DNA of 64,000 bases, from NCBI GenBank assembly GCA_963788655.1, contig CAWBHS010000072.1, forward strand, positions 352,001 to 416,000, given 5' to 3'. Positions within the stretch are counted from its first letter, which is position 1. Each line of letters starts with the position of its first letter. The DNA comes from an uncultured Verrucomicrobiae bacterium (GTDB lineage Bacteria > Verrucomicrobiota > Verrucomicrobiia > Limisphaerales > JAFGQR01). The notes beneath the pieces are model-generated. The model ran no database searches. It was not told the DNA's origin and saw nothing but the letters and a program-made list of their open reading frames with translations. A program made the translations under genes and the position numbers. Below are positions 1-64,000 of the stretch, in pieces.

Positions 1-2699
1 CGGATGACACATGGAAGCTCAAAGGCTTGCAGGCCGAATATCGCGGGCTGCACTTCCAAATCAGCGGCACCCTCACAAATGCCTCCGCGCTCCGCGATTG
101 GCGCTTTGCTCGGAAACCCAGCGCTGGTCCAGGAAAGATGGAAGACTGGCTCGACCGAATCGAGGCGATCGCGCGGCAAGTGTCCGTGGCCGGCACGCCG
201 GAGCTGGAGCTCGTGGTTCATGGCGACGCCCGGACGTTCCAGGATTTCCATGCGGGCATCAGCTTGCGGGCGGCCGGATTTGCTTCACCCTGGGGCCGTG
301 GCACGAACTTGATACTGTCCGCCAACCTCACGACCGCCCCGGATTCGAACAATACGGCGCACGCGTTTCTTCGATTATCCGCGGAACAGGCGGACACACC
401 TTGGGCGCAAGCCGGGCGGGTGGAGGTTGAATCCGACTTCGTCCCTTCATGGTCCGGCGTCATGCCCACCAACGCCGACCTCGAAATCCGGTTGCACACC
501 GCGCGGACTTCGGTTGGGCAAGCCGAAGCCATTCGGCTCCAACTTCATTCCCGCCCAGCGGCGACCAACGTGGCCGTGCGGCAAACGGACTTCACGCTGA
601 CGGCGGCGGCGCCGGTCAGTAAATGGGGCCGCGCCGATCAACTTCGGTTTACGGGGCAGTTGGCGCATTCGCCGACAAATTGGCTGCCGGCCTCCGAAAC
701 GACGCTGCTGGTGGTGAACCAACTCGAAACGCGTTGGGGCCGCGCGGACGCGGTGCAACTGCACAGCCGGGGCGCCTTGGGATCAACGAATGCCCTGATC
801 CGAACCAACCTGACCTGGCCCGAACGCCTGGCCGAGATTCCGTTCGCCGCGGACGGAACCATCACCAATCTCTCCACGTCCGAGGTGAACAGCGAACGCG
901 CCACCTTTGCCGTTCAATGGCAGGCGCCGCGACTGCACTTGGAAACGACCGCGGAGTTGGACGGCCATCTTGATGCCCGGGTCGATCTCGACACGGCGAC
1001 CCGGCAGTTGCAGTTCCACGTGGCCAGCCGGCTGGCCGCCCAACGAATCGTTTCCTGGCTGGGCACCAACGCGCCTGCATGGCTGAAGGACTTCTCGTTC
1101 TCGACCCCGCCGCAATTCCAGGCCGATGGAAGTTTGGTGCTGCCGGCCTGGACCAACCGGCCGCCTGACTGGCAGGGCGCAGTGCTGCCCACGCTCGCCG
1201 CGGAGGCGCGATTCGATTTGGGCGAATCCCGGTTTCGCGAACTTGAGGTGCAACAGTTGCGGAGTGCCTGGGCTTGCACCAACGGGGTCATTCAATTGCG
1301 GCGCTTGCAAGTCACCCGGCCCGAAGGCGGGCTGGAGGCTTTGGGCCATTACGATTTGGCGACCGGGGAATTTTTTGTGCAGACCGAAAGTCAGTTGGAT
1401 CCGAAAATCCTGCAGCCCTTGTTTCATCATCCCAAGGCGCAGCGGGGATTCGACATTGTGCAATTTACTGAGCCGCCGCGGATTCGGGCGCAGATGTCTG
1501 GGAACCGCAAGGATTGGACCGGCTGGCACGGCTCCGGCGAGATTGCGGTGACCAATTTTGCCGTGAGAGGCCAGTCGGCCCGCGATTGCGTGGCCCGGTG
1601 CGTCTATACCAATCAGTTCCTGTCCGTGCTGTCGCCCGTAATTGAACGGGAGGGCGAAATCGCCACGGCGGATGGAATTGGGATCGATTTGCGCCGCAGC
1701 CTGCTTTACCTCACGAACATTGCCGGGAACTTGAATCCGTACGCCCTGTTGCGCGCCATCAACACGAAGACCGCGCAAACCATCGAGCGCTATCAGTTCG
1801 CCGTCATGCCGCAAATCTCCGGCGGCGGGGTGATCGGCTTGAAGGCGCGGGATCATGCGGAGAACGTCCATTTTCACGTTGCGGGTGGGCCGTTCCACTG
1901 GCACGTGTTCAACCTGACGAACCTGTCCGGCGATGTTTCGGTGGTGGGTGAGACGGTGCAACTTACCAACCTGGTCGGCGGCTTCTACGAAGGCCGCTTG
2001 GCGGGCAATGCCTGGTTCGATTGGAGCGGCACGAACGGCACGGATCTGGGATTTTTCATCACCTTGCAGAACGCCAGCCTGGCTTTGCTGATGAAAGATG
2101 TCAGCAGCCAGACCAATCACCTGGAAGGCCGACTCAGCGGTTATCTGGACGTGACCCACGCCAATAGCGATGATCCGAAAAGCTGGGAAGGTTACGGCCA
2201 CTTGGAACTGGTGAATGGCTTGATTTGGGATATCCCGGTCTTTGGCCTGGTTTCCCGGATGCTGAACCAGTTCGTGCCCGGCCTGGGTTACAGCCGCGCG
2301 AAAGAGGCGGTAGCGGATTACAGCATCACGAACAGTGTCGTCTTCACCAAGGACCTCGACATTCGCGCGACCGGCATGCGCATGCATTACAAGGGCACGG
2401 TCGGGTTTGATGAAACGCTGGATGCCCGGGTGGAAGCGGAGTTGTTGCGTGACCTGCCGGGATTTGGTTTTCTCTTTTCCACCGTCTTGATGCCGGTAAC
2501 CAAACTGTTCGTGCTGAAAGTCACCGGCACCTGGAACGATCCCGTGACCGAACCGTTGTACATTATTCCCAATTTGGTTTCGAAAATCATTCTCGTTCCG
2601 TTCCGCCCGTTAAGCACTTTCAAAGAAATGTTGGTGCCCGAAACCAAGCCGGAAAAGCCCAATCCCGCAGATAATCCGCCTCGCCCTAAACCGGAATAA
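1..2699 (+). CDS. AsmA-like (AsmA_2/YhdP/TamB superfamily) envelope protein, 5'-partial
   Basis: Frame is open from base 3 (DDTWKLKGLQAEY...). Long beta-rich body. C-terminus ...GHLELVNGLIWDIPVFGLVSRML...MHYKGTVGFDETLDARVE...KLFVLKVTGTWNDP matches the AsmA-like C-terminal region. Confidence 0.75.
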   Translation, partial: DDTWKLKGLQAEYRGLHFQISGTLTNASALRDWRFARKPSAGPGKMEDWLDRIEAIARQVSVAGTPELELVVHGDARTFQDFHAGISLRAAGFASPWGRGTNLILSANLTTAPDSNNTAHAFLRLSAEQADTPWAQAGRVEVESDFVPSWSGVMPTNADLEIRLHTARTSVGQAEAIRLQLHSRPAATNVAVRQTDFTLTAAAPVSKWGRADQLRFTGQLAHSPTNWLPASETTLLVVNQLETRWGRADAVQLHSRGALGSTNALIRTNLTWPERLAEIPFAADGTITNLSTSEVNSERATFAVQWQAPRLHLETTAELDGHLDARVDLDTATRQLQFHVASRLAAQRIVSWLGTNAPAWLKDFSFSTPPQFQADGSLVLPAWTNRPPDWQGAVLPTLAAEARFDLGESRFRELEVQQLRSAWACTNGVIQLRRLQVTRPEGGLEALGHYDLATGEFFVQTESQLDPKILQPLFHHPKAQRGFDIVQFTEPPRIRAQMSGNRKDWTGWHGSGEIAVTNFAVRGQSARDCVARCVYTNQFLSVLSPVIEREGEIATADGIGIDLRRSLLYLTNIAGNLNPYALLRAINTKTAQTIERYQFAVMPQISGGGVIGLKARDHAENVHFHVAGGPFHWHVFNLTNLSGDVSVVGETVQLTNLVGGFYEGRLAGNAWFDWSGTNGTDLGFFITLQNASLALLMKDVSSQTNHLEGRLSGYLDVTHANSDDPKSWEGYGHLELVNGLIWDIPVFGLVSRMLNQFVPGLGYSRAKEAVADYSITNSVVFTKDLDIRATGMRMHYKGTVGFDETLDARVEAELLRDLPGFGFLFSTVLMPVTKLFVLKVTGTWNDPVTEPLYIIPNLVSKIILVPFRPLSTFKEMLVPETKPEKPNPADNPPRPKPE

Positions 2700-2762
2700 C
2701 CTTGCCGCCAAAGGCAACTGCCAGTCCGAATGTCAGGAAGCAATTCTGCCCGCCGAACATAT

Positions 2763-2800
2763 CTACGAAGATTTTCGGACATCTACGAATGGGTTCGTAG
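2763..2800. promoter_or_regulatory. Tandem palindromic operator upstream of blaI-like repressor
   Basis: CTACGAA-gatt-TTCGGAC (2763-2780) and the perfect CTACGAA-tggg-TTCGTAG (2783-2800), 20 bp apart, 31 nt before the ATG. BlaI/MecI/CopY repressors autoregulate through paired palindromes. Confidence 0.7.
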
Positions 2801-2831
2801 TGTGGGCCGTGTTTGATGATGCAAGTGGATT

Positions 2832-3221
2832 ATGCCGAAGCGGATTGTGCCTAAACCGACCGAGGGCGAACTGGCCATCCTGCAGGTGTTGGGGCGGCGC
2901 GGCCCCAGCACCGTCCGCGCAGTGATGGAGGAACTGAATCGTGTTCAGGAAACCGGCTACACGACGGTGTTCCAACTCATGCAGATCATAACTACCAAGG
3001 GCCTGGTCCGGCGCGAGGAATCGCAACGCACCCCTCTGTATGAGGCGGCCTTCAGCGAGGCGGACACCCAACGGCGATTGTTGGGAGACTTGTTGGATCG
3101 GGCGTTTAGCGGTTCCGCGCATCAATTGGTTTTGCAGGCGCTGGCCACGAAGAAAGCCTCGCCGGCGGAATTGGCGGAGATTCGCAAGCTGCTGGACACC
3201 CTCGAAGGAGGTGGAAAATGA
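2832..3221 (+). CDS. blaI: BlaI/MecI/CopY family transcriptional repressor
   Basis: PTEGELAILQVL...GPSTVRAVMEEL...GYTTV..LMQI..KGLVRR...LLDRAFSGSA..LVLQAL...ELAEIRKLL. Stop overlaps the next start (ATGA). Confidence 0.92.
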   Translation: MPKRIVPKPTEGELAILQVLGRRGPSTVRAVMEELNRVQETGYTTVFQLMQIITTKGLVRREESQRTPLYEAAFSEADTQRRLLGDLLDRAFSGSAHQLVLQALATKKASPAELAEIRKLLDTLEGGGK

Positions 3222-3405
3222 CCGACTTCCACGATTTCCTATCCCATCCGTTGGTGAGACGGTTGGGGCGGACCTTGGTCCATTCTGTCTGGCAGGGAAC
3301 TTTGGTTGCGAGTGCCTTCATGCTGGGGCGGATGCTGATGACACGGACCTCCGCGAATGCCCGTTACTTCGCTGCCGTCAGCGCCTTGGGCTTGATGTTC
3401 GCTCG
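3218..3405 (+). pseudogene. Truncated BlaR1/MecR1 (M56 peptidase) sensor, N-terminal fragment only
   Basis: Coupled to blaI. LGRTLVHSVWQG...SANARYFAAVSALGLM is the M56 N-terminal signature. Homology stops after about 60 aa with no HExxH. The rest of ORF 3218-3736 runs antisense over the next gene. Confidence 0.75.
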
Positions 3406-3496
3406 ATTAGGAGGCCAACGGACCACGGCGTCCGACTTGGAAGGTGTCACCGGATGTCCTGCATCAAGATGCACCGGTGGCGGGATTTGCAAGGCG

Positions 3497-4243
3497 TTAG
3501 GTTCGGCGAATCCAAGCGCATTCCAAGACGGGATTATCGAGGTGAATTCGGCCATGGCGCTGCCAGTAATCCAAGAAACGCTTGGACTCCACCGACCAGT
3601 GTGCCTGCTGTTTGGAGAGTATCGCGTAGCGTTCCCGCATTCGTTCAAGCACATGCGCATGCCATTTGAAATGGTGAATCCTGCCCTGCTCCGGGAATGC
3701 CGTGCCGTCGTTGATCCAATGTTGCCCCAAGCCTAATTGTTTATGTCCCCGCAACAGTATTACCTTCTGAACCAAACCACCCAAAATGCGTTCGGTGAAT
3801 CGCACCACGCACGGGTACTGGTGCCAGAGGTTTCCCGGCGCCACGGGAGGCAGTGAACCGTCCTCGGCCACGCGATCATACATTTGTCCCCAGAGGTAAT
3901 CGTAATCGTGGCGCTCCGCTTCGCCCAGCAATTCCGGCATAGACCGCGGGTATTCATGGAATTCATCGAGGTCCGCCACGGCCCACCATTCAGTGCGCCC
4001 GACATGCTTCTCCGCGAGTTGCTGCTTGCACGTGGTTTCCAACCGGCTGGAGTATTCCCCGGAATACGAACGCACGCAGACGCAGGAATACCCTTGAACG
4101 GACTTCTGAATCTGGCGCCAACACGGACTGCGGCGTCCCTCATGCACGCCAATGAAGAATTGATCCATGCCCAGTTGCCGGTAGTGATCCAAAAAATGCG
4201 GGAGCAACTCGGCGTGACGGTAAATCGTCGTGATAATTTTCAT
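3497..4243 (-). CDS. Glycosyltransferase, GT-A fold (Glyco_tranf_2_4 / GT2-like)
   Basis: MKIITTI...LLPHFLDHYRQLGMDQFFI...WWAVADLDEF (DxD motif)...IHHFKW. Confidence 0.8.
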   Translation of the reverse strand: MKIITTIYRHAELLPHFLDHYRQLGMDQFFIGVHEGRRSPCWRQIQKSVQGYSCVCVRSYSGEYSSRLETTCKQQLAEKHVGRTEWWAVADLDEFHEYPRSMPELLGEAERHDYDYLWGQMYDRVAEDGSLPPVAPGNLWHQYPCVVRFTERILGGLVQKVILLRGHKQLGLGQHWINDGTAFPEQGRIHHFKWHAHVLERMRERYAILSKQQAHWSVESKRFLDYWQRHGRIHLDNPVLECAWIRRT

Positions 4244-4300
4244 GCCGCGAGGCGTTGCCACAGGACATGCAATATGGCAATCAATGCCTTTCGAGTTCGG

Positions 4301-7300
4301 TTATTCCAAGTGGCGCTTTTGCAGTTCAAGTATTTCTTGTCGCAGGTGGGCAAGGTGTTGGGCTTGCTCAGCATTGCCCGATGACGTGTTCTGCAATCGG
4401 TCCAAATGAAACAATGCAGCGTTCCATTGTTGATGATCCATGCAGGCGTGAACTTGATTCTCGTGCCACGTCGCGAGTTCGGTTGGCGAAACCACAAATG
4501 CATCCGGGCAGCGGACGCGTAAGGACTCCCATCTTTGGTGGAGGGAGACTCGGCCGCCTGGCGCATTAGCTTCATTGCTGGTTGCAAGGGTGATACCGGT
4601 TTCCAGATCCGCCAGTTGGCCTAACTCGTCCGCTGTCTCATGGGCGAAAGGCAGTTTCAGGATGGCGGCTCCCCCGTGGTTATTAGCAGTGAGCAAGTAG
4701 CGGTCGTCCCCTGCGAATTGAACGCGTAACGCTAAAAAACCAATCGGCACCGGTGGCGTGATTGGTCGGCTCGTTGCTATGTCCCAAATCCGGGCCGTTT
4801 GGTGGCCGCACACCGTTACCAGCCATTGGCCGTTCTCGCTGAACGCCGCCCCGTAAACTTTCGATTTATGTTGCAACGGCATGGTGATGGGTTGTTTGGT
4901 GTCGGCGTCCCATACCATTGCTGTGAAGTCTTCCCCGGTGGTTACGAGGCGTCGCCCGTCGTCACTGAAGGCAACGTAGAGCACTCCGTCTTTGTGCGGC
5001 AGCGGCGGCCCAACGGATTGTCCATTACGGGTGTCCCAGACCTGTGCGACGCACTTGTTCAAGCCGTTATCCTGCGTGCCGGTAACCACCTGCTGTCCAT
5101 CGGGCCGAAATTGAACACACCACACTTCCTTGGAATGAAGGAGCGCCGGACAATGGAGCGCTCCGGAGTCAACCTCCCAAAGTTGGACCGAACGGCCGCA
5201 AACCGTCAGCAAAATGTGGCTGTCGGGACTGAACACGGCGTTGCTGATCGCGGCGGCCGTGTGTATCGGCGGCAAAGAAGGCTGTCCGGTACGGGCATCG
5301 TAAAGCTGCGCGGTCTGGTCGCTATACACCGCAACGTGTTGGCCATCCTCACTGAGGAGCACGCCCGTGCCAGCGGCTGCAATTGGGATCGGGGGCGAGA
5401 GTTTTTCTCCGGTCCTCACGTTCCCAACTTGAACGAGGTTTGACGCACCATTCATTCCCGAAGCGATTGAATATCGGGCAAGGATATAGCTGCCGTTTCG
5501 CGAGAGACTTGTCGTTTGCACCGGCTGAGGCAAATCAAGCGTCGGTTGGAAGGTGATCCCCGTGTTGACCTCCAGAATCTGCACTGTGTTGGACTGCCAC
5601 GTTAGCAGTTGGCCACTTGGCGAAATCGACGCGGGATGGATTTCCCGTCGCGCAGTGGCGCAGCCTGCCAAATCCCACACCCGGACGGTGCCGTCAGCGC
5701 AGGCCGACACGATCCGATGACTGTCCGGGTCGAAGGCCGCGTGGATCACTCCGCCGGAGTGTTTTAACATCGGGTGCCCGCGAACCGGTTGGCGGGAATA
5801 GGTATCCCATACCCGCACGGTTTTGTCAAAGCTCGAGGTGACGATCCAGCGGCCGTCTGGACTGTAATCGACGCTGGTGATGCCATCGTCGTGTTTCAGC
5901 GGCGGCGGCAATTCTTCACCGCTTTCCACTTCCCAAATCCGCGCGTTACGATCGTACGACGCGGTCACAATAAACCGGTCATCCGGACTGAAGGCTGCCC
6001 CGTAAACCCAGTTGGGATGTCGTAGGGGAGGGGCGGCCAGGTTGCCAGTGGTGGCGTCCCAGATCAAGGCAGTGTGATCGATGCTACAGGTCACAATCCG
6101 TCGTCCGTCATGGCTGAAGGCCGCATAGAGAATGAGGTCGGTGTGTTTGCGTAACTCACGCGCCAGCGTTCCGGTGTGAGCATTCCAGAGGTATGCGAGG
6201 TGATTGTTGCAAGCCGTCACCACCCATCGGTCGTCCGGGCTGAAGTGGGCGTTCTTGACTCGCGCGGGATGGGGTAATTGCCGGATGCGTTCGCGCGTCT
6301 GAGCATTCCAAATTGTCGCGGTTTTGTCCCAACCAGCCGTCACGATCCAAGTGCCGTCATGGCTAAACGAGGCGGTTTCCAGTCCGGGACCCGCCCCAAA
6401 CGGTGGGCCAACCGGTTGCCCCGAAGCCAGGTTGCAGATACGGGCTCCTCGGCGTTGCATGCTAATCAAGACGCGCGTCCCATCGGGGCTGAATTCAACA
6501 TCGTTGGCCGCCTCGTCCATGACCCACAAATGGGTCAGTTTGGGACAGGCGTCCAACACCGTGCCCAGCCGCAGCCGATGGGCAGGATCGTGTAGGCCGG
6601 GCTCCAGTTGCCAGGCCGCCGCAAAGGCCGGCAGCGAACTCAGAAAATCGCCGGCGTCCACGTCATGGATGCCATCAGCAATCATGCCGCCAATCTCCCG
6701 CTGTCGCATTTCGGCCGCGTGCTGGATTTCTCGATTGACAGCAACCCCCACAGCGAGCGCCACGCATCCCGCCACGGCGGCACCGATGCCAAGTCGCTTG
6801 GCCTTGGCCAGACGCTGCTCCAACCAATGCAGCCGTTTGATGGACTTGCCCTTGGACAACGCAAACAGGTCGGCGTGCAGATCGTGCGCGGTGGCGTAGC
6901 GCTCGGCCCGCTCCGGTTGGCAGGCCTTAATGATGATCTCATTAAGCTCAAGGCATTCCTCCGCATCCGGCCAAGTATTCAGCGCTCGCGGCAGCTCGGG
7001 GAATTCCTGCCGGTCCAAGCCCGTACTCAGTTCATAGAGCACTTTGCCCAGACTGTACACGTCCGCCTGAAACGTACCGGGGCCTTCCGGCGGAATGAAA
7101 CCCGTCGTGCCTACGTAAGTACGCGCCTCTTTAAGCGTGCGGACCAAACCGATGTCCGCCAACTTGGGCGTTCCGCGCACAAAGATGATGTTGGACGGCT
7201 TGATGTCACGATGCACCAATTCATGCCGGTGCAGATGATCAATGGCTTCGCTCAATCGCAAGCCCAGCGCGACACACTCGTTGGCCGGCAACCGGCCGCG

Positions 7301-7723
7301 CCGGGCTAGTTCGTCCGCCAACGTCTTGGGCACGTATGTCTCGGGATTCGGTACCCCACCAGGCGGACCGTCTTTTCGGTCGTCACCCAATTCCATTACG
7401 TAATAAAAAAAACCGGCCTGTTCATCCCGGCCGACTTGCAGCACGTCCACCAATCCGTCGTGCGAGCGCGAAATGGGTTCGAAGTTTTTGATGCCCTCAT
7501 ACTCCCGTTCCGCAAGTCGATCGGGATCTTGCTCATCCCAGACAACCACTTTGACCGCGCGCGACGTTCCCAAGCGGTTTAGCGCAAGCCAGACGGTACC
7601 ATAGCTTCCCTGGCCAATGCGACGCAGCACCTCGTGCTCCGGGATGTGCGGAATCAGGGGAGCAGCGTCCGTGGAAACGGTGTTGCCGGTTGTCTTGTGC
7701 TCTGAATCTTCGCGACTATTCAT
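4301..7723 (-). CDS. Hanks-type Ser/Thr protein kinase with hydrophobic segment and WD40 repeats
   Basis: IGQGSYGTVW, RAVKVV, HRDIKPSNII, KLADIGL, DVYSLG. Hydrophobic LGIGAAVAGCVALAVGVAV, then more than 10 repeats of the F(S)PDG..IVT...D.TA.IW type. Confidence 0.95.
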   Translation of the reverse strand: MNSREDSEHKTTGNTVSTDAAPLIPHIPEHEVLRRIGQGSYGTVWLALNRLGTSRAVKVVVWDEQDPDRLAEREYEGIKNFEPISRSHDGLVDVLQVGRDEQAGFFYYVMELGDDRKDGPPGGVPNPETYVPKTLADELARRGRLPANECVALGLRLSEAIDHLHRHELVHRDIKPSNIIFVRGTPKLADIGLVRTLKEARTYVGTTGFIPPEGPGTFQADVYSLGKVLYELSTGLDRQEFPELPRALNTWPDAEECLELNEIIIKACQPERAERYATAHDLHADLFALSKGKSIKRLHWLEQRLAKAKRLGIGAAVAGCVALAVGVAVNREIQHAAEMRQREIGGMIADGIHDVDAGDFLSSLPAFAAAWQLEPGLHDPAHRLRLGTVLDACPKLTHLWVMDEAANDVEFSPDGTRVLISMQRRGARICNLASGQPVGPPFGAGPGLETASFSHDGTWIVTAGWDKTATIWNAQTRERIRQLPHPARVKNAHFSPDDRWVVTACNNHLAYLWNAHTGTLARELRKHTDLILYAAFSHDGRRIVTCSIDHTALIWDATTGNLAAPPLRHPNWVYGAAFSPDDRFIVTASYDRNARIWEVESGEELPPPLKHDDGITSVDYSPDGRWIVTSSFDKTVRVWDTYSRQPVRGHPMLKHSGGVIHAAFDPDSHRIVSACADGTVRVWDLAGCATARREIHPASISPSGQLLTWQSNTVQILEVNTGITFQPTLDLPQPVQTTSLSRNGSYILARYSIASGMNGASNLVQVGNVRTGEKLSPPIPIAAAGTGVLLSEDGQHVAVYSDQTAQLYDARTGQPSLPPIHTAAAISNAVFSPDSHILLTVCGRSVQLWEVDSGALHCPALLHSKEVWCVQFRPDGQQVVTGTQDNGLNKCVAQVWDTRNGQSVGPPLPHKDGVLYVAFSDDGRRLVTTGEDFTAMVWDADTKQPITMPLQHKSKVYGAAFSENGQWLVTVCGHQTARIWDIATSRPITPPVPIGFLALRVQFAGDDRYLLTANNHGGAAILKLPFAHETADELGQLADLETGITLATSNEANAPGGRVSLHQRWESLRVRCPDAFVVSPTELATWHENQVHACMDHQQWNAALFHLDRLQNTSSGNAEQAQHLAHLRQEILELQKRHLE

Positions 7724-7926
7724 TGAGTCAGGCCGTCAGGATTTTACCTATCAGGCCACTCACCCAATCCGCCCGACCGTCTGCCCATGTTGCGTCACCA
7801 AGCGGCTCAGTTGGCCGACTGATTGTCAGCAGTTGGGATGCACCTCTTTCTACGTTCTCCTGTCGCCTGATGGCAATTCTTTTTTTGTCCCAAACCTCTG
7901 GAACATGCTGATCCCCATCTCCGGTG

Positions 7927-10482
7927 TCAGAATTTCCAATCCGGAGCAAAATCCAGTGCCTGATGGAACCTGCCGCCCCATACGCTTTGCTTGCCAAGGT
8001 GCTGGACTAACGAGGGGACATGGTAGTAGATCGGTCGCGGTAAGCGTCCGGCGAGACGCGACAATTTGATGTCCTGCATTCCCTCCACCTCGTCCCAATG
8101 CCGCAAAACATACGCTGCCGTCCGTCGGGGTAGAATGAACGCCTGACTGCCGTAGATCGCATTGGAACTCACAACGGCCGCATGATTGGGCACATCGTAT
8201 GCCAACTCGCGGACTCCTGGATTGTACAGGCTGGCCAGGGCCAGGCTGCCTTGGCGCAACGGCATCCAGTGTTCCAGATTGTGGCGCAAATGCTGATTGA
8301 AGTCCAAGTCATCCTCCAAAAACAGCACATAATCTGCGTCGTAATCCAAGCTGTGCTGCAAGGCTAACAAGCTGGTCTGGGTCTGCCGCTCCTGACGGCG
8401 TTCAAAGCGGTTGGCGTCCAGTTCAAGGTGTAGCCCGGCGTCGCCCCAGTCAGAGGCGGCCAACCGCTGCAAGGTTTGCTCTCGCAAGGATTGTCTATCG
8501 GCGCAGGAAATCATGCAGGCAACCAAACGGGGCCCCCGGCGTTTTGGGTATGGTATGGGCTTTGTCGCTGAGAGGTTCGCAAACCGGCTCAGACCTCCGT
8601 CCCAGCGTTCCTTCAGCCGCTGAAGCGCGGCCCGGCACTCCGCTTCGCCCCGAAAGTCCGGCACCACCTGGTTGCGCCCCAGCAAATCCCATTTGTCAGT
8701 GTTCCGATGTTGGAAAATGCGCCGACCGGTAAAGTCATGTTGGCACATCGTGCCTTCCAGCGCGTGAATCGGATGGGGGACCAGGGAATAGGATTGCTGG
8801 AGTTTGCAGAACGCCAAATGAAACGTCTCCTTGTCGCCGTACAAATGCCGGTAGTAAAAGTCCGAGTGTTCATTAAACCACAGGCTCAGCCGCAACGCCC
8901 GCCCGCATCGGGCCTTGTCCACGGCGATTTGGCCTGATTCAAATTCTGGCTCGGGCGGCCGGGCAAGCCCGCAATTGTCCCAGATGATTTGGGACTTTTC
9001 CAATTGGCCGAAGTCCGGCCAGAAAATGGCGCCGGTTCGACGAAATTCAGGTGTATCAAACAAAAACTCGGGGTTGACAACCGGTACATTGTCCGCGTCC
9101 AGCAATAACACCTCACGAAACGGAGCGTGCAAAATCGCATAAGGTTTAAGCTGCCAGCCGCCCAAGACGCGCACCGGCGCGCGTCGGCGTACTTTCAGGG
9201 CATCGATGCATTCCACATCGAACGGCTGCAAGAGCGCTTTCATGGATGCATCCATTTCCGGCGCTCCTAAATACCATAATTGGATGGGCAGACGACAGTT
9301 CTGTTGCCGCAGCATGTTAATTCCCACCCAGGCGTTGACGAACAGCTTGGCACCGCCTGCGCAAATCACGATCCCACGGCCGTGATGTTTCACCCGAGGC
9401 ATGGTGAGGCTTTGTACCGCTTGCTCGAGCGCAGGCCGAGCGGAATGGAGGTTCAAGGGTTGCCGGTCGAAATCGTTCGTGGCAGTCGCCCGGACAGCTT
9501 TGCCGGCGGCGCGCCGCTCTGGACCGGTCAAGGATTGCCGCGATCCGGCCGCGAAATATAATTCGATGCGGCGGATGACTTCGGCTGGATTGATCAGGTC
9601 CATGCACCGCGGCAGCCCATTCACCGCCTGCAAACATTGGTGATCGGGATGATCTCGTTCGTCGCCATCTCCCAATGGCTGCACCCGATCGCGCCAACAG
9701 CCCCCGGTTGCGCAACAAGGCAAACTGCCAATGGTGTGTATAAACTGATGTCCGGGGTAGGCTTCCCAGTGAGGGGGTTCTCGGCCGCCAGCGATGACGA
9801 CACATGGCCGCAATGGGGCTGTGCCTTCTTTGGTTTCCACCGCTGCTGCCAAGTGCATGAGTGCGGTCACCGGACAGAGCACTCCTTGGGCGTGGTAAAC
9901 AAGTCGCACCAGTTCCCGCAAGGTCGTCTGGCCGCGTAAATCGATTGCGCCATTCAACTTGGGGTGGTGATGGCCGTTCTGACCCACTTGCACGAACTGA
10001 ATCTTACCACGCAAACCATCCACCACCGCTTGAAACCGTTCGGTAGCCCACCATTTGATGGTGATATCGTATTTCCCTCCCGCGGCGACGATCCAAAACG
10101 GAATGTCACGCTGGGTCAGTTCATACACTTGGGAATACCAGGACTTCTCCAACTCGGACAAGTGGATATCCCCACGGTAATCCGTCGGCTTGATCGAGAT
10201 TTGCAACCGCTCGCTGAGTAACTCGGTCAGTGCGTGCAGGCAATGGTACGGAATCCAATCACAGCGGTTAATCAGCGGATAGCTGCACTCGACAACTGCA
10301 ACGTCGGGATCATTCTCCTCCAACGGTGTTATGTGGGGATTGTTCTCCCACAATTCCGGGCAGGCGGTGCGGACATCCGTCAGGAATTGACCGGGATACC
10401 AGCGGTGCAAATCCCGCACCGCTGCCGTCATCATCACGATGTCGCCCGGCGAAAATCCGTTATGTAAGATGATTTTGCGCAT
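7927..10482 (-). CDS. Three-domain glycosyltransferase: GT9 (heptosyltransferase-like) + GT71 (Mnn2/Mnn5-like mannosyltransferase) + C-terminal GT-A domain
   Basis: GT9: SPGDIVMMTAAVRDL...IKWW...IDLRGQTTLREL...LMHLAAAV. GT71: GRGIVICAG...KPYAILHAPFREVLLLDADN...GAIFWPD...ESGQ..VDK...YGDKETF. Third domain: VLFLEDD...YGSQAFIL...PSLVQHLG. Confidence 0.85.
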   Translation of the reverse strand: MRKIILHNGFSPGDIVMMTAAVRDLHRWYPGQFLTDVRTACPELWENNPHITPLEENDPDVAVVECSYPLINRCDWIPYHCLHALTELLSERLQISIKPTDYRGDIHLSELEKSWYSQVYELTQRDIPFWIVAAGGKYDITIKWWATERFQAVVDGLRGKIQFVQVGQNGHHHPKLNGAIDLRGQTTLRELVRLVYHAQGVLCPVTALMHLAAAVETKEGTAPLRPCVVIAGGREPPHWEAYPGHQFIHTIGSLPCCATGGCWRDRVQPLGDGDERDHPDHQCLQAVNGLPRCMDLINPAEVIRRIELYFAAGSRQSLTGPERRAAGKAVRATATNDFDRQPLNLHSARPALEQAVQSLTMPRVKHHGRGIVICAGGAKLFVNAWVGINMLRQQNCRLPIQLWYLGAPEMDASMKALLQPFDVECIDALKVRRRAPVRVLGGWQLKPYAILHAPFREVLLLDADNVPVVNPEFLFDTPEFRRTGAIFWPDFGQLEKSQIIWDNCGLARPPEPEFESGQIAVDKARCGRALRLSLWFNEHSDFYYRHLYGDKETFHLAFCKLQQSYSLVPHPIHALEGTMCQHDFTGRRIFQHRNTDKWDLLGRNQVVPDFRGEAECRAALQRLKERWDGGLSRFANLSATKPIPYPKRRGPRLVACMISCADRQSLREQTLQRLAASDWGDAGLHLELDANRFERRQERQTQTSLLALQHSLDYDADYVLFLEDDLDFNQHLRHNLEHWMPLRQGSLALASLYNPGVRELAYDVPNHAAVVSSNAIYGSQAFILPRRTAAYVLRHWDEVEGMQDIKLSRLAGRLPRPIYYHVPSLVQHLGKQSVWGGRFHQALDFAPDWKF

Positions 10483-10652
10483 CAAGCTTCAGAGCGCAAG
10501 CGAGTTAGATACTCGAATTGCCGCGCTGAAGCCCAGCAGCGCAGAGGGCGCCGCTTAGCTCATCGGGGATTCAGCCGAGGCATGAACAAACCGCCTCCCC
10601 CTAGTCAAATCAGTTTCAATGGTTCGTTCAATAAATGAGAACCGGCAGTGGC

Positions 10653-10865
10653 TCAGGCAGGGCGGCTTGGCTCGTCATTGCGCGTCATCCAGAATTCTTG
10701 CTTTGAACGGCTTGAGGGCTGCGGTGATATTGGATCTGGCACTTCACTCGGACTGGGGCTCGGACTTGGGTTGCCTTCCATCACGGTCGGGCGGGGCCGG
10801 ATCGGTTTAGGACTGTACTGGGGTTTAAGTTTGGCGGGTTGTTTAAGGTCTAGCGTCGTATTCAT
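10653..10865 (-). CDS. Small Pro/Ser-rich protein (70 aa)
   Basis: ATG ORF co-oriented in the cluster. Contains NPSPSPSPSEVPDPISPQPSS. No family recognised. Confidence 0.45.
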   Translation of the reverse strand: MNTTLDLKQPAKLKPQYSPKPIRPRPTVMEGNPSPSPSPSEVPDPISPQPSSRSKQEFWMTRNDEPSRPA

Positions 10866-10899
10866 TGTGTTGGTTCTGTTTACCGTTGGTTCGCTTGGT

Positions 10900-11076
10900 T
10901 TAGGTGGGTATGTCGTGTTGCGGAGGTGCCATCAGTCCCCGCAGAGAGTTTGACAGCAAATGCGGCGTCCTTGGGCGCGACTGGTTTAGGCGTGTCGAGA
11001 TCCTACTCAGAAGTTCCCGTTTGATCGAATACAGCTTCCGATCCAGTGGTTCATGATCTTGCAGTTTGAATTTCAT
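10900..11076 (-). CDS. Small protein (58 aa), not in ORF track
   Basis: Hand translation gives MKFKLQDHEPLDRKLYSIKRELLSRISTRLNQSRPRTPHLLSNSLRGLMAPPQHDIPT*. AAGGAA Shine-Dalgarno 5 nt upstream. Lies directly after the ECF gene. Confidence 0.45.
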   Translation of the reverse strand: MKFKLQDHEPLDRKLYSIKRELLSRISTRLNQSRPRTPHLLSNSLRGLMAPPQHDIPT

Positions 11077-11132
11077 GTATGTTCCTTGCTTCGTTAACCA
11101 TTTGAATTTGCGCCTGCGACATCGCCAGCCAT

Positions 11133-11804
11133 CTAACCAATTGACGGCTGATCCTTTGCCGTCTGATGGGCCAGGGAGGCTTCATACCGTTGCAACTGTT
11201 TGATCTCGTCTCGAATCAGTCTTGCGACTCGATGTTTGGCCAAATAAACTTGGGCGGAGCCAATCTTAAAACGGGTGGTGATTACTTTGACGGGCCACTG
11301 TTTAAACACGTAGAGATCAAATATCTGGAATTGTTTCGGCTTGACCTTGTTTTTGACCCGCGCAATCGCCACATCCATCAGATTCTTCTCCCATTCGGCA
11401 TCCCAAATATCCCCTGGCGCGACAGAATTGGGATCCGGCAGGCGCTCAATGGCATCGGTTCGCTTCGTGTCATCCGCGGCGGGAACCTGACGACAGTCGT
11501 TGCGAGGCATACGCTTCCGCAGTTGATCCGTGATCCGACACCTCGTAATTCGCAAAAGCCAGGCTTTGAATGAGCCGATGCTGGGATTGTAACGGAAGGT
11601 GGGAAGATGCTTTGAAACCGAAATGATGGTTTCCTGCACGACATCCTGAGCTTCAGCGTCGCTTAAGCCGGCCCTGCAGGCGGTGGTGTAAATCAACTTC
11701 CAATACAGTTCAAAGAACTCACGCCAACTGTCCTGGTCCTGCCACTGTCGCAGTCGGACCAGCAACGTGTCTCGAGTTGGCAAGAATTGATCTGGTTTGC
11801 CCAC
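11133..11804 (-). CDS. ECF sigma-70 factor of the type usually paired with Ser/Thr kinases in PVC bacteria
   Basis: PTRDTLLVRL..WQDQDSWREFFELYWKLIY...DAEAQDVVQET...GSFKAWLLRITR...VYLAKHRV. GTG start. Confidence 0.9.
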   Translation of the reverse strand: MGKPDQFLPTRDTLLVRLRQWQDQDSWREFFELYWKLIYTTACRAGLSDAEAQDVVQETIISVSKHLPTFRYNPSIGSFKAWLLRITRCRITDQLRKRMPRNDCRQVPAADDTKRTDAIERLPDPNSVAPGDIWDAEWEKNLMDVAIARVKNKVKPKQFQIFDLYVFKQWPVKVITTRFKIGSAQVYLAKHRVARLIRDEIKQLQRYEASLAHQTAKDQPSIG

Positions 11805-12120
11805 GCCCTATTAATACGGCGATGGCGACCGTTTCTTTCAAGATATTTTCCGGAGTTTTCAAAAGGCATTGACGGTGGGCTTCATGAATTGGTTGACGCA
11901 GCTAGTTGAAAGGGTCCTGACCCCGAGGGACACCGCGCCTGCCGCCGCCATTGAGACAAGGGCTGATGAGCTTCGGCCCATTGCTTATATCCAGGAATCC
12001 CAGGATGCGCGTGAACACAGAAAAATGTGCAGATTCCAGACCGGTATCCCGGCGAGGTAAATGTCCTGGCGAATTTGCGAGTTGATATGAGCGCCATTTT
12101 GTGTCTTAATCTTCAGATTC

Positions 12121-12732
12121 ATGCACCACTGTCGTATGTTTGAAGTATTGTGGTGTGCCGTGTTGTCGCTTGCTCTTTCTCCGGCGCGCGCCGCGGTCAC
12201 CCAAAACATCCTGATCAATGAAATCGCCGCGCCTACGGACTGCCAGGATCTGCTGCGTCCCAAGAACAATTCCAATGGCTTCAATCACTTTGGATCGGAA
12301 ACAAGCGCTATGGCGATGCTGACGGTGCTGAAACCGGATCCTGCCGGTGACGGCTTACCGTTCTTATGGGAAACGGCCATTGGCCCGAGTGACGACGATC
12401 TTGATGACGCCGCTTTGGATCCAGAGCCAGACAGCATGACGAATCGAGAAGAATTCCGGGCCGGCACTGATCCTCGGAATGATCGGAGTTCCTGGCAAGT
12501 CAGCCGCATTGTCCTGGCCCCAGGCGCTTGGGCAGTTCGCATGGATTTCTATGCCGTGGGCAACCCCGGTTTCTGCGTACTTTGCCGTGATACTGTGTCA
12601 CTGGGGACCTGCATTTCCAGCGCTGAAGTTCCATCGCTGCTTAATGATCGGATATTCGGAGTGGCCAACGCCAAGCCTGGCGACGCTCATTTTCGGGATT
12701 ACCGGCTGACTATCCTTGGGATTTCCCCCTAA
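12121..12732 (+). pseudogene. Internally deleted, degenerate relative of the LTD/CotH giant surface proteins (or a minimal family member)
   Basis: Signal peptide (..SPARA), LTD start NILINEIAA, end of an Ig strand (FGSETSAMAMLTV), Ca-binding repeat GDGLP..WE...MTNREEFRAGTDP, decayed C-terminal domain (..RDYRL). Confidence 0.6.
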
Positions 12733-12872
12733 CCAAACACCCGCTTGGGAGAAATTTGCCGTTGTGACGTTTCATAAAGAAGTATTAATCAAAGAGCCAG
12801 CCGAAGCCCACGGCGGTTGCGGGAACCCCGTTATCGTTAATTTCAGGTGGGATTTTTGCTGGAGTTTTTTCA

Positions 12873-12899
12873 GAACTTTTTCGTCTATCATTCATCTAA
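12873..12899 (+). promoter_or_regulatory. Sigma-E-type ECF promoter
   Basis: GAACTT (12873-12878), 16-nt spacer, TCTAA (12895-12899), about 60 nt before the start at 12961. Matches the RpoE/AlgU consensus. Confidence 0.6.
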
Positions 12900-12960
12900 A
12901 AAACATGTTAGAAGACTCGCTATCACCTGCGGTTGTAGTGTTTGCAGGAAAGGTCCCCGA

Positions 12961-15900
12961 ATGAGTATGCAAAATCTTGTCAAGACGTGCCTCACCCTGG
13001 CTTCATTGTGCTTTGCGGCAGCTCCACTCGCGGCTGCTCCGGTCAATGATGCTTTTACCAACCGGATTGCGCTCCGCGGACTGGTGGTGACCACAGTGGG
13101 CTCCAACACCGACGCCACGCGGGAATTGGGCGAACCTGACCATGTGTTGGGTACCGGAGACCGCTCGGTTTGGTGGAGTTGGACCGCTCCATTCACCGCG
13201 GACGGCTTGGTCAGCATCACCACTTCGAACAGCAGTTTCGACACATTGCTCGCCGTGTACACTGGCACGGCGCTTTCGAACTTGACGCTCGTATCCAACA
13301 ACGACGACGCCACGGGAATTTGGCCACAAAGCGGTGTCGAATTCACCGCGGTGGCAGGCACGGTGTATCAAATCGCCGTTGATGGATTTGGCCGGCCCAA
13401 TTCCGCCTCGGGCAACATCCAACTCAACATTGCGGGTTCCACTACGGCCACCCCTATCATTCCGCCCATCGTGCAAGTGGTCCAACCGGCCAACCACGCG
13501 ATTCTGCCGTTGGGAAACATTTCCCTGGTGGCCGACGCCTACGATAACGACGGCGCCATAACCAATGTGGCGTTCTACCAGGGCACAACCGAAGTCGGCC
13601 ATGACACGTTGCATCCCTACAGCGTTACTTTGAACGACGCCACGGTGGGCGATTACCAATTCCGAGCGGTCGCCTGGGACAGCAGCGGCATGGTCACCAC
13701 TTCCGCGGTGGTCCAAGTGTCGGTGGTTGTCAATCCGCCGCCGTTGGTGAGCCTGACTTCGCCGACTAACACTCAAGCCTTCCAAGTCCCTCTCAATCTT
13801 GCCCTGACCGCTTCGGCCACGGACAGCGATGGCATTGCTGGGGTTTGGTTTTTCTCCGGCACCAACCAACTGGGGTTCGATACGAATAGCCCTTACACCA
13901 TGGTTTGGAGCAACGTGCTGGCGGGGAACTACGCGTTGCGGGCGCTGGCCATGGATTCGCTTGGGGCGATCGGCACTTCCGCCGTGGTCAACATCACGGC
14001 GACCGGTAACTATCCGCCCACGGTGCAGATGACGAACCCACCCAACCAGTCTGCCTACTCCGTGCCGGCCAGTCTGGTGCTCGGCGCCCAGGCCTCCGAC
14101 TTGGATGGCACCATTGACAAGGTCGAGTTTTATGAAGGCGACTCCCGGTTGGCGGAATTGTTGAGTGCGCCGTTCACGTTTGCCTGGAACAACGTCACCA
14201 CGGGCGAATACGTCTTGACCGCGGTGGCGACGGATAATGGGGGCCTGACGGCCACGTCGCCGCCGATCAGCATTACCGTCACTCAGCAGGTATTTACGAT
14301 GACCAACACTTTGGTGGCGGCCGGTTCGGATTGGAAGTACCTGGATGACGGTTCCAACCAGGGCACGGCTTGGGCGGTCGCGAGTTTTGATGACAGCGGC
14401 TGGCTCAGCGGTCTCGCGCAATTGGGATACAGCAATGGCGAAGAGAACGACGAAGCGACGTTGCTCAACTACGGACCAGATCCGAACAATAAGTACATCA
14501 CCTACTATTTCCGCCATGCGTTCTCGGTGACCAACGCCAGCAGCTACACCAATCTCTCACTCCAGTTGCTGGTCGATGACGGCGGCGTGGTCTATCTGAA
14601 CGGGCAGGAAGTCCTGCGTTATAATCTGCCCGACAGCACCATTGGGTATCAAACGTTGGCCCTGCAGGTCGAGTTCGGACGGCGACGTTGTCTCCGGCGA
14701 GCTGGATCCGTTGCTGCTGGTTGAAGGCACAAACGTCTTGGCCGTGGAGATTCATCAAAACGCCGGGACCAGTTCGGATTTGAGCTTTGACTTGCTGATG
14801 GATGGCATCAGCAGCCGGAGCTTCAGCAATGGTTTGCCGGTCGTCAGCATCACCAGTCCATTGGATGGCGCCAGTTACAACGTCCCGGTGAACCTTCCGA
14901 TCACCGTGTCGGCCGAAGACGACTTCGGTATCAGCAAGGTGGCCTTTTACAATGGCGCGGCGTTGCTTGGCGAGGACAGTTCCTTCCCTTACAGCTTGAC
15001 GTTAAACAATGCCATCGCTGGCGATTACGCGCTGCGCGCCGTGGCCACGGATTTGTTTGGGCTGGCGGCGACTTCGACTGTTGTGAACGTCTCGGTGACC
15101 GGCAATTATGCGCCGTTCGTGGCCATTACCAATCCGGTGGACCAGGTGCATATAGTCGCGCCGGCGAACTTGATCGTGGCAGCGGACGCGTTCGACTTGG
15201 ACGGCACCGTGACGCGCGTCCAATTCTATGCGGGCACAACTTGGTTGGGCGAAACCAATGCCGCGCCCTTCCACATCGCGTGGAATAACGTCGGAGTAGG
15301 GGACTACGACCTGACCGCGGTGGCTACCGACAACTCGGGCAACTCCCGGACTTCCGCCGTGGTCCACGTCGCCGTGATGTTGAATGTACCGCCGACCGTC
15401 ACGATTGATAATCCGACGCCCAACGCGTCGTTCATCAACACCGAGGTCATTCCCATTTATGTGACCGCCACGGATCCGGACAACGGGGTTACGGAAGTGG
15501 ACTTTTACCAGGGAACCACGCTTTTGGCTCAGGACATGGGCAGCCCGTATGAATTCACTTGGAGCATTATGACCACCGGCACCTATCACTTGACGGCGGT
15601 GGCCATCGATGCCGGGGGCTTGAGTTCAACCTCGGCTCCGGTACGCATCACGGTGGTCGATCCCGCCCACGCTTATGGTGGCTTGGGATTTGATGGGATC
15701 AACGATTACGTAACATTTGGCCAGGCACCGCAATTGGGTTTGGCGACGTTCACGCTGGAAACTTGGTTCAAATGGCGCGGGACCGGCGTGGCCATCAGCA
15801 CCGGCGGCGGTGGCGTGCGGGCCATTCCGCTGATCGCCAAAGGTCGCGGTGAAGCGGATGGGAACAATCTCGACATGAATTACTTCCTGGGCATCGATCC

Positions 15901-18900
15901 CGATGCCGGCGTGCTGGCCGCCGACTTCGAGGGTGACGCCGGACCATGGGCCGGGGCGGCGCACCCGGTGACCGGTGTGATGCCCATTACGCCTGATGTC
16001 TGGCACCATGCCGCGGCAACCTATGACGGCAACGAATGGCGGCTGTATCTCGACGGGCAACTGGATACCGAATTGGCTTATGGGCATCGTCCGCGCGCCG
16101 ACAGCATTCAACACGCGTCGCTGGGTAGCGCCTTGGATTCCACCGGCGCGCCCTCCGGCTATTTCGGTGGCGTGCTAGACGAAGCGCGGATTTGGAACTA
16201 CGCCCGGAGCGCCTCGCAGATTGCCAGCAATCGGGTGATTCAGATCGAATCCGAAACCGGACTGGTCGGCCGCTGGTCGCTCGATGAAACCAACGGCTTG
16301 ACCGCCTTCGACAGTTCCGGTAGCGGCGTGAACGGCACGTTGATGAACGGTCCGTTTTGGACGCTGGGCTATTCCTTTACTGTCCCGCCCACGGTGGAAA
16401 TCACCAGCCCGGCCAGTCAGGCGGTATTTTACACGCCGGTGACCATTAACATCGACGCCACTGCCGCCGACGAGGACGGCACCATCAGCAAGGTGGAATT
16501 CTACGCGGGCACCAACAAGTTGGGCGAAGTCACCGGCAGTTCCTACAGCTTTGCCTGGGTGACGCCGCCGCCGGGATACGTCGATTTGACGGCGGTGGCG
16601 ATTGACAACACCAGTCTCGCGACGACCTCGGCGCCGGTGAACATCCTGATCGAGAACTCCATCGTCCAGTTGACCAGTCCGACCAATACCGCCCGGTTCG
16701 TGGCGCCGGACCCGGTGCCCCTGGCCGCGTCGGTCTCGGATACCAACGGGACGATTGACCGGGTGGACTTCTATGACGGGGACACACTGTTGGGCGGCAC
16801 CACCGACCGGCCTTTTACGTTCGAATGGAACGGGGCCGATTTGGGCGAACACCGGCTAATGGCCGTCGCCAATAATGACGGGGGCATTCAGGAAACCTCC
16901 GCCATCATCACCGTGGTGGTGGTCAGCAACATTCCGCCCTCGGTGGCCATCCTTTATCCGGCGGACAATGCGTTCTTCTACTATCCGACGAGTGTGACGT
17001 GGACCGCTACGGCCAACGACAGTGACGGCAGCGTGACCAACGTCGAGTTCTATGCCAACGGCGTGAAATTTGCCGAGGAGAACACGGTTCCGTATCGGCC
17101 GGTATGGTCCAATCCGGACCTGGGCAATTACGAGTTGACCGCCGTGGCCACCGACAATCGCGGTCTGACCGCCACGTCGGCCGTGGTACATGTGTCCGTC
17201 GAAACCAATGCCGCGCCGCTGGTGGCCATCACACAACCGGCGGATCATCGCGGCTACATTGCGCCGGCCAACGTAAGTATCGAAGTGAGCGCCACGGATC
17301 GTGACGGTATTGCGCGGGTCGAATTCTTTTCCGGTGCCGGCAAGTTGGGCGAAGTGACCAACAGTCCGTTCAACTTCACTTGGAGTGGCGTGCCGATTGG
17401 GGAATATCAAATTCACGCAGTGGCCACCGATCCATTCGGCCTTTCCGGAACGTCCCCAACGATCAGCATTTCGGTCACCAACAACGATCCGCCGGTGGTG
17501 GCCTTGACGAGTCCCACCAACAATGCCGTTTACAGCGACTACGACACTGTTCCATTGGCGGCGACAGCCAGTGACTCGGACGGTATTGCGCGCGTGGAGT
17601 TTTACGACGGCAGCATCCGGTTGGGCCAGGATACGACGAGTCCCTTCGACTTTTCCTGGAACCAACCGGCCAGCGGGGGGCATTTGTTGACCGCGGTGGC
17701 CACGGACGGCGTCGGCCTCCAATCCACTTCCGCGCCGGTCAGTATTTCGGTGATCGGCTCGGTGACGACGACGAATTTCCTGGTCTCCATGGGCGAGCGT
17801 TGGAGCTTATCTCGACAACGGCTCCAATCAAGGCACCGCCTGGCAGAACCCGGGGTTTGACGACACCACCTGGAATTCTGGCTTGGCGGAATTGGGTTAC
17901 GGCGAAAACGACCAGGCCACCGTGGTGGGCTACGGTCCCGATCCGAACAACAAGTATCCAACGACGTACTTCCGGCATACCTTCGTATTAACCAATGCCG
18001 CGGCCTACAATTCGCTGGCTTTTCAGTTGAAGTTCGACGATGGCGGTGTGGCGTACCTGAATGGCACTGAGATTCTGCGGGTTAACATGCCGGGCAGGCA
18101 CGATCAACTACAATACCTACGCTTCCGGAAACGGCGAGAATTCAATGGTGACTGATTCCGCCAACGCGGGGCTGTTGGTCAACGGCACCAACATCCTGGC
18201 TGTCGAGATTCATCAGGACGCCGGGCGACAGCTCGGACATCAGCTTCGATTTCGAACTCACCGGCGTGTTCAACAATGCCTTGCCGACCGCCTTCTTCAG
18301 CACCCCGGCCAACGGAGCAGTCTTCACGGCGCCGGTGGACATTCCCGTTGGCAGTGGACGCCTTTGACACCGACGGCAGCGTGGCCAAGGTCGAGTTCTA
18401 TGTCGATGGCGAGAAACTGGGCGAAGACACTTCGGCGCCATTCGAGTGGCTCTGGAACAACGTTTACTACGGCGGCGACTTCACCTTGACCGCCGTGGCC
18501 ACCGACAACGCCGGCGGCCAAACCAGTTCGCCCGATGTCCATATTTCGGTGCTGGGCAATCACCGGCCGATCGTCAGCATCACGTCACCGGCAGATGGTT
18601 CGGCGATTGTGGTGCCGTCCACCATCACTATTACGGCTGACGCCATCGATCCGGACGGCAGCGTGACCAACCTGGCGTTCTACGCGAACGGCAGCCTGCT
18701 TACGAATGAAGTCGCCGGTCCTTACGCGTTCGACTGGACGAACGCGCCGTTGGGCGATTACGTGTTGGAGGCAGTCGCCACGGACAACGAGGGCTTGTCG
18801 ATGACTTCCGCGCCGGTGGTCGTGGCGCTGGTCAACACGCCTCCGCCGCAGGAACTGATCGTCTGGGGCGACGAATGGCGTTATCTCGACGATGGCTCCA

Positions 18901-21900
18901 ACCAGGGGGCGGCCTGGCAGGGAGTGAAGTTTCGATGACACGCTGTGGCCGCCGGGCAATGGCGCAATTGGGTTACGGCGAGGGCGACGAAGTGACGGGG
19001 AGCTATGAACCGCAGCGGCCAACAGGGTATATCACTGGACCATTCTATTTCCGCAACAGTTTCGTGCTGACCGATCCGACGGTCTATAAATCGCTCGCAA
19101 ATGACCGGTGATCATTCGATGATGGTGCGGTGGTGTACCTCAATGGCACGGAAGTGGTGCGCCACAACTTGCCCTCCGGCACCATCTCCTCCACCAGCGG
19201 CGGCTCCGTCACCGGCGAAAACGACTTGGTTAGGAACACTCAAGTGCCGCCCAGGTGTTACGCTCCGGCACGAATGTGGTGGCCGTGGAAGTCCATCAAC
19301 AGACACCGGGAACAGTTCGGACATTAGTTTCGATCTGGAACTCATTGGCAGCACCACCAATGCCTTGCCCACCGTCATGCTCACCAGCCCGGCGGACCAG
19401 GCGGTGTTGATATGCGCCCGCCAACATTGCCCTGACGGCGACCGCCAACGACAGCGACGGTAGCGTGACCAACGTCGAGTTCTACGAGGGCGGGGTGCTG
19501 CTGGGCGCGGACACGACGCCCCCCTACAGTTACTTCTGGCAAAACGTCCCCTCCGACCTCTACCAACTGACGGCGGTGGCGTACGACAACTTTGGCGATA
19601 CCTCCACCTCCAGCGTGGCCCATGTGTATGTGGTGGTTTCCACCGCGCCTACTGTCGAGTCGTTCAATCCGCCGGGCGGCAACATCAGCAGTTTGCGGCA
19701 GGTTACCGTCAATTTCGGTGAACCAGTCGATGGCGTGGATGCCGCCGATTTGTTGATCAACGGCGTCCCGGCAACCAGCGTGACCGGTGCCAACGCTCAA
19801 TACACCTTCACCTTCCCGCAACCTACCGAGGGCCTGGTCAATGTGACGTGGGCGGCGGACGCGGGCATTCTCGATCGCGAAGATCCGCCCCAGGCTTTCA
19901 ACACTCCGCGCCGGCCAATCAGGTGAGTTATAATTTGGTGGACGTGGAACCGCCAACGTTGGTGAAGATTGATCCCATCCCCGGGGTGACCGTGCCGGCG
20001 CTCACCCGGATCAAAATCACGTTCAGCGAACCGGTCGGTGATGTTCAGGGATCGGATTTGCTCGTCAATGGCGTGCCGGCGCAAAAGGTCACCGGCTCGC
20101 TGGAAGGTCCGTATGTGTTTGAATTCCCGCAGCCCGTGCCCGGCCCGGTGCAAATCGCCTGGGCTACGAACCACGCCATTCACGACTTTGCGCAGGCGCG
20201 TAATGAATTTGTCCCTACGCCGTGGGCTTATACGATCATGACCGCACCGTACGAGTTGGGGGTGCTTATCAATGAAATCATGTATCACCCGGCCTCAGAA
20301 GCGGTGAGCGAGGAATACGTCGAACTGTATAACACGAACAATGTGGCCGTCAGCCTTGCCGGTTGGACGATCACGGGCGGCATCGACTTTACCTTCCCGG
20401 ACGTCACGATTCCCGCCGGCGATTATCTGGTGGTGGCGGCGAATGTGGCTGGCTTTTCCGCCCGTTATTCCGGCATCACCAATGTGGTCGGCGGCTGGAC
20501 CGGACGGCTGAGCAACGGCGATGACAACCTCCGGCTGCGTAACGCGCTGGGCGATGTGGTGAACAGTGTGAGCTACGCCGACGAAGGCGATTGGGCGGTG
20601 CGAGTGCGTTCGACCATGTATCCGCCCGGCTGGGAATGGGCCAGCGAAGCTGACGGCGGCGGCAAATCACTCGAGTTGATGAACGCCAATCTACCCAATG
20701 ACAATGGACAGAACTGGTCGCCAAGTCTCGTAGATAACGGTACCCCGGGCCGGGCCAATTCCACGGCCTCCGGCAATATTGCCCCGTTGATTTATAACGT
20801 GGCGCACTATCCGCTCCTGCCGTACGCCACCAACGCCGTGACGGTGACCGCCCGGATCATCGACGAAACTCCGTCCGGCCCTACGACCGTGGTGCTCCGT
20901 TACCGAAATGCCTCGAGTTCGTCCGCGCCCCCCTACACGTTCAGCACGGTGGATATGTTCGATGACGGGCTGCACAACGATGGCATTGCCGGCGATCATG
21001 TGTACGGCGCGGAACTATCCGCCATGTCGAGCGGGCACGATCATGGAATTCTACGTTTCGGCAACCGATGGCTCCGGCAACACGCGCAACTGGCCGGCGG
21101 CGGCGCGGGAATCGAATGGCACGCCTGTCCAGTACGCCAACGCGCAGTATCAGGTGGATGACGGTTCCTACACGGATGCCATGCCTATTTACCGTCTCGT
21201 CCTGACGGGTTACGAACGCCAAGTGTTCCAAAACCTCAACAACAATAGTGACGCTGAAATGAACGCCACGTTGATTACCAGTGACGGCGCGGCCACCAAG
21301 TTGCGTTACAACGTCGGCATGCGCATCCGCGGAGCCGGTTCTCGTGGCCGCAATCCGAAGAATCTCCGGGTCAATATCCCCCGCGACCGACTGTGGAACG
21401 GCATTTCGGAGATGAATTTGAATGTTAATTTCATTCACTTGCAATTGGCCGGCAGCGTCCTGGCGCTCAAGTCGGGCTTGCCGGTGGCGGCTGCGCGAGT
21501 GCTTCAGGTGCGGCTCAACGGCAGCAATCTGGCCTACTCTGGCAATCCCCAAAATGGTTCAGGACAAGGTTCCGGCTTCGGTTCTTATGTTTTCGTCGAA
21601 CCCATCGGTGGCGAATGGGCGGCGTTGCACTTCCCCGACGACCCGAGTGGGAACGTCTATCGGGCTTCGCGGGCGCCGTGGACGGCCAACCTCGACTATC
21701 AGGGCACTGATCCGTTTACCTATCAAAATCTGGGCTACTCGAAAACGTCCAATCAAAGCGACAACGATTGGACTGACCTCATTGAGCTGACTTACGCCTT
21801 GTCGCCGAATACGTCCGATGCCTCGTATGTTCAGACGGTCCAGCAGCACGCCAACGTGGAATTGTGGATGCGGTATTTCGCGTTCTGTAATTACATCAAT

Positions 21901-24900
21901 TACAACGAAACCGCCCTGTGCAACGGCGTGGGCGACGACTACGGCCTGTATCGCGGCATGAACGATCCGCGGTTCGTCATTATCACGCATGACTTCGATA
22001 CCATCCTGGGCATGGGCGACGGTGACCGGTTGCAGAATACCTCGACGAGCATCTGGCGGCCGGTGGACAGTCCCCGCTCCTCCGACACGAGTCAACGGGC
22101 GAACTTCCTTTCCCGCTTCATGCGCCACAATGAGTTTGCCCCGCTGTATTTCCAGGAATACCAACGGTTGCTGGACACCACGTTTGTTCCCGACCGGTTC
22201 AACGAAGAAATCGACCGCCTGCTGGGTGGTTGGGTGCCCAACACGACCATCCAGGAAATCAAGGATTTCAATGTGAATCGCCGGGCGTATGTGGTGACGC
22301 AAATCCCCACCAATTACTCGCTGACCATCCCGCTCAGCCAGTCCGCCGGCATTTACAGCACAACCTCTCCCAGCGTGAACCTCAGCGGCAACGGCAATGT
22401 GCTACAAACACGGTCCGTCTATGTCAACGGCGTGCCCGCCACGTGGACCGCTTGGAATGGCACTTGGTCGGCGTCGAACTTCCCGCTCCTCCCGGGCATC
22501 AATCACCTCATCGTCCAGTGGCGCGGCGCCAACGGCGAGGAAGTGCATCGCGAGGAGGCCGGCGTGTGGTATGACGACGGATCGGTGGACACTGTGCCCA
22601 CAACCATTGCGACGGATCGCACTTTGACCGCGGCGGGCGGGCCGTACCGGATCACGAGCGATGTGACGGTGCCCAGTGGCGTCACACTGACCGTCGAGCC
22701 GGGAACGACGCTTTACTTTGGCCAGGGCGCCCGGCTCATCGTCAATGGAATCTTGAGCGCCCAGGGTACCGAAGCGCACCACCTCCGCATGACCCGCGAA
22801 CCGGGTGGCAGCAATTGGGGCAGCCTGGACTTCCTCAACACCACGGAGGAAAGCCGGTTGGCGTACGTCGATTTCAGTTACTGCGGCGGCACCTCAATCG
22901 GGGGCCACAACGCCCAACTCCACGTCAACGACGCGATGGTGTTCATCGACCACTGCACCTGGCCGTCCACGCCGGTGGTGGAATACATTTCCTTCGACTA
23001 CAGTTCGTTCATCGTCCAGAACTGCATCTTCCCCAGCTACCCGCCCCCGAGCGGCCCAGAGAGCTTGCACGGGGTAAACGGCATCCCCGTCGATGGCTAT
23101 GGCATTTTCCGGGACAACTATTTCGGGCACACGTGGGGATTCAATGACACCATCGACTTCACGGGCGGACAGCGCCCCGGGGCCATCCTGCAACTCATCC
23201 ACAACGTGTTCGACGGCGCCAGCGACGATCACCTGGACCTCGACAGCACGGATGCCTGGATCGAAGGAAACGTGTTCCTGCACGCGCACCGCGACCCAAA
23301 TCGGACGGACAACGCGCTCGACACGGCGAGCGCCATCTCGGGTGGGGTTGACAACGCCGGGCAATACTCGGATTGGACCATTATCAACAACGTCTTTTTC
23401 GACGTGGATCACGTCTTCCTGAATAAGGGCCCCAACGGCGGCGGTCGGGTGGCCTTCCTGTACAACACCGTCGTCCACGTGGCCAAGGAATACAGTGGTA
23501 GCACCGTGGCGGAGATCGGCGCCTTCAATTGGTCAGACGACAACGTGGCTCCCGCGCCCGTCAGCGCTGGTTCGGGGCTCTACGCCGCCTATAACATCAT
23601 GTATGACTGCGCCGTGTTGAACGTGAACTACGTGCCGGCCAACTACACGATCATCATGGACCACAACATCCTGTCAGTCCCCTGGACGGGTGCGGGCACC
23701 AACAACCAGGTGATTGATCCCCGTCTCAACCTGGCCGCGCTGGCCGGCATCGCCTACACCAATGCCACCGCCGACCAAGTGCTGGCGGCGTGCCAGTTGT
23801 TGGCCGGTTCGCCGGCGATCGGCGCGGGTTTCGGCGGACGCGACCTTGGCGGTCTCAATCCTTATGGCATTGCCGTGGATGGCGAACCCGACGGAGTTTC
23901 GGACTCGACGAGCGCCACGTTGACGGTTGGTCCGGGTGGCACGTTCGATTGGGGTAGCACCACGCCGCAGCCGTGGGGCTGGACTGCCTTCCGCTGGAAG
24001 CTGGACAATGGCCTGTGGAGCTCGGAAATCCCGGTCACGAACAACTCGCCGTTCACCAATCCGGCGACGATTTCGCTCACCGGCTTGAATGCAGGAGCGC
24101 ACACCGTTTATGTGGCGGGCCGGAATGACGCCGGGTTGGGCTATTACCAGGACGATCCGTTTGTCTATCCCGAAACCGCGGGCGTCTCCGCGCACGTCAC
24201 CGCCTCGCGCACGTGGGTTGTCAACCCGGCTGCGACGGGCATTCGGATCAACGAAGTGCTGGCGCGCAACGACCGGGCCGTCCGTGTGGGCGACAAGTAT
24301 CCGGACTTGGTCGAATTATATAATAGCAGTTCAGCCACAGTCGATCTGAAGGGCCTGAGCTTGACCGATGACAAATCCAATCCCGACAAGTTCACGTTCC
24401 CGCCGGGGGCCGTGATTGGCTCAAACAAATACCTGGTGCTGTATGCTGACAGCGACAACACTCCAGGATTGCACCTGGGCTTCGGGCTCAACCAGGATGG
24501 TGACGACCTTTATCTGTTCTCCGGGCAGGGGCAGTTGCTCGACTCGGTTACGTTCGGGCTGCAAATCGCGGATCGCTCGATTGGGCGGCTGGCTGGCGGA
24601 GCCTGGGGTTTGGCGAGCCCAACCTTCGGCGCCGCCAACGTGGCGGCGCAGTTTGCTGCGTCCGACGCGCTGTTGATCAATGAATGGTTGGCGGCGGGGG
24701 TCAGCCCGGTAACTGAAGATTTCATTGAGTTGTACAATCCCGCCAGCCTGCCGGTCGCGTTGGGTGGATTGTATTTCACCGACGTGCCGGAAACGGTGCA
24801 AAACCTGAAGAAAATCGCGCCGTTGAGTTACATTTCCGGTCACGGATTATCACTGTTCATCGCGGATGGCAACGGCAGTGCCGGCGCCAATCACGTCAAT

Positions 24901-27409
24901 TTCCGGTTGGCGGCGGAACAGGGTTTCATCGGTTTGTTTGCTCCGGATTTGAGCCTGATCGACTGCATCTACTACGGACCGCAGACCAACAATATTTCCC
25001 AGGGCCGCAGTCCCAATGGCAGTACCGAACATTGCCTACTTTGCCACGCCTACTCCGGGCTCACCCAATCCAGCCCCCTCGTCCGGCGCGGGCACCCAGA
25101 TTGTGATCAATGAAGTGCTCGCCAAGAATATTGGCATTGACCTGACCACGGTTCTGGGCTCGAACATTCCCAAGGCCACGCCGGAGTATATCGAGTTGTA
25201 CAATCCTACGGCCACCGCCCTGGACCTGGAAGATATGAGCCTGAGTGACAACATTGCTCTGCCGCGAAAATATACGTTTGGTGGGAAGATCATTGCGTCC
25301 CACAGCTCCGTGCTGATCATGGCCGACAGCGACGCGCCCGCGTCGGCCAACAATACCGGTTTCGGCATCAAGGCGAACGGCGACATCATTTACCTGTTTG
25401 ACAAACCCAACAACGGCGGCTCCTTACTGGATTCGATTAGCTACGGGGTGCAAGCGCGTGACTTCTCGATTGGGCGCGTGCCCGATGGCGGTTCGAATTG
25501 GGTGTTGAACCTGCCCACGCCGCGGGGCAACAACATCGCGGTTACGCAATTCGGTGATCCCATGCAGTTGACCGTCAACGAATGGATGGCCGACCCGGCG
25601 CCCGGCGATGACGACTGGTTTGAAATCTACAATCCCAACCCGCAGCCAGTCGAGGTGAGCGGCTTTTATCTGACTGACGAACCGGGCACGCCGGCCGGAC
25701 GCACCAAGTTCCAAATTGCCCCGCGATCGTTCATTGGAACGGGTTTGTACGGCTATGAACGCTTTATCGCGGACAATATCGTTACGGCCGGACCGGACCA
25801 TACGAACTTCAAGCTCAGCGGTTCCGGGGAAGCCATTGGCCTGTATCGTGATGTCAATACGGAGATCGATACCATCGTGTTTGGGCCGCAAATCGAAGGG
25901 GCGTCCGAGGGCCGACTGCCCGACGGCTCGACAAACTGGGTGCGGTTCTATACCACCGCCACGCCGGCGGACGCGAACTACCTGCCGCTCACTACGGTGG
26001 TCATCAACGAAGTGCTGAGCCACTCCAATACCAACACACTCGAAGACGCCATCGAACTGTACAATGCCTCGGCCGAGCCGGTGGACATCAGCGGCTGGTA
26101 CTTGAGTGACCAACAGCGGGAACTCAAGAAATATCGTATTCCCGACGGCCCCGCGCTTCCCGCGGGCGGCTATGCGGTCTTTTACGAGAATCAGTTTAAC
26201 AGCGGCGTGGACGCGACGAGCTTTGCTCTCGATTCGGCGAAGGGCGATCAAGTCTATCTCGCCACCGCCACCATGAACGGCGACTTGACCGGCTACCGCG
26301 CATCGGTGGACTTCGGCGCCGCCGAACGGGATGTCTCTTTCGGCCGTTACACCAACAGCGTGACCAATGTGCAATTCGTGGCGATGAGTTGGCGCACGTT
26401 TGGTCAGGACAATCCGGAAAGTCTCACCGAGTTTCGCCTGGGCACCGGGCTGCCCAACGCCATGCCGAAGGTCGGGCCGGTGGTGATCAACGAAATCATG
26501 TATCATCCGCCGGATCTCGCCGGGGTGGACAATGTCCGCGATGAGTTCATCGAGCTTTACAATTTCACCGGCGCCGACGTGCCGTTGTACGATCCGGATT
26601 ACCCGACGAATACCTGGCGGTTACGCGGCGCGGTGCGGTTTGACTTCCCGATCAACGTGATCATCCCGCCCGGCGAATACGTGTTGGTGGTGAGCTTTGA
26701 TCCGGTCAATGACACCAATTCCCTGGCGGAGTTCCGCGCGCGCTATCCAATTGCCGACAATTTGCCCCTCTATGGACCTTACAGCGGCAAACTGGACAAC
26801 GGCGGGGAAAGCGTGAAGTTGGAGCGGCCGGACAACCCCGAACCGCCGGGCGATCCGGATGCCGGCTACGTGCCGTACATCCTCGTGGACCGCGTCGCAT
26901 ACTCCGATTCCTATCCGTGGGATTCCTTTGCCGACGGTTCCGGCGCTTCGCTGCAGCGCCGCGATCCCGCCGAGTTTGGCAATGACCCGGCGAACTGGTT
27001 CGCGGCTTCGCCGACGCCGGGACCACAAGGAATCCTCGACAGTGACGGTGACGGGATGCCCGATGCCTGGGAATTGGAGCATGGATTGAAACCGTATTTC
27101 AATGACGCGTTGGAGGATGAGGACGGTGACGGACTGTCGAACCGTGACGAGTATCTGGCGGGCACATTGCCGGACGACAATACCAGCAGTTTGCGGTTGG
27201 AGGTGACTTATTCGAATCCGTTGGAGCTTTCCTTCGCGGCTGCCGAAGACCGGGCGTATATCGTCGAGTACCGTGACGGGCTTGGTGGCGGCGACTGGAC
27301 GGCACTCCAGGTTATCACCCCGCAATCCACCGCCCACGACGTGCAGATCACCGATGATCCTCAGAACAGTATGCGCTTCTACCGCGTGCGCATGGTCATC
27401 ATTCCTTAA
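12961..27409 (+). CDS. Giant secreted LTD/CotH-kinase protein 1 (about 4800 aa rejoined): PPC-like domain, many bacterial Ig domains, 3 WxYLDxGSNQG beta-sandwich domains, LamG, LTDs, CotH kinase, beta-helix, Ca-binding repeats, C-terminal RFYR domain
   Basis: Domains continue across ORFs 12847-14724, 14642-17860, 17883-18155, 18276-18938, 19465-19926, 19848-21161, 20908-25113 and 25016-27409. Frameshifts near 14667, 17806, 18095-18340, 18930-19430 (several), 19905, 21035 and 25027. There is a single signal peptide and a single C-terminal domain, and it is colinear with the paralog downstream. Confidence 0.8.
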
Positions 27410-27857
27410 GGGCAATCGAAACCCCAGACCTTGGCCGCCAGCCATCGTAGAGCATTTCGATCCGGCAAGCGGTGTGCTACTGCTGTTGTTTGAAGCGGCC
27501 CCTGTGCATGTTTTAAGGCGGCACGATCAAAGCATGGGCCGTTGCGGTCCACTCCAAAATGCCGGTGTGCGAGGCGCACGCTAAACGTTGGTGAGACTCC
27601 CGCCTGGATTTCGGAACGTCCAGCAAGTATTGGATTCCGCGTGGGCTTCCGCCACTTTCGTATTACTCGCTCGCTACCAAAGATGCCCTTAGCGGCGGTA
27701 GGTGCGGATTACGGCTTTCACACGTTAAAAGCCTGGGCAAAACTGAATTATACATTCGACGAATTGGGGGAATGCTGGTAATCTGTAACCGAATTATTCA
27801 GGGATGTTTGCACCGAATTTAGTGGCCACCTTGTGCGTCAAGAGAAGTAACCTAAGT

Positions 27858-30800
27858 ATGCAGAACCTTTTTCGACTGTCGTCCGTTCCGTTCACTGGGA
27901 TCATCCTCGGAATGTTGGTTTGTTCCCATCTGCCCGCTTCCGGCGCCATTTCCACCGGCCTGGAGTTCAATGGCGCCAACAATTATGTCACCTTCGGCGT
28001 TGCCCCGGAATTGGGCACTGCTACGTTCACATTGGAAACTTGGTTTCAATGGACCGGAGGCGGTCTTTCCGTGGTGACCGGCTCCGGTGGTGTTGATGCC
28101 ATCCCGCTGGTGGCTAAAGGCCGCGGCGAATCCGATGGCAACAATCGGGATATGAATTATCTCCTGGGCATCCGTCCGGGCGACCAGGTGTTGGTGGCGG
28201 ACTTCGAGGAAGGCGCTTCGGGCGCGAGTCCGGGGCAGAATCATCCCGTCGCCGGCGTGACCCGCATCTCGAGCGGTGTCTGGCACCATGCCGCGGTCAC
28301 TTATGATGGTTCGAACTGGCGTTTGTATCTGGACGGCACTCTTGAAACCACCCAGGCCGTCGGTCAACCGCCCCGTGCTGATTCCATCCAACATGCTTCC
28401 CTGGCGACGGCGTTGGATTCCAGCGGGACGCCGGCGGGCTACTTTGCCGGCGTCTTGGACGAGGTGCGGATATGGAATACCGCGCTACCGGCTTCCCAGA
28501 TTTCCAGCAACATGAACCGGACGATTGGATCCGCTCCGGGCCTGATTGGCCGCTGGTCTTTGGACGAAGGCGTCGGCAGCACGATCCAGGACAGTTCCGG
28601 CACCGGCGTGACCGGTACGCTGATGCAAGCGCCGGCGTGGGTGGCGGGCTATGCGTTCTCCACCCCGCCCGTGGTGGCGCTCACCCACCCGGCGGATCAA
28701 TCGGTTTTCTTCGCACCGGCGGACCTGGATCTGGAAGCCAGCGCTTCGGACGTGGATGGCACCGTGCAATGGGTCGAGTTCTTTTCTGGTTCAACCAAAC
28801 TGGGCGAGGCCCCGGTCGATCCCTTCACGTACACGTGGAACAATGTCCAGCCGGGACGATATGTGTTGCAAGCAGTGGCCACGGACAATGACGGTTTGTC
28901 CAGCACCTCGGCACCCGTGAAAGTGAATGTGGAGAATCCCATTGTCCAAATCAGTTCACCGCCTGATGAAACGGTCTTCCTGGCGCACTCGGATATTGCG
29001 CTGGCCGCTGAGGCCGCCGACCCGCAGGGGGCGATTACGCTGCTCGAGTTTTTCGAAGGCCACCATAAAATCGGCGAAGCCTCTAACCGACCGTTTCAGA
29101 TGATCTGGCGGGATACCCTGGCAGGCAACCACTCGGTGACGGCCGTGAGCACGGACGTGGGCGGTATTCATAACACTTCGGCTCCGGTCAACCTCACGGT
29201 GATTAGCAATATCCCACCGACCGTGTCCATAACCGGCCCGTTGCACAATGCCGTATTGTACGTGCCTGCTTCCATGACCATTCAGGCGGATGCGGCCGAT
29301 ATTGATGGCGCGGTCACCAACGTCCAATTCTTTCAAGGCAGCACGTTGCAGGGCAGCGATGATAGTGCGCCGTACTCTTTGTTTTGGCCAAGTGTGCCGG
29401 CGGGAGACTACCGCCTGACGGCGGTGGCCCAAGACAACTGGGGATATGCGTCCACTTCCAGCGTGGTTCACGTGCGAGTGCTGCCTACGGAGCCGCCCAC
29501 GGTTTCGTCCTTCACGCCACCCGCCGGAGTGGTGAGCAACTTGACCCAAATTACCGTCCTGTTCTCCGAGCCGGTCGATGGCGTAAATGCCAGCGATCTG
29601 TTGGTCAATGGCGCCCCGGCCTCGGTGGTGATCGGAGCGGACGACCAATACACGTTCAATTTTCCCATGCCGGCCGAGGGCCTGGTGACGGTGGCATGGG
29701 CTGGCAATCATGGCATTGTCGATCGTGAATCGAACCCGCGACCATTCAACGGTGCGGCTGCCGGTGAAACCGTCCAATACAACCAGGTGGACACTGCCGC
29801 CCCGGTCGTGTCCCGAGTGATCCCGCCGCCGGGTACCGTGCTGCGGACCTTGAGCCAGATCACGATTGTCTTCAGCGAACCAGTGCGTGGTGTGCAGGCC
29901 GAGGATTTGTTGGTCAACGGTGTTCCGAGCCGCAGCCTCACGGGTTCAGATACCGGCCCGTATGTGTTTTCATTTCCCGAATTGATCGATGGCACGGCGC
30001 AGATTTCGTGGGGGGCAAATCCGGGTATTACTGATTTTTCGCAAAGCACGAACGCCTTTGCCGGTGGCACCTGGGAATACACGTTGGACCCGAACGCCAG
30101 TTTCGACGGTGCCGTAGTGATCAACGAAATCATGTATCACCCGGCGTCCGAAAACCTGGGTGAGGAATATATCGAACTGCGGAATATAACCCCGGACGCG
30201 ATCAACCTGGCCAACTGGCGCTTCAGTCGGGGCGTGGACTTCACGTTCACTAACGTCAGCCTGCCGGGCAATGGCTACCTGGTCGTCGCGGCCGATCTGT
30301 CCACGTTTCAGAGCAAGTATCCCGGTGTGACCAACGTGGTTGGCAACTGGACCGGTCGGTTGAGCAATGACGATGAGGACATCGAGTTGGAAGATGCCAC
30401 CGGGGAGCGGGTGGACCTGATACATTACGCCGACGAAGGCGATTGGGCCGTGCGCCAACGGGGTCCCAATGATGGCGGCTATTATGGTTGGGAATGGTTT
30501 GCTCCTCATGATGGTTCGGCGCGAAACAATGCCAACGGCCAGACGGTGGGCGATCGCTCGCTCGAATTGGTCAATCCGTTGCTCCCCAACGACAGCGGGC
30601 AGAACTGGGATGCCAGTCAACTGGCCGGCGGCACCCCGGGGGCGTCCAACTCCATGACCAGCACCAACACCGGACCGTTGATCCTGGACGTGATTCATTT
30701 TCCGTTGGTGCCCAACCCCACCGACTCGGTCACCATCACCGCACGGATTGTGGATGACAGCGCATTCGGTTCAATGGCGGCCTTGCGCTACCGGAACCAT

Positions 30801-33800
30801 AATAACCAATCGCCCGTCGCTTTTTCCACCATGACGATGTTCGACGATGGTCAGCACAACGACGGGAACGCCGATGACGGTGTCTTTGCTACCGCGTTGC
30901 CGCCGTATTCCAACGGCACCGTCATCGAGTTTTACGTGGAAGCCACTGACAATCGGGATAACAGCCGCACTTGGCCGCCCGCCGCGCGGCAACTGAACGG
31001 TTCATTCGCGCAGACGGCCAACGCGCTTTACCAGGTGGACGAGAATCTGGCCGGGGTGTATGCCGGTGGCCAACCGGTCTGCCGGTTGGTCATGACCGAG
31101 TCCGAACGCTATGAATTAGAGCACATCAACCGCGGCAGCGACGCCGAAATGAATGCGACGTTGATTGTCAGCGATGGCACCGGCACGCACCTCCATTACC
31201 GGACGGGGATGCGCATTCGGGGCTCGGGCAGCCGGAGCCGCACGCCGCCGAATTACCGCGTCAATATTCCGTCCGACGACCGTTGGAATGGCTTGGCTGC
31301 CGTCAATCTCAACACGCAATTCATCCATTCGCAACTGGCCGGCAGTGCGGTGGCGTTGAAGTCGGGATTGCCGACGGCGGCCGCGCGGATTGTCCAAGTG
31401 CGGGTGAACGGCGCCAACTTGTCGCCCACCAGCACACCTTCGCCCGGCAGCGGTTCCGGCGCCGGCTTTGGCGCCTACGTCCTGGTGGAACCGTTGAACG
31501 GTGACTGGGCCAAACGGCATTTCCCGACGGATGGTGATGGCAACGTGTACCGCGTCGCTCAGGGCAACGGTGGCACACTCTATTATCGCGACCAAAATCC
31601 TTCATCCTACACAGGCAATTACTGCAAGACCTCCAACCAAAGCGAAAACGATTGGACGGACCTGATCCGGCTCAGTTATGCGGTTTCGTCGGGCTTGCCG
31701 GATGCGGCTTATCTGGAGTCGGTGCGCACCAATGCCAACGTGCAAATGTGGATGCGTTATTTTGCGGTCTGTTCGTTGCTGGTGTATTCCGAGAACGGAC
31801 TGCCCACTGGAGTCGGTGATGACTATGCCTTGTATCGTGGGATTGAGGATCCCCGGTTTTTGCTGATTCCGCACGACTTCGATACGGTGCTGGGTGAAGG
31901 CGACGGCTCGGCCTTTAGTTGGGGCACGGGTGCTTCGATCTGGCTGCCCATCGAGCGCGGTGGCGTTCCGTTTCTTAACCGCTTCATGCGCCACAATGAA
32001 TTTGCGCCGCTGTATTTCCGTGAGTTGAAACAGTTGGCCGAAACCACCTTCTCGGCGGCGGAATTCAATCCCTTTCTCGATCAACTGCTCGGCCGGTTGG
32101 GTGCCGGAAAACGTGATCACCCGGATGAAGAATTACGCGGCCCAACGGGTGATCAGTGTGCTCAGCCAGATACCGCAGACCTTCACGGCAAACACCTCCC
32201 TGCCGGTGAGCAATGGATATCTTCGCACGACCAGTTCGACAGTGACGTTGTTCGGCTCAGCTAATGCCCTGGAAACGCGGGCAATTACCGTCAACGGTGA
32301 TGAGGGGAACTGGGTGGCGTGGCAGGGTGGTTGGACGGCCAACACGTCGCTGCGGCCCGGTTTAAACCACGTGCTGATCCAATGCTACGGCGACGGCGGT
32401 CAGGAAGTAGCCCGCACCAACCTCACCGTCTGGTATGACGATGCTATCACCACCGTTCTGCCGTACGACATAGAAACGGACCGGCTACTGACCGCGACGG
32501 GTGGCCCTTATCTGATCGATCGCGAGTCGTATGTCCAAAATGGGGCGACGTTGACGATCGAGCCCGGCACCACGCTGTACATGGCCGACAACGTGAATCT
32601 CAACGTGTATGGCCAGTTAATTGCCGAAGGCACCGAGACACGGCACATTCGCATCACCCGTTTGCCCGGCAGCTCCGGAACGTGGGGCACCCTCCGGTTC
32701 TACGGTTCCTCGGATGTGCAACAGTTGCGCCATGTGGATATCGAATATGGCGGAGCGCATGAAGCGGCGAGCATCTCGGCCAATGGGGCGCACCTCGAAA
32801 TGGACCATGTCACTTGGGCGAACCTTTCCTCAATGCTGGTGGATTCGGTCAACAGTTCTGTCAAGCTGCTCAATTCCGCACTGCCCGGCGGCCAGGAAAC
32901 ATCTTTGGTGCGGTTTAATGGAATTCCTGCGGGCGGATTGGTGTTGGTTCAGGGGAACGTTTTTGGAAGCCCGATCCCGGCCAGTGGCGCGGATGTCATC
33001 ACCTTCCGCGGAGCCAATCGACCCGGGCCCATTCCGGAAATCCAAGACAACACCTTTACCGGCGGGGCGGACGATGTGATCCAATTGGAAGGCACCGATG
33101 CGCACATTGAAGGCAACCATTTCCTGCACGTCCACCAAGTGGCGGCGCGGAACGACGCAGCTTATGCCATTTCCACCACCAGCAATGGCGGCAACACCTC
33201 GGAACTGACGATTGTCCGCAACATTTTTTTCGACTGCGATCATGCCGTGCTGCTCACGCAAGGAGCATCGGCGCTGTTTCATAACAATACCGTGGTGGGT
33301 ATCCATACCAATGCCGTGGCGGCGGAGGTGGCATCGGCAATCAGTTTTGGCGAACCGCAACTGGGATTGCCGGGCGGCGCCGGCGCCGATTTGGACGGGA
33401 ACATCTTCTGGGATCTCGACGACAATCGGTTGGTGTCGAATTTCACGAACGGAACGCCGCTAACGGTTCGTCGCTCCATCGTCCCGGGCACGAACTGGCC
33501 CGGCGAAGGCAATGTGAGCCTGGATCCCCGATTCGTGAATGTCGATCCTGCCACCATCACCTGCTTGACGATTGCCCAGGACTTTGGTTTACGTCCCGGT
33601 TCGCCCGCGCTGGGCACAGGACCGAACGGTTTGGACATGGGGGCCATCGTGCCCGCCGGCGCGTCCATTTCTGGGGAACCAGCTTCACCGACGCCGTTGA
33701 CCAGCGTGCGTTTGACCGTGGGGGGACCGGGCATCGAGAGTTATGCGTTCTTGTCGAGTGACAACCGCTTCGGCTCGATTACCGCGATTACTAATCCGTT

Positions 33801-36800
33801 GGTTCTTACCGGCCTAACGAACGCAAACTATTATGTTTCGGTCCTCAGTCGAAACTTCGCCGGCACCTGGCGGACTCTTTCCAACGCGGCCATTTCCCGC
33901 ACCTGGACCGTCAATACCGCCGCCCCCAGTGTGCGCCTCAACGAAGTGCTGGCCCGCAATGATTCCGCGGTGGCCGTTGGTTCGCGCCATCCAGACTTGC
34001 TCGAGCTGTATAACTGCGGGCCGGCGACGGTGGACATGGGCGGCATGACCATCACCGACAACCGCGACCTGCCGGCCAAGTTCGTGTTTCCGGTCGGCGC
34101 TACTTTGGAGCCCGACCAGTATCTCGTGCTCTATGCGGACACTGAAACGTCGCCTGCTGGATACCATCTGGGCTTCAGCTTAAAGCAGGAGGGGGATGAT
34201 GTTTTCCTGTTCGGTGGGAATGGCCAGTTGTTGGATGAAATCGCCTTTGGGACCCAGGTGGCCGACTATTCCATTGGCCGGCTGGCGGACGGCCAATGGG
34301 CGTTGACCGAGCCCACGCTCGGCGCTCGCAACGTGGCCGCCCATACCGGCGATCCGCGAGCCTTGATGATCAACGAATGGCTGGCGGCCTCCGACAATTC
34401 CCTCGGCGAGGATGATTACCTTGAGCTGTTTAATCCGGACGACTTGCCGGTGGCTTTGGGCGGTTTGTTCCTGACGGATGTGCCGTATTCCTGGCCGGAC
34501 CAGCATCAAGTGCCGGCGCTGAGCTTTTGTGGCGGGTGGCGGCTTCATGGTGTTCATCGCCGATGGGAATCCTGGCGCGGGAGCCGATCATTTATCATTT
34601 AGTTTGGAGGCCGAACAGGGATTGATTGGCTTGTTGGCGCCGGATATGACCTTGCTCGATTGTGTCCTCTACGGGCCGCAAACTAATCAGGTGTCGATGG
34701 GCCGCAGTCCGAATGGTTCCACGAATTTGGTTTACTTCAGTACCCCGACTCCCGGTTCGCCGAATCCCGCACCGAGTGGGCCGGATGGTCTTCAGATTGT
34801 GATCAACGAAGTCCTGGCCAAGAATTTGGGCATCACCGATATCGGCATGCCCAATCCGGACGGCGGTACGCCGGAATGGATCGAACTGTACAATCCCACC
34901 CCGAACGCAGTCGATTTGGGCGACATGAGCTTGAGTGACGACGTAGCATTGGCGCGCAAATATGTGTTCCTGCCCGGAACCGTCATCGCGGCGGGTGGTT
35001 ACCGGGTGATGTTGTGCGAAGGCGATGAACCGGCGTCTGCGGCCAATACCGGCTTCGGCATCAAAGCCAATGGCGACACCATCTATCTCTTCGATACGCT
35101 GAATCACGGCGGTTCGCTGCTGGATTCCATCGGTTACGGGGTGCAGGCCAAGGATTTTTCCATTGGTCGCATACCCGACGGCGGCGTTGATTGGCGGCTG
35201 ACCGTGCCGACGGCGGGTTCGCGCAACCTTGAAACCCAACTCGGCAATGCTGCTGGACTCAAGGTCAATGAATGGATGGCGGCCCCGGCTTCCGGCGAGG
35301 ATTGGTTCGAGATTTACAATCCCAGTCGCGCAACCCGTGGCCATTGGGGGATTCTATTTGACGGACGATTTGCGCACGCCCGCCAGCCGGCTGAAGTCAC
35401 CGCTTCCACCGCGCTCGTTTGTCGGAATTGGACTGTATGGGTTCGAACGCTTCGAGGCGGACGGCAACGTGGCCGCCGGCCCTAATCATGTCAGCTTTAA
35501 ACTCAGTGCGCTGGGTGAGTCCATTGGACTCTATCGCTCAGCGGACGATGCCATTGACACCGTCACGTTTGGACCGCAACTCGAGGGCGTTTCGGAAGGC
35601 CGCTTGCCGGATGGCGGCAGCGCCATTCTGCGCTTTCCGGAGACGCCGACACCGAACAATGCCAACTACCTGCCGTTGTCCGACGTAGTCATCAACGAAG
35701 TGTTGAGCCACACCGATCCCCCGTTGGAAGATGCCATCGAACTGTACAATGGCTCGACGGTGGACGTGGACGTTGGCGGCTGGTATTTGAGCGATAGCGC
35801 GCATGACCTGCTCAAATATCGGATCCCAGATGACACGGTCATTTCAGCGGGTGGTTACCGGGTTTTCTACGAAACCAACTTTTTCCTCGATCCCAATTTA
35901 TCATCGCCGTTCGCGTTGGACTCCGCTCATGGCGATCAGGTGTATTTGTGTCAAGCGTCCACGAACGGGGCGCTTACCGGTTACCGGGCAACGGTCAGTT
36001 TTGGCGCGGCGGAAAGCGGAGTGTCGTTTGGCCGTTGCACCAATGGCGTCGGCCAGGTGGACTTTGTGGCTTTAAATCGGCTGACCTTTGGCGTGGACGA
36101 TCCGGAAACCGTGGAAGTCTTCCGCATGGGTCCCGGTCGGCCCAATGCCGCGCCGAAAGTGGGTCCGCTCGTGATCACGGAAATCATGTTTCATCCGCCG
36201 GACGTGGGCGGCCTGGATAACGTGACCAACGAATTCATCGAAATTCACAATCCTACCGCGCAGATGGTCCCGCTGTATGATGTGCAGCACCCAACCAATG
36301 TCTGGCGCTTGGACGAAGGGATTCGATTTGATTTTCCACCGAACACCGCCATTCCCGCCGGCGACTATCTCCTCGTGGTAAGCTTTGATCCAGCCAATGA
36401 ACTCGACGCACTAGCGTCCTTCCGCGCGGCGTATCAACTGTCCACGAACATGCCGATGGTCGGTCCCTATTCCGGCAAGCTCGACAATGGGGGCGAAAGC
36501 GTTGAACTGTACAAGCCGGATGTTCCCGAACCTGCCGGTGATCCGGACGCGGGATTCGTACCGAATATTCTGGTTGAACGGATCACGTACGACGACGTGC
36601 TCCCCTGGCCGACGAATCCCAGCCCGGACGGCGGTGGTGCGTCGCTGCAGCGGGTGGACGAGGCCGCTTATGGCAATGATCCACTGAACTGGCTGACGGC
36701 GTCCCCCACGCCCGGCCCGCAAGGATTGCAGGTGGACTTTGACAACGACGGCATGCCGGACGTCTGGGAAACCGACCACGGACTCGATGCCACTCGGAAC

Positions 36801-37106
36801 GACGCCGCCCTCGACTATGATGGCGACGGCCTTTCGAACCTCGAGGAATACTACGCCGGCACGTTGCCCGACGACGCCCAAAGCCGGCTGGGTCTGACGA
36901 TTGCCGTCACGGATCAAGTGGTGCTGACTTTTACCGCCAATCCCGATCGCGCCTACGTGATCGAATTCAAGGACGAATTAGCCGGCGAGACTTGGCTGCC
37001 GTTGGCCACCATTTCCGCCCAAGCCACCACGCGAACCGAACAAGCGACTGACACCCCGCCGACTACCTCCCGCTACTATCGCCTGCACATGACGCAATGG
37101 CCTTGA
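27858..37106 (+). CDS. Giant secreted LTD/CotH-kinase protein 2 (about 3080 aa rejoined): LamG, Ig domains, LTD, CotH, beta-helix, multiple LTDs, Ca-binding repeats, C-terminal RYYR domain
   Basis: ORFs 27804-32264, 32101-34602, 34529-35485 and 35229-37106 joined by +1 shifts near 32093, 34527 and 35329. VINEIMYHP/EYIEL LTD motifs. GMRIRGSGSR and PHDFDTVLG CotH motifs. Confidence 0.85.
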
Positions 37107-37119
37107 GTCGGCGTTGCTC

Positions 37120-37170
37120 AAGTCCCGCGGAGCGTTGCCAGGACGCAGTTGAGAGCATCCGCGGCGACTT
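37120..37170 (+). terminator. Stem-loop after giant gene 2
   Basis: AAGTC-CCGCGGA...TCCGCGG-C-GACTT inverted repeat 13 nt after the stop. No clear U tract. Confidence 0.35.
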
Positions 37171-37486
37171 CGGGCCGTCAACGTCTTCTTCAATCTACTG
37201 ACGGAGCGGGGGGACGAGGTGATCGCGGGTGGCTGGGTAAAGCGCCTACTGCATTTCATGGCGAATTTGCTTGCCCGAGGCTGCGCATTTCGCTACAAAC
37301 TCCTGCACGTTCAACGGATTGGACGAAGAGGATAATGTCGCGAAGGCAGGAGAAGCCCAAGCACCCTGGGCGAGCGTGGAAGGAAGTAATCAAATCAACC
37401 AAGTGTTTGCGTGTTGCTTTCGATGCCAATTTCTGTTTCAGGCCGATGCCCAGGTCAACTGATTGGCCTCAACGATCTGACTTTGT

Positions 37487-37849
37487 ATGATGCATTATAC
37501 CCAGCTTCAACCCATGTTTCCCGCCGAAGGCTTCGAGGTCACCATTGCTCCGTCCGAACCGTGTTGGCCCGGTGAACTGGGCTCACTCTGGATGGAGTGG
37601 CTCGTGGGGCTGCGCGTTCCAGTGGGCATCTCCGAAGACCTCAAGGTGCAGCAACTCATTGATGCTTCCTGGGAATTTCGCCCCATCGAGTTCATTTACT
37701 TTGCCGGTTCTGAGCCCGGTTCCCGTCGTCGGGTGACTCCCACGTTTGTTTTCACCGTCTCGGGATTTCACGGAGTGTACATGATGGGCATTTGCCACAA
37801 ACGAAAGCAACTGCGCACCTTTCGAGTGGACCAAATGCAGATGCTTTGA
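37487..37849 (+). CDS. Small WYL-domain protein
   Basis: PIEFIYFAGSEPGSRRRVTP...VYMMGICHKRKQLRTFRVDQM fits the WYL pattern (F.Y...R.V.P...WYL.G.C..R...RTFR.DRI). Confidence 0.8.
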   Translation: MMHYTQLQPMFPAEGFEVTIAPSEPCWPGELGSLWMEWLVGLRVPVGISEDLKVQQLIDASWEFRPIEFIYFAGSEPGSRRRVTPTFVFTVSGFHGVYMMGICHKRKQLRTFRVDQMQML

Positions 37850-37868
37850 GTATGACAAACGGTCGCGT

Positions 37869-38180
37869 ATGAAAGTTATCCTGGATTTTTGTGTCGTGCC
37901 GATGGGCGTGGGAGTATCCGTGTCCGCATACATTGCCGCCTGTGAGAAAGTCCTTCAGGAGGCCGGCCTGACGACGCAGCTACATGCCTACGGAACCAAC
38001 GTCGAAGGCGAATGGGACGAAGTCCTGGCCGCGGTCAAACGTTGTCATGAAATGCTTCACCAAATGGGGGTGCCGCGCATCTCCACCACCATCCGGCTGG
38101 GAACCAGGACCGACCGGGACCAGACGATGGAGGACAAGGTCAAAAGCGTGGAAGCCAAATTGACCGGCCCGCAAAGCTGA
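37869..38180 (+). CDS. MTH1187/UPF0045 family thiamine-binding protein
   Basis: DFCVVPMGVGVSVSAYIA...LHAYGTNVEGEWDEV...GVPRISTTIRLGTRTDR..TMEDKVKSV. Confidence 0.92.
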   Translation: MKVILDFCVVPMGVGVSVSAYIAACEKVLQEAGLTTQLHAYGTNVEGEWDEVLAAVKRCHEMLHQMGVPRISTTIRLGTRTDRDQTMEDKVKSVEAKLTGPQS

Positions 38181-38225
38181 CAACGCTTGCGTGACGAAAT
38201 CTTAAGCGCGACGCTTGCCACGACC

Positions 38226-38456
38226 GCAGGACGGCCGTCCCGGCTGTCTCGAATTTGCAGATGGCGTCCGCTTTTGCTTGGCGTCAACCTGCCACGATGG
38301 GTTGGCTATCGCGCCAGCGTTTGGAGTGCGTCCGGCTTGCCGGCGCTTTCGACGGTAACGGCGGTTGAAAGCTGTTCCGGCAAGTACCCGGCTCCTTTGT
38401 ACAGTTGGGATTCAATGAAAGCGGGCGCAAGCTCAACGCACTCCCAATGCTTCGCG
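38226..38456. repeat. Composite REP-like element, copy A
   Basis: Degenerate GTAG-type palindrome 38226-38248. A 42-nt unit at 38310-38351 is identical to 57892-57933. Inverted partner at 38411-38456. Confidence 0.8.
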
Positions 38457-38533
38457 ACGTTCGCCGGCCAATGCCAGCTTGTTCGGTTCACTTTGCCGGG
38501 AAGCGCCCGGCCCGAGCCGATTTGAATCGGCGC

Positions 38534-39511
38534 TTACTCCCCCTTCATCCTGACCGGCGTGGCTTGCTTGAGAAACTTGAACAAGTCACTGTCGGTGGTG
38601 AGGACCAACGTGGTGTTGTTGGTGAGCACCTGCTTGTACGTGTCCATCGTCTGGAGAAATTCGTAGAGTTCGATTGAATCGGGACTTTGGTTATAGGCGC
38701 GGGCGTAAATCTCGGTGGCTTCGGCGTCGGCCTTGCCTTCGATCTCCTGGACCTTGCGGTACGCTTCCGATTGAATGGTCTGCAATTCCTTTTCCTTTTG
38801 CCCAAGGATTTTGGCCGCTTCGCCCGCGCCTTCCGAACGGAACCGCTCGGCGATTTGCTGCCGTTCGCTGATCATGCGTTCAAAAATGCGCAGCCGCACA
38901 CTGGCATTGTAGTTGATGCGTTTGAATTGCACGTCCAGCAACTCAATGCCAAACACGGCCACTTTAGGCGCCGCACTCTCGAAGATCTCCTGCTGGACTT
39001 TGGACCGGCCTTTCTTGATCGGATACAGTTGGCCCACATTGCCACGGGCCTTCTCCAGGACGCTGTCTTGCTCCGGCACGCGGTCCTTGGTGGTGCGGAT
39101 AACTTCGATCAGTTCGTGCTTGGCGATGGCATTGCGGATTTCGCTGCCGAGAATGTCGTCCAGCCGCGACAAGGCGCTGCGTTCATCGCGCAAACGTAGA
39201 AAATACTGCTTGGCATCGTTGATCCGCCAGCGTCCGAACGCATCCACCACGATGTAGGTTTTGTCCTTGGTGGGCATCTCGCTGGGGCGCCCGTCCCAGC
39301 GCAGCACCCGTTTCTCGACGCGATTGGCCTCCTGGATAAAGGGAAGTTTGAAGTGCAACCCGGCGTTGGTGACGGCGTTGCCGACCGGCCTGCCGAACTG
39401 GGTGAGGACGACTTGCTGCGTCTCGCTCACCGGGTAGGCGGCGGTGAAAATCAGGAACAGCGCCACCACGGCGACGACCGCCAAGGCAATAAGTTGATGG
39501 ATCGATTTCAT
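38534..39511 (-). CDS. hflC: Protease modulator HflC
   Basis: SPFH domain: VVLTQFGRPV..GLHFKLPFIQ...TKDK...WRI.D...RMISERQQIAERFRSEGAGEA. Confidence 0.93.
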   Translation of the reverse strand: MKSIHQLIALAVVAVVALFLIFTAAYPVSETQQVVLTQFGRPVGNAVTNAGLHFKLPFIQEANRVEKRVLRWDGRPSEMPTKDKTYIVVDAFGRWRINDAKQYFLRLRDERSALSRLDDILGSEIRNAIAKHELIEVIRTTKDRVPEQDSVLEKARGNVGQLYPIKKGRSKVQQEIFESAAPKVAVFGIELLDVQFKRINYNASVRLRIFERMISERQQIAERFRSEGAGEAAKILGQKEKELQTIQSEAYRKVQEIEGKADAEATEIYARAYNQSPDSIELYEFLQTMDTYKQVLTNNTTLVLTTDSDLFKFLKQATPVRMKGE

Positions 39512-40479
39512 CAGTGGGACCTTTCTTGATTGAGCTGGAGCAGGGGCAAGAATTGGCGGGCCTGTTCGTCCAGAATGATCTTCGAGCCCAGTTGCGGGAG
39601 GATTTCCGCCAGTGTTTCCAGGTAGATGCGCCGGCGCGTGACTTGGGGAGCCTTGTTGTATTCCATCAGCAGGGCGACGAAGCGGGTCGTGTCCCCTTCG
39701 GCTTCGTTGACGCGTTTGATCGCGTACCCTTCGGCGGTGCTGATCTTTTCCTCCGCCTCGCCCCGCGCGCGCGGCACGGCTTTGTTGTATTCTCCGTTGG
39801 CGACGTTAATGGCCTTCTCGCGCTCCTGTTGGGCTTGGTTCACCTCGTTGAACGACGACTGCACGGGCGGCGGGGGATTGACGTTTTTCAATTGCACCTG
39901 GTCGATGCTTACTCCGATTTCGTATTTCTTAACCAGTTCCTGGAGGCGGGCGAGTGCCACGCTCTCGATTTCCTGGCGGCCGACGGTAATGACTTCGTCC
40001 ACGGTGCGGTCGCCCACCACTTCGCGCATCACCGATTCGGAAAGATTACGCAAGGTTTCCGGCGGGTCGCGGAAATTGAACAAGAAAGCCCGCGGATCCC
40101 GAATCCGGTACTGGACGATCCACTCGACCGTGGCGGAATTGAGGTCGCCGGTGACCATGCTGCGCTCGGCCTCCTGTTCATTGGGGTTGGTGAATTGCTC
40201 TTCGTTGTTGGCGCCGGGAGTGCCAAAGCCAAACTCTTGTTTCAATTGCCGCCGCACTGGCACTGCTTGCGCTCGGTCGATGCCCCAGGGCAGCTTGAAG
40301 TGCAGACCCGGCTCGACGGTTTTGGTGTAACGGCCGAAGCGCAGGACGATTCCCTGCGATTCGGCCGGCACCGTGTAAACCATGGTGACGAGGGTGATCA
40401 CCACCACCACCGCCGCCAGCAGCCACAGCACCGGTTTGGCGTGGATCTCGTAGTAGGTATTTCCAACACGAATTGTCAT
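39511..40479 (-). CDS. hflK: Protease modulator HflK
   Basis: GIVLRFGRY...PGLHFKLPWGID...MVTGDLN...VNPPPPVQSSFNEV...PRARGEA...APQVTRRRIYLETL. Coupled to hflC. Confidence 0.93.
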   Translation of the reverse strand: MTIRVGNTYYEIHAKPVLWLLAAVVVVITLVTMVYTVPAESQGIVLRFGRYTKTVEPGLHFKLPWGIDRAQAVPVRRQLKQEFGFGTPGANNEEQFTNPNEQEAERSMVTGDLNSATVEWIVQYRIRDPRAFLFNFRDPPETLRNLSESVMREVVGDRTVDEVITVGRQEIESVALARLQELVKKYEIGVSIDQVQLKNVNPPPPVQSSFNEVNQAQQEREKAINVANGEYNKAVPRARGEAEEKISTAEGYAIKRVNEAEGDTTRFVALLMEYNKAPQVTRRRIYLETLAEILPQLGSKIILDEQARQFLPLLQLNQERSH

Positions 40480-40635
40480 ATTGATCGGCAGCCTTGCAAA
40501 AACCGACCCCTCCGGTCAAACCTCAATGAGAAAACCTTCACAAACCAGCTTGACTTCTGGCCAAAGCTGAAGGTAGCCTTACTCAGTCTCGGGAACGTCA
40601 TTATATAGAATGCTCGCAATAACCAAAGGATCCTC

Positions 40636-41574
40636 ATGAAAACTCTAATATTTTTTCTCACCTTGGAACTGGCGGCGGCGCTGGGTTGGGGGCAGACACG
40701 CGCGGCGGCGCCAAGTCGGCGGGCACCCCGTGTGTCTCGCAGCCCGCAAGTGAGCATTGCACGGAGTGTTCGCCCAGGCTTGATTCGGATTTCCTGGACC
40801 GGTCGCGGCGTATTAAAGGCCGCGTTGACTCCGGCGGGACCATTTAAGACGATCCGTCAGGCCACCAGGACCAATCGTGCCGGCGAACCGAACCAAATCT
40901 TCCTCCCCGCCAACGAGGCGTGCCGGGTCTTCCGCTTGGATCCGGTCGATGCTACTTCGGCACCGGCAGCGGGTTTTGCCGGAAATGTCTTTAGTGTCAA
41001 CGTGGTCGGCTACATCAATCTCGACTTGCCGCCCGGACTCTCGTTGATTGTTTGCCAACTGTACCCTGGTCCCGGAGATGACCAAACGGTCGGCAGCTTG
41101 CTGGCCCAGCAAGTTCCCGATGGGGCGCAAGTGTTCAAGTACTCAGCCGAAACCGGCTATGAGATTAGCACCTTTGACGGTTCACGCGGCGTGTGGTCAA
41201 ATCCTGATATGCGATTACCTCCCGGCGAAGGCTTCTACTTCCAAAATCCGCCCGGCAACTCATGCATGATCACGTTCGTTGGCGAAGTGATGCAGGGCAC
41301 GACCGTCAATCCGTTGCCGGCCGGTTATTCGATGAGGGGAGCATTGATCCCGCAGGCCGGATCTCTGAACACGGTTCACCTGCTGCCCGGCGAACCGGGC
41401 GACATGCTCTACCTCCAGGTCAACGATGAGCAAGGCGGGATCGATTTCTGGACGAGTGAATTTAGTGGCTCAGCCAACGCCTGGGTGCCGGACCCCAACG
41501 TCGATGTCGGCCAGGGTTTTTGGATTTGGAAGCAGAACCCACAGGATTGGATCCGGGTGTTTTATGTTTATTGA
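40636..41574 (+). CDS. Secreted verrucomicrobial hypothetical protein (SVNVVGY domain)
   Basis: Signal peptide. NVFSVNVVGYINL..PG.SLI followed by two internal repeats (PGEGFYF / VGQGFWI). Confidence 0.7.
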   Translation: MKTLIFFLTLELAAALGWGQTRAAAPSRRAPRVSRSPQVSIARSVRPGLIRISWTGRGVLKAALTPAGPFKTIRQATRTNRAGEPNQIFLPANEACRVFRLDPVDATSAPAAGFAGNVFSVNVVGYINLDLPPGLSLIVCQLYPGPGDDQTVGSLLAQQVPDGAQVFKYSAETGYEISTFDGSRGVWSNPDMRLPPGEGFYFQNPPGNSCMITFVGEVMQGTTVNPLPAGYSMRGALIPQAGSLNTVHLLPGEPGDMLYLQVNDEQGGIDFWTSEFSGSANAWVPDPNVDVGQGFWIWKQNPQDWIRVFYVY

Positions 41575-41701
41575 TCGCCGTGCTGGAGGTGCCCGGCCGG
41601 AAATGTGGCGGGCTGGATACATTGCCGCGTTGAAGGCGTGAGGCGAGGGGAAACGCGCGCGGGTGGTGAAATGCCGCGGGACAGCAGCAGGAAAGTGTTT
41701 A

Positions 41702-42991
41702 ATGCAGACGATGATCAACATGGTTGCCGCGAGATGGAAAACGGGGCTGGTGCTTGGCGCGTGGATTTTGGGCGCGTCCGCCGGTTGGTCGCAAGGACTG
41801 GTCGTTTTCGACAACCGGGTTACCGGTACCGTGGTGGCTCCGGTTTACGGTGTGGAAGCCATTACCCCCTCGCTGGCGCAACACGGCAACTCGCCCGACG
41901 GCACTCCGCCCGGCACGCAGGTATATTCCGGTGGCTTGGTGGCGGGAACGGGATTCACCGCGCAATTGTATGGCGGCCCTGCGACTGCCGATCCTCGCCA
42001 TTTGTATCCGTTGTATCCGGCGACCTTCCTCCTGAGCGGCGCCGGTGCGGGTTTTGTCCAAGCCCCCGCGCTGGCCGTAACCGTGCCCGAAGTTGCGGCG
42101 GGCCAACCCGCCCAACTCCAAGTGCGGGTCTGGGCCAATCGCGCCGGCACCGTCACTAATTGGCTGCAGGTTCTGGCTGATCCCTCCCTCCCGCGTGGAC
42201 GGTCAGCGGTGTTCCAAAGCCCGTCGCTCGGGGGGCTGTTTTTGCCGCCGGTGAATTTGATTGGTTTGGAGAGCTTCAACCTCAGCCGCGATGTCGTTTC
42301 ATCGTTCGACTTCCAGATCAATTTCCAGCCGGCCGGGGTGGTGGTTCCCGGCTACTTGCCGGACAATGGGTTTCCTTATGGGCAACGTGCCAATGGACTT
42401 GTTTATGGCTGGAACGTCAGTCATTCCGAGCAGGCCCACGCGCAAAACGAAACGAGGTCGCCGGACCTGCGCTACGACACCTTCATTCAAATGAACTCCG
42501 GGCCAGCGGCGAGGTGGGAAATCGAAGTCACCAATGGGTTGTATGTCGTGCATCTGACAGTTGGTGATCCCCGGCGGGTTGAAGGTGATTATCATCTCGA
42601 CGTCGAAAATGTGTCGGCGGTGGCAGGCACAATCAGCGAAACCAACCCTTGGCTCGAAGGCTTCGTGGTGGTGGCCGTGACCGATGGCCGGTTGACGATC
42701 ACCAGCGGGAGCGAAAGCGAAGCGGCGCCGCTGGCCTTTGTCGAATTGGGCCGCGCCCAACCGGAGTCCCCGACGCTCACCGCGCAATTTCCGGTGGACG
42801 GCTCCGCGTTTCTTCTGCAAGTGCGGGGCCAGTTGGGCTTCCGTTACGAAGTTGAATACTCGACCAATTTGCTGGATTGGGTGTCCGCGGACTCCGTGGG
42901 CCCGATGGTCGGAAACGCGATTGAATTTCTGGATGCTTCCTTTGCCGACCACCCCTTCCGGTTTTACCGGGCGCGTGTGTTGGTGCCCTAA
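41702..42991 (+). CDS. Secreted protein: verrucomicrobial N-terminal domain + carbohydrate-binding-like beta-sandwich + C-terminal RFYR domain
   Basis: Signal ..SAGWS/QGLVVFDNRV. FTAQLYGG...QVRVW. INFQP...GYLPDNG...YGW...WEIEVTNGLY.V...GDP. Ends YEVEYSTNLLDW...FLD...RFYRARV. Exact start uncertain (41702/41711/41720). Confidence 0.75.
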   Translation: MQTMINMVAARWKTGLVLGAWILGASAGWSQGLVVFDNRVTGTVVAPVYGVEAITPSLAQHGNSPDGTPPGTQVYSGGLVAGTGFTAQLYGGPATADPRHLYPLYPATFLLSGAGAGFVQAPALAVTVPEVAAGQPAQLQVRVWANRAGTVTNWLQVLADPSLPRGRSAVFQSPSLGGLFLPPVNLIGLESFNLSRDVVSSFDFQINFQPAGVVVPGYLPDNGFPYGQRANGLVYGWNVSHSEQAHAQNETRSPDLRYDTFIQMNSGPAARWEIEVTNGLYVVHLTVGDPRRVEGDYHLDVENVSAVAGTISETNPWLEGFVVVAVTDGRLTITSGSESEAAPLAFVELGRAQPESPTLTAQFPVDGSAFLLQVRGQLGFRYEVEYSTNLLDWVSADSVGPMVGNAIEFLDASFADHPFRFYRARVLVP

Positions 42992-43041
42992 TTGTCGTTG
43001 GAATCGTGCTTCCGGTGGCCCGCCGGAAGCTACGAATGCAA

Positions 43042-43297
43042 GTTGCCGGCATGATGCCGGCACCACGCTGGCAACGTGCTGTCTGGCGTCCCGCCGGCAG
43101 AACCGAATACGCCGGACGCGCTCGAACTTTTGTTCTCCCCGTTTTCCTTCGTTCGGTCTGCCGGCAGACAGAGTTCAGGAGCGTGCTGTCAGCGTCCCGT
43201 CACCACCGGCACCCCAGCCCTCCCGCAAACCTTCCACATGCTACGCCGACTTCCGCCGCGTCACCCTTTTTACCCCTTCAACCCTTCAGCCCTTCAA
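43042..43297. repeat. Intergenic palindromes and 8-bp tandem repeat
   Basis: TGCCGGCA-tga-TGCCGGCA palindrome. GTGCTGTC.GCGTCCCG occurs twice (about 43076 and 43182). CCCTTCAA/CCCTTCAG/CCCTTCAA at 43274-43297. Confidence 0.55.
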
Positions 43298-43341
43298 CCA
43301 TTGCTCCCGCCTTTACTTTTCGCGGTCTGCCAACCCGAATT

Positions 43342-44709
43342 TCACAGCGTCCACCCTTGGCGATACGGGTAGTGTAGCAGCGCGTTGGCCTCTGGTTCGT
43401 TGGTGATCTTTAAACGCTTGCTGTCCCAATCCAGTCGGTCACCACCGTAATGAACGCATACGCTGCCCAGCAATACCGCCTCCGTAAGCGGACCGGCGAA
43501 GTCGAAGTTCGAGCGGGTCGGGGACCCGGTCTTGCACGCCCGCACCCATTCGGCGTGATGGCCAATCGACCGCGGCAGGGTTTTGGGAGGCCGTTGATAT
43601 TCTTTATTGCGGCGCTCCGGAATCAGGCGGGGGTGCTCGCCGCCCCAGCCTTCCACCAGCATCTTGCCTTTATCGCCGACGAACAGGATGCCATCCTCGC
43701 GTTTGAGCGGGCGATCTGGTTCCAATTCATCTGGGCGGGACGGCAACAATCCGCCGTCATACCAGTGCAGCATGACCGAAGGCTGGTTGCCACGCGCGGG
43801 AAATTGGTAGTGAACGGTGCAAGCCAGTGGCACGCTCTCGGGATAGACCGGAGTGGAACTGGCGTGGACGCTGGTGGGAGCGGTGAGTTGCAATGCGGAG
43901 AACACGGGCGCGAGGTTGTGAATGCCCATGTCGCCGATCCCCCCGCTGCCAAAGTCCCACCAACCGCGCCATTTGAACGGTACGTATGCCGGGTGATAGG
44001 GCCGCCACGGGGCCGGACCGAGCCAGAGATCCCAATCCAGCGTGGATGGTACCGGTGGGTTGTCGGTAGGCCGTTCGACCCCTTGCGCCCACCAAAGCGG
44101 CAGCTTGCCGCGGTGAGTGGGGCGATCCGACCACACGTGGACTTCGCGCACGGTGCCGATCGCGCCGTCCGCAATCCACTCATTGATCAGGCGATTCCCC
44201 TCGAAGGCCATGCCCTGGTTGCCCATTTGCGTGGTGACTTTTGCGTGGCGAGCGGCTTGGGCCAGCGTGCGGGCTTCAAAGACCGTGCGGGTCAGCGGTT
44301 TCTCGCAATACACATGTTTGGCATGCTTGATGGCGGCCATGGCGGCCACCGCGTGAATGTGATCCGGCGTGGCCACCACCACGGCGTCGATGCCCTTCTC
44401 TTTGTCCAGCATCACCCGGAAATCGCGGTGCCGCGCGGCGTTCGGGAACCGTTTGAACGTCTCCGCTGCCCGCTCCCAATCGACATCACACAGCGCGGCA
44501 ATATTCTCGCCGGTAAGCTCTTTGAGATCCTCGGCGGCGCGCCCACCCGCGCCGATAAAGGCCAGATTGAGCTTTTCGCTGGGCGGTTTGTGTCCGGCGC
44601 CGCCGAGCACGTGGCGGGGAACAATGAAGAATGCTGCTGCCCCAACGGCCGAAGTGCTGAGGAAGGAGCGGCGGGTGACGTTCGGAGTAACCACGGGAAT
44701 CGATTTCAT
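43342..44709 (-). CDS. Tat-exported Gfo/Idh/MocA family oxidoreductase
   Basis: TRRSFL Tat motif, IGAGGR, VATPDHIH, HVYCEKPL, DWDLWLGPAP, GDMGIH. Confidence 0.93.
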   Translation of the reverse strand: MKSIPVVTPNVTRRSFLSTSAVGAAAFFIVPRHVLGGAGHKPPSEKLNLAFIGAGGRAAEDLKELTGENIAALCDVDWERAAETFKRFPNAARHRDFRVMLDKEKGIDAVVVATPDHIHAVAAMAAIKHAKHVYCEKPLTRTVFEARTLAQAARHAKVTTQMGNQGMAFEGNRLINEWIADGAIGTVREVHVWSDRPTHRGKLPLWWAQGVERPTDNPPVPSTLDWDLWLGPAPWRPYHPAYVPFKWRGWWDFGSGGIGDMGIHNLAPVFSALQLTAPTSVHASSTPVYPESVPLACTVHYQFPARGNQPSVMLHWYDGGLLPSRPDELEPDRPLKREDGILFVGDKGKMLVEGWGGEHPRLIPERRNKEYQRPPKTLPRSIGHHAEWVRACKTGSPTRSNFDFAGPLTEAVLLGSVCVHYGGDRLDWDSKRLKITNEPEANALLHYPYRQGWTL

Positions 44710-45082
44710 GACGGGCAGTTTGACAAAAAGAAGAACCAAACACGAAGCGATTTGTTGAATGAAACGCTACCGAACGACCGATGAAAAAGCATTCACAGTT
44801 TTTGAGTTGGGCAGGTCACAGTACAGCGGCTGGCGTTACCGCCCCGAGTTCAAGTAAGGTCGGTGAGTGGAAGCCAGCCGGTCAGGTTACCCGCTGCACG
44901 GTGGCTGCCGCTGTGGTAAGGTTTCTGCCCGAATTCCGCCCCAGTTGGTATTTTGCAAACCATGATTTTTCCATTTATGGCACGGAAGGGAGGAGGCAGT
45001 ATTCCGCCGATGCACGGCGTACGTCAGCAAGTTTCCGGGAACCCAGCGGGGGGCACGTTCCTCTTACCTTGGGAAAGGCTGC

Positions 45083-45610
45083 ATGACGGGTGAACTGGAC
45101 TTTACCGCCCTGGTGGACCTGTATTATGGGCCGATGTACCGTTTTGCTTTGAGCTTGACGCACACCGAGAGCGACGCGTGCGATCTGGTGCAGGAGACCT
45201 TTCGAGTTTGGGCGACCAAAGGCCACCAACTGCAGGATCGCACGAAAGCCAAAGCGTGGTTGTTTACCACGCTGCATCGGCTGTTTCTGAATTCCCACCG
45301 CCGGAACGTGCGCTTTCCGCACGTGGATTTGGCGCAAGCGGCAGAGGAGTTGCCTTCGGTGGCTCCGGCATCGCTGTCCGACTTGAATGGGCGGGACGTA
45401 CTCACCTTGCTCGCGCAGGTGGACTCCCAATTCCAGGCGCCGGTGTCCTTGTTTTATCTGGAAGACCTTTCTTATCAGCAGATCGCTGAAATTCTGGGTG
45501 TGCCTCTGGGTACGGTGAAATCACGGATTGCGCGGGGGCTGGCGCAATTGAAACATCTTGCAGGGGCATTGCCAACCAAGCCCGTAACCTCGGAATCGCC
45601 ACTACGGTGA
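45083..45610 (+). CDS. ECF sigma-70 factor
   Basis: YRFALSLT..ESDACDLVQETF...KAWLFTT...LSYQQIAEILGVPLGTVKSRIARG. Confidence 0.93.
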   Translation: MTGELDFTALVDLYYGPMYRFALSLTHTESDACDLVQETFRVWATKGHQLQDRTKAKAWLFTTLHRLFLNSHRRNVRFPHVDLAQAAEELPSVAPASLSDLNGRDVLTLLAQVDSQFQAPVSLFYLEDLSYQQIAEILGVPLGTVKSRIARGLAQLKHLAGALPTKPVTSESPLR

Positions 45611-46341
45611 ACGCGCGCGAAGCCAAAGAAATCTTGCTGCTCTATCGCCGGGAAACGGAAGACGTAGCCGATTCGCGTCTGGAAGAGGCGTTGGCCCTGG
45701 TGCGTCAGGATTCCGAATTGGGACGGTGGTTTGAGGAGCATTTGGCTTTTCAACAAACCGTACGCGAGAAACTGCGGGCAATTCCAGCCCCGGCGGAGTT
45801 GCGGGAACGGCTGCTGGCCGAACGGAAGGTCGTGCGACCGCCGGCGTGGTGGCAACGCGCTCCGGTTTGGGCGGCCGCGGCTGCGGTTGCCTTGTTGATC
45901 GGCTTGACGATTTGGTGGAGCCAACCTCGCGTCCCGGACCAGTTCGCCGACTTCCGCTCGCGCATGGTGCGGTCGGCGGTGCGGGAATACCAACGGATGG
46001 ACATTGTCACGAACAACATGGCGCCAGTGCGCCGCTACATGGCGCAACGCGGCGCGCCCGCGGATTACGTGGTGCCACCTGGTTTGGACCGACTTCAATT
46101 GACCGGAGCCAAACTGGTGCGCTGGCGTAACCATCCGGTTTCCATGGTATGTTTCGACCGCGGCGACAAAGAAATGCTATTTCTCTTCGTGCTGGAACGC
46201 GACACCGTTGCAGATGCCCCCAACCTCAAGCCCATTATGGACAAGGTGAAGAAATACATGACCGCCAGTTGGAGTGAAGGGGACAATACATACCTTTTGG
46301 CCGGTCCCGATGAGCCGGGTTTTGTCCACAAATACTTGTGA
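45607..46341 (+). CDS. Membrane-anchored anti-sigma factor (putative)
   Basis: GTGA overlap with the sigma gene. N-terminal helical domain, a TM segment WAAAAAVALLIGLTIWW, periplasmic VSMVCF...ASW domain. Confidence 0.75.
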   Translation: MNAREAKEILLLYRRETEDVADSRLEEALALVRQDSELGRWFEEHLAFQQTVREKLRAIPAPAELRERLLAERKVVRPPAWWQRAPVWAAAAAVALLIGLTIWWSQPRVPDQFADFRSRMVRSAVREYQRMDIVTNNMAPVRRYMAQRGAPADYVVPPGLDRLQLTGAKLVRWRNHPVSMVCFDRGDKEMLFLFVLERDTVADAPNLKPIMDKVKKYMTASWSEGDNTYLLAGPDEPGFVHKYL

Positions 46342-46356
46342 GCTGGGCAAGGGTCG

Positions 46357-47235
46357 TCAGTAGGTGTGTTTCACGCTCGTGTGGTCCAGCAACCAATAGA
46401 AGTCGGCCTCCGCGTCTTCCTCCACCGCAAAGGGAAGGTTTGCGCCGTCCGGACGGGCGGGACGTTGCGTAGCCGCGTTGAGCCAGGGATGGCTTGCGGC
46501 ATGGCCATCGGCATACGCCAGATTGGCGCCGCCCCGGTGATAGGACGCCGGCAGGTCGTTCCATTCGTGCGAATAGAACCGGTTGACGAAATACCCATCG
46601 TTGATGCTGTCCGGATGTTCTTCAATGAAGACAAAGATCCGTGCCGGTTCCGGTACCTGCGAGACGCTAAAGAACTGCGTGTAGTGCGGATTGTTAACGT
46701 TGGCACCGTTGGTGGCGAACTCACCCGCATTGCCAATCATCGCATTCATGGACACGCTGCGCACCCGCTGGCGCCATCCCTCCGTTCGTTGAATGTCGCT
46801 CAGTGCCGTGTCTTGTGGACAACGGTAAAGCTCGGTACCGCTGCTTACATAGGGCCCGATCCCGCCGGTAAGCAGTAACGTCCGATTGGTGTTTTCGGGC
46901 TCCAATTCCCAGGTCATCACGTTGTTCACCCAGTTCCTATAGCGCCGTTGCTCGACCGTAAGCCGAGTTTCATCGGCACCGAAGTTATTGGGAAATCGGT
47001 CGTCGAAATCGCCGGCATACATGAGTGTCGCGAGCATTAATTGACGCTGATTGCTCAAACAGACCAGCTTTTCTCCCTGGGCTTTGGCGTTCACCAACGC
47101 GGGCAACAAGATGGCGGTTAAGATCCCGATGATCCCAATGACCACCAGCAATTCGATCAACGTAAATGCGGCCGGTTTTCCTAACCGGCCGGTCGCGTCA
47201 CCAAGTTCCTTTGGGATTGGGGGCCAGACACTCAT
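46357..47235 (-). CDS. Prepilin-type N-terminal cleavage/methylation protein with H-X9-DG motif (DUF1559-like)
   Basis: AFTLIELLVVIGIIGILTAILLPAL, CLSNQRQL, YRCP.D, YHRGGANLAYADGH. Confidence 0.92.
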   Translation of the reverse strand: MSVWPPIPKELGDATGRLGKPAAFTLIELLVVIGIIGILTAILLPALVNAKAQGEKLVCLSNQRQLMLATLMYAGDFDDRFPNNFGADETRLTVEQRRYRNWVNNVMTWELEPENTNRTLLLTGGIGPYVSSGTELYRCPQDTALSDIQRTEGWRQRVRSVSMNAMIGNAGEFATNGANVNNPHYTQFFSVSQVPEPARIFVFIEEHPDSINDGYFVNRFYSHEWNDLPASYHRGGANLAYADGHAASHPWLNAATQRPARPDGANLPFAVEEDAEADFYWLLDHTSVKHTY

Positions 47236-47566
47236 CGGTTACCGCATATTCATTGCTGTCGAATCGATTGGTGAACCATAGTGCATTTTGACGGCCTGTC
47301 AAAGTGACAGTTATGCCCACGATCATCATAACGAATATACCGATCCCTCACGGAGGAGCGCAGTCTCAACCGGTTCGCTTGGCCTGGTCACTTTCGCCGA
47401 TGGTCGGTCGGTTTCGTCGGATATTGGTGGGCGTCCGGGAAATTCAAGCCCGGCGGGACGCTGGTCCTGCGTGTGCCGCAGTGAGCGGCGCGGTGGGCGG
47501 GTTATACGGGCAATTCAAATGCAGGCTTGAGCCCGACGCGCGACATGGCATGTTGGGGGCGCCAAC

Positions 47567-47650
47567 GCGCGCGTGGCGGAATGGCAGACGCGCCAGACTT
47601 AGGATCTGGTCTCGGAAGAGGTGGAGGTTCAAGTCCTCTCGCGCGCACCA
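47567..47650 (+). tRNA. tRNA-Leu (anticodon TAG)
   Basis: Acceptor GCGCGCG/CGCGCGC + A + CCA. D arm TGGCGGAATGGCAGACGC. Anticodon arm CCAGA-CTTAGGA-TCTGG. Long variable arm. T arm GAGG-TTCAAGT-CCTC. Confidence 0.97.
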
Positions 47651-47683
47651 AATCTTAGCAACGGTTCGGCGGACGGCGGGCAG

Positions 47684-48124
47684 TCAGCCGCCGGTTTTGC
47701 GTTGTTCCACCCAAACCTTGCCCAGATCCTGCAGGGTTTGTTTCTTCATGACTTTTTCGGCCAAAGAAAAAACGATGCGCTCCTCGTGATCGAAATGCTT
47801 GCGTGAAGCGAGTACGGCCTGGTGCAACAATTTGCGGGCCTGGGGCGCACGGGAGGCTTTCAAGGCCTCGGCCAGGCTGTGATCGATCTCCCGATGCTCG
47901 CGCTCGAAGGTGTCGTGTTGGCCCATTTGTTCGAGGCAATGTTCCAGGGGCGCAAAAATCCATTCCTCTTCCACCCCGCCGTGTTTCCGCAGTAATCCTT
48001 CCAAGAGCCCAGCGAACGCCTGCACTTCAGCCAGGGTTTTCAATTTGGGCAACGCCCGTTCGATATGATCAAAGATGTTGTGAAACACCACGTGTTCAGC
48101 CAGCAAAGCTTCGGTAATTTTCAT
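47684..48124 (-). CDS. Hemerythrin/HHE cation-binding domain protein
   Basis: MKITEALLAEH...KHGGVEEEWIF...EREHREI...KHFDHEERIVF. Confidence 0.85.
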   Translation of the reverse strand: MKITEALLAEHVVFHNIFDHIERALPKLKTLAEVQAFAGLLEGLLRKHGGVEEEWIFAPLEHCLEQMGQHDTFEREHREIDHSLAEALKASRAPQARKLLHQAVLASRKHFDHEERIVFSLAEKVMKKQTLQDLGKVWVEQRKTGG

Positions 48125-48439
48125 GCGCAGCCACATGTTTAGCAAAACCACGGCCAAGATCAACAGCGGTTCACCCGGCGAGCGGCTGGCCTCTTGCCGG
48201 CAGGGCGCACGAGGGAAGGCCAATTGAACGGGGCCGATCGATTCGTGGGCGCTTGTGACATTCGATTCTGCCGGCGAGACGCCGACAGCACGCTTAATCA
48301 CCCCGCCTGGATCTTGACATTCCGCCGGTATTTATGGTATGCCATCAGCCGTGAAGCCCCGAAGGAACAACAACTCATTTCGTTTAGACTCGTGTTGGGT
48401 CTATCAGCCAAAGCCATCCCCACAATATTGAGAATCCCT

Positions 48440-51184
48440 ATGTCGATGACGCTTTTTCCTGCCAACCTACGGACTTGCCGTAGTCGATTGCTCCGCAAGC
48501 TGCTGATTGGCCTTTGTCTGACTGCTAGCGCACTCCAAAATCCATGGTCAACTGCTGCTGCCGTTCCACCATCGCGATACGCTGAAGGCGAGTTGCTGGT
48601 CAAATTCAAAGGCGGAGCGCGCAGCGCCGCCGCCGAGGACGCCCGACGGGTGATGCATCATGTGGTCAAGCGGCGCTTCGACCGGATCGGCTGGCAGCAC
48701 ATCCAATTGCCGCCGGGGCGGACGGTGGCTGAGGCACTCGAACCGTATCGCCGGCGCGCCGATGTGCTGGCGGTGGAACCGAATTACTTGCTCGAAGTGG
48801 TGCCCTGGTGTGCTGCCCCGCAAGTCGTCCCGAACGATCCTCAATTTGTCAATCAGTGGGGCTTGCTCAAAATCGGCGCGACCAATGCCTGGGCGGTGAC
48901 TGCCGGCAGCCACGACGTGGTTGTGGCCGTCATCGACAGCGGAGTGGACTACCGTCATGAAGACTTGGCGGCGAACATCTGGAACAATCCAGGCGAAACC
49001 GGGCTCGACAGCAAGGGTGGCGACAAGGCAACCAATGGCGTCGATGACGATGAGAACGGCTACGTGGACGACGTTCACGGGATCGACGTGGTCAGCCACG
49101 ACGGCGATCCGGCGGACGGGTATTGGAGTCTGTGGTCCCACGGCACCGCGTGTGCCGGCGTCATCGGCGCGGTGGGCAACAACGGACGCGGCCTCGCGGG
49201 TGTAAACTGGGCGGTCCAAGTGCTGGCCATTCGTTTCCTGGCCAACTCGTCCAGCAATTACGTCTATTCCGTAGGATTTGTAGAAGCTTGCTGTTATTTG
49301 TTGGACCTGCAATCGCGGGGAGTAAACATTCGCGTGACCAGCAACAGTTACGGCTTCACCAGCCCGCCCCCCGAGGTCGTGCGGACCGCCATCGAGTCGC
49401 TGGGTCAGGCGGGCATCCTGAATGTGTTTGCGGCCGGCGAAAAATTTGGCGGTGGCGGCACGGATTTGGATACCAACCAGATTGTCTTCCCGCAGTGCTA
49501 CCATTCGCCGGGCATGATCAACGTGGCTGCTTCGGACAAGAACGATAATTTTTACACCAACCACTCCAACTGGGGGGCTGCCACGGTGGACCTGGCGGCG
49601 CCAGGCGTGGAAATTGTCACGACCCAGGGCGGCTCGCCGCACACTCTTTACTACAAAGATTCAGGCGGCATTCAAGGCACCTCCCTGGCTTGTCCATACG
49701 TAGCCGGGGCGGCGGCATTACTGGCGGCGGCCTATCCCTATGCCACGGCGGACCAGATTAAGACCGCTCTATTGGAATCCGTGGATATCGTGCCCGGCCT
49801 GACCGGTTGGGTGGCGTCCAACGGGCGGCTCAATGTCGGACGGGCCGTGCAGCACCCGATTCTGTCGAGCAATGCCCCGCCGTTCATTACCATCGCACCG
49901 CGATCGCAGACCAAGGGCGTGGGCGACTGCGCCATGTTTTGCGTTACCGTCACCGGTACCAACCTGGATTACCGATGGCAGTTTAACGGGATGACGTTGA
50001 CCAATAGCGACCGGATCAGCGGCGCCACCACCGCAAGCCTATCCCTCTGCCACCTGGAGACCACCGACACCGGCGATTACACGGTTGTCGTTAGCAACGA
50101 CTGGGGAATGGTCACCGGCACCGTGGCGACGCTCACCGTGACAACTTGTCCGGTGATTCTGGTCCAACCGCAAAGTCAGCAGGTGTTGGATGGGACGAAC
50201 GTTTCGCTCACCGTCGAGGCGGTCGGCATGCCACCTTTGGCTTACCAATGGCAACGCAACAACCTGGAAATTGACGGGGCCACCAACGCCTTGCTCTCAT
50301 TACTAGGGGTGGTTCCGGCGGATTCGGGGGAATACCAAGTGGTCGTCAGCAACGCCTGCGAAATGGTGACCAGCGATGCGGCGACGGTTACGGTATTGGG
50401 TCGGCCTTGGATGGTTGCTCCTCCACGGAGTCAGACGGTCGCATCGGGCAGCGATGTTGATTTGAGTCTGACCGTCACGAATACCGCCAGTTTGCCCATC
50501 GCGTTTGTTTGGCTGAAGACTAATGCGCCGATCAAGTACACTTCGATGGTATTGACCGACGTTACCAGCACCATTCATCTCACCAACGTCCAGTGCGACG
50601 TAGCTGGCACCTGGCGCGTGGTCGTCACTAACGAGGCGGGCACGCTTGGGTGGCAATCGATTCTTAGTGATCCCGCCTACCTGACCGTCGTAGAACCGCC
50701 CGCCAGCCAGTCCGTCCCGCCGGGAAGCGACGTGACGTTTACTGGCTCTGCGTGCGGCTCGGCGCCGATCAGTTACCAGTGGCAGTTCAATGGGCTGAAC
50801 CTGATGGATGGGGGCCGGTTCAACGGCGCAAGGACTGCGGCGTTGGCCATTTCAGGGGTCGAATTGCCGGATACCGGCAGTTACACATTGGTGGTAACGA
50901 ATGCCGCCGGTGAACCAACGAGTTTTACGGCTTACCTAAATGTGCTCGTGGCCTGCGAACAGCCGACGGTTCGATTGGTCCCCTGCGGAGATTCGTCCTT
51001 GGGATGGTGCGCGGAGATTTGCTGGCCTGAACGTTTTGATTGTGTTCCCCAATCGAGCGACAGCCCGGATGGCAACTGGCAGCCCTGGACCGGGCCCATT
51101 CAGGCGGTGCCGGGTGGCAATTATCTGCGCCTTCCGGTCAATCAGGGCGCGATGCGATTTATTCGATTGGAGTGTGGTGAATAA
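48440..51184 (+). CDS. Secreted subtilisin-like S8 protease with prodomain, four Ig-like domains and C-terminal RFIRL domain
   Basis: GELLVKFK prodomain. Catalytic triad VIDSG / HGTACAG / GTSLACP. NGVDDDENGYVDDVHG insert. Y.WQ.N...D.G.Y.VVV.N Ig repeats. Confidence 0.92.
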   Translation: MSMTLFPANLRTCRSRLLRKLLIGLCLTASALQNPWSTAAAVPPSRYAEGELLVKFKGGARSAAAEDARRVMHHVVKRRFDRIGWQHIQLPPGRTVAEALEPYRRRADVLAVEPNYLLEVVPWCAAPQVVPNDPQFVNQWGLLKIGATNAWAVTAGSHDVVVAVIDSGVDYRHEDLAANIWNNPGETGLDSKGGDKATNGVDDDENGYVDDVHGIDVVSHDGDPADGYWSLWSHGTACAGVIGAVGNNGRGLAGVNWAVQVLAIRFLANSSSNYVYSVGFVEACCYLLDLQSRGVNIRVTSNSYGFTSPPPEVVRTAIESLGQAGILNVFAAGEKFGGGGTDLDTNQIVFPQCYHSPGMINVAASDKNDNFYTNHSNWGAATVDLAAPGVEIVTTQGGSPHTLYYKDSGGIQGTSLACPYVAGAAALLAAAYPYATADQIKTALLESVDIVPGLTGWVASNGRLNVGRAVQHPILSSNAPPFITIAPRSQTKGVGDCAMFCVTVTGTNLDYRWQFNGMTLTNSDRISGATTASLSLCHLETTDTGDYTVVVSNDWGMVTGTVATLTVTTCPVILVQPQSQQVLDGTNVSLTVEAVGMPPLAYQWQRNNLEIDGATNALLSLLGVVPADSGEYQVVVSNACEMVTSDAATVTVLGRPWMVAPPRSQTVASGSDVDLSLTVTNTASLPIAFVWLKTNAPIKYTSMVLTDVTSTIHLTNVQCDVAGTWRVVVTNEAGTLGWQSILSDPAYLTVVEPPASQSVPPGSDVTFTGSACGSAPISYQWQFNGLNLMDGGRFNGARTAALAISGVELPDTGSYTLVVTNAAGEPTSFTAYLNVLVACEQPTVRLVPCGDSSLGWCAEICWPERFDCVPQSSDSPDGNWQPWTGPIQAVPGGNYLRLPVNQGAMRFIRLECGE

Positions 51185-51239
51185 CTCAAGCCGGCTCCTA
51201 CTGAAGTGGCGTAACTCAATTATCAACTTGGATCAAAAG

Positions 51240-51300
51240 GGCAGGTGAATGGAGGCAAGGGCATGCAGTCCTTTGGTTCCTTTGCCTACGTTCCCTTGCC
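51240..51300. repeat. Intergenic inverted repeat / possible terminator
   Basis: GGCAGGTGAATGGAGGCAAGGG pairs imperfectly with CCTTTGCCTACGTTCCCTTGCC. Confidence 0.5.
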
Positions 51301-51474
51301 TGTTTACCCGCGGAACTCACTCGATTGTGCCAAACTCCGTCGCGCCATGAATACCCTCGTCACTTCCTAAAACCAATCGCCGGAACCGCGACCAACCTGA
51401 AGGGCGTTGGACATTCGGAAAAGATTCTGTTGCTGCTGCTCCGCGATTATGTTACGAACACGTTACGAAGCCAC

Positions 51475-54400
51475 ATGAAACCGTTGCCTGTTTTATTATC
51501 TTTGGGATCGGTCGCTGTGCTCCTTGGCGCTCTCTCCAGCCCCGGCCAAGTGGTTCTCTCCGAATTCATGGCCATCAATGGCAGTTCTCTCGCGGATGAG
51601 GATGGCGAGCATTCCGACTGGATCGAAATTCACAATTACACCGCCCACGCCGTCAATTTGCTTAATTGGTCATTGACGGACAATCCGGGCAATCCCGCCA
51701 AATGGAGATTCCCGGCCACCAACCTCAATGCCGGTGATTTCCTGATCGTGTTTGCCTCGGAGAAGGACCGGCGGACGCCAGGTGCGCCGTTGCACACCAA
51801 CTTCAAACTTTCCGGTAACGGTGAGTATTTGGCGTTGCTCTCGCCGGAGCGGGTCGTCGTTACGGAATTTGCCCCGGAATACCCGCCGCAATTCGCTGAG
51901 GTGGCTTATGGATTCACCATTCCGGTGACCAATTTCACGTTGGTCGCCACGGACGCACCCGTCCAGGTGATGGTGCCAGCGGACGATGGTTTTGGCAGTG
52001 CCTGGACGCTGCCCGGATTCGATGATAGCGCGTGGATCGCCGGCACGAACGGCGTGGGCTTTGACACCGGCGAAGCCGATCCGGAAGGCGGCAGCGTGTC
52101 GTTTACCAACGCAATTCACACGGATTTGAGCGACGTGATGCCGGGGCAGAACAGTTCCGCCTATCTGCGTTATGCGTTCAACCTGGATGATCCGTCGCAA
52201 GTGAATCGCCTGGTGCTGCACGTTAAATATGACGACGGTTTTGTGGCGTATCTCAATGGCAACAGGGTGGCTTGGCGTCAGGCCCCTGACGAATCGGCTT
52301 ATGATTCCGCCGCTACGGCACCGCATCCAGATGACGCGGCACTGCAATTTGAAGAGGTAAGCCTCACCGATTCTGCCGGCGCGCTCTTGGTCGGCCCGAA
52401 TGTGCTGGCGATACAAGGATTGAATGTCAGTGCGACGAATGTGGACTTCCTGATCGTCGCGGAATTATCCGCTGACACGCTGGGCGACTATAGCCCCGAA
52501 CCACGGTACTTCACGCATGCAACTCCCGGTGCCCCCAATGGTCTGGGTACCACCGACCTGGGGCCAATCATCAGCCGCCTGGATGCCATCCCCGCGCCAC
52601 CTTATCAGCCAACGGACGCGGACGACCTCACCGTAGTGGCCCAAGTCACGCCGTCCTTTTCCCCAGTGACGAACGTGGTCCTGAACTGGCGGGTAATGTT
52701 CGGACCAACCAATACCACGCCCATGCGGGACGACGGTTTGCACGGTGACGGCCTAACGGGCGACCGGATTTACGGCGCCATCATTCCGGCGGGCGCGGCG
52801 ACCAACGGCCAGATGGTGCGCTGGTATGTCACGGCGCACGATGCCCAAGGCCGCCAGTCGCGCTGGCCGCTGTTTGAAGATCCGAACAACTCGGCGGAAT
52901 ACTTGGGCACCGTTATCGTCGATCCGAACGTCGTTACCAAGCTGCCGCTCTTCCAAGTTTTTATCTCCTCCGAGAACGTAGCCGGCATCGACCTCGAAAG
53001 TGGGGCGCGCGTGTCGTTTTTCTACGACGGCGAGTTCTACGATAACATTTACATGGAACGGCGTGGTAACACGACGGCAGCCTACCCCAAGAAGTCGCAC
53101 CGCTTGGAGTTTAATTCCGAGCATCCGCTGCGACATCCCGGCCCCGGCGGACGCATTCTGAAAACTTCGTTGCTGGCCGAACACGCGGACCCGTCCTATC
53201 TGCGGCAGCACCTGTCGTTTTGGATGATGGATTTGATGGGCGTTCCGACACCGTTCGATTATCCCGTGCGCGTCCAGACCAATGGTGTCTTTTACCAGCT
53301 TGCGTTTCACAATGATGTGCTGGGCAAGGACCAGGCGGAGCGCTTGGGGTATCCGCCGAATGGCGCCCTCTACAAAGCGGCCGGCACCATTCAGACCAAT
53401 TATTACAGCACCGGTGGTTTCGAGAAGAAAACCCGACAGTGGGAAGGCCGGGAGGATTACGATGCGTTGGTGTTGGGCATCATTGAAACGAACAGTCTCG
53501 CGGAACGTCGCGCCTATGTTTTTGATCACTTGAACGTGCCGGAGATCATCAACTATTTAAGCGTGGCGCGGTTCACTGAGGAAGGCGACGACGTCTGGGC
53601 CAACATGTCGTTGTATCGCAACACGGACGGGAACGGCGAATGGAGCATTATTCCGTTCGATTTGAACGTCTCCTGGGGCCAACTCTATTGCGGCGATGCG
53701 CCGACGTTGTTCAACACGATCGTGGCCACCAACGACGCCCAGAAAAGCCATCCGCTGTACGGCGGCTCGCAAGTGAAGGTCGGCTATCGTCCCGACGTGT
53801 GGAACCGCATCTACGATGTGATCATCGCCGTGCCGGAAACGCGGCAAATGTTGTTGCGTCGCATTCGCACGCTCATGGACAAGTTTGTGCAGCCGCCCGG
53901 CACGCCGTTCGAACAGTCTATCATCGAACAGCACATTGTCAGCGTTACCAATCTGATCTGGCGCGAGGCGTTTCTCGATCGGGAGAAATGGGGTTGGCCC
54001 TGTTCCGGCACGTGCGGCATGTACTGTTGGGGGACCGATTTGTGGCTGACCAACGGGGTGGACGGTTTGATCAGCGAGTTTAACGAACCGCGACGGGAAC
54101 ATTTCTTTTTCACCCATTGCGTGGTGAACACGAACGTGCCGGTCAGCTTGGGCAACAGTTACAATGCCGGCATTCCCCTCGAACAACCCAACGATACGTG
54201 GCTTTGGGTCAGCGAACTGGACTACAATCCTGCCTCGGGTAACCAAGCTGAAGAATACTTATGCCTGACCAATCCCAATCCGTACGCGGTGGACTTGTCC
54301 GGTTGGAAACTGGACGGCGCCGTGCGGTTCGCATTCCAGTCGGGAACGGTGATTCCTTCCAATAGCGTGCTCTACGTATCGCCCGACGTGGTGGCGTTCC

Positions 54401-57400
54401 GCGCCCGCACGAATGGTCCCAATGGCAGCCAGGGGTTCTTCGTGCAGGGACCTTATCAGGGACAACTATCAGCCCGTGGAGAAACGTTGCTGATCAAGAA
54501 CGACCATGGCTTGGTGGTCAGCACCAACACCTACGTGGGCGATCCGAGTCCGGCGCAGCAGTATTTGCGCATTACGGAACTGATGTTCAATCCCGCTCCG
54601 CCGTCGGGCTATCCGGGCGATGCGCAGGCGTTCGAATTCATCGAACTTAAAAACATCGGGCCGGCGCCGCTCGACTTGACCGGAGTCTATTTTACCAACG
54701 GAATTCAATTCGCCTTTGCCGGCAGCGCGGTGACGAGCCTGGACCCAGGACAAATCGTGCTCGTGGCCCAGGATGTGACCGCGTTTACGGCCCGATACGG
54801 AACGGGCTTCAACCTTGCCGGCCAATACGAGGGATTCCTGGATAACGCCGGGGAGCGAATCCGGTTGTTGGATGCGCACAATGAAGAGATTCTGGACTTC
54901 GAATATAACGACACCTGGTATCCCGCCGCGGACGGGTTTGGTTTCTCGTTGGTCATCGTGGACGAAAATGCCGAACCGGATCTTTGGGGTGACCGCAGCA
55001 ATTGGCAACCCAGCGGAACGCGTGATGGTTCGCCCGGAACTCAGCCGGCTGTGCCGGCGATTGCGCCGATCATCATCAATGAAGTGCTCACGCACACCGA
55101 CCCGCCGCTTCAGGATGCCATCGAGATCTTCAATCCCACCGGCGACGAAGTGGATGTTGGCGGCTGGTTTCTAACGGACGACCGGAATACGCCGCAGAAG
55201 TATCGCATTCCCGACGGCACCCTGATTGCCGCCGGTGGTTATCGCGTTTTCTACGAAACGAATTTTAATCCGTTCCCTGGTGTGCCCCCCAGCTTTGCGC
55301 TGAGTTCGGACGGCGACGAAGTGTATCTCTACTCGGGCGACGCGCAGACCAATTTGACTGGTTACGCGTATGGCCTGGCGTTTGACGCGGCGGCGAGCGG
55401 AGTATCGCTTGGTTGGTACACCAACAGCGTTCGTGAAACCCATTTTGTGCCGCAAGCCACCGTGAGCCTGGGCAGCGACAATGCGGGCCCCAAAGTGGGG
55501 CCGGTCATCATTCGCCAAATTATGTATCACCCGCTGGACTTGCTTGGTGGCTTGGACAACCCAGCGGACGAGTTCATCGAATTGCACAACTTGAGCGACC
55601 AGGCGGTGCCCTTGTTTGCGCCGATGTTTCCGACCAACACTTGGCATCTCCGGGGCGGCGTGGAGTTCGACTTTCCGACCAATGTGACATTGCCGCCGGG
55701 CAATTCCCTGCTGGTCGTGAACTTTGATCCGAACCATGCGGAAACGCTTACGGCATTTCGTTCGCGGTATGTCACAGTCGCCGACTTGCCGGTTTATGGT
55801 CCGTACAGCGGTAAGTTGGACAATGATACCGACCGCGTGGCGCTCAACCGTCCCGATACGCCCAACGCCAACGGCGTGCCGCGCATTTTGGTGGAGGAAG
55901 TCAATTATCACGACGCGTCGCCGTGGCCGGACGCGGACGGCAACGGGGCTGCGCTTCAGCGGCTGGACCCGACGCAATACGGCGATGATCCGGTCAATTG
56001 GCGGGCGATTTCCGATTTGGCCAATCTCACTGCGTGGCCACACACCAATATCGTGTTCAGCGTGGTGGCCATCGGCGCCGGCCCGTTGCAATACCAATGG
56101 CAGCACAATGGAACCAACCTCGAGGGAGCGACCGCGGCATCCCTGGCGATTGACGATGTCGAGCCCATAGACGCCGGTGAATACTGGGTCATTATCACCG
56201 ATGATGCCGGTTCGGTTCAGGTGGGGCCGGCGGTGCTAACGGTGCCGGTCGAGCCGACGATCTTGCACCAACCGGTCCCGTCGCACTACGACCTTGTCGC
56301 GGGAAATACGGCGACTCTGAGCATCGCTGCGGCCAGTAGCACCACGCTGCGCTACCAGTGGTTCCACGACGATGCGGAATTGCCCGGAGAAACCAATGCC
56401 ACTCTGGCACTGGCCAATGCCCAGGCGGCCAATGATGGCGATTACACGGTTCTGGTTGCCGACGATTACGGCTCGGTCTTGAGCGACACGGTGAACCTCA
56501 AGACCTGGGTGCGGCCGACCATTTCGGTGGCCTCATGGCCGCAGCCACGCAACCAATCGGTGGTGGCGGGCGGCACGGCCACGATTACGGTGGCCGTACA
56601 GACCACCGCCACGCTGCCTTTGTTGTACCGCTGGAAGCGCATCGACTGGGAAACCAACTATGTCTATGAACTGGATTCGTACACGAATGTGTTGGTGCTG
56701 ACGAATATCAATGCCGTGGACCATGCCGGTGGCTGGCGGGTAGTCGTGAGCAATTTTGCCGGCGAAGCCAGCACGTTCTTCACCGCCAACCTCACCGTGC
56801 TCGAACCACCGACGATCACCGAGCAGCCTGACGGACCAGTTGGTGAATCCAGGCGAGACGGCGACGTTCTCGGTCACCGCCGCGGGGACGGCGCCTTTCA
56901 GCTACCAGTGGTGGCACAATGAAGCTGATCCGGTCAGTGGGGCCATGGGAGCCATATTGTCGGTGCCGGACGCTCAACCCGGGATTAACGACGGTGCCTA
57001 CAGGGTAATCGTGACGAACAATTACGGTGCGGTCACGAGTGACGTTGCGCACTTGATCATTCGTGCGGAGCCGGGTGTCGTTACCCAGCCTACCAATCAA
57101 ACCGTTACTCCCTGTGCCTCCAACGTGGTGTTCTGTGTCGAGGCGGAGGGCGGCGGCCCGTACACGTACCAATGGTATTTCAACGACACCAATGCCTTGC
57201 CCGAGGCGACCAATGCCACTTTGGTGCTATCCAATTTGGATCTGGCCGCGCTGGGCAGTTTCCAGGCGGTCGTGACCAATGCCGTGGGTGCCGTCACCAG
57301 TCAGGTGGTGGTGCTTTCGTATCTTTGGGGCGACTGTGACGGCGACGGTCTGCCGGACCAATGGGAATTGGAGCATGGTTTGGCGGCGAATGATCCGGCC

Positions 57401-57725
57401 GATGGCGACTTGGATTCGGATCACGACGGACTAAGCAATCGCGAAGAATTTCAGGCGGGGACCGATCCGCAGGATGATCAAAGTACGCTGCGGGTTGAAC
57501 TGGTGGACGGCGGCACCAGCGGCGTGCCGACTTCGTTTCTATGCCGTATCGGGGATCGGTTACACCGTGCAATTCCGGACCAACCTGACGTCGGCTCCCT
57601 GGTTGAGCCTGACCAACCTGGCCGCGCAGGAGGTGAGCGGCCCCATAGAATTTGCTGATCCAGCAGTGTTGATCGACGGCAGCCGTTTTTACCGTCTCGT
57701 AACGCCGATGACACCTCCGCGATAA
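51475..57725 (+). CDS. Giant secreted LTD/CotH-kinase protein 3 (about 2080 aa rejoined) with C-terminal Ig domains, Ca-binding repeat and RFYR domain
   Basis: ORFs 51325-56922, 56756-57658 and 57474-57725 joined near 56827 and 57530. Signal peptide MKPLPVLL... CotH motifs RRGNTT..YPKKSHRLEF and WSIIPFDLN. Five LTD-type starts. Confidence 0.85.
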
Positions 57726-57747
57726 TCGATCCTCAGCCAGGCAACTC

Positions 57748-58035
57748 GTAGGACAGGCGTCCCGCCTGTCCTGAAACTCCGGAGGACTTCGACATGGGCC
57801 GCAACGCCTCATTCAGCGATAAGCCTGTCGAGGTGTTCAGGAAGCCCAGAGCAATATGATTAACGCTCTGGTGGGACGGCTTGCGTTTTGGCGCGCCAGC
57901 GTTTGGAGTGCGTCCGGCTTGCCGGCGCTTTCGCAGGGGGATTGGGGTCCAATACTCAGCGGCATGAAGTTGGTATTCATGCGTTTCACTTTCATTGAAA
58001 GCGGGAGCAAGCTCCGCGCACTCCAAACGCTCCGC
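57748..58035. repeat. Composite REP-like element, copy B
   Basis: GTAG-GACAGGCG-tcc-CGCCTGTC (57748-57770). 42-nt unit at 57892-57933. Inverted partner at 57991-58035. Confidence 0.85.
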
Positions 58036-58195
58036 TTGAATCGGAAGCCGCAGGATTGGCAGGCCAACAAAAGACGATTCGATGACGTCAATGCACACCG
58101 CCATACTGATCGCTTGGAACATGCCACAAACAATCGAGCCGGCAACAATGCCGGCGCTCCGATTTGCAGGTCATTTGAGGTAAAGTCGGAACCGG

Positions 58196-58516
58196 CTAAC
58201 GCCCCGATGACGCTTGCTTGCATTCGTCCGGTCGAATGCCAAACAACACGCAGCCCAAGCCCAGCGTTCCGGTCAAAACGCCCAAGCCCAATGCGCATTT
58301 GCTGGTGAGCGGCCTTTCGGTCTCGCCCTGCACTCCGGGAAGGCCCTCGAGCATGATCGCCCGGTTCTGCACCTCGCGAGCGTTGGCCTCGTCACTTTGG
58401 TAGGCAACGAAAAAGCAGGCAGCCCCGAGCAACAGCAAGCCGTAGCCAATGCGTCGCAACCGGCGCCGCTGGGCCGGAGTGGCAAGGGAGAATTTCCATG
58501 CGTTCATAAGCGCCAT
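58196..58516 (-). CDS. Small two-TM membrane protein
   Basis: Basic N-terminus (QRRRLRR), then two hydrophobic segments (IGYGLLLLGAACFFVAY; ALGLGVLTGTLGLGCVLFGI). Confidence 0.55.
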   Translation of the reverse strand: MALMNAWKFSLATPAQRRRLRRIGYGLLLLGAACFFVAYQSDEANAREVQNRAIMLEGLPGVQGETERPLTSKCALGLGVLTGTLGLGCVLFGIRPDECKQASSGR

Positions 58517-58606
58517 AGAAACACGCGCCCGGGCGACTGCAAGATTAAAGAAGCCGCAGTGACTTGCAACCCGGCCAAATGGGGTGAAGATGGCGTGGTG
58601 AACGGC

Positions 58607-59935
58607 ATGAAGTTGCGCAGATGTTTTCTCTGGGGTGAGCTGGTTGGGGTGCTAACGTTATGTGTTGGTGCCGCCATTGCCACGGGAAGCGCGCCCGCCT
58701 CGGGCGCAATCGTTGGCACCTCGCCAACCAGTTCCAATGTGGATTCCCCCTTAACTCCTAGCCGGGACGATCGCGCCACGACCAACCAACCCGCCGGCCC
58801 GGCCAAAACCTCACCGGTTAATGCCAATGCCGTTTTCGAAAAGGCGCGCCCGGCCGTGGTGGTGTTGCGGCCGGTTAATGCGCGCGGGCAGGGGAACACG
58901 AAAGGCACCGGTTTTCTGATCAGCGCCGACGGCTTGCTGGTAACGGCCCGCCACGTTTCGGAATCGGGTTCCGAGATGTTTGCCGTCACGTCCGATGCCC
59001 GAAAACTCGACGTGACCGGTTTTGTCGGTGAAGACACCGATCATGATGTGGTGGTCTTGAAGGTCGAAGGAACCAATCTGCCATTCCTGCCGTTGGCCGC
59101 TTATGATCTGCCGCGGACTAATGAGTGGGTTAGCCTGGTCGGCAATCCCGGCGGCGGCGGGTTGGCGTTTCCCACCGGGACGGTGGTGGGCGTGGCCGGC
59201 ATTCCGGGGGTGCTGGAGGACGTGTTGACGACGATCCCGGTGCGCCACGGTCACAGCGGTTCACCCATGTTGAATCTGCGCGGGGAAGTGGTCGGGGTTG
59301 CGGTCGCCGCCATGGCCAATTATGACGGCGTCGCCATTCCGGTGAAAGTCATCAAGCGAATTCTGGCACGGGCTGGCACCAATGCTCCGGTGCCCTTCAC
59401 GAAACGCCCCCGCAAAGGTCGCCTTACCCCGGTCGGTTTGGATCCGGATTTCCGCCTGGCCCGCGAAGCCATGGGCCACCAGAACTGGGCCGAGGCCGTG
59501 AAGCGATTGCAGCAAGTGATTCGACGCTACCCGGAAAGTGCAGCGGCCGACTTGTTCCTGGGTTACAGCTATACCCAGCAACAAGACTGGGCCAATGCGC
59601 TTGCGACGTTCAAACGCGCGGTGCAACTCCGCAATGACAGCGCAGTGCTTTGGTTCTTTTACGGCACGGTGCTCGTGACGAAAGGGCTGGCGGCCGACGG
59701 TGTCGAAGCGTTGAAGAAATCCATCGCGCTCCACCTCGACGACCCGTCCCGGCTGATCGCCGCCTGGTCCACCCTGGCAACGGTGGCGGCCAAAGAAAAC
59801 AAGGAAACGGAAGCGCGCGATGCCTTGGAGCAGTTGCGTCGCCTGGATGCAACCCGAGCGGCGGAATTAAAGATTCAACTCTGGCGGTTCTGCCCCAAAC
59901 TGATGCTGCCAGTGGAAGATAGGACAGGAAAATAG
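58607..59935 (+). CDS. Trypsin-like (S1C) serine protease with C-terminal TPR repeats
   Basis: GTGFLI..DG..VTARHV, HDVVVLKV, GHSGSPMLN.RGEVVGV. TPR helices follow. N-terminal signal/TM segment. Confidence 0.88.
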   Translation: MKLRRCFLWGELVGVLTLCVGAAIATGSAPASGAIVGTSPTSSNVDSPLTPSRDDRATTNQPAGPAKTSPVNANAVFEKARPAVVVLRPVNARGQGNTKGTGFLISADGLLVTARHVSESGSEMFAVTSDARKLDVTGFVGEDTDHDVVVLKVEGTNLPFLPLAAYDLPRTNEWVSLVGNPGGGGLAFPTGTVVGVAGIPGVLEDVLTTIPVRHGHSGSPMLNLRGEVVGVAVAAMANYDGVAIPVKVIKRILARAGTNAPVPFTKRPRKGRLTPVGLDPDFRLAREAMGHQNWAEAVKRLQQVIRRYPESAAADLFLGYSYTQQQDWANALATFKRAVQLRNDSAVLWFFYGTVLVTKGLAADGVEALKKSIALHLDDPSRLIAAWSTLATVAAKENKETEARDALEQLRRLDATRAAELKIQLWRFCPKLMLPVEDRTGK

Positions 59936-59986
59936 AGTCTCGGTAAGCTGCGTTAGAGTATTCCTTCCACGTTGTCCGTCACACTT

Positions 59987-60190
59987 GAAAGCGCCGGCAA
60001 GCCGAGCGTAATCCAAACGTTGGCGCGACTTTCGGGCTGGCCTCCCGGATTTCGCGCAGCGTTTGGAGTGGCGCGGAGCTTGCTCCCGCTTTCGCTTGAG
60101 CGGGGCGTGCAAAGCTTCGCCTACGTCACGAGCTGCCAACGCCCAGCCGACGGCAATTCGGCGAAACAGCGGAATGAAAATCTGCGCCAC
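59987..60190. repeat. REP-like element, copy C (opposite arrangement) plus a further palindromic remnant
   Basis: 59987-60027 is an imperfect reverse complement of the 42-nt unit. 60058-60093 is the reverse complement of its partner. Confidence 0.75.
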
Positions 60191-60236
60191 GCACGAGCAT
60201 GGCCCAGCCCACCCTCTCACCAATATGCGTGTTGCC

Positions 60237-61607
60237 TCAAACTTCCTTCCACTCGCCCGGAATCGGAACCGGAAAGCGTCCGTTGGCATCGGGTTTGACG
60301 GGGACGGGGCTGTTCTCGTTCATCGTGTCGAGATAGTCGCAGAACTGGAACCGCGACGCCATCATGTCGTCCCAGGTGACCGTCTGGCCGGGATGGCAGG
60401 CGGCGCGGCCCATGAGCGCGGTGAGATCCGAATAGACGGCCCGTTTGAGCTTCGTTGTGCGGCCGATCGTTGCGGATGCTGTGCGATGAAGTCGTTCCAC
60501 TCGTACTGCCACGGACTGTAGGCGTCGTTGGTGGGCGTCCAGGCGATGTTGTCGCGTTGCGATGCGTTGGTCCTTGAACATGTGGACGGTGGCGGCGTGG
60601 ATGTTGCCGGAGAACTGGGCGGCGCATTTGGTCCCGTGAATGTACGTGGCGAAATCGCTGCGCGTCTTCTTCATGCGCCGGAATCCGCAGAAGGCCTTGG
60701 TGCCGTCGGCGAAGGTGTATTCCATCGAATACACGTCGATGTTCTGGCCGCAGTCGTCGCTGTTGGGAGCGCGTCCGCCCATGCCATGGCATTCGACCGG
60801 CCAGGCGTCCTTGATCCAGCAGCACTCATCGATCTGGTGGATGAGGTTGTCGACCATGTGGCCCGAGCCGACCCAGAACAAATGGATCCGGCCGAACTGG
60901 AGCTGGCTGAGAAGTTCGGTGGCCTTGTCGCCTTGCGGTCGGAGCCAATCGGCGCCGCCCAGGCGGTTGGCGCGGATCAGCGTGATGTCGCCCAGCTCGC
61001 CGTTGCGGATTTTTTCGATCAGCGCCTGGCGCGCCGGCGAATGGCGGCATTGCAGACCGGCGGCGATTTTGACGTTCTTCTTTTCCGCCTCATCGACCGG
61101 CCGCAGCAATCGGTGCAACCCACCCGGATCGGGCGCAAAAGGCTTTTCCATGAAGACGTTGATCCCCTTCCGGATGGCGTATTCGACATGCACGGGCCGG
61201 ATGTAGGCCCGGGTGGTGCACATGGCGACGTCGCCGGGACGGAGGGTGTCGATCGGCTGTGCTTGTAGGCGTCGAAGCCCAGGAACTTGCGATCTGGCCG
61301 AAACGTCCACCTTGTCGGGGAACTTATCCTGAAGCGTCCGGTGCGCCGCTTCGATTTTGTTATCGAGCAGATCGGCCATCGTGTAGAGCTTGACCGGTCC
61401 GGCTGCCGGCACCGAAAGGGCGTTGGCGATGGCCCCGGTGCCCCGCCCGCCGCAGCCGATGAGCGCGAGGCGAATGGTGTTGTCTTCTGCGGCAAATACA
61501 CCATGGGGTGCGGCGGCGGCAAGCACGCCGGCGCCCAGGGCAAAGGAACCGCTTTGTTTAAGGAATTGCCGTCGGTTGAGTTTGGAATTGTTGTTGGATT
61601 TTGTCAT
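60237..61607 (-). CDS. Tat-exported Gfo/Idh/MocA family oxidoreductase (compensating frameshifts)
   Basis: LNRRQFLK, LIGCGGRGTGA, VFMEKP, HQIDECCW. Two segments read in other frames (DRKFLGFDAYK near 61260-61300; NIAWTPTNDAYSPWQYEWNDF and IRNDRPHNE near 60450-60560). Confidence 0.88.
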   Translation of the reverse strand: MTKSNNNSKLNRRQFLKQSGSFALGAGVLAAAAPHGVFAAEDNTIRLALIGCGGRGTGAIANALSVPAAGPVKLYTMADLLDNKIEAAHRTLQDKFPDKVDVSARSQVPGLRRLQAQPIDTLRPGDVAMCTTRAYIRPVHVEYAIRKGINVFMEKPFAPDPGGLHRLLRPVDEAEKKNVKIAAGLQCRHSPARQALIEKIRNGELGDITLIRANRLGGADWLRPQGDKATELLSQLQFGRIHLFWVGSGHMVDNLIHQIDECCWIKDAWPVECHGMGGRAPNSDDCGQNIDVYSMEYTFADGTKAFCGFRRMKKTRSDFATYIHGTKCAAQFSGNIHAATVHMFKDQRIATRQHRLDAHQRRLQSVAVRVERLHRTASATIGRTTKLKRAVYSDLTALMGRAACHPGQTVTWDDMMASRFQFCDYLDTMNENSPVPVKPDANGRFPVPIPGEWKEV

Positions 61608-61966
61608 GAGTTCTTCTTTGGTTGGGATGGTAACTGAGGGTTCAGGTTTGTCTCCGGCAATTGGTCTTGGCAGCAGGGATGCCCCCATCGCCCGGTTGGT
61701 TGGGGATGGCACCGATTCTTGATGTGCAGCGATCAATGAAGACTTCCGGTTCCATCGGGTTCATGGAGCAGCAGTGTAGGCGAGGGCTCTCGGGTCGCAA
61801 GCAGTTTCGTGCGACGGCGATTACAACAGGAGCTACGGTTCATTAATCGCTTTGCTATTCCAATTCGAAGGCAGACTGGTAACTTCCCAAGAAGAATATG
61901 ACCGAGTTCAACTTTGATAGGCTCTGCCGCCGAGATCCCGGACGATAGACTCCGATTCCTGATGCG

Positions 61967-63338
61967 ATGAAAATCCACTCACAACTCTCAATTTGCACCG
62001 AACTGGCTCTCAGTGCCTGCTTGGTCGCCATCCCTGCACTGGCTGGTTCGGTAGCCCCCACACCTCAACCCACCCAAACCAATCGCCTGCAACTGGCGCG
62101 CCAGATTCTCGCGGATGAACGGATGGATCAAGTGGTCCGCATGGGGCAGGACTTGTTGAAATCCGGTTTGAATGCCGGCAGTGGTTACGCCGAGGTGTGG
62201 ATTCGTGATCTCAACACCTTCCTTGTGCCCGTGCTCGAAGTGACGCCGCCGGCCACCATTCGTCAGGCCTTGTTGGTCTTTTTTCACTTTCAGGGTGAGG
62301 ACGGAAATATCGTGGATGGCTACGTGCCGGCCGACAAGGCGTTCGCTGACTACAAGTTTCGCACCAGCCCCACGCAGCCGCGCTTCAAGGCGCACAAAAA
62401 CACTGTCGAAACCGACCAGGAAAGCTCGCTGGTGCAGGCGGTGTGTCGTTACATACGCCAGACGCATGATCGGACCATTCTCGATGAAATGGTTCGTGGC
62501 CAAAAAGTCAGCGAACGGTTGGAGCGGGCGTTGCGCTATCCGTTGGAACATCGGTTCTCCCCAAAATATGGGTTGATCTGGGGCGCCACCACGGCAGATT
62601 GGGGTGATGTGCAACCGGAACATCCGTGGGGCGTGGAACTCGACGATAACAGCCATCGCGCCATCGATATTTACGACAATGCCTTGCTGCTGGTGGCCAT
62701 CCAGGAGTTCCTGCAAACGGTCGCCCCCAAGGACTCCGACATTGCGCGGCACTGGCAGACGCAGCATCACCAATTGGCCGCAGCGGTTCGCCGGCACCTC
62801 TGGGATGCGCGCGCGCAAAAGTTCATTCCGCACTTGTACCTTGATGGGTCTCCGTTCCCCAAAGAATTTCAATGAAAGCCAGGTGTACTATCATGGCGGA
62901 ACGGCGGTCGCCATCGAGGCGGGCCTGTTAACACCTAACGAAATCTTGACCGCTTATGGGCAGATGTTGGCCGATCTGCGGCTGTCGGGGGCGGCCACTG
63001 TGGGCCTGACGCTTTATCCGCCGTATCCGCAAGGCTCGTTCAAGAATCCATCGATGGGACCGTATTCTTACCAGAATGGGGGCGATTGGACCTGGTTCGG
63101 TGCGCGTGTGGTGCGGCAACTGGCGCGGGCGGGGTTTGCTGAGGAAGCGTATCGCGAACTTATCCCGATGCTGGAGCGCGTCATTCGCCATCAGGGATTT
63201 CATGAATGGTGGTCCGTGGACAATCAACCTAAAGGCTCCGGTAAATTCCGCGGTTCCGCCGGGGTGTTGATCGAGGCCGTTAACGAGTTGCACGCGTGGG
63301 CCAGGGCGCAGTTGCAGAACCCGCCCCCGTCGCGATGA
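61967..63338 (+). CDS. Secreted six-hairpin (alpha/alpha)6 glycoside hydrolase-like protein, one frameshift near 62863
   Basis: Signal peptide. Y.EVWIRD, ETDQE, TADWGD, DIYDNA in ORF 61967-62875, continuing to YQNGGDWTWFG and GFHEWW in ORF 62604-63338. Confidence 0.75.
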
Positions 63339-63406
63339 ATTGATAGCGGCATCGTTGAAGACGAGCGCCTTCGATCATCTTCGTTCGACCGGAGTCTTCG
63401 AAAGCG

Positions 63407-63694
63407 TCAGCGAAGTTTCTGGTTCGGCTTCGTTCTTTCGGATTCCAATAGCACGGAAAGAAAGAAACACGGCACGAGAAAGAGAGCAACCGCGGCCGGA
63501 ACCATCCAATGCTGGGCGCCTTTTGCCGGGAAAAGCCAGGCCGTCGAAACGAGGAAATCCAATACCTGCAAAACCGGCCTGTTGAACTCCAGCCCCCACT
63601 TTTCAGAAGCCCAGACCGAAGGAATCCTCACGGCCGTCTCCAGTGCGAACATACCCAACCAAGCCAGCGGGATTCCCACCAGGGTTGACAACAC
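63407..63694 (-). pseudogene. Fragment of a membrane protein
   Basis: Hydrophobic helices STLVGIPLAWL...TAWLFP...WMVPAAVALFLVPCFFLSVLLE. No convincing start and an abrupt end. Confidence 0.4.
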
Positions 63695-63765
63695 GTTTTA
63701 GGGCGAGTGGAAGCTCAGTCGCGATTCTTCGTAAAATGCCGCGCTGTATTGCCGCCACTTCGCGC

Positions 63766-64000
63766 CTACGGCTCGACGAGCCGATAGAACCGCCGCGGAT
63801 GGTCGGACAATGGTTCGTTGAAGATCAAAGGTTGTCCTGCCACCCCATTCGTCAATACCGGCTCCCAATAAATCAGGTTGGTCGATGATTCCAGAACCAA
63901 CGCATCGTAGCCGGATAAGCCCTCCAGTTGCAGGTGGAATTCCCCGTTTTCAATACCGAAGGCAGTGGAGGAGAACCGCAACACTTCGCGCACCGTCAAC
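63766..64000 (-). CDS. C-terminal end of a secreted protein carrying the RFYR domain (gene begins beyond the window)
   Basis: FHLQLEG...LVLESSTNLIYWEPVLTN...LIFNEP...RRFYRLVEP*. Confidence 0.8.
   Translation of the reverse strand, partial: LTVREVLRFSSTAFGIENGEFHLQLEGLSGYDALVLESSTNLIYWEPVLTNGVAGQPLIFNEPLSDHPRRFYRLVEP

Follow-up and report, generated by a model that had tools for sequence, protein, structure and literature searches.

Do the many Thr-Asn (TN) dipeptides in the exported proteins encoded by this 64,000-nucleotide stretch of DNA (the window) mark a signal that is read outside the cytoplasm? The original prediction, built on manual counts, was that TN is enriched in exported but not in cytoplasmic proteins and that a periplasmic modification system recognises (T/S)-N. 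The TN excess does point to an undescribed protein modification signal, still unproven. The manual counts were reproduced (AsmA-like ORF 19, S8 protease 13, trypsin-TPR 4, kinase-WD40 0, glycosyltransferase 1, BlaI-like ORF and both sigma factors 0 each), and Pfam confirmed the domain names of the ORFs, with an AsmA match on ORF 1-2699 of 18.6 bits (E = 9e-4), below the 29.8-bit gathering cut-off. The ORFs are listed here with TN observed against expected.

1..2699 (+), AsmA-like ORF (in-window ORF 27-2699), the strongest TN carrier of the window
4301..7723 (-), Ser/Thr kinase-WD40 protein, cytoplasmic-type control; TN 0 against 2.5, NT 5 (Pfam Pkinase, WD40)
7927..10485 (-), 852-aa glycosyltransferase, Mannosyl_trans3 plus GT9, cytoplasmic-type control; TN 1 against 1.0 (Pfam)
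12847-14724 (+), Big_7/Laminin_G_3 surface-protein ORF; TN 9 against 4.3, about 2-fold, NT 3 (Pfam)
14642-17860 (+), Big_7/Laminin_G_3 surface-protein ORF; TN 13 against 6.0, about 2-fold, NT 4 (Pfam)
20908..25113 (+), exported-type CotH/LTD giant; TN 6 against 7.6, baseline, NT 7 (Pfam CotH, LTD)
25016-27409, CotH/LTD-type ORF; TN 7 against 3.3, mildly raised
27804..32264 (+), Big_7/CotH/LamG/LTD giant with predicted signal peptide; TN 6 against 6.7, baseline, NT 4 (Pfam)
32101-34602, CotH/LTD-type ORF; TN 6 against 4.7, at expectation
35229..37106 (+), LTD-domain protein; TN 7 against 2.2, enriched, NT 1 (Pfam LTD)
43342..44739 (-), Tat-signal GFO/IDH/MocA oxidoreductase, N-terminal RR motif; TN 1 against 0.8, not enriched (Pfam)
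48194..51184 (+), S8 subtilase with Ig domains; TN 13 against 3.9, NT 1 (Pfam Peptidase_S8, Fervidolysin prodomain, Ig_3/I-set)
51325..56922 (+), giant with five LTD domains, CotH and Ig; TN 33 against 8.1, NT 10 (Pfam)
58214..59935 (+), trypsin-like peptidase with TPR; TN 4 against 1.4, mild, NT 2 (Pfam Trypsin_2, TPR)
60237..61736 (-), second Tat-signal GFO/IDH/MocA oxidoreductase, RR motif; TN 1 against 1.1, not enriched (Pfam)

The AsmA-like ORF 27-2699 has 19 TN against 3.0 expected and 2 NT (Poisson P = 6e-10), and TN takes about 19 of its 39 Asn residues (20 TN and 46 Asn in the full-length ORF). It had been described as 890 aa long; the TN count stands and the length does not, since its start lies before the first letter of the window, giving a full length of 1072-1104 aa. 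The dozens of TN ascribed to the CotH giants were found in the ORF at 51325..56922, where the sites are evenly distributed (3-5 per 200 aa). It is the only CotH giant of the window with a strong excess; the other CotH/LTD ORFs have 6-7 each, and enrichment is missing from three or four CotH/LTD proteins in this stretch.

Across the source genome (G000, 86% complete), with genes and signal peptides called by home-made heuristics, 1,624 predicted signal-peptide (SP) proteins contain ∼3054-3056 TN against 1985 expected (O/E = 1.54). The reversed dipeptide NT occurs ∼1711-1713 times in the same proteins (O/E 0.86; TN versus NT, binomial P = 3e-85) and has an O/E of 0.74-0.88 across the protein sets of this genome. 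Highly charged cytoplasmic-type proteins (n = 871) are at 201/224 = 0.90, as compared to 136/89 = 1.52 for SP proteins of equal charge. Among paired orthologs, exported proteins (n = 44) give 61/36.9 = 1.65 in G000 and 39/44.8 = 0.87 in the outgroup, sampled at 300 kb per genome (P = 4e-6), while conserved cytoplasmic proteins (n = 84) give 40/44.5 = 0.90 and 30/41.7 = 0.72, respectively. The Tat oxidoreductases, already noted as not enriched, are joined by Tat-like proteins genome-wide (n = 81; 44/51.9 = 0.85). The excess thus goes with export by Sec; conserved proteins of the cytoplasm and Tat-type proteins are spared, at the baseline of other bacteria. A crude topology test yielded 1.65 outside and 1.24 inside. 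O/E values are similar in lipoprotein-type (1.50), OMP-proxy (1.42) and other SP proteins (1.54), indicating that the motif marks no destination.

The predicted contrast between exported and cytoplasmic proteins therefore held in outline (1.54 versus 0.90) but was too simple, as many exported giants are at baseline. The TN excess is bimodal among exported proteins: a mixture fit places 54% of SP proteins at 2.1-fold and the remainder at a baseline of 0.71, which includes clearly extracellular Ig/PA14/HYR/cadherin/CotH giants. Export alone is insufficient for TN excess, and about half of the SP proteins behave as baseline.

Sequence context extends the motif beyond the dipeptide. In SP proteins of G000, TN[AGSL][VILWMFPT] occurs 674 times against 272 expected (2.47; 0.79 in outgroup SP proteins), and TN with a charged residue two positions after Asn is not raised (TNx[KRDE], O/E 0.84). 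The core is approximately [L/V/G/S/P/A/I]-T-N-[A/L/G/S/C/W]-[W/V/P/T/L/I], with hydrophobic, beta-like flanks. As had been noted, most TN sites are not N-x-S/T sequons (496/3056 are). The proposed (T/S)-N recognition did not hold genome-wide, where S-N has an O/E of 0.88 and Thr alone is enriched; at conserved sites, however, Ser is found in place of Thr.

The trait is confined to the order Limisphaerales/Pedosphaerales, a soil lineage of the Verrucomicrobiota, and most members bear it. AsmA-like orthologs in the order (n = 78) contain 1080 TN against 221 expected (4.9-fold); the ortholog is enriched in all 20 sampled genomes save G010 and G018, plus one unreadable locus (G003). G010, a deep member of the order, has an exported-class O/E of 0.90. 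A rate shared by orthologs elsewhere had been named as evidence against the idea; the finding passed this test, as neither orthologs nor homologs from elsewhere show the excess, the exported class of four Verrucomicrobiota genomes of other orders or classes being at 0.87-1.00. AsmA-family proteins elsewhere in the phylum show none either (5/6.2, 14/17.4, 11/12.0 and 1/4.6).

The AsmA-like ORF offers a view of individual sites. Its AF2 model (pLDDT 81.8) has a helix at 64-95 followed by ∼60 strands, a predicted architecture of an N-terminal anchor helix and a long rod of repeating beta-groove. The helix and beta-rich rod are shared with AsmA-like and bridge-like lipid-transfer proteins (AsmA, TamB, YhdP; LPD-3/BLTP1). 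The best Foldseek match is LPD-3 (E = 3e-7, prob 1.00), then LptD and ApoB100, with low TM-scores, as expected for a rod. The model places the 20 TN sites in turns, loops, helix caps and the middle of strands, with no single setting. An alignment of 53 orthologs has 103 columns with TN, 13 of them common to more than 20 orthologs and 40 of them singletons. In a separate comparison, outgroup orthologs of G000 proteins have varied polar or charged pairs opposite the TN sites (TN 12, TD 6, TS 4, RD 4 of 103), which looks like gain of TN sites at surface positions.

Our best reading of the excess, to which we give a probability of roughly 45%, is that TN is a periplasmic modification sequon. The directional excess, its action on amino acids, its limits by compartment and lineage, the position-specific context, the variety of structural settings and the mixture of conserved and short-lived sites speak for it; the SP proteins at baseline, the small contrast in the topology test and the lack of a match among candidate enzymes speak against it. 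That the excess arose without selection, as a side effect of mutation or codon-pair bias, local T/N-rich composition, growth of a few repeat families or gene-calling errors, is very improbable and largely refuted. Codon pairs in G000 are indeed strongly biased in general at NNX-AAY junctions: before Asn codons, other amino acids give NNC-AAY ∼1.4, NNG-AAY 0.65, NNA-AAY 0.8 and NNT-AAY 0.3, and Thr-Asn junctions give ACC-AAY 2.1, ACG-AAY 1.0, ACA-AAY 1.1-1.3 and ACT-AAY 0.3-0.5. Once this general bias is removed all four Thr codons are equally raised, ∼1.5-fold, so the bias acts on amino acids, as the original prediction had held from the varied codons. ACNAAY also exceeds AAYACN in stretches without called genes (3588 versus 2562); these stretches probably hold uncalled genes. 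Composition would have to account for the depletion of NT and for shuffles within 15-residue blocks of the SP proteins, which yield 2063 ± 42 TN against 3056 observed (z ∼23) and 2062 ± 37 NT against 1713; that NT is not raised and that local shuffling fails to yield the TN excess count against it, as does the same GC3 and composition in TN-high and TN-low sets. Repetitive giants are among the top carriers, but unrelated exported ortholog families display the excess, as do MAGs of many independent studies, and the conserved cytoplasmic proteins of G000 stay at baseline. An improbable, though selective, alternative is extracytoplasmic proteolysis or quality control, in which T-N-x-hydrophobic would be recognised by, or would block, a periplasmic or secreted peptidase specific to the lineage, or else a checkpoint in export or sorting; long-lived envelope proteins would gain the motif and other proteins would not. 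The limitation of the excess to a single lineage and to proteins outside the cytoplasm, the bimodality and the abundance of secreted peptidases in the genome, for example the window's S8 and trypsin-like ORFs, would agree with this. However, the analysis turned up no candidate peptidase or checkpoint, the three SP subclasses carry the motif alike, and twenty sites per protein are unlike a sorting signal.

A structural or folding solution specific to the lineage is less improbable than proteolysis, though we consider it unlikely. Here Thr-Asn would be the order's preferred means of building helix caps, beta-bulges and hairpin turns in periplasmically folding proteins, with no covalent modification, or possibly a binding code for a lineage-specific periplasmic chaperone. 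Asn tolerates left-handed backbone angles and Thr is beta-branched. Strand-to-turn junctions host many of the sites, as do mid-strand positions with a bulge-like one-residue shift of the hydrophobic alternation, and the beta-like flanks and the lack of enrichment in Tat substrates, whose folding takes place in the cytoplasm, would be expected. At 11 conserved sites Asn was kept and Thr changed 94 times (Ser 52, Ala 24), as compared to 21 cases of Thr kept and Asn changed; a structural Asn fits this pattern as well as a sequon does. In other orders, these folds and orthologs do without TN, so the fold does not require it. Against the structural account are also the four different settings that host TN sites and the outgroup residues at these positions, which are not the turn formers Gly, Asn or Asp. 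For its chaperone variant, we know of no earlier case in which a dipeptide was adapted proteome-wide to suit a chaperone.

Known modification systems provide the closest comparisons for a TN sequon. The analogy drawn earlier with Bacteroidota O-glycosylation at D-(S/T)-(A/I/L/V/M/T) is apt. Passages of a 2025 review (PMC12871550) describe that motif as enriched phylum-wide and the system as the only known motif-driven bacterial O-glycosylation. Both motifs are short and combine a hydroxy-amino acid and its polar neighbour with a small or hydrophobic residue that follows; both traits concern non-cytoplasmic proteins, about half of which carry the motif, and show a detectable lineage-wide enrichment with an undiscovered transferase (PMC12871550). 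The TN trait differs in its motif, in the genome-wide enrichment of Thr and not Ser, and in marking an order and not a phylum; D[ST][AILVMT] is itself not enriched in G000 SP proteins (O/E 0.87). PglB/STT3 (D/E-X-N-X-S/T) and NGT (N-X-S/T) resemble it in having an Asn-centred sequon in exported proteins, with PglB periplasmic, but their determinant is at +2 of Asn and that of TN at -1.

Profiling the trait against candidate oligosaccharyltransferases, as had been proposed, gave no match. PglB/STT3 N-glycosylation found no support, as the 86% complete G000 has no PF02516 match (the positive control matched in 4 archaea) and N-x-T (1.09) and N-x-S (1.00) are not over-represented in its SP proteins; nor did the cytoplasmic N-glycosyltransferase HMW1C/GT41, for lack of a PF13844 match in the same genome. 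Two TMEM260-like genes (GT-C plus TPR) are kept in 21 of 21 sampled order genomes. They also occur in the trait-negative G010 and G043, while G007, with an enriched AsmA ortholog (TN 7 versus 1.4), yielded no long paralog, so a TMEM260-like O-mannosyltransferase was set aside as the modifying enzyme. Animal TMEM260 reads a primary-sequence sequon with Thr preferred, but this sequon is Px6Px3Px2GGx3T, unlike TN (bioRxiv 10.64898/2026.09.21.753134). A literature search found no paper on glycoproteins of the order Limisphaerales/Pedosphaerales.

A short linear motif with a Thr-Asn core has accumulated in Sec-exported proteins of most members of the order. Under the sequon reading, it would be read by a lineage-specific modifying enzyme on unfolded chains emerging into the periplasm. 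Selection would fix some sites and allow turnover of others. By analogy with the Bacteroidota motif, glycosylation would be the likeliest modification. Asn, being conserved better than its partner, could be the acceptor and Thr at -1 a recognition element; equally, Thr could be the acceptor and Asn the determinant. Tentatively, at somewhat short of even odds, the Limisphaerales/Pedosphaerales may have a second motif-driven general bacterial protein modification system, with T-N-x-hydrophobic written periplasmically on Sec-translocated chains by a non-STT3, non-GT41 enzyme. If so, the modification could be Asn-linked with a Thr determinant at -1, and such a sequon would form a new class.

Across the source genome (8.96 Mb in 115 contigs, 86% complete), the Thr-Asn dipeptide (TN) occurs in excess in exported proteins. 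The 6,177 genes were called with a home-made codon-usage ORF caller and their products sorted by a home-made signal-peptide and hydrophobicity heuristic, both crude, and observed/expected ratios were corrected for composition protein by protein. Proteins with a predicted signal peptide (SP, n = 1,624) exhibited a TN ratio of 1.54 (3054/1985, bootstrap 95% interval 1.45–1.62) versus 0.86 for the reverse dipeptide, NT; this comparison under controlled composition was the check set by the original prediction, and it came out in its favor. TN ranks first in over-representation among the abundant dipeptides of SP proteins. For proteins without a predicted signal peptide ("CYT", n = 3,058) the TN ratio was 1.27 (bootstrap 95% interval 1.18–1.35) and that of NT 0.79. 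The effect is residue-specific, requiring both Thr and Asn (S-N 0.88, T-D 0.96, T-Q 0.75), so that of the (T/S)-N motif first proposed the Thr-Asn form is raised and the Ser-Asn form is not.

Local composition rich in Thr and Asn is not the cause, because shuffling SP proteins in 15-residue blocks yielded 2063 ± 42 TN, short of the 3056 observed; the same shuffles gave 2062 ± 37 NT against 1713 observed, and this NT depletion also rules out such a composition. Codon pairs with Thr exhibited ratios of 2.1 (ACC-AAY), 1.0 (ACG-AAY) and 0.3–0.5 (ACT-AAY), and the coding regions carry a general bias before AAY for nearly all amino acids (NNC ∼1.4, NNG ∼0.65, NNT ∼0.3). When this general bias is removed, Thr codons with all four third bases exceed the trend alike, by ∼1.5-fold, which rules out a DNA-level or codon-pair cause and agrees with the earlier placing of the bias at the protein level. 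ACC, ACG and ACT before AAA/AAG and AGY show a bias like that before AAY. Some other dipeptides deviate in the exported and cytoplasmic classes alike, with HM, HK, YK and NK down (0.5–0.7) and CH, HC and GK up (1.4–1.6).

The excess extends over about four residues, with no single repeat or extended consensus found beyond that length. C, A, L, W, G and S carry it at the position after Asn (1.7–2.1), but P, D, N, K, E and M do not; at the next position W, V, P, T, L and I carry it (1.9–2.5) but K, R, E, D, G and H do not (0.7–1.0). L, V, G, S, P, A and I are favored ahead of Thr. The pattern T-N-[AGSL]-[VILWMFPT] reaches 674/272 (2.47) in SP proteins of the source genome, 0.79 in those of outgroups and 5/6 in conserved cytoplasmic orthologs, while TNx[KRDE] lies at baseline (0.84). 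As predicted, most TN sites are not N-x-S/T sequons (only 16% are), and in SP proteins neither N-x-T (1.09) nor N-x-S (1.00) is raised. Unlike TN, the Bacteroidota O-glycosylation motif D[ST][AILVMT] is not raised in these proteins (0.87).

Translation of the ORFs in the window (G000:C72:352001-416000) recovered the per-ORF TN counts on which the prediction was built, and Pfam matches agree with the domain names given to these ORFs.

TN and NT counts in ORFs of the window
AsmA-like ORF, 27-2699: 19 TN (3.0 expected), 2 NT
S8 protease ORF: 13 TN (3.9 expected), 1 NT
Trypsin-TPR ORF: 4 TN (1.4 expected), 2 NT
Kinase-WD40 ORF: 0 TN (2.5 expected), 5 NT
Glycosyltransferase ORF, 852 aa: 1 TN (1.0 expected), 1 NT
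Two Tat-type oxidoreductases: 1 and 1 TN (0.8 and 1.1 expected), 0 and 1 NT
BlaI-like ORF and the two sigma factors: 0 TN in each

By hand sum, the 14 exported-type ORFs of the window contain 135 TN (∼54 expected) and 47 NT. The absence of enrichment in the Tat oxidoreductases had already been noted as a caveat to the prediction. The dozens of TN ascribed to the CotH giants are present in the ORF at 51325-56922 (33 vs 8.1 expected) and in no other; three further CotH/LTD giants are near expectation (6 vs 7.6, 6 vs 6.7 and 6 vs 4.7) and one is slightly raised (7 vs 3.3). The AsmA-like protein had been taken to be 890 aa long, and its true start in fact lies upstream of the window. Giant ORFs with CotH, LTD, Big_7 and Laminin_G domains form a run at 12847-37106 in which neighboring ends overlap (14642 vs 14724, 25016 vs 25113, 32101 vs 32264), as they do further on (56756 vs 56922); these overlaps suggest frameshifts, assembly errors or split genes.

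Per-protein NT counts are fitted by a single Poisson rate of 0.74 with no over-dispersion, whereas TN counts are over-dispersed and require two populations, at ∼0.7 and ∼2.1. Within the "CYT" class the TN ratio is 1.58 for proteins with <20% charged residues and 0.90 for those with ≥26% (n = 871). The top carriers in this class are PPC, RHS, TSP3 and PD40/DPPIV proteins, and its enriched fraction looks like exported proteins passed over by the signal-peptide heuristic. SP proteins of equally high charge still reach 1.52, and composition or fold class alone is therefore insufficient to account for the contrast. Proteins with a Tat-like motif (n = 81) are at 0.85. The SP subtypes are alike (lipoprotein-type 1.50, outer-membrane-protein proxy 1.42, remaining SP 1.54), and a loose PEP-CTERM pattern found 41 proteins, mostly false, with a ratio of 1.33; a PEP-CTERM or other destination signal was rejected.

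The claim that exported proteins are enriched and cytoplasmic ones are not thus stands for SP proteins compared with high-charge "CYT" proteins (1.54 vs 0.90), but a considerable share of SP proteins lies at baseline, among them plainly extracellular Ig, PA14, HYR, cadherin and CotH giants. The exported giants lowest in TN (0 vs 9.7 expected, 0 vs 7.1, 1 vs 8.6 and further cases) belong to a single family whose copies in this genome are 92–99% identical, and we therefore do not claim avoidance; without these copies the low tail matches the baseline subpopulation. Their domain-level homologs in relatives are at 110/73.4 (1.50). Horizontal transfer was considered as a possible cause of the TN-low proteins; the TN-low and TN-high sets are alike in GC3 and composition. 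At least four of the nearly TN-free giant copies, with Ig, PA14, GLEYA and Big_5 domains, are present (G000:C39:168628-173904, C66:41163-45137, C70:1-3246 and C55:3-2582), some with in-frame TGA stops. We found no full-length ortholog of this protein among 20 relatives, and the copies stem either from recent expansion of the family or from duplication in the assembly.

These 20 relatives were sampled from the same order, each from a different family. All 20 have an AsmA-like ortholog, at an identity of only 30–51%, and 17 of the orthologs exhibit a TN excess (7–21 vs 1.0–4.4 expected). Two others have 3 TN vs 1.3 expected (genome G018) and 5 vs 4.0 (genome G010); the count for genome G003 was excluded, the longest frame of the fetched piece not being the ortholog. 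Among the sampled members, G010, placed in the order by a kinship label, shows no excess (55/61, 0.90); its AsmA-like ortholog diverges most and its GC content is 0.42 compared with 0.57–0.69 in the others, and it provides a useful natural negative control within the order. Genome G017 has a modest excess (∼1.3).

A profile scan of genome contigs identified 80 loci, mostly in metagenome-assembled genomes (MAGs) recorded as Verrucomicrobia/Verrucomicrobiota, Limisphaerales or Pedosphaera, an order assignment taken from record titles of which some are plainly inconsistent. Clear orthologs were found under the titles Akkermansia muciniphila, Bifidobacterium sp., Candidatus Binatia and Limnocylindrales (contigs L088, L101, L098, L089 and others), which are probably mislabelled bins. 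The 78 AsmA-like ORFs in these loci contain 1080 TN vs 221 expected (4.9), with NT at 0.73, and their neighbors are at 699/224 (3.12) for SP and 1.20 for cytoplasmic-type proteins; the AsmA-like orthologs and conserved neighbors are kin, and these counts overstate the number of independent events.

AsmA-family proteins from elsewhere in the phylum, in other orders and classes, have 5 TN vs 6.2 expected, 14 vs 17.4, 11 vs 12.0 and 1 vs 4.6. In small samples of 300 kb from each of four outgroup genomes, TN ratios were 0.92, 1.00, 0.90 and 0.87 for the exported class and 0.90, 0.88, 0.54 and 0.73 for the cytoplasmic class; in a 50-kb sample of Escherichia coli TN is unremarkable. The cleanest contrast is that between paired orthologs. 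Exported pairs (n = 44) are at 61/36.9 (1.65) in the source genome vs 39/44.8 (0.87) in outgroups (P = 4e-6), and cytoplasmic pairs (n = 84) at 40/44.5 (0.90) vs 30/41.7 (0.72). Orthologs outside the lineage with the same TN rate would have spoken against the prediction, and the exported pairs do not show it.

Fifty-three orthologs were used to build an AlphaFold2 model (mean pLDDT 81.8) of the AsmA-like protein, on which we mapped TN sites by DSSP state. The model predicts a helix at the N terminus and then a long rod rich in beta strands, and its best matches among solved structures are LPD-3, LptD and ApoB100. Twenty sites fall at strand-to-hairpin junctions (4), within strands (6), in loops (∼7) and at helix starts (∼3); on this model the TN sites share no single structural setting. 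Among the 53 orthologs, TN occupies 103 alignment columns (mean 15.4 per protein), 13 common to more than 20 sequences and 40 singletons. At the 11 best-conserved sites Asn was kept while Thr changed 94 times (to S 52, to A 24), and Thr was kept while Asn changed 21 times (to D 12); Asn is the steadier partner, in agreement with a ten-sequence alignment. The 103 outgroup pairs opposite TN sites of the source genome are varied and polar (TN 12, TD 6, TS 4, RD 4), with R/K/D over-frequent opposite Thr and D/S opposite Asn, suggesting from the alignments that TN sites were gained at polar, probably exposed positions. In membrane proteins, a topology prediction too coarse to carry weight places TN at 1.65 outside vs 1.24 inside, in the expected direction.

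A search for an enzyme modifying the motif found no match to STT3 or GT41 in the source genome (86% complete). Families present are Wzy_C (7), PMT/PMT_2 (2) and TMEM260-like GT-C proteins with TPR (2).

TMEM260-like genes of the source genome
G000:C7:91169-95209: GT-C plus TPR protein, 1346 aa
G000:C38:139873-142797: GT-C plus TPR protein, 974 aa

The TMEM260-like family is present in 21/21 genomes of the order, 1–2/20 in other orders of the class and 21/40 in other classes, and both proteins are 47–74% identical across the order. Their genes are also present in the trait-negative genomes G010 and G043, and no long paralog turned up in genome G007 (91% complete), whose AsmA ortholog is TN-enriched. 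The family does not co-distribute with the trait, and it is at best a loose candidate. Animal TMEM260 recognizes a primary-sequence sequon with Thr preferred, unrelated to TN, according to a preprint (bioRxiv 10.64898/2026.09.21.753134). A PMT/PMT_2-type GT-C gene (538-aa frame) adjoins, downstream, another AsmA-family gene pair at G000:C70:33816-39232.

The pattern to be explained is a directional, amino-acid-level motif of four residues, restricted to one lineage and to Sec-exported, not Tat or cytoplasmic, proteins. It spans unrelated families and structural settings and mixes conserved with fast-turning sites. We rank first, at a probability of roughly 0.45, that TN marks a periplasmic modification sequon, because modification is the sole documented bacterial cause of such a pattern. 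The precedent is in Bacteroidota, where, according to a 2025 review, the O-glycosylation motif is enriched phylum-wide, occurs in about half of non-cytoplasmic proteins, is the only known case of motif-driven bacterial O-glycosylation and has a transferase still to be found (PMC12871550).

Second, and somewhat unlikely, comes a non-covalent code centered on Asn that would serve structure, folding or chaperone binding; the steadier Asn suits it, and suits a modification sequon equally well. That TN is instead a determinant of proteolysis or quality control is improbable, and a neutral or artefactual cause, with local composition and codon pairing both rejected, is very improbable. A full-text literature search turned up no paper dealing with a TN motif or with glycoproteins of Pedosphaera, Limisphaera or any other Verrucomicrobia, and the available part of the MatureP paper (PMC5468347) does not mention TN.

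If TN is a modification sequon, it would be a second, independent bacterial sequon, in abundant and barely cultured soil and freshwater Verrucomicrobia, and genome sequence alone, via proteome-wide motif statistics, would suffice to find such systems. Trait-positive and trait-negative genomes within one order would provide a contrast set for the enzyme hunt, and the modification would bear on expression, modelling and metaproteome detection of the envelope and secreted proteins of the group. Should the motif be structural, the preference for one dipeptide, lineage-wide and compartment-specific, would stand as a rule of protein evolution that still lacks an explanation.
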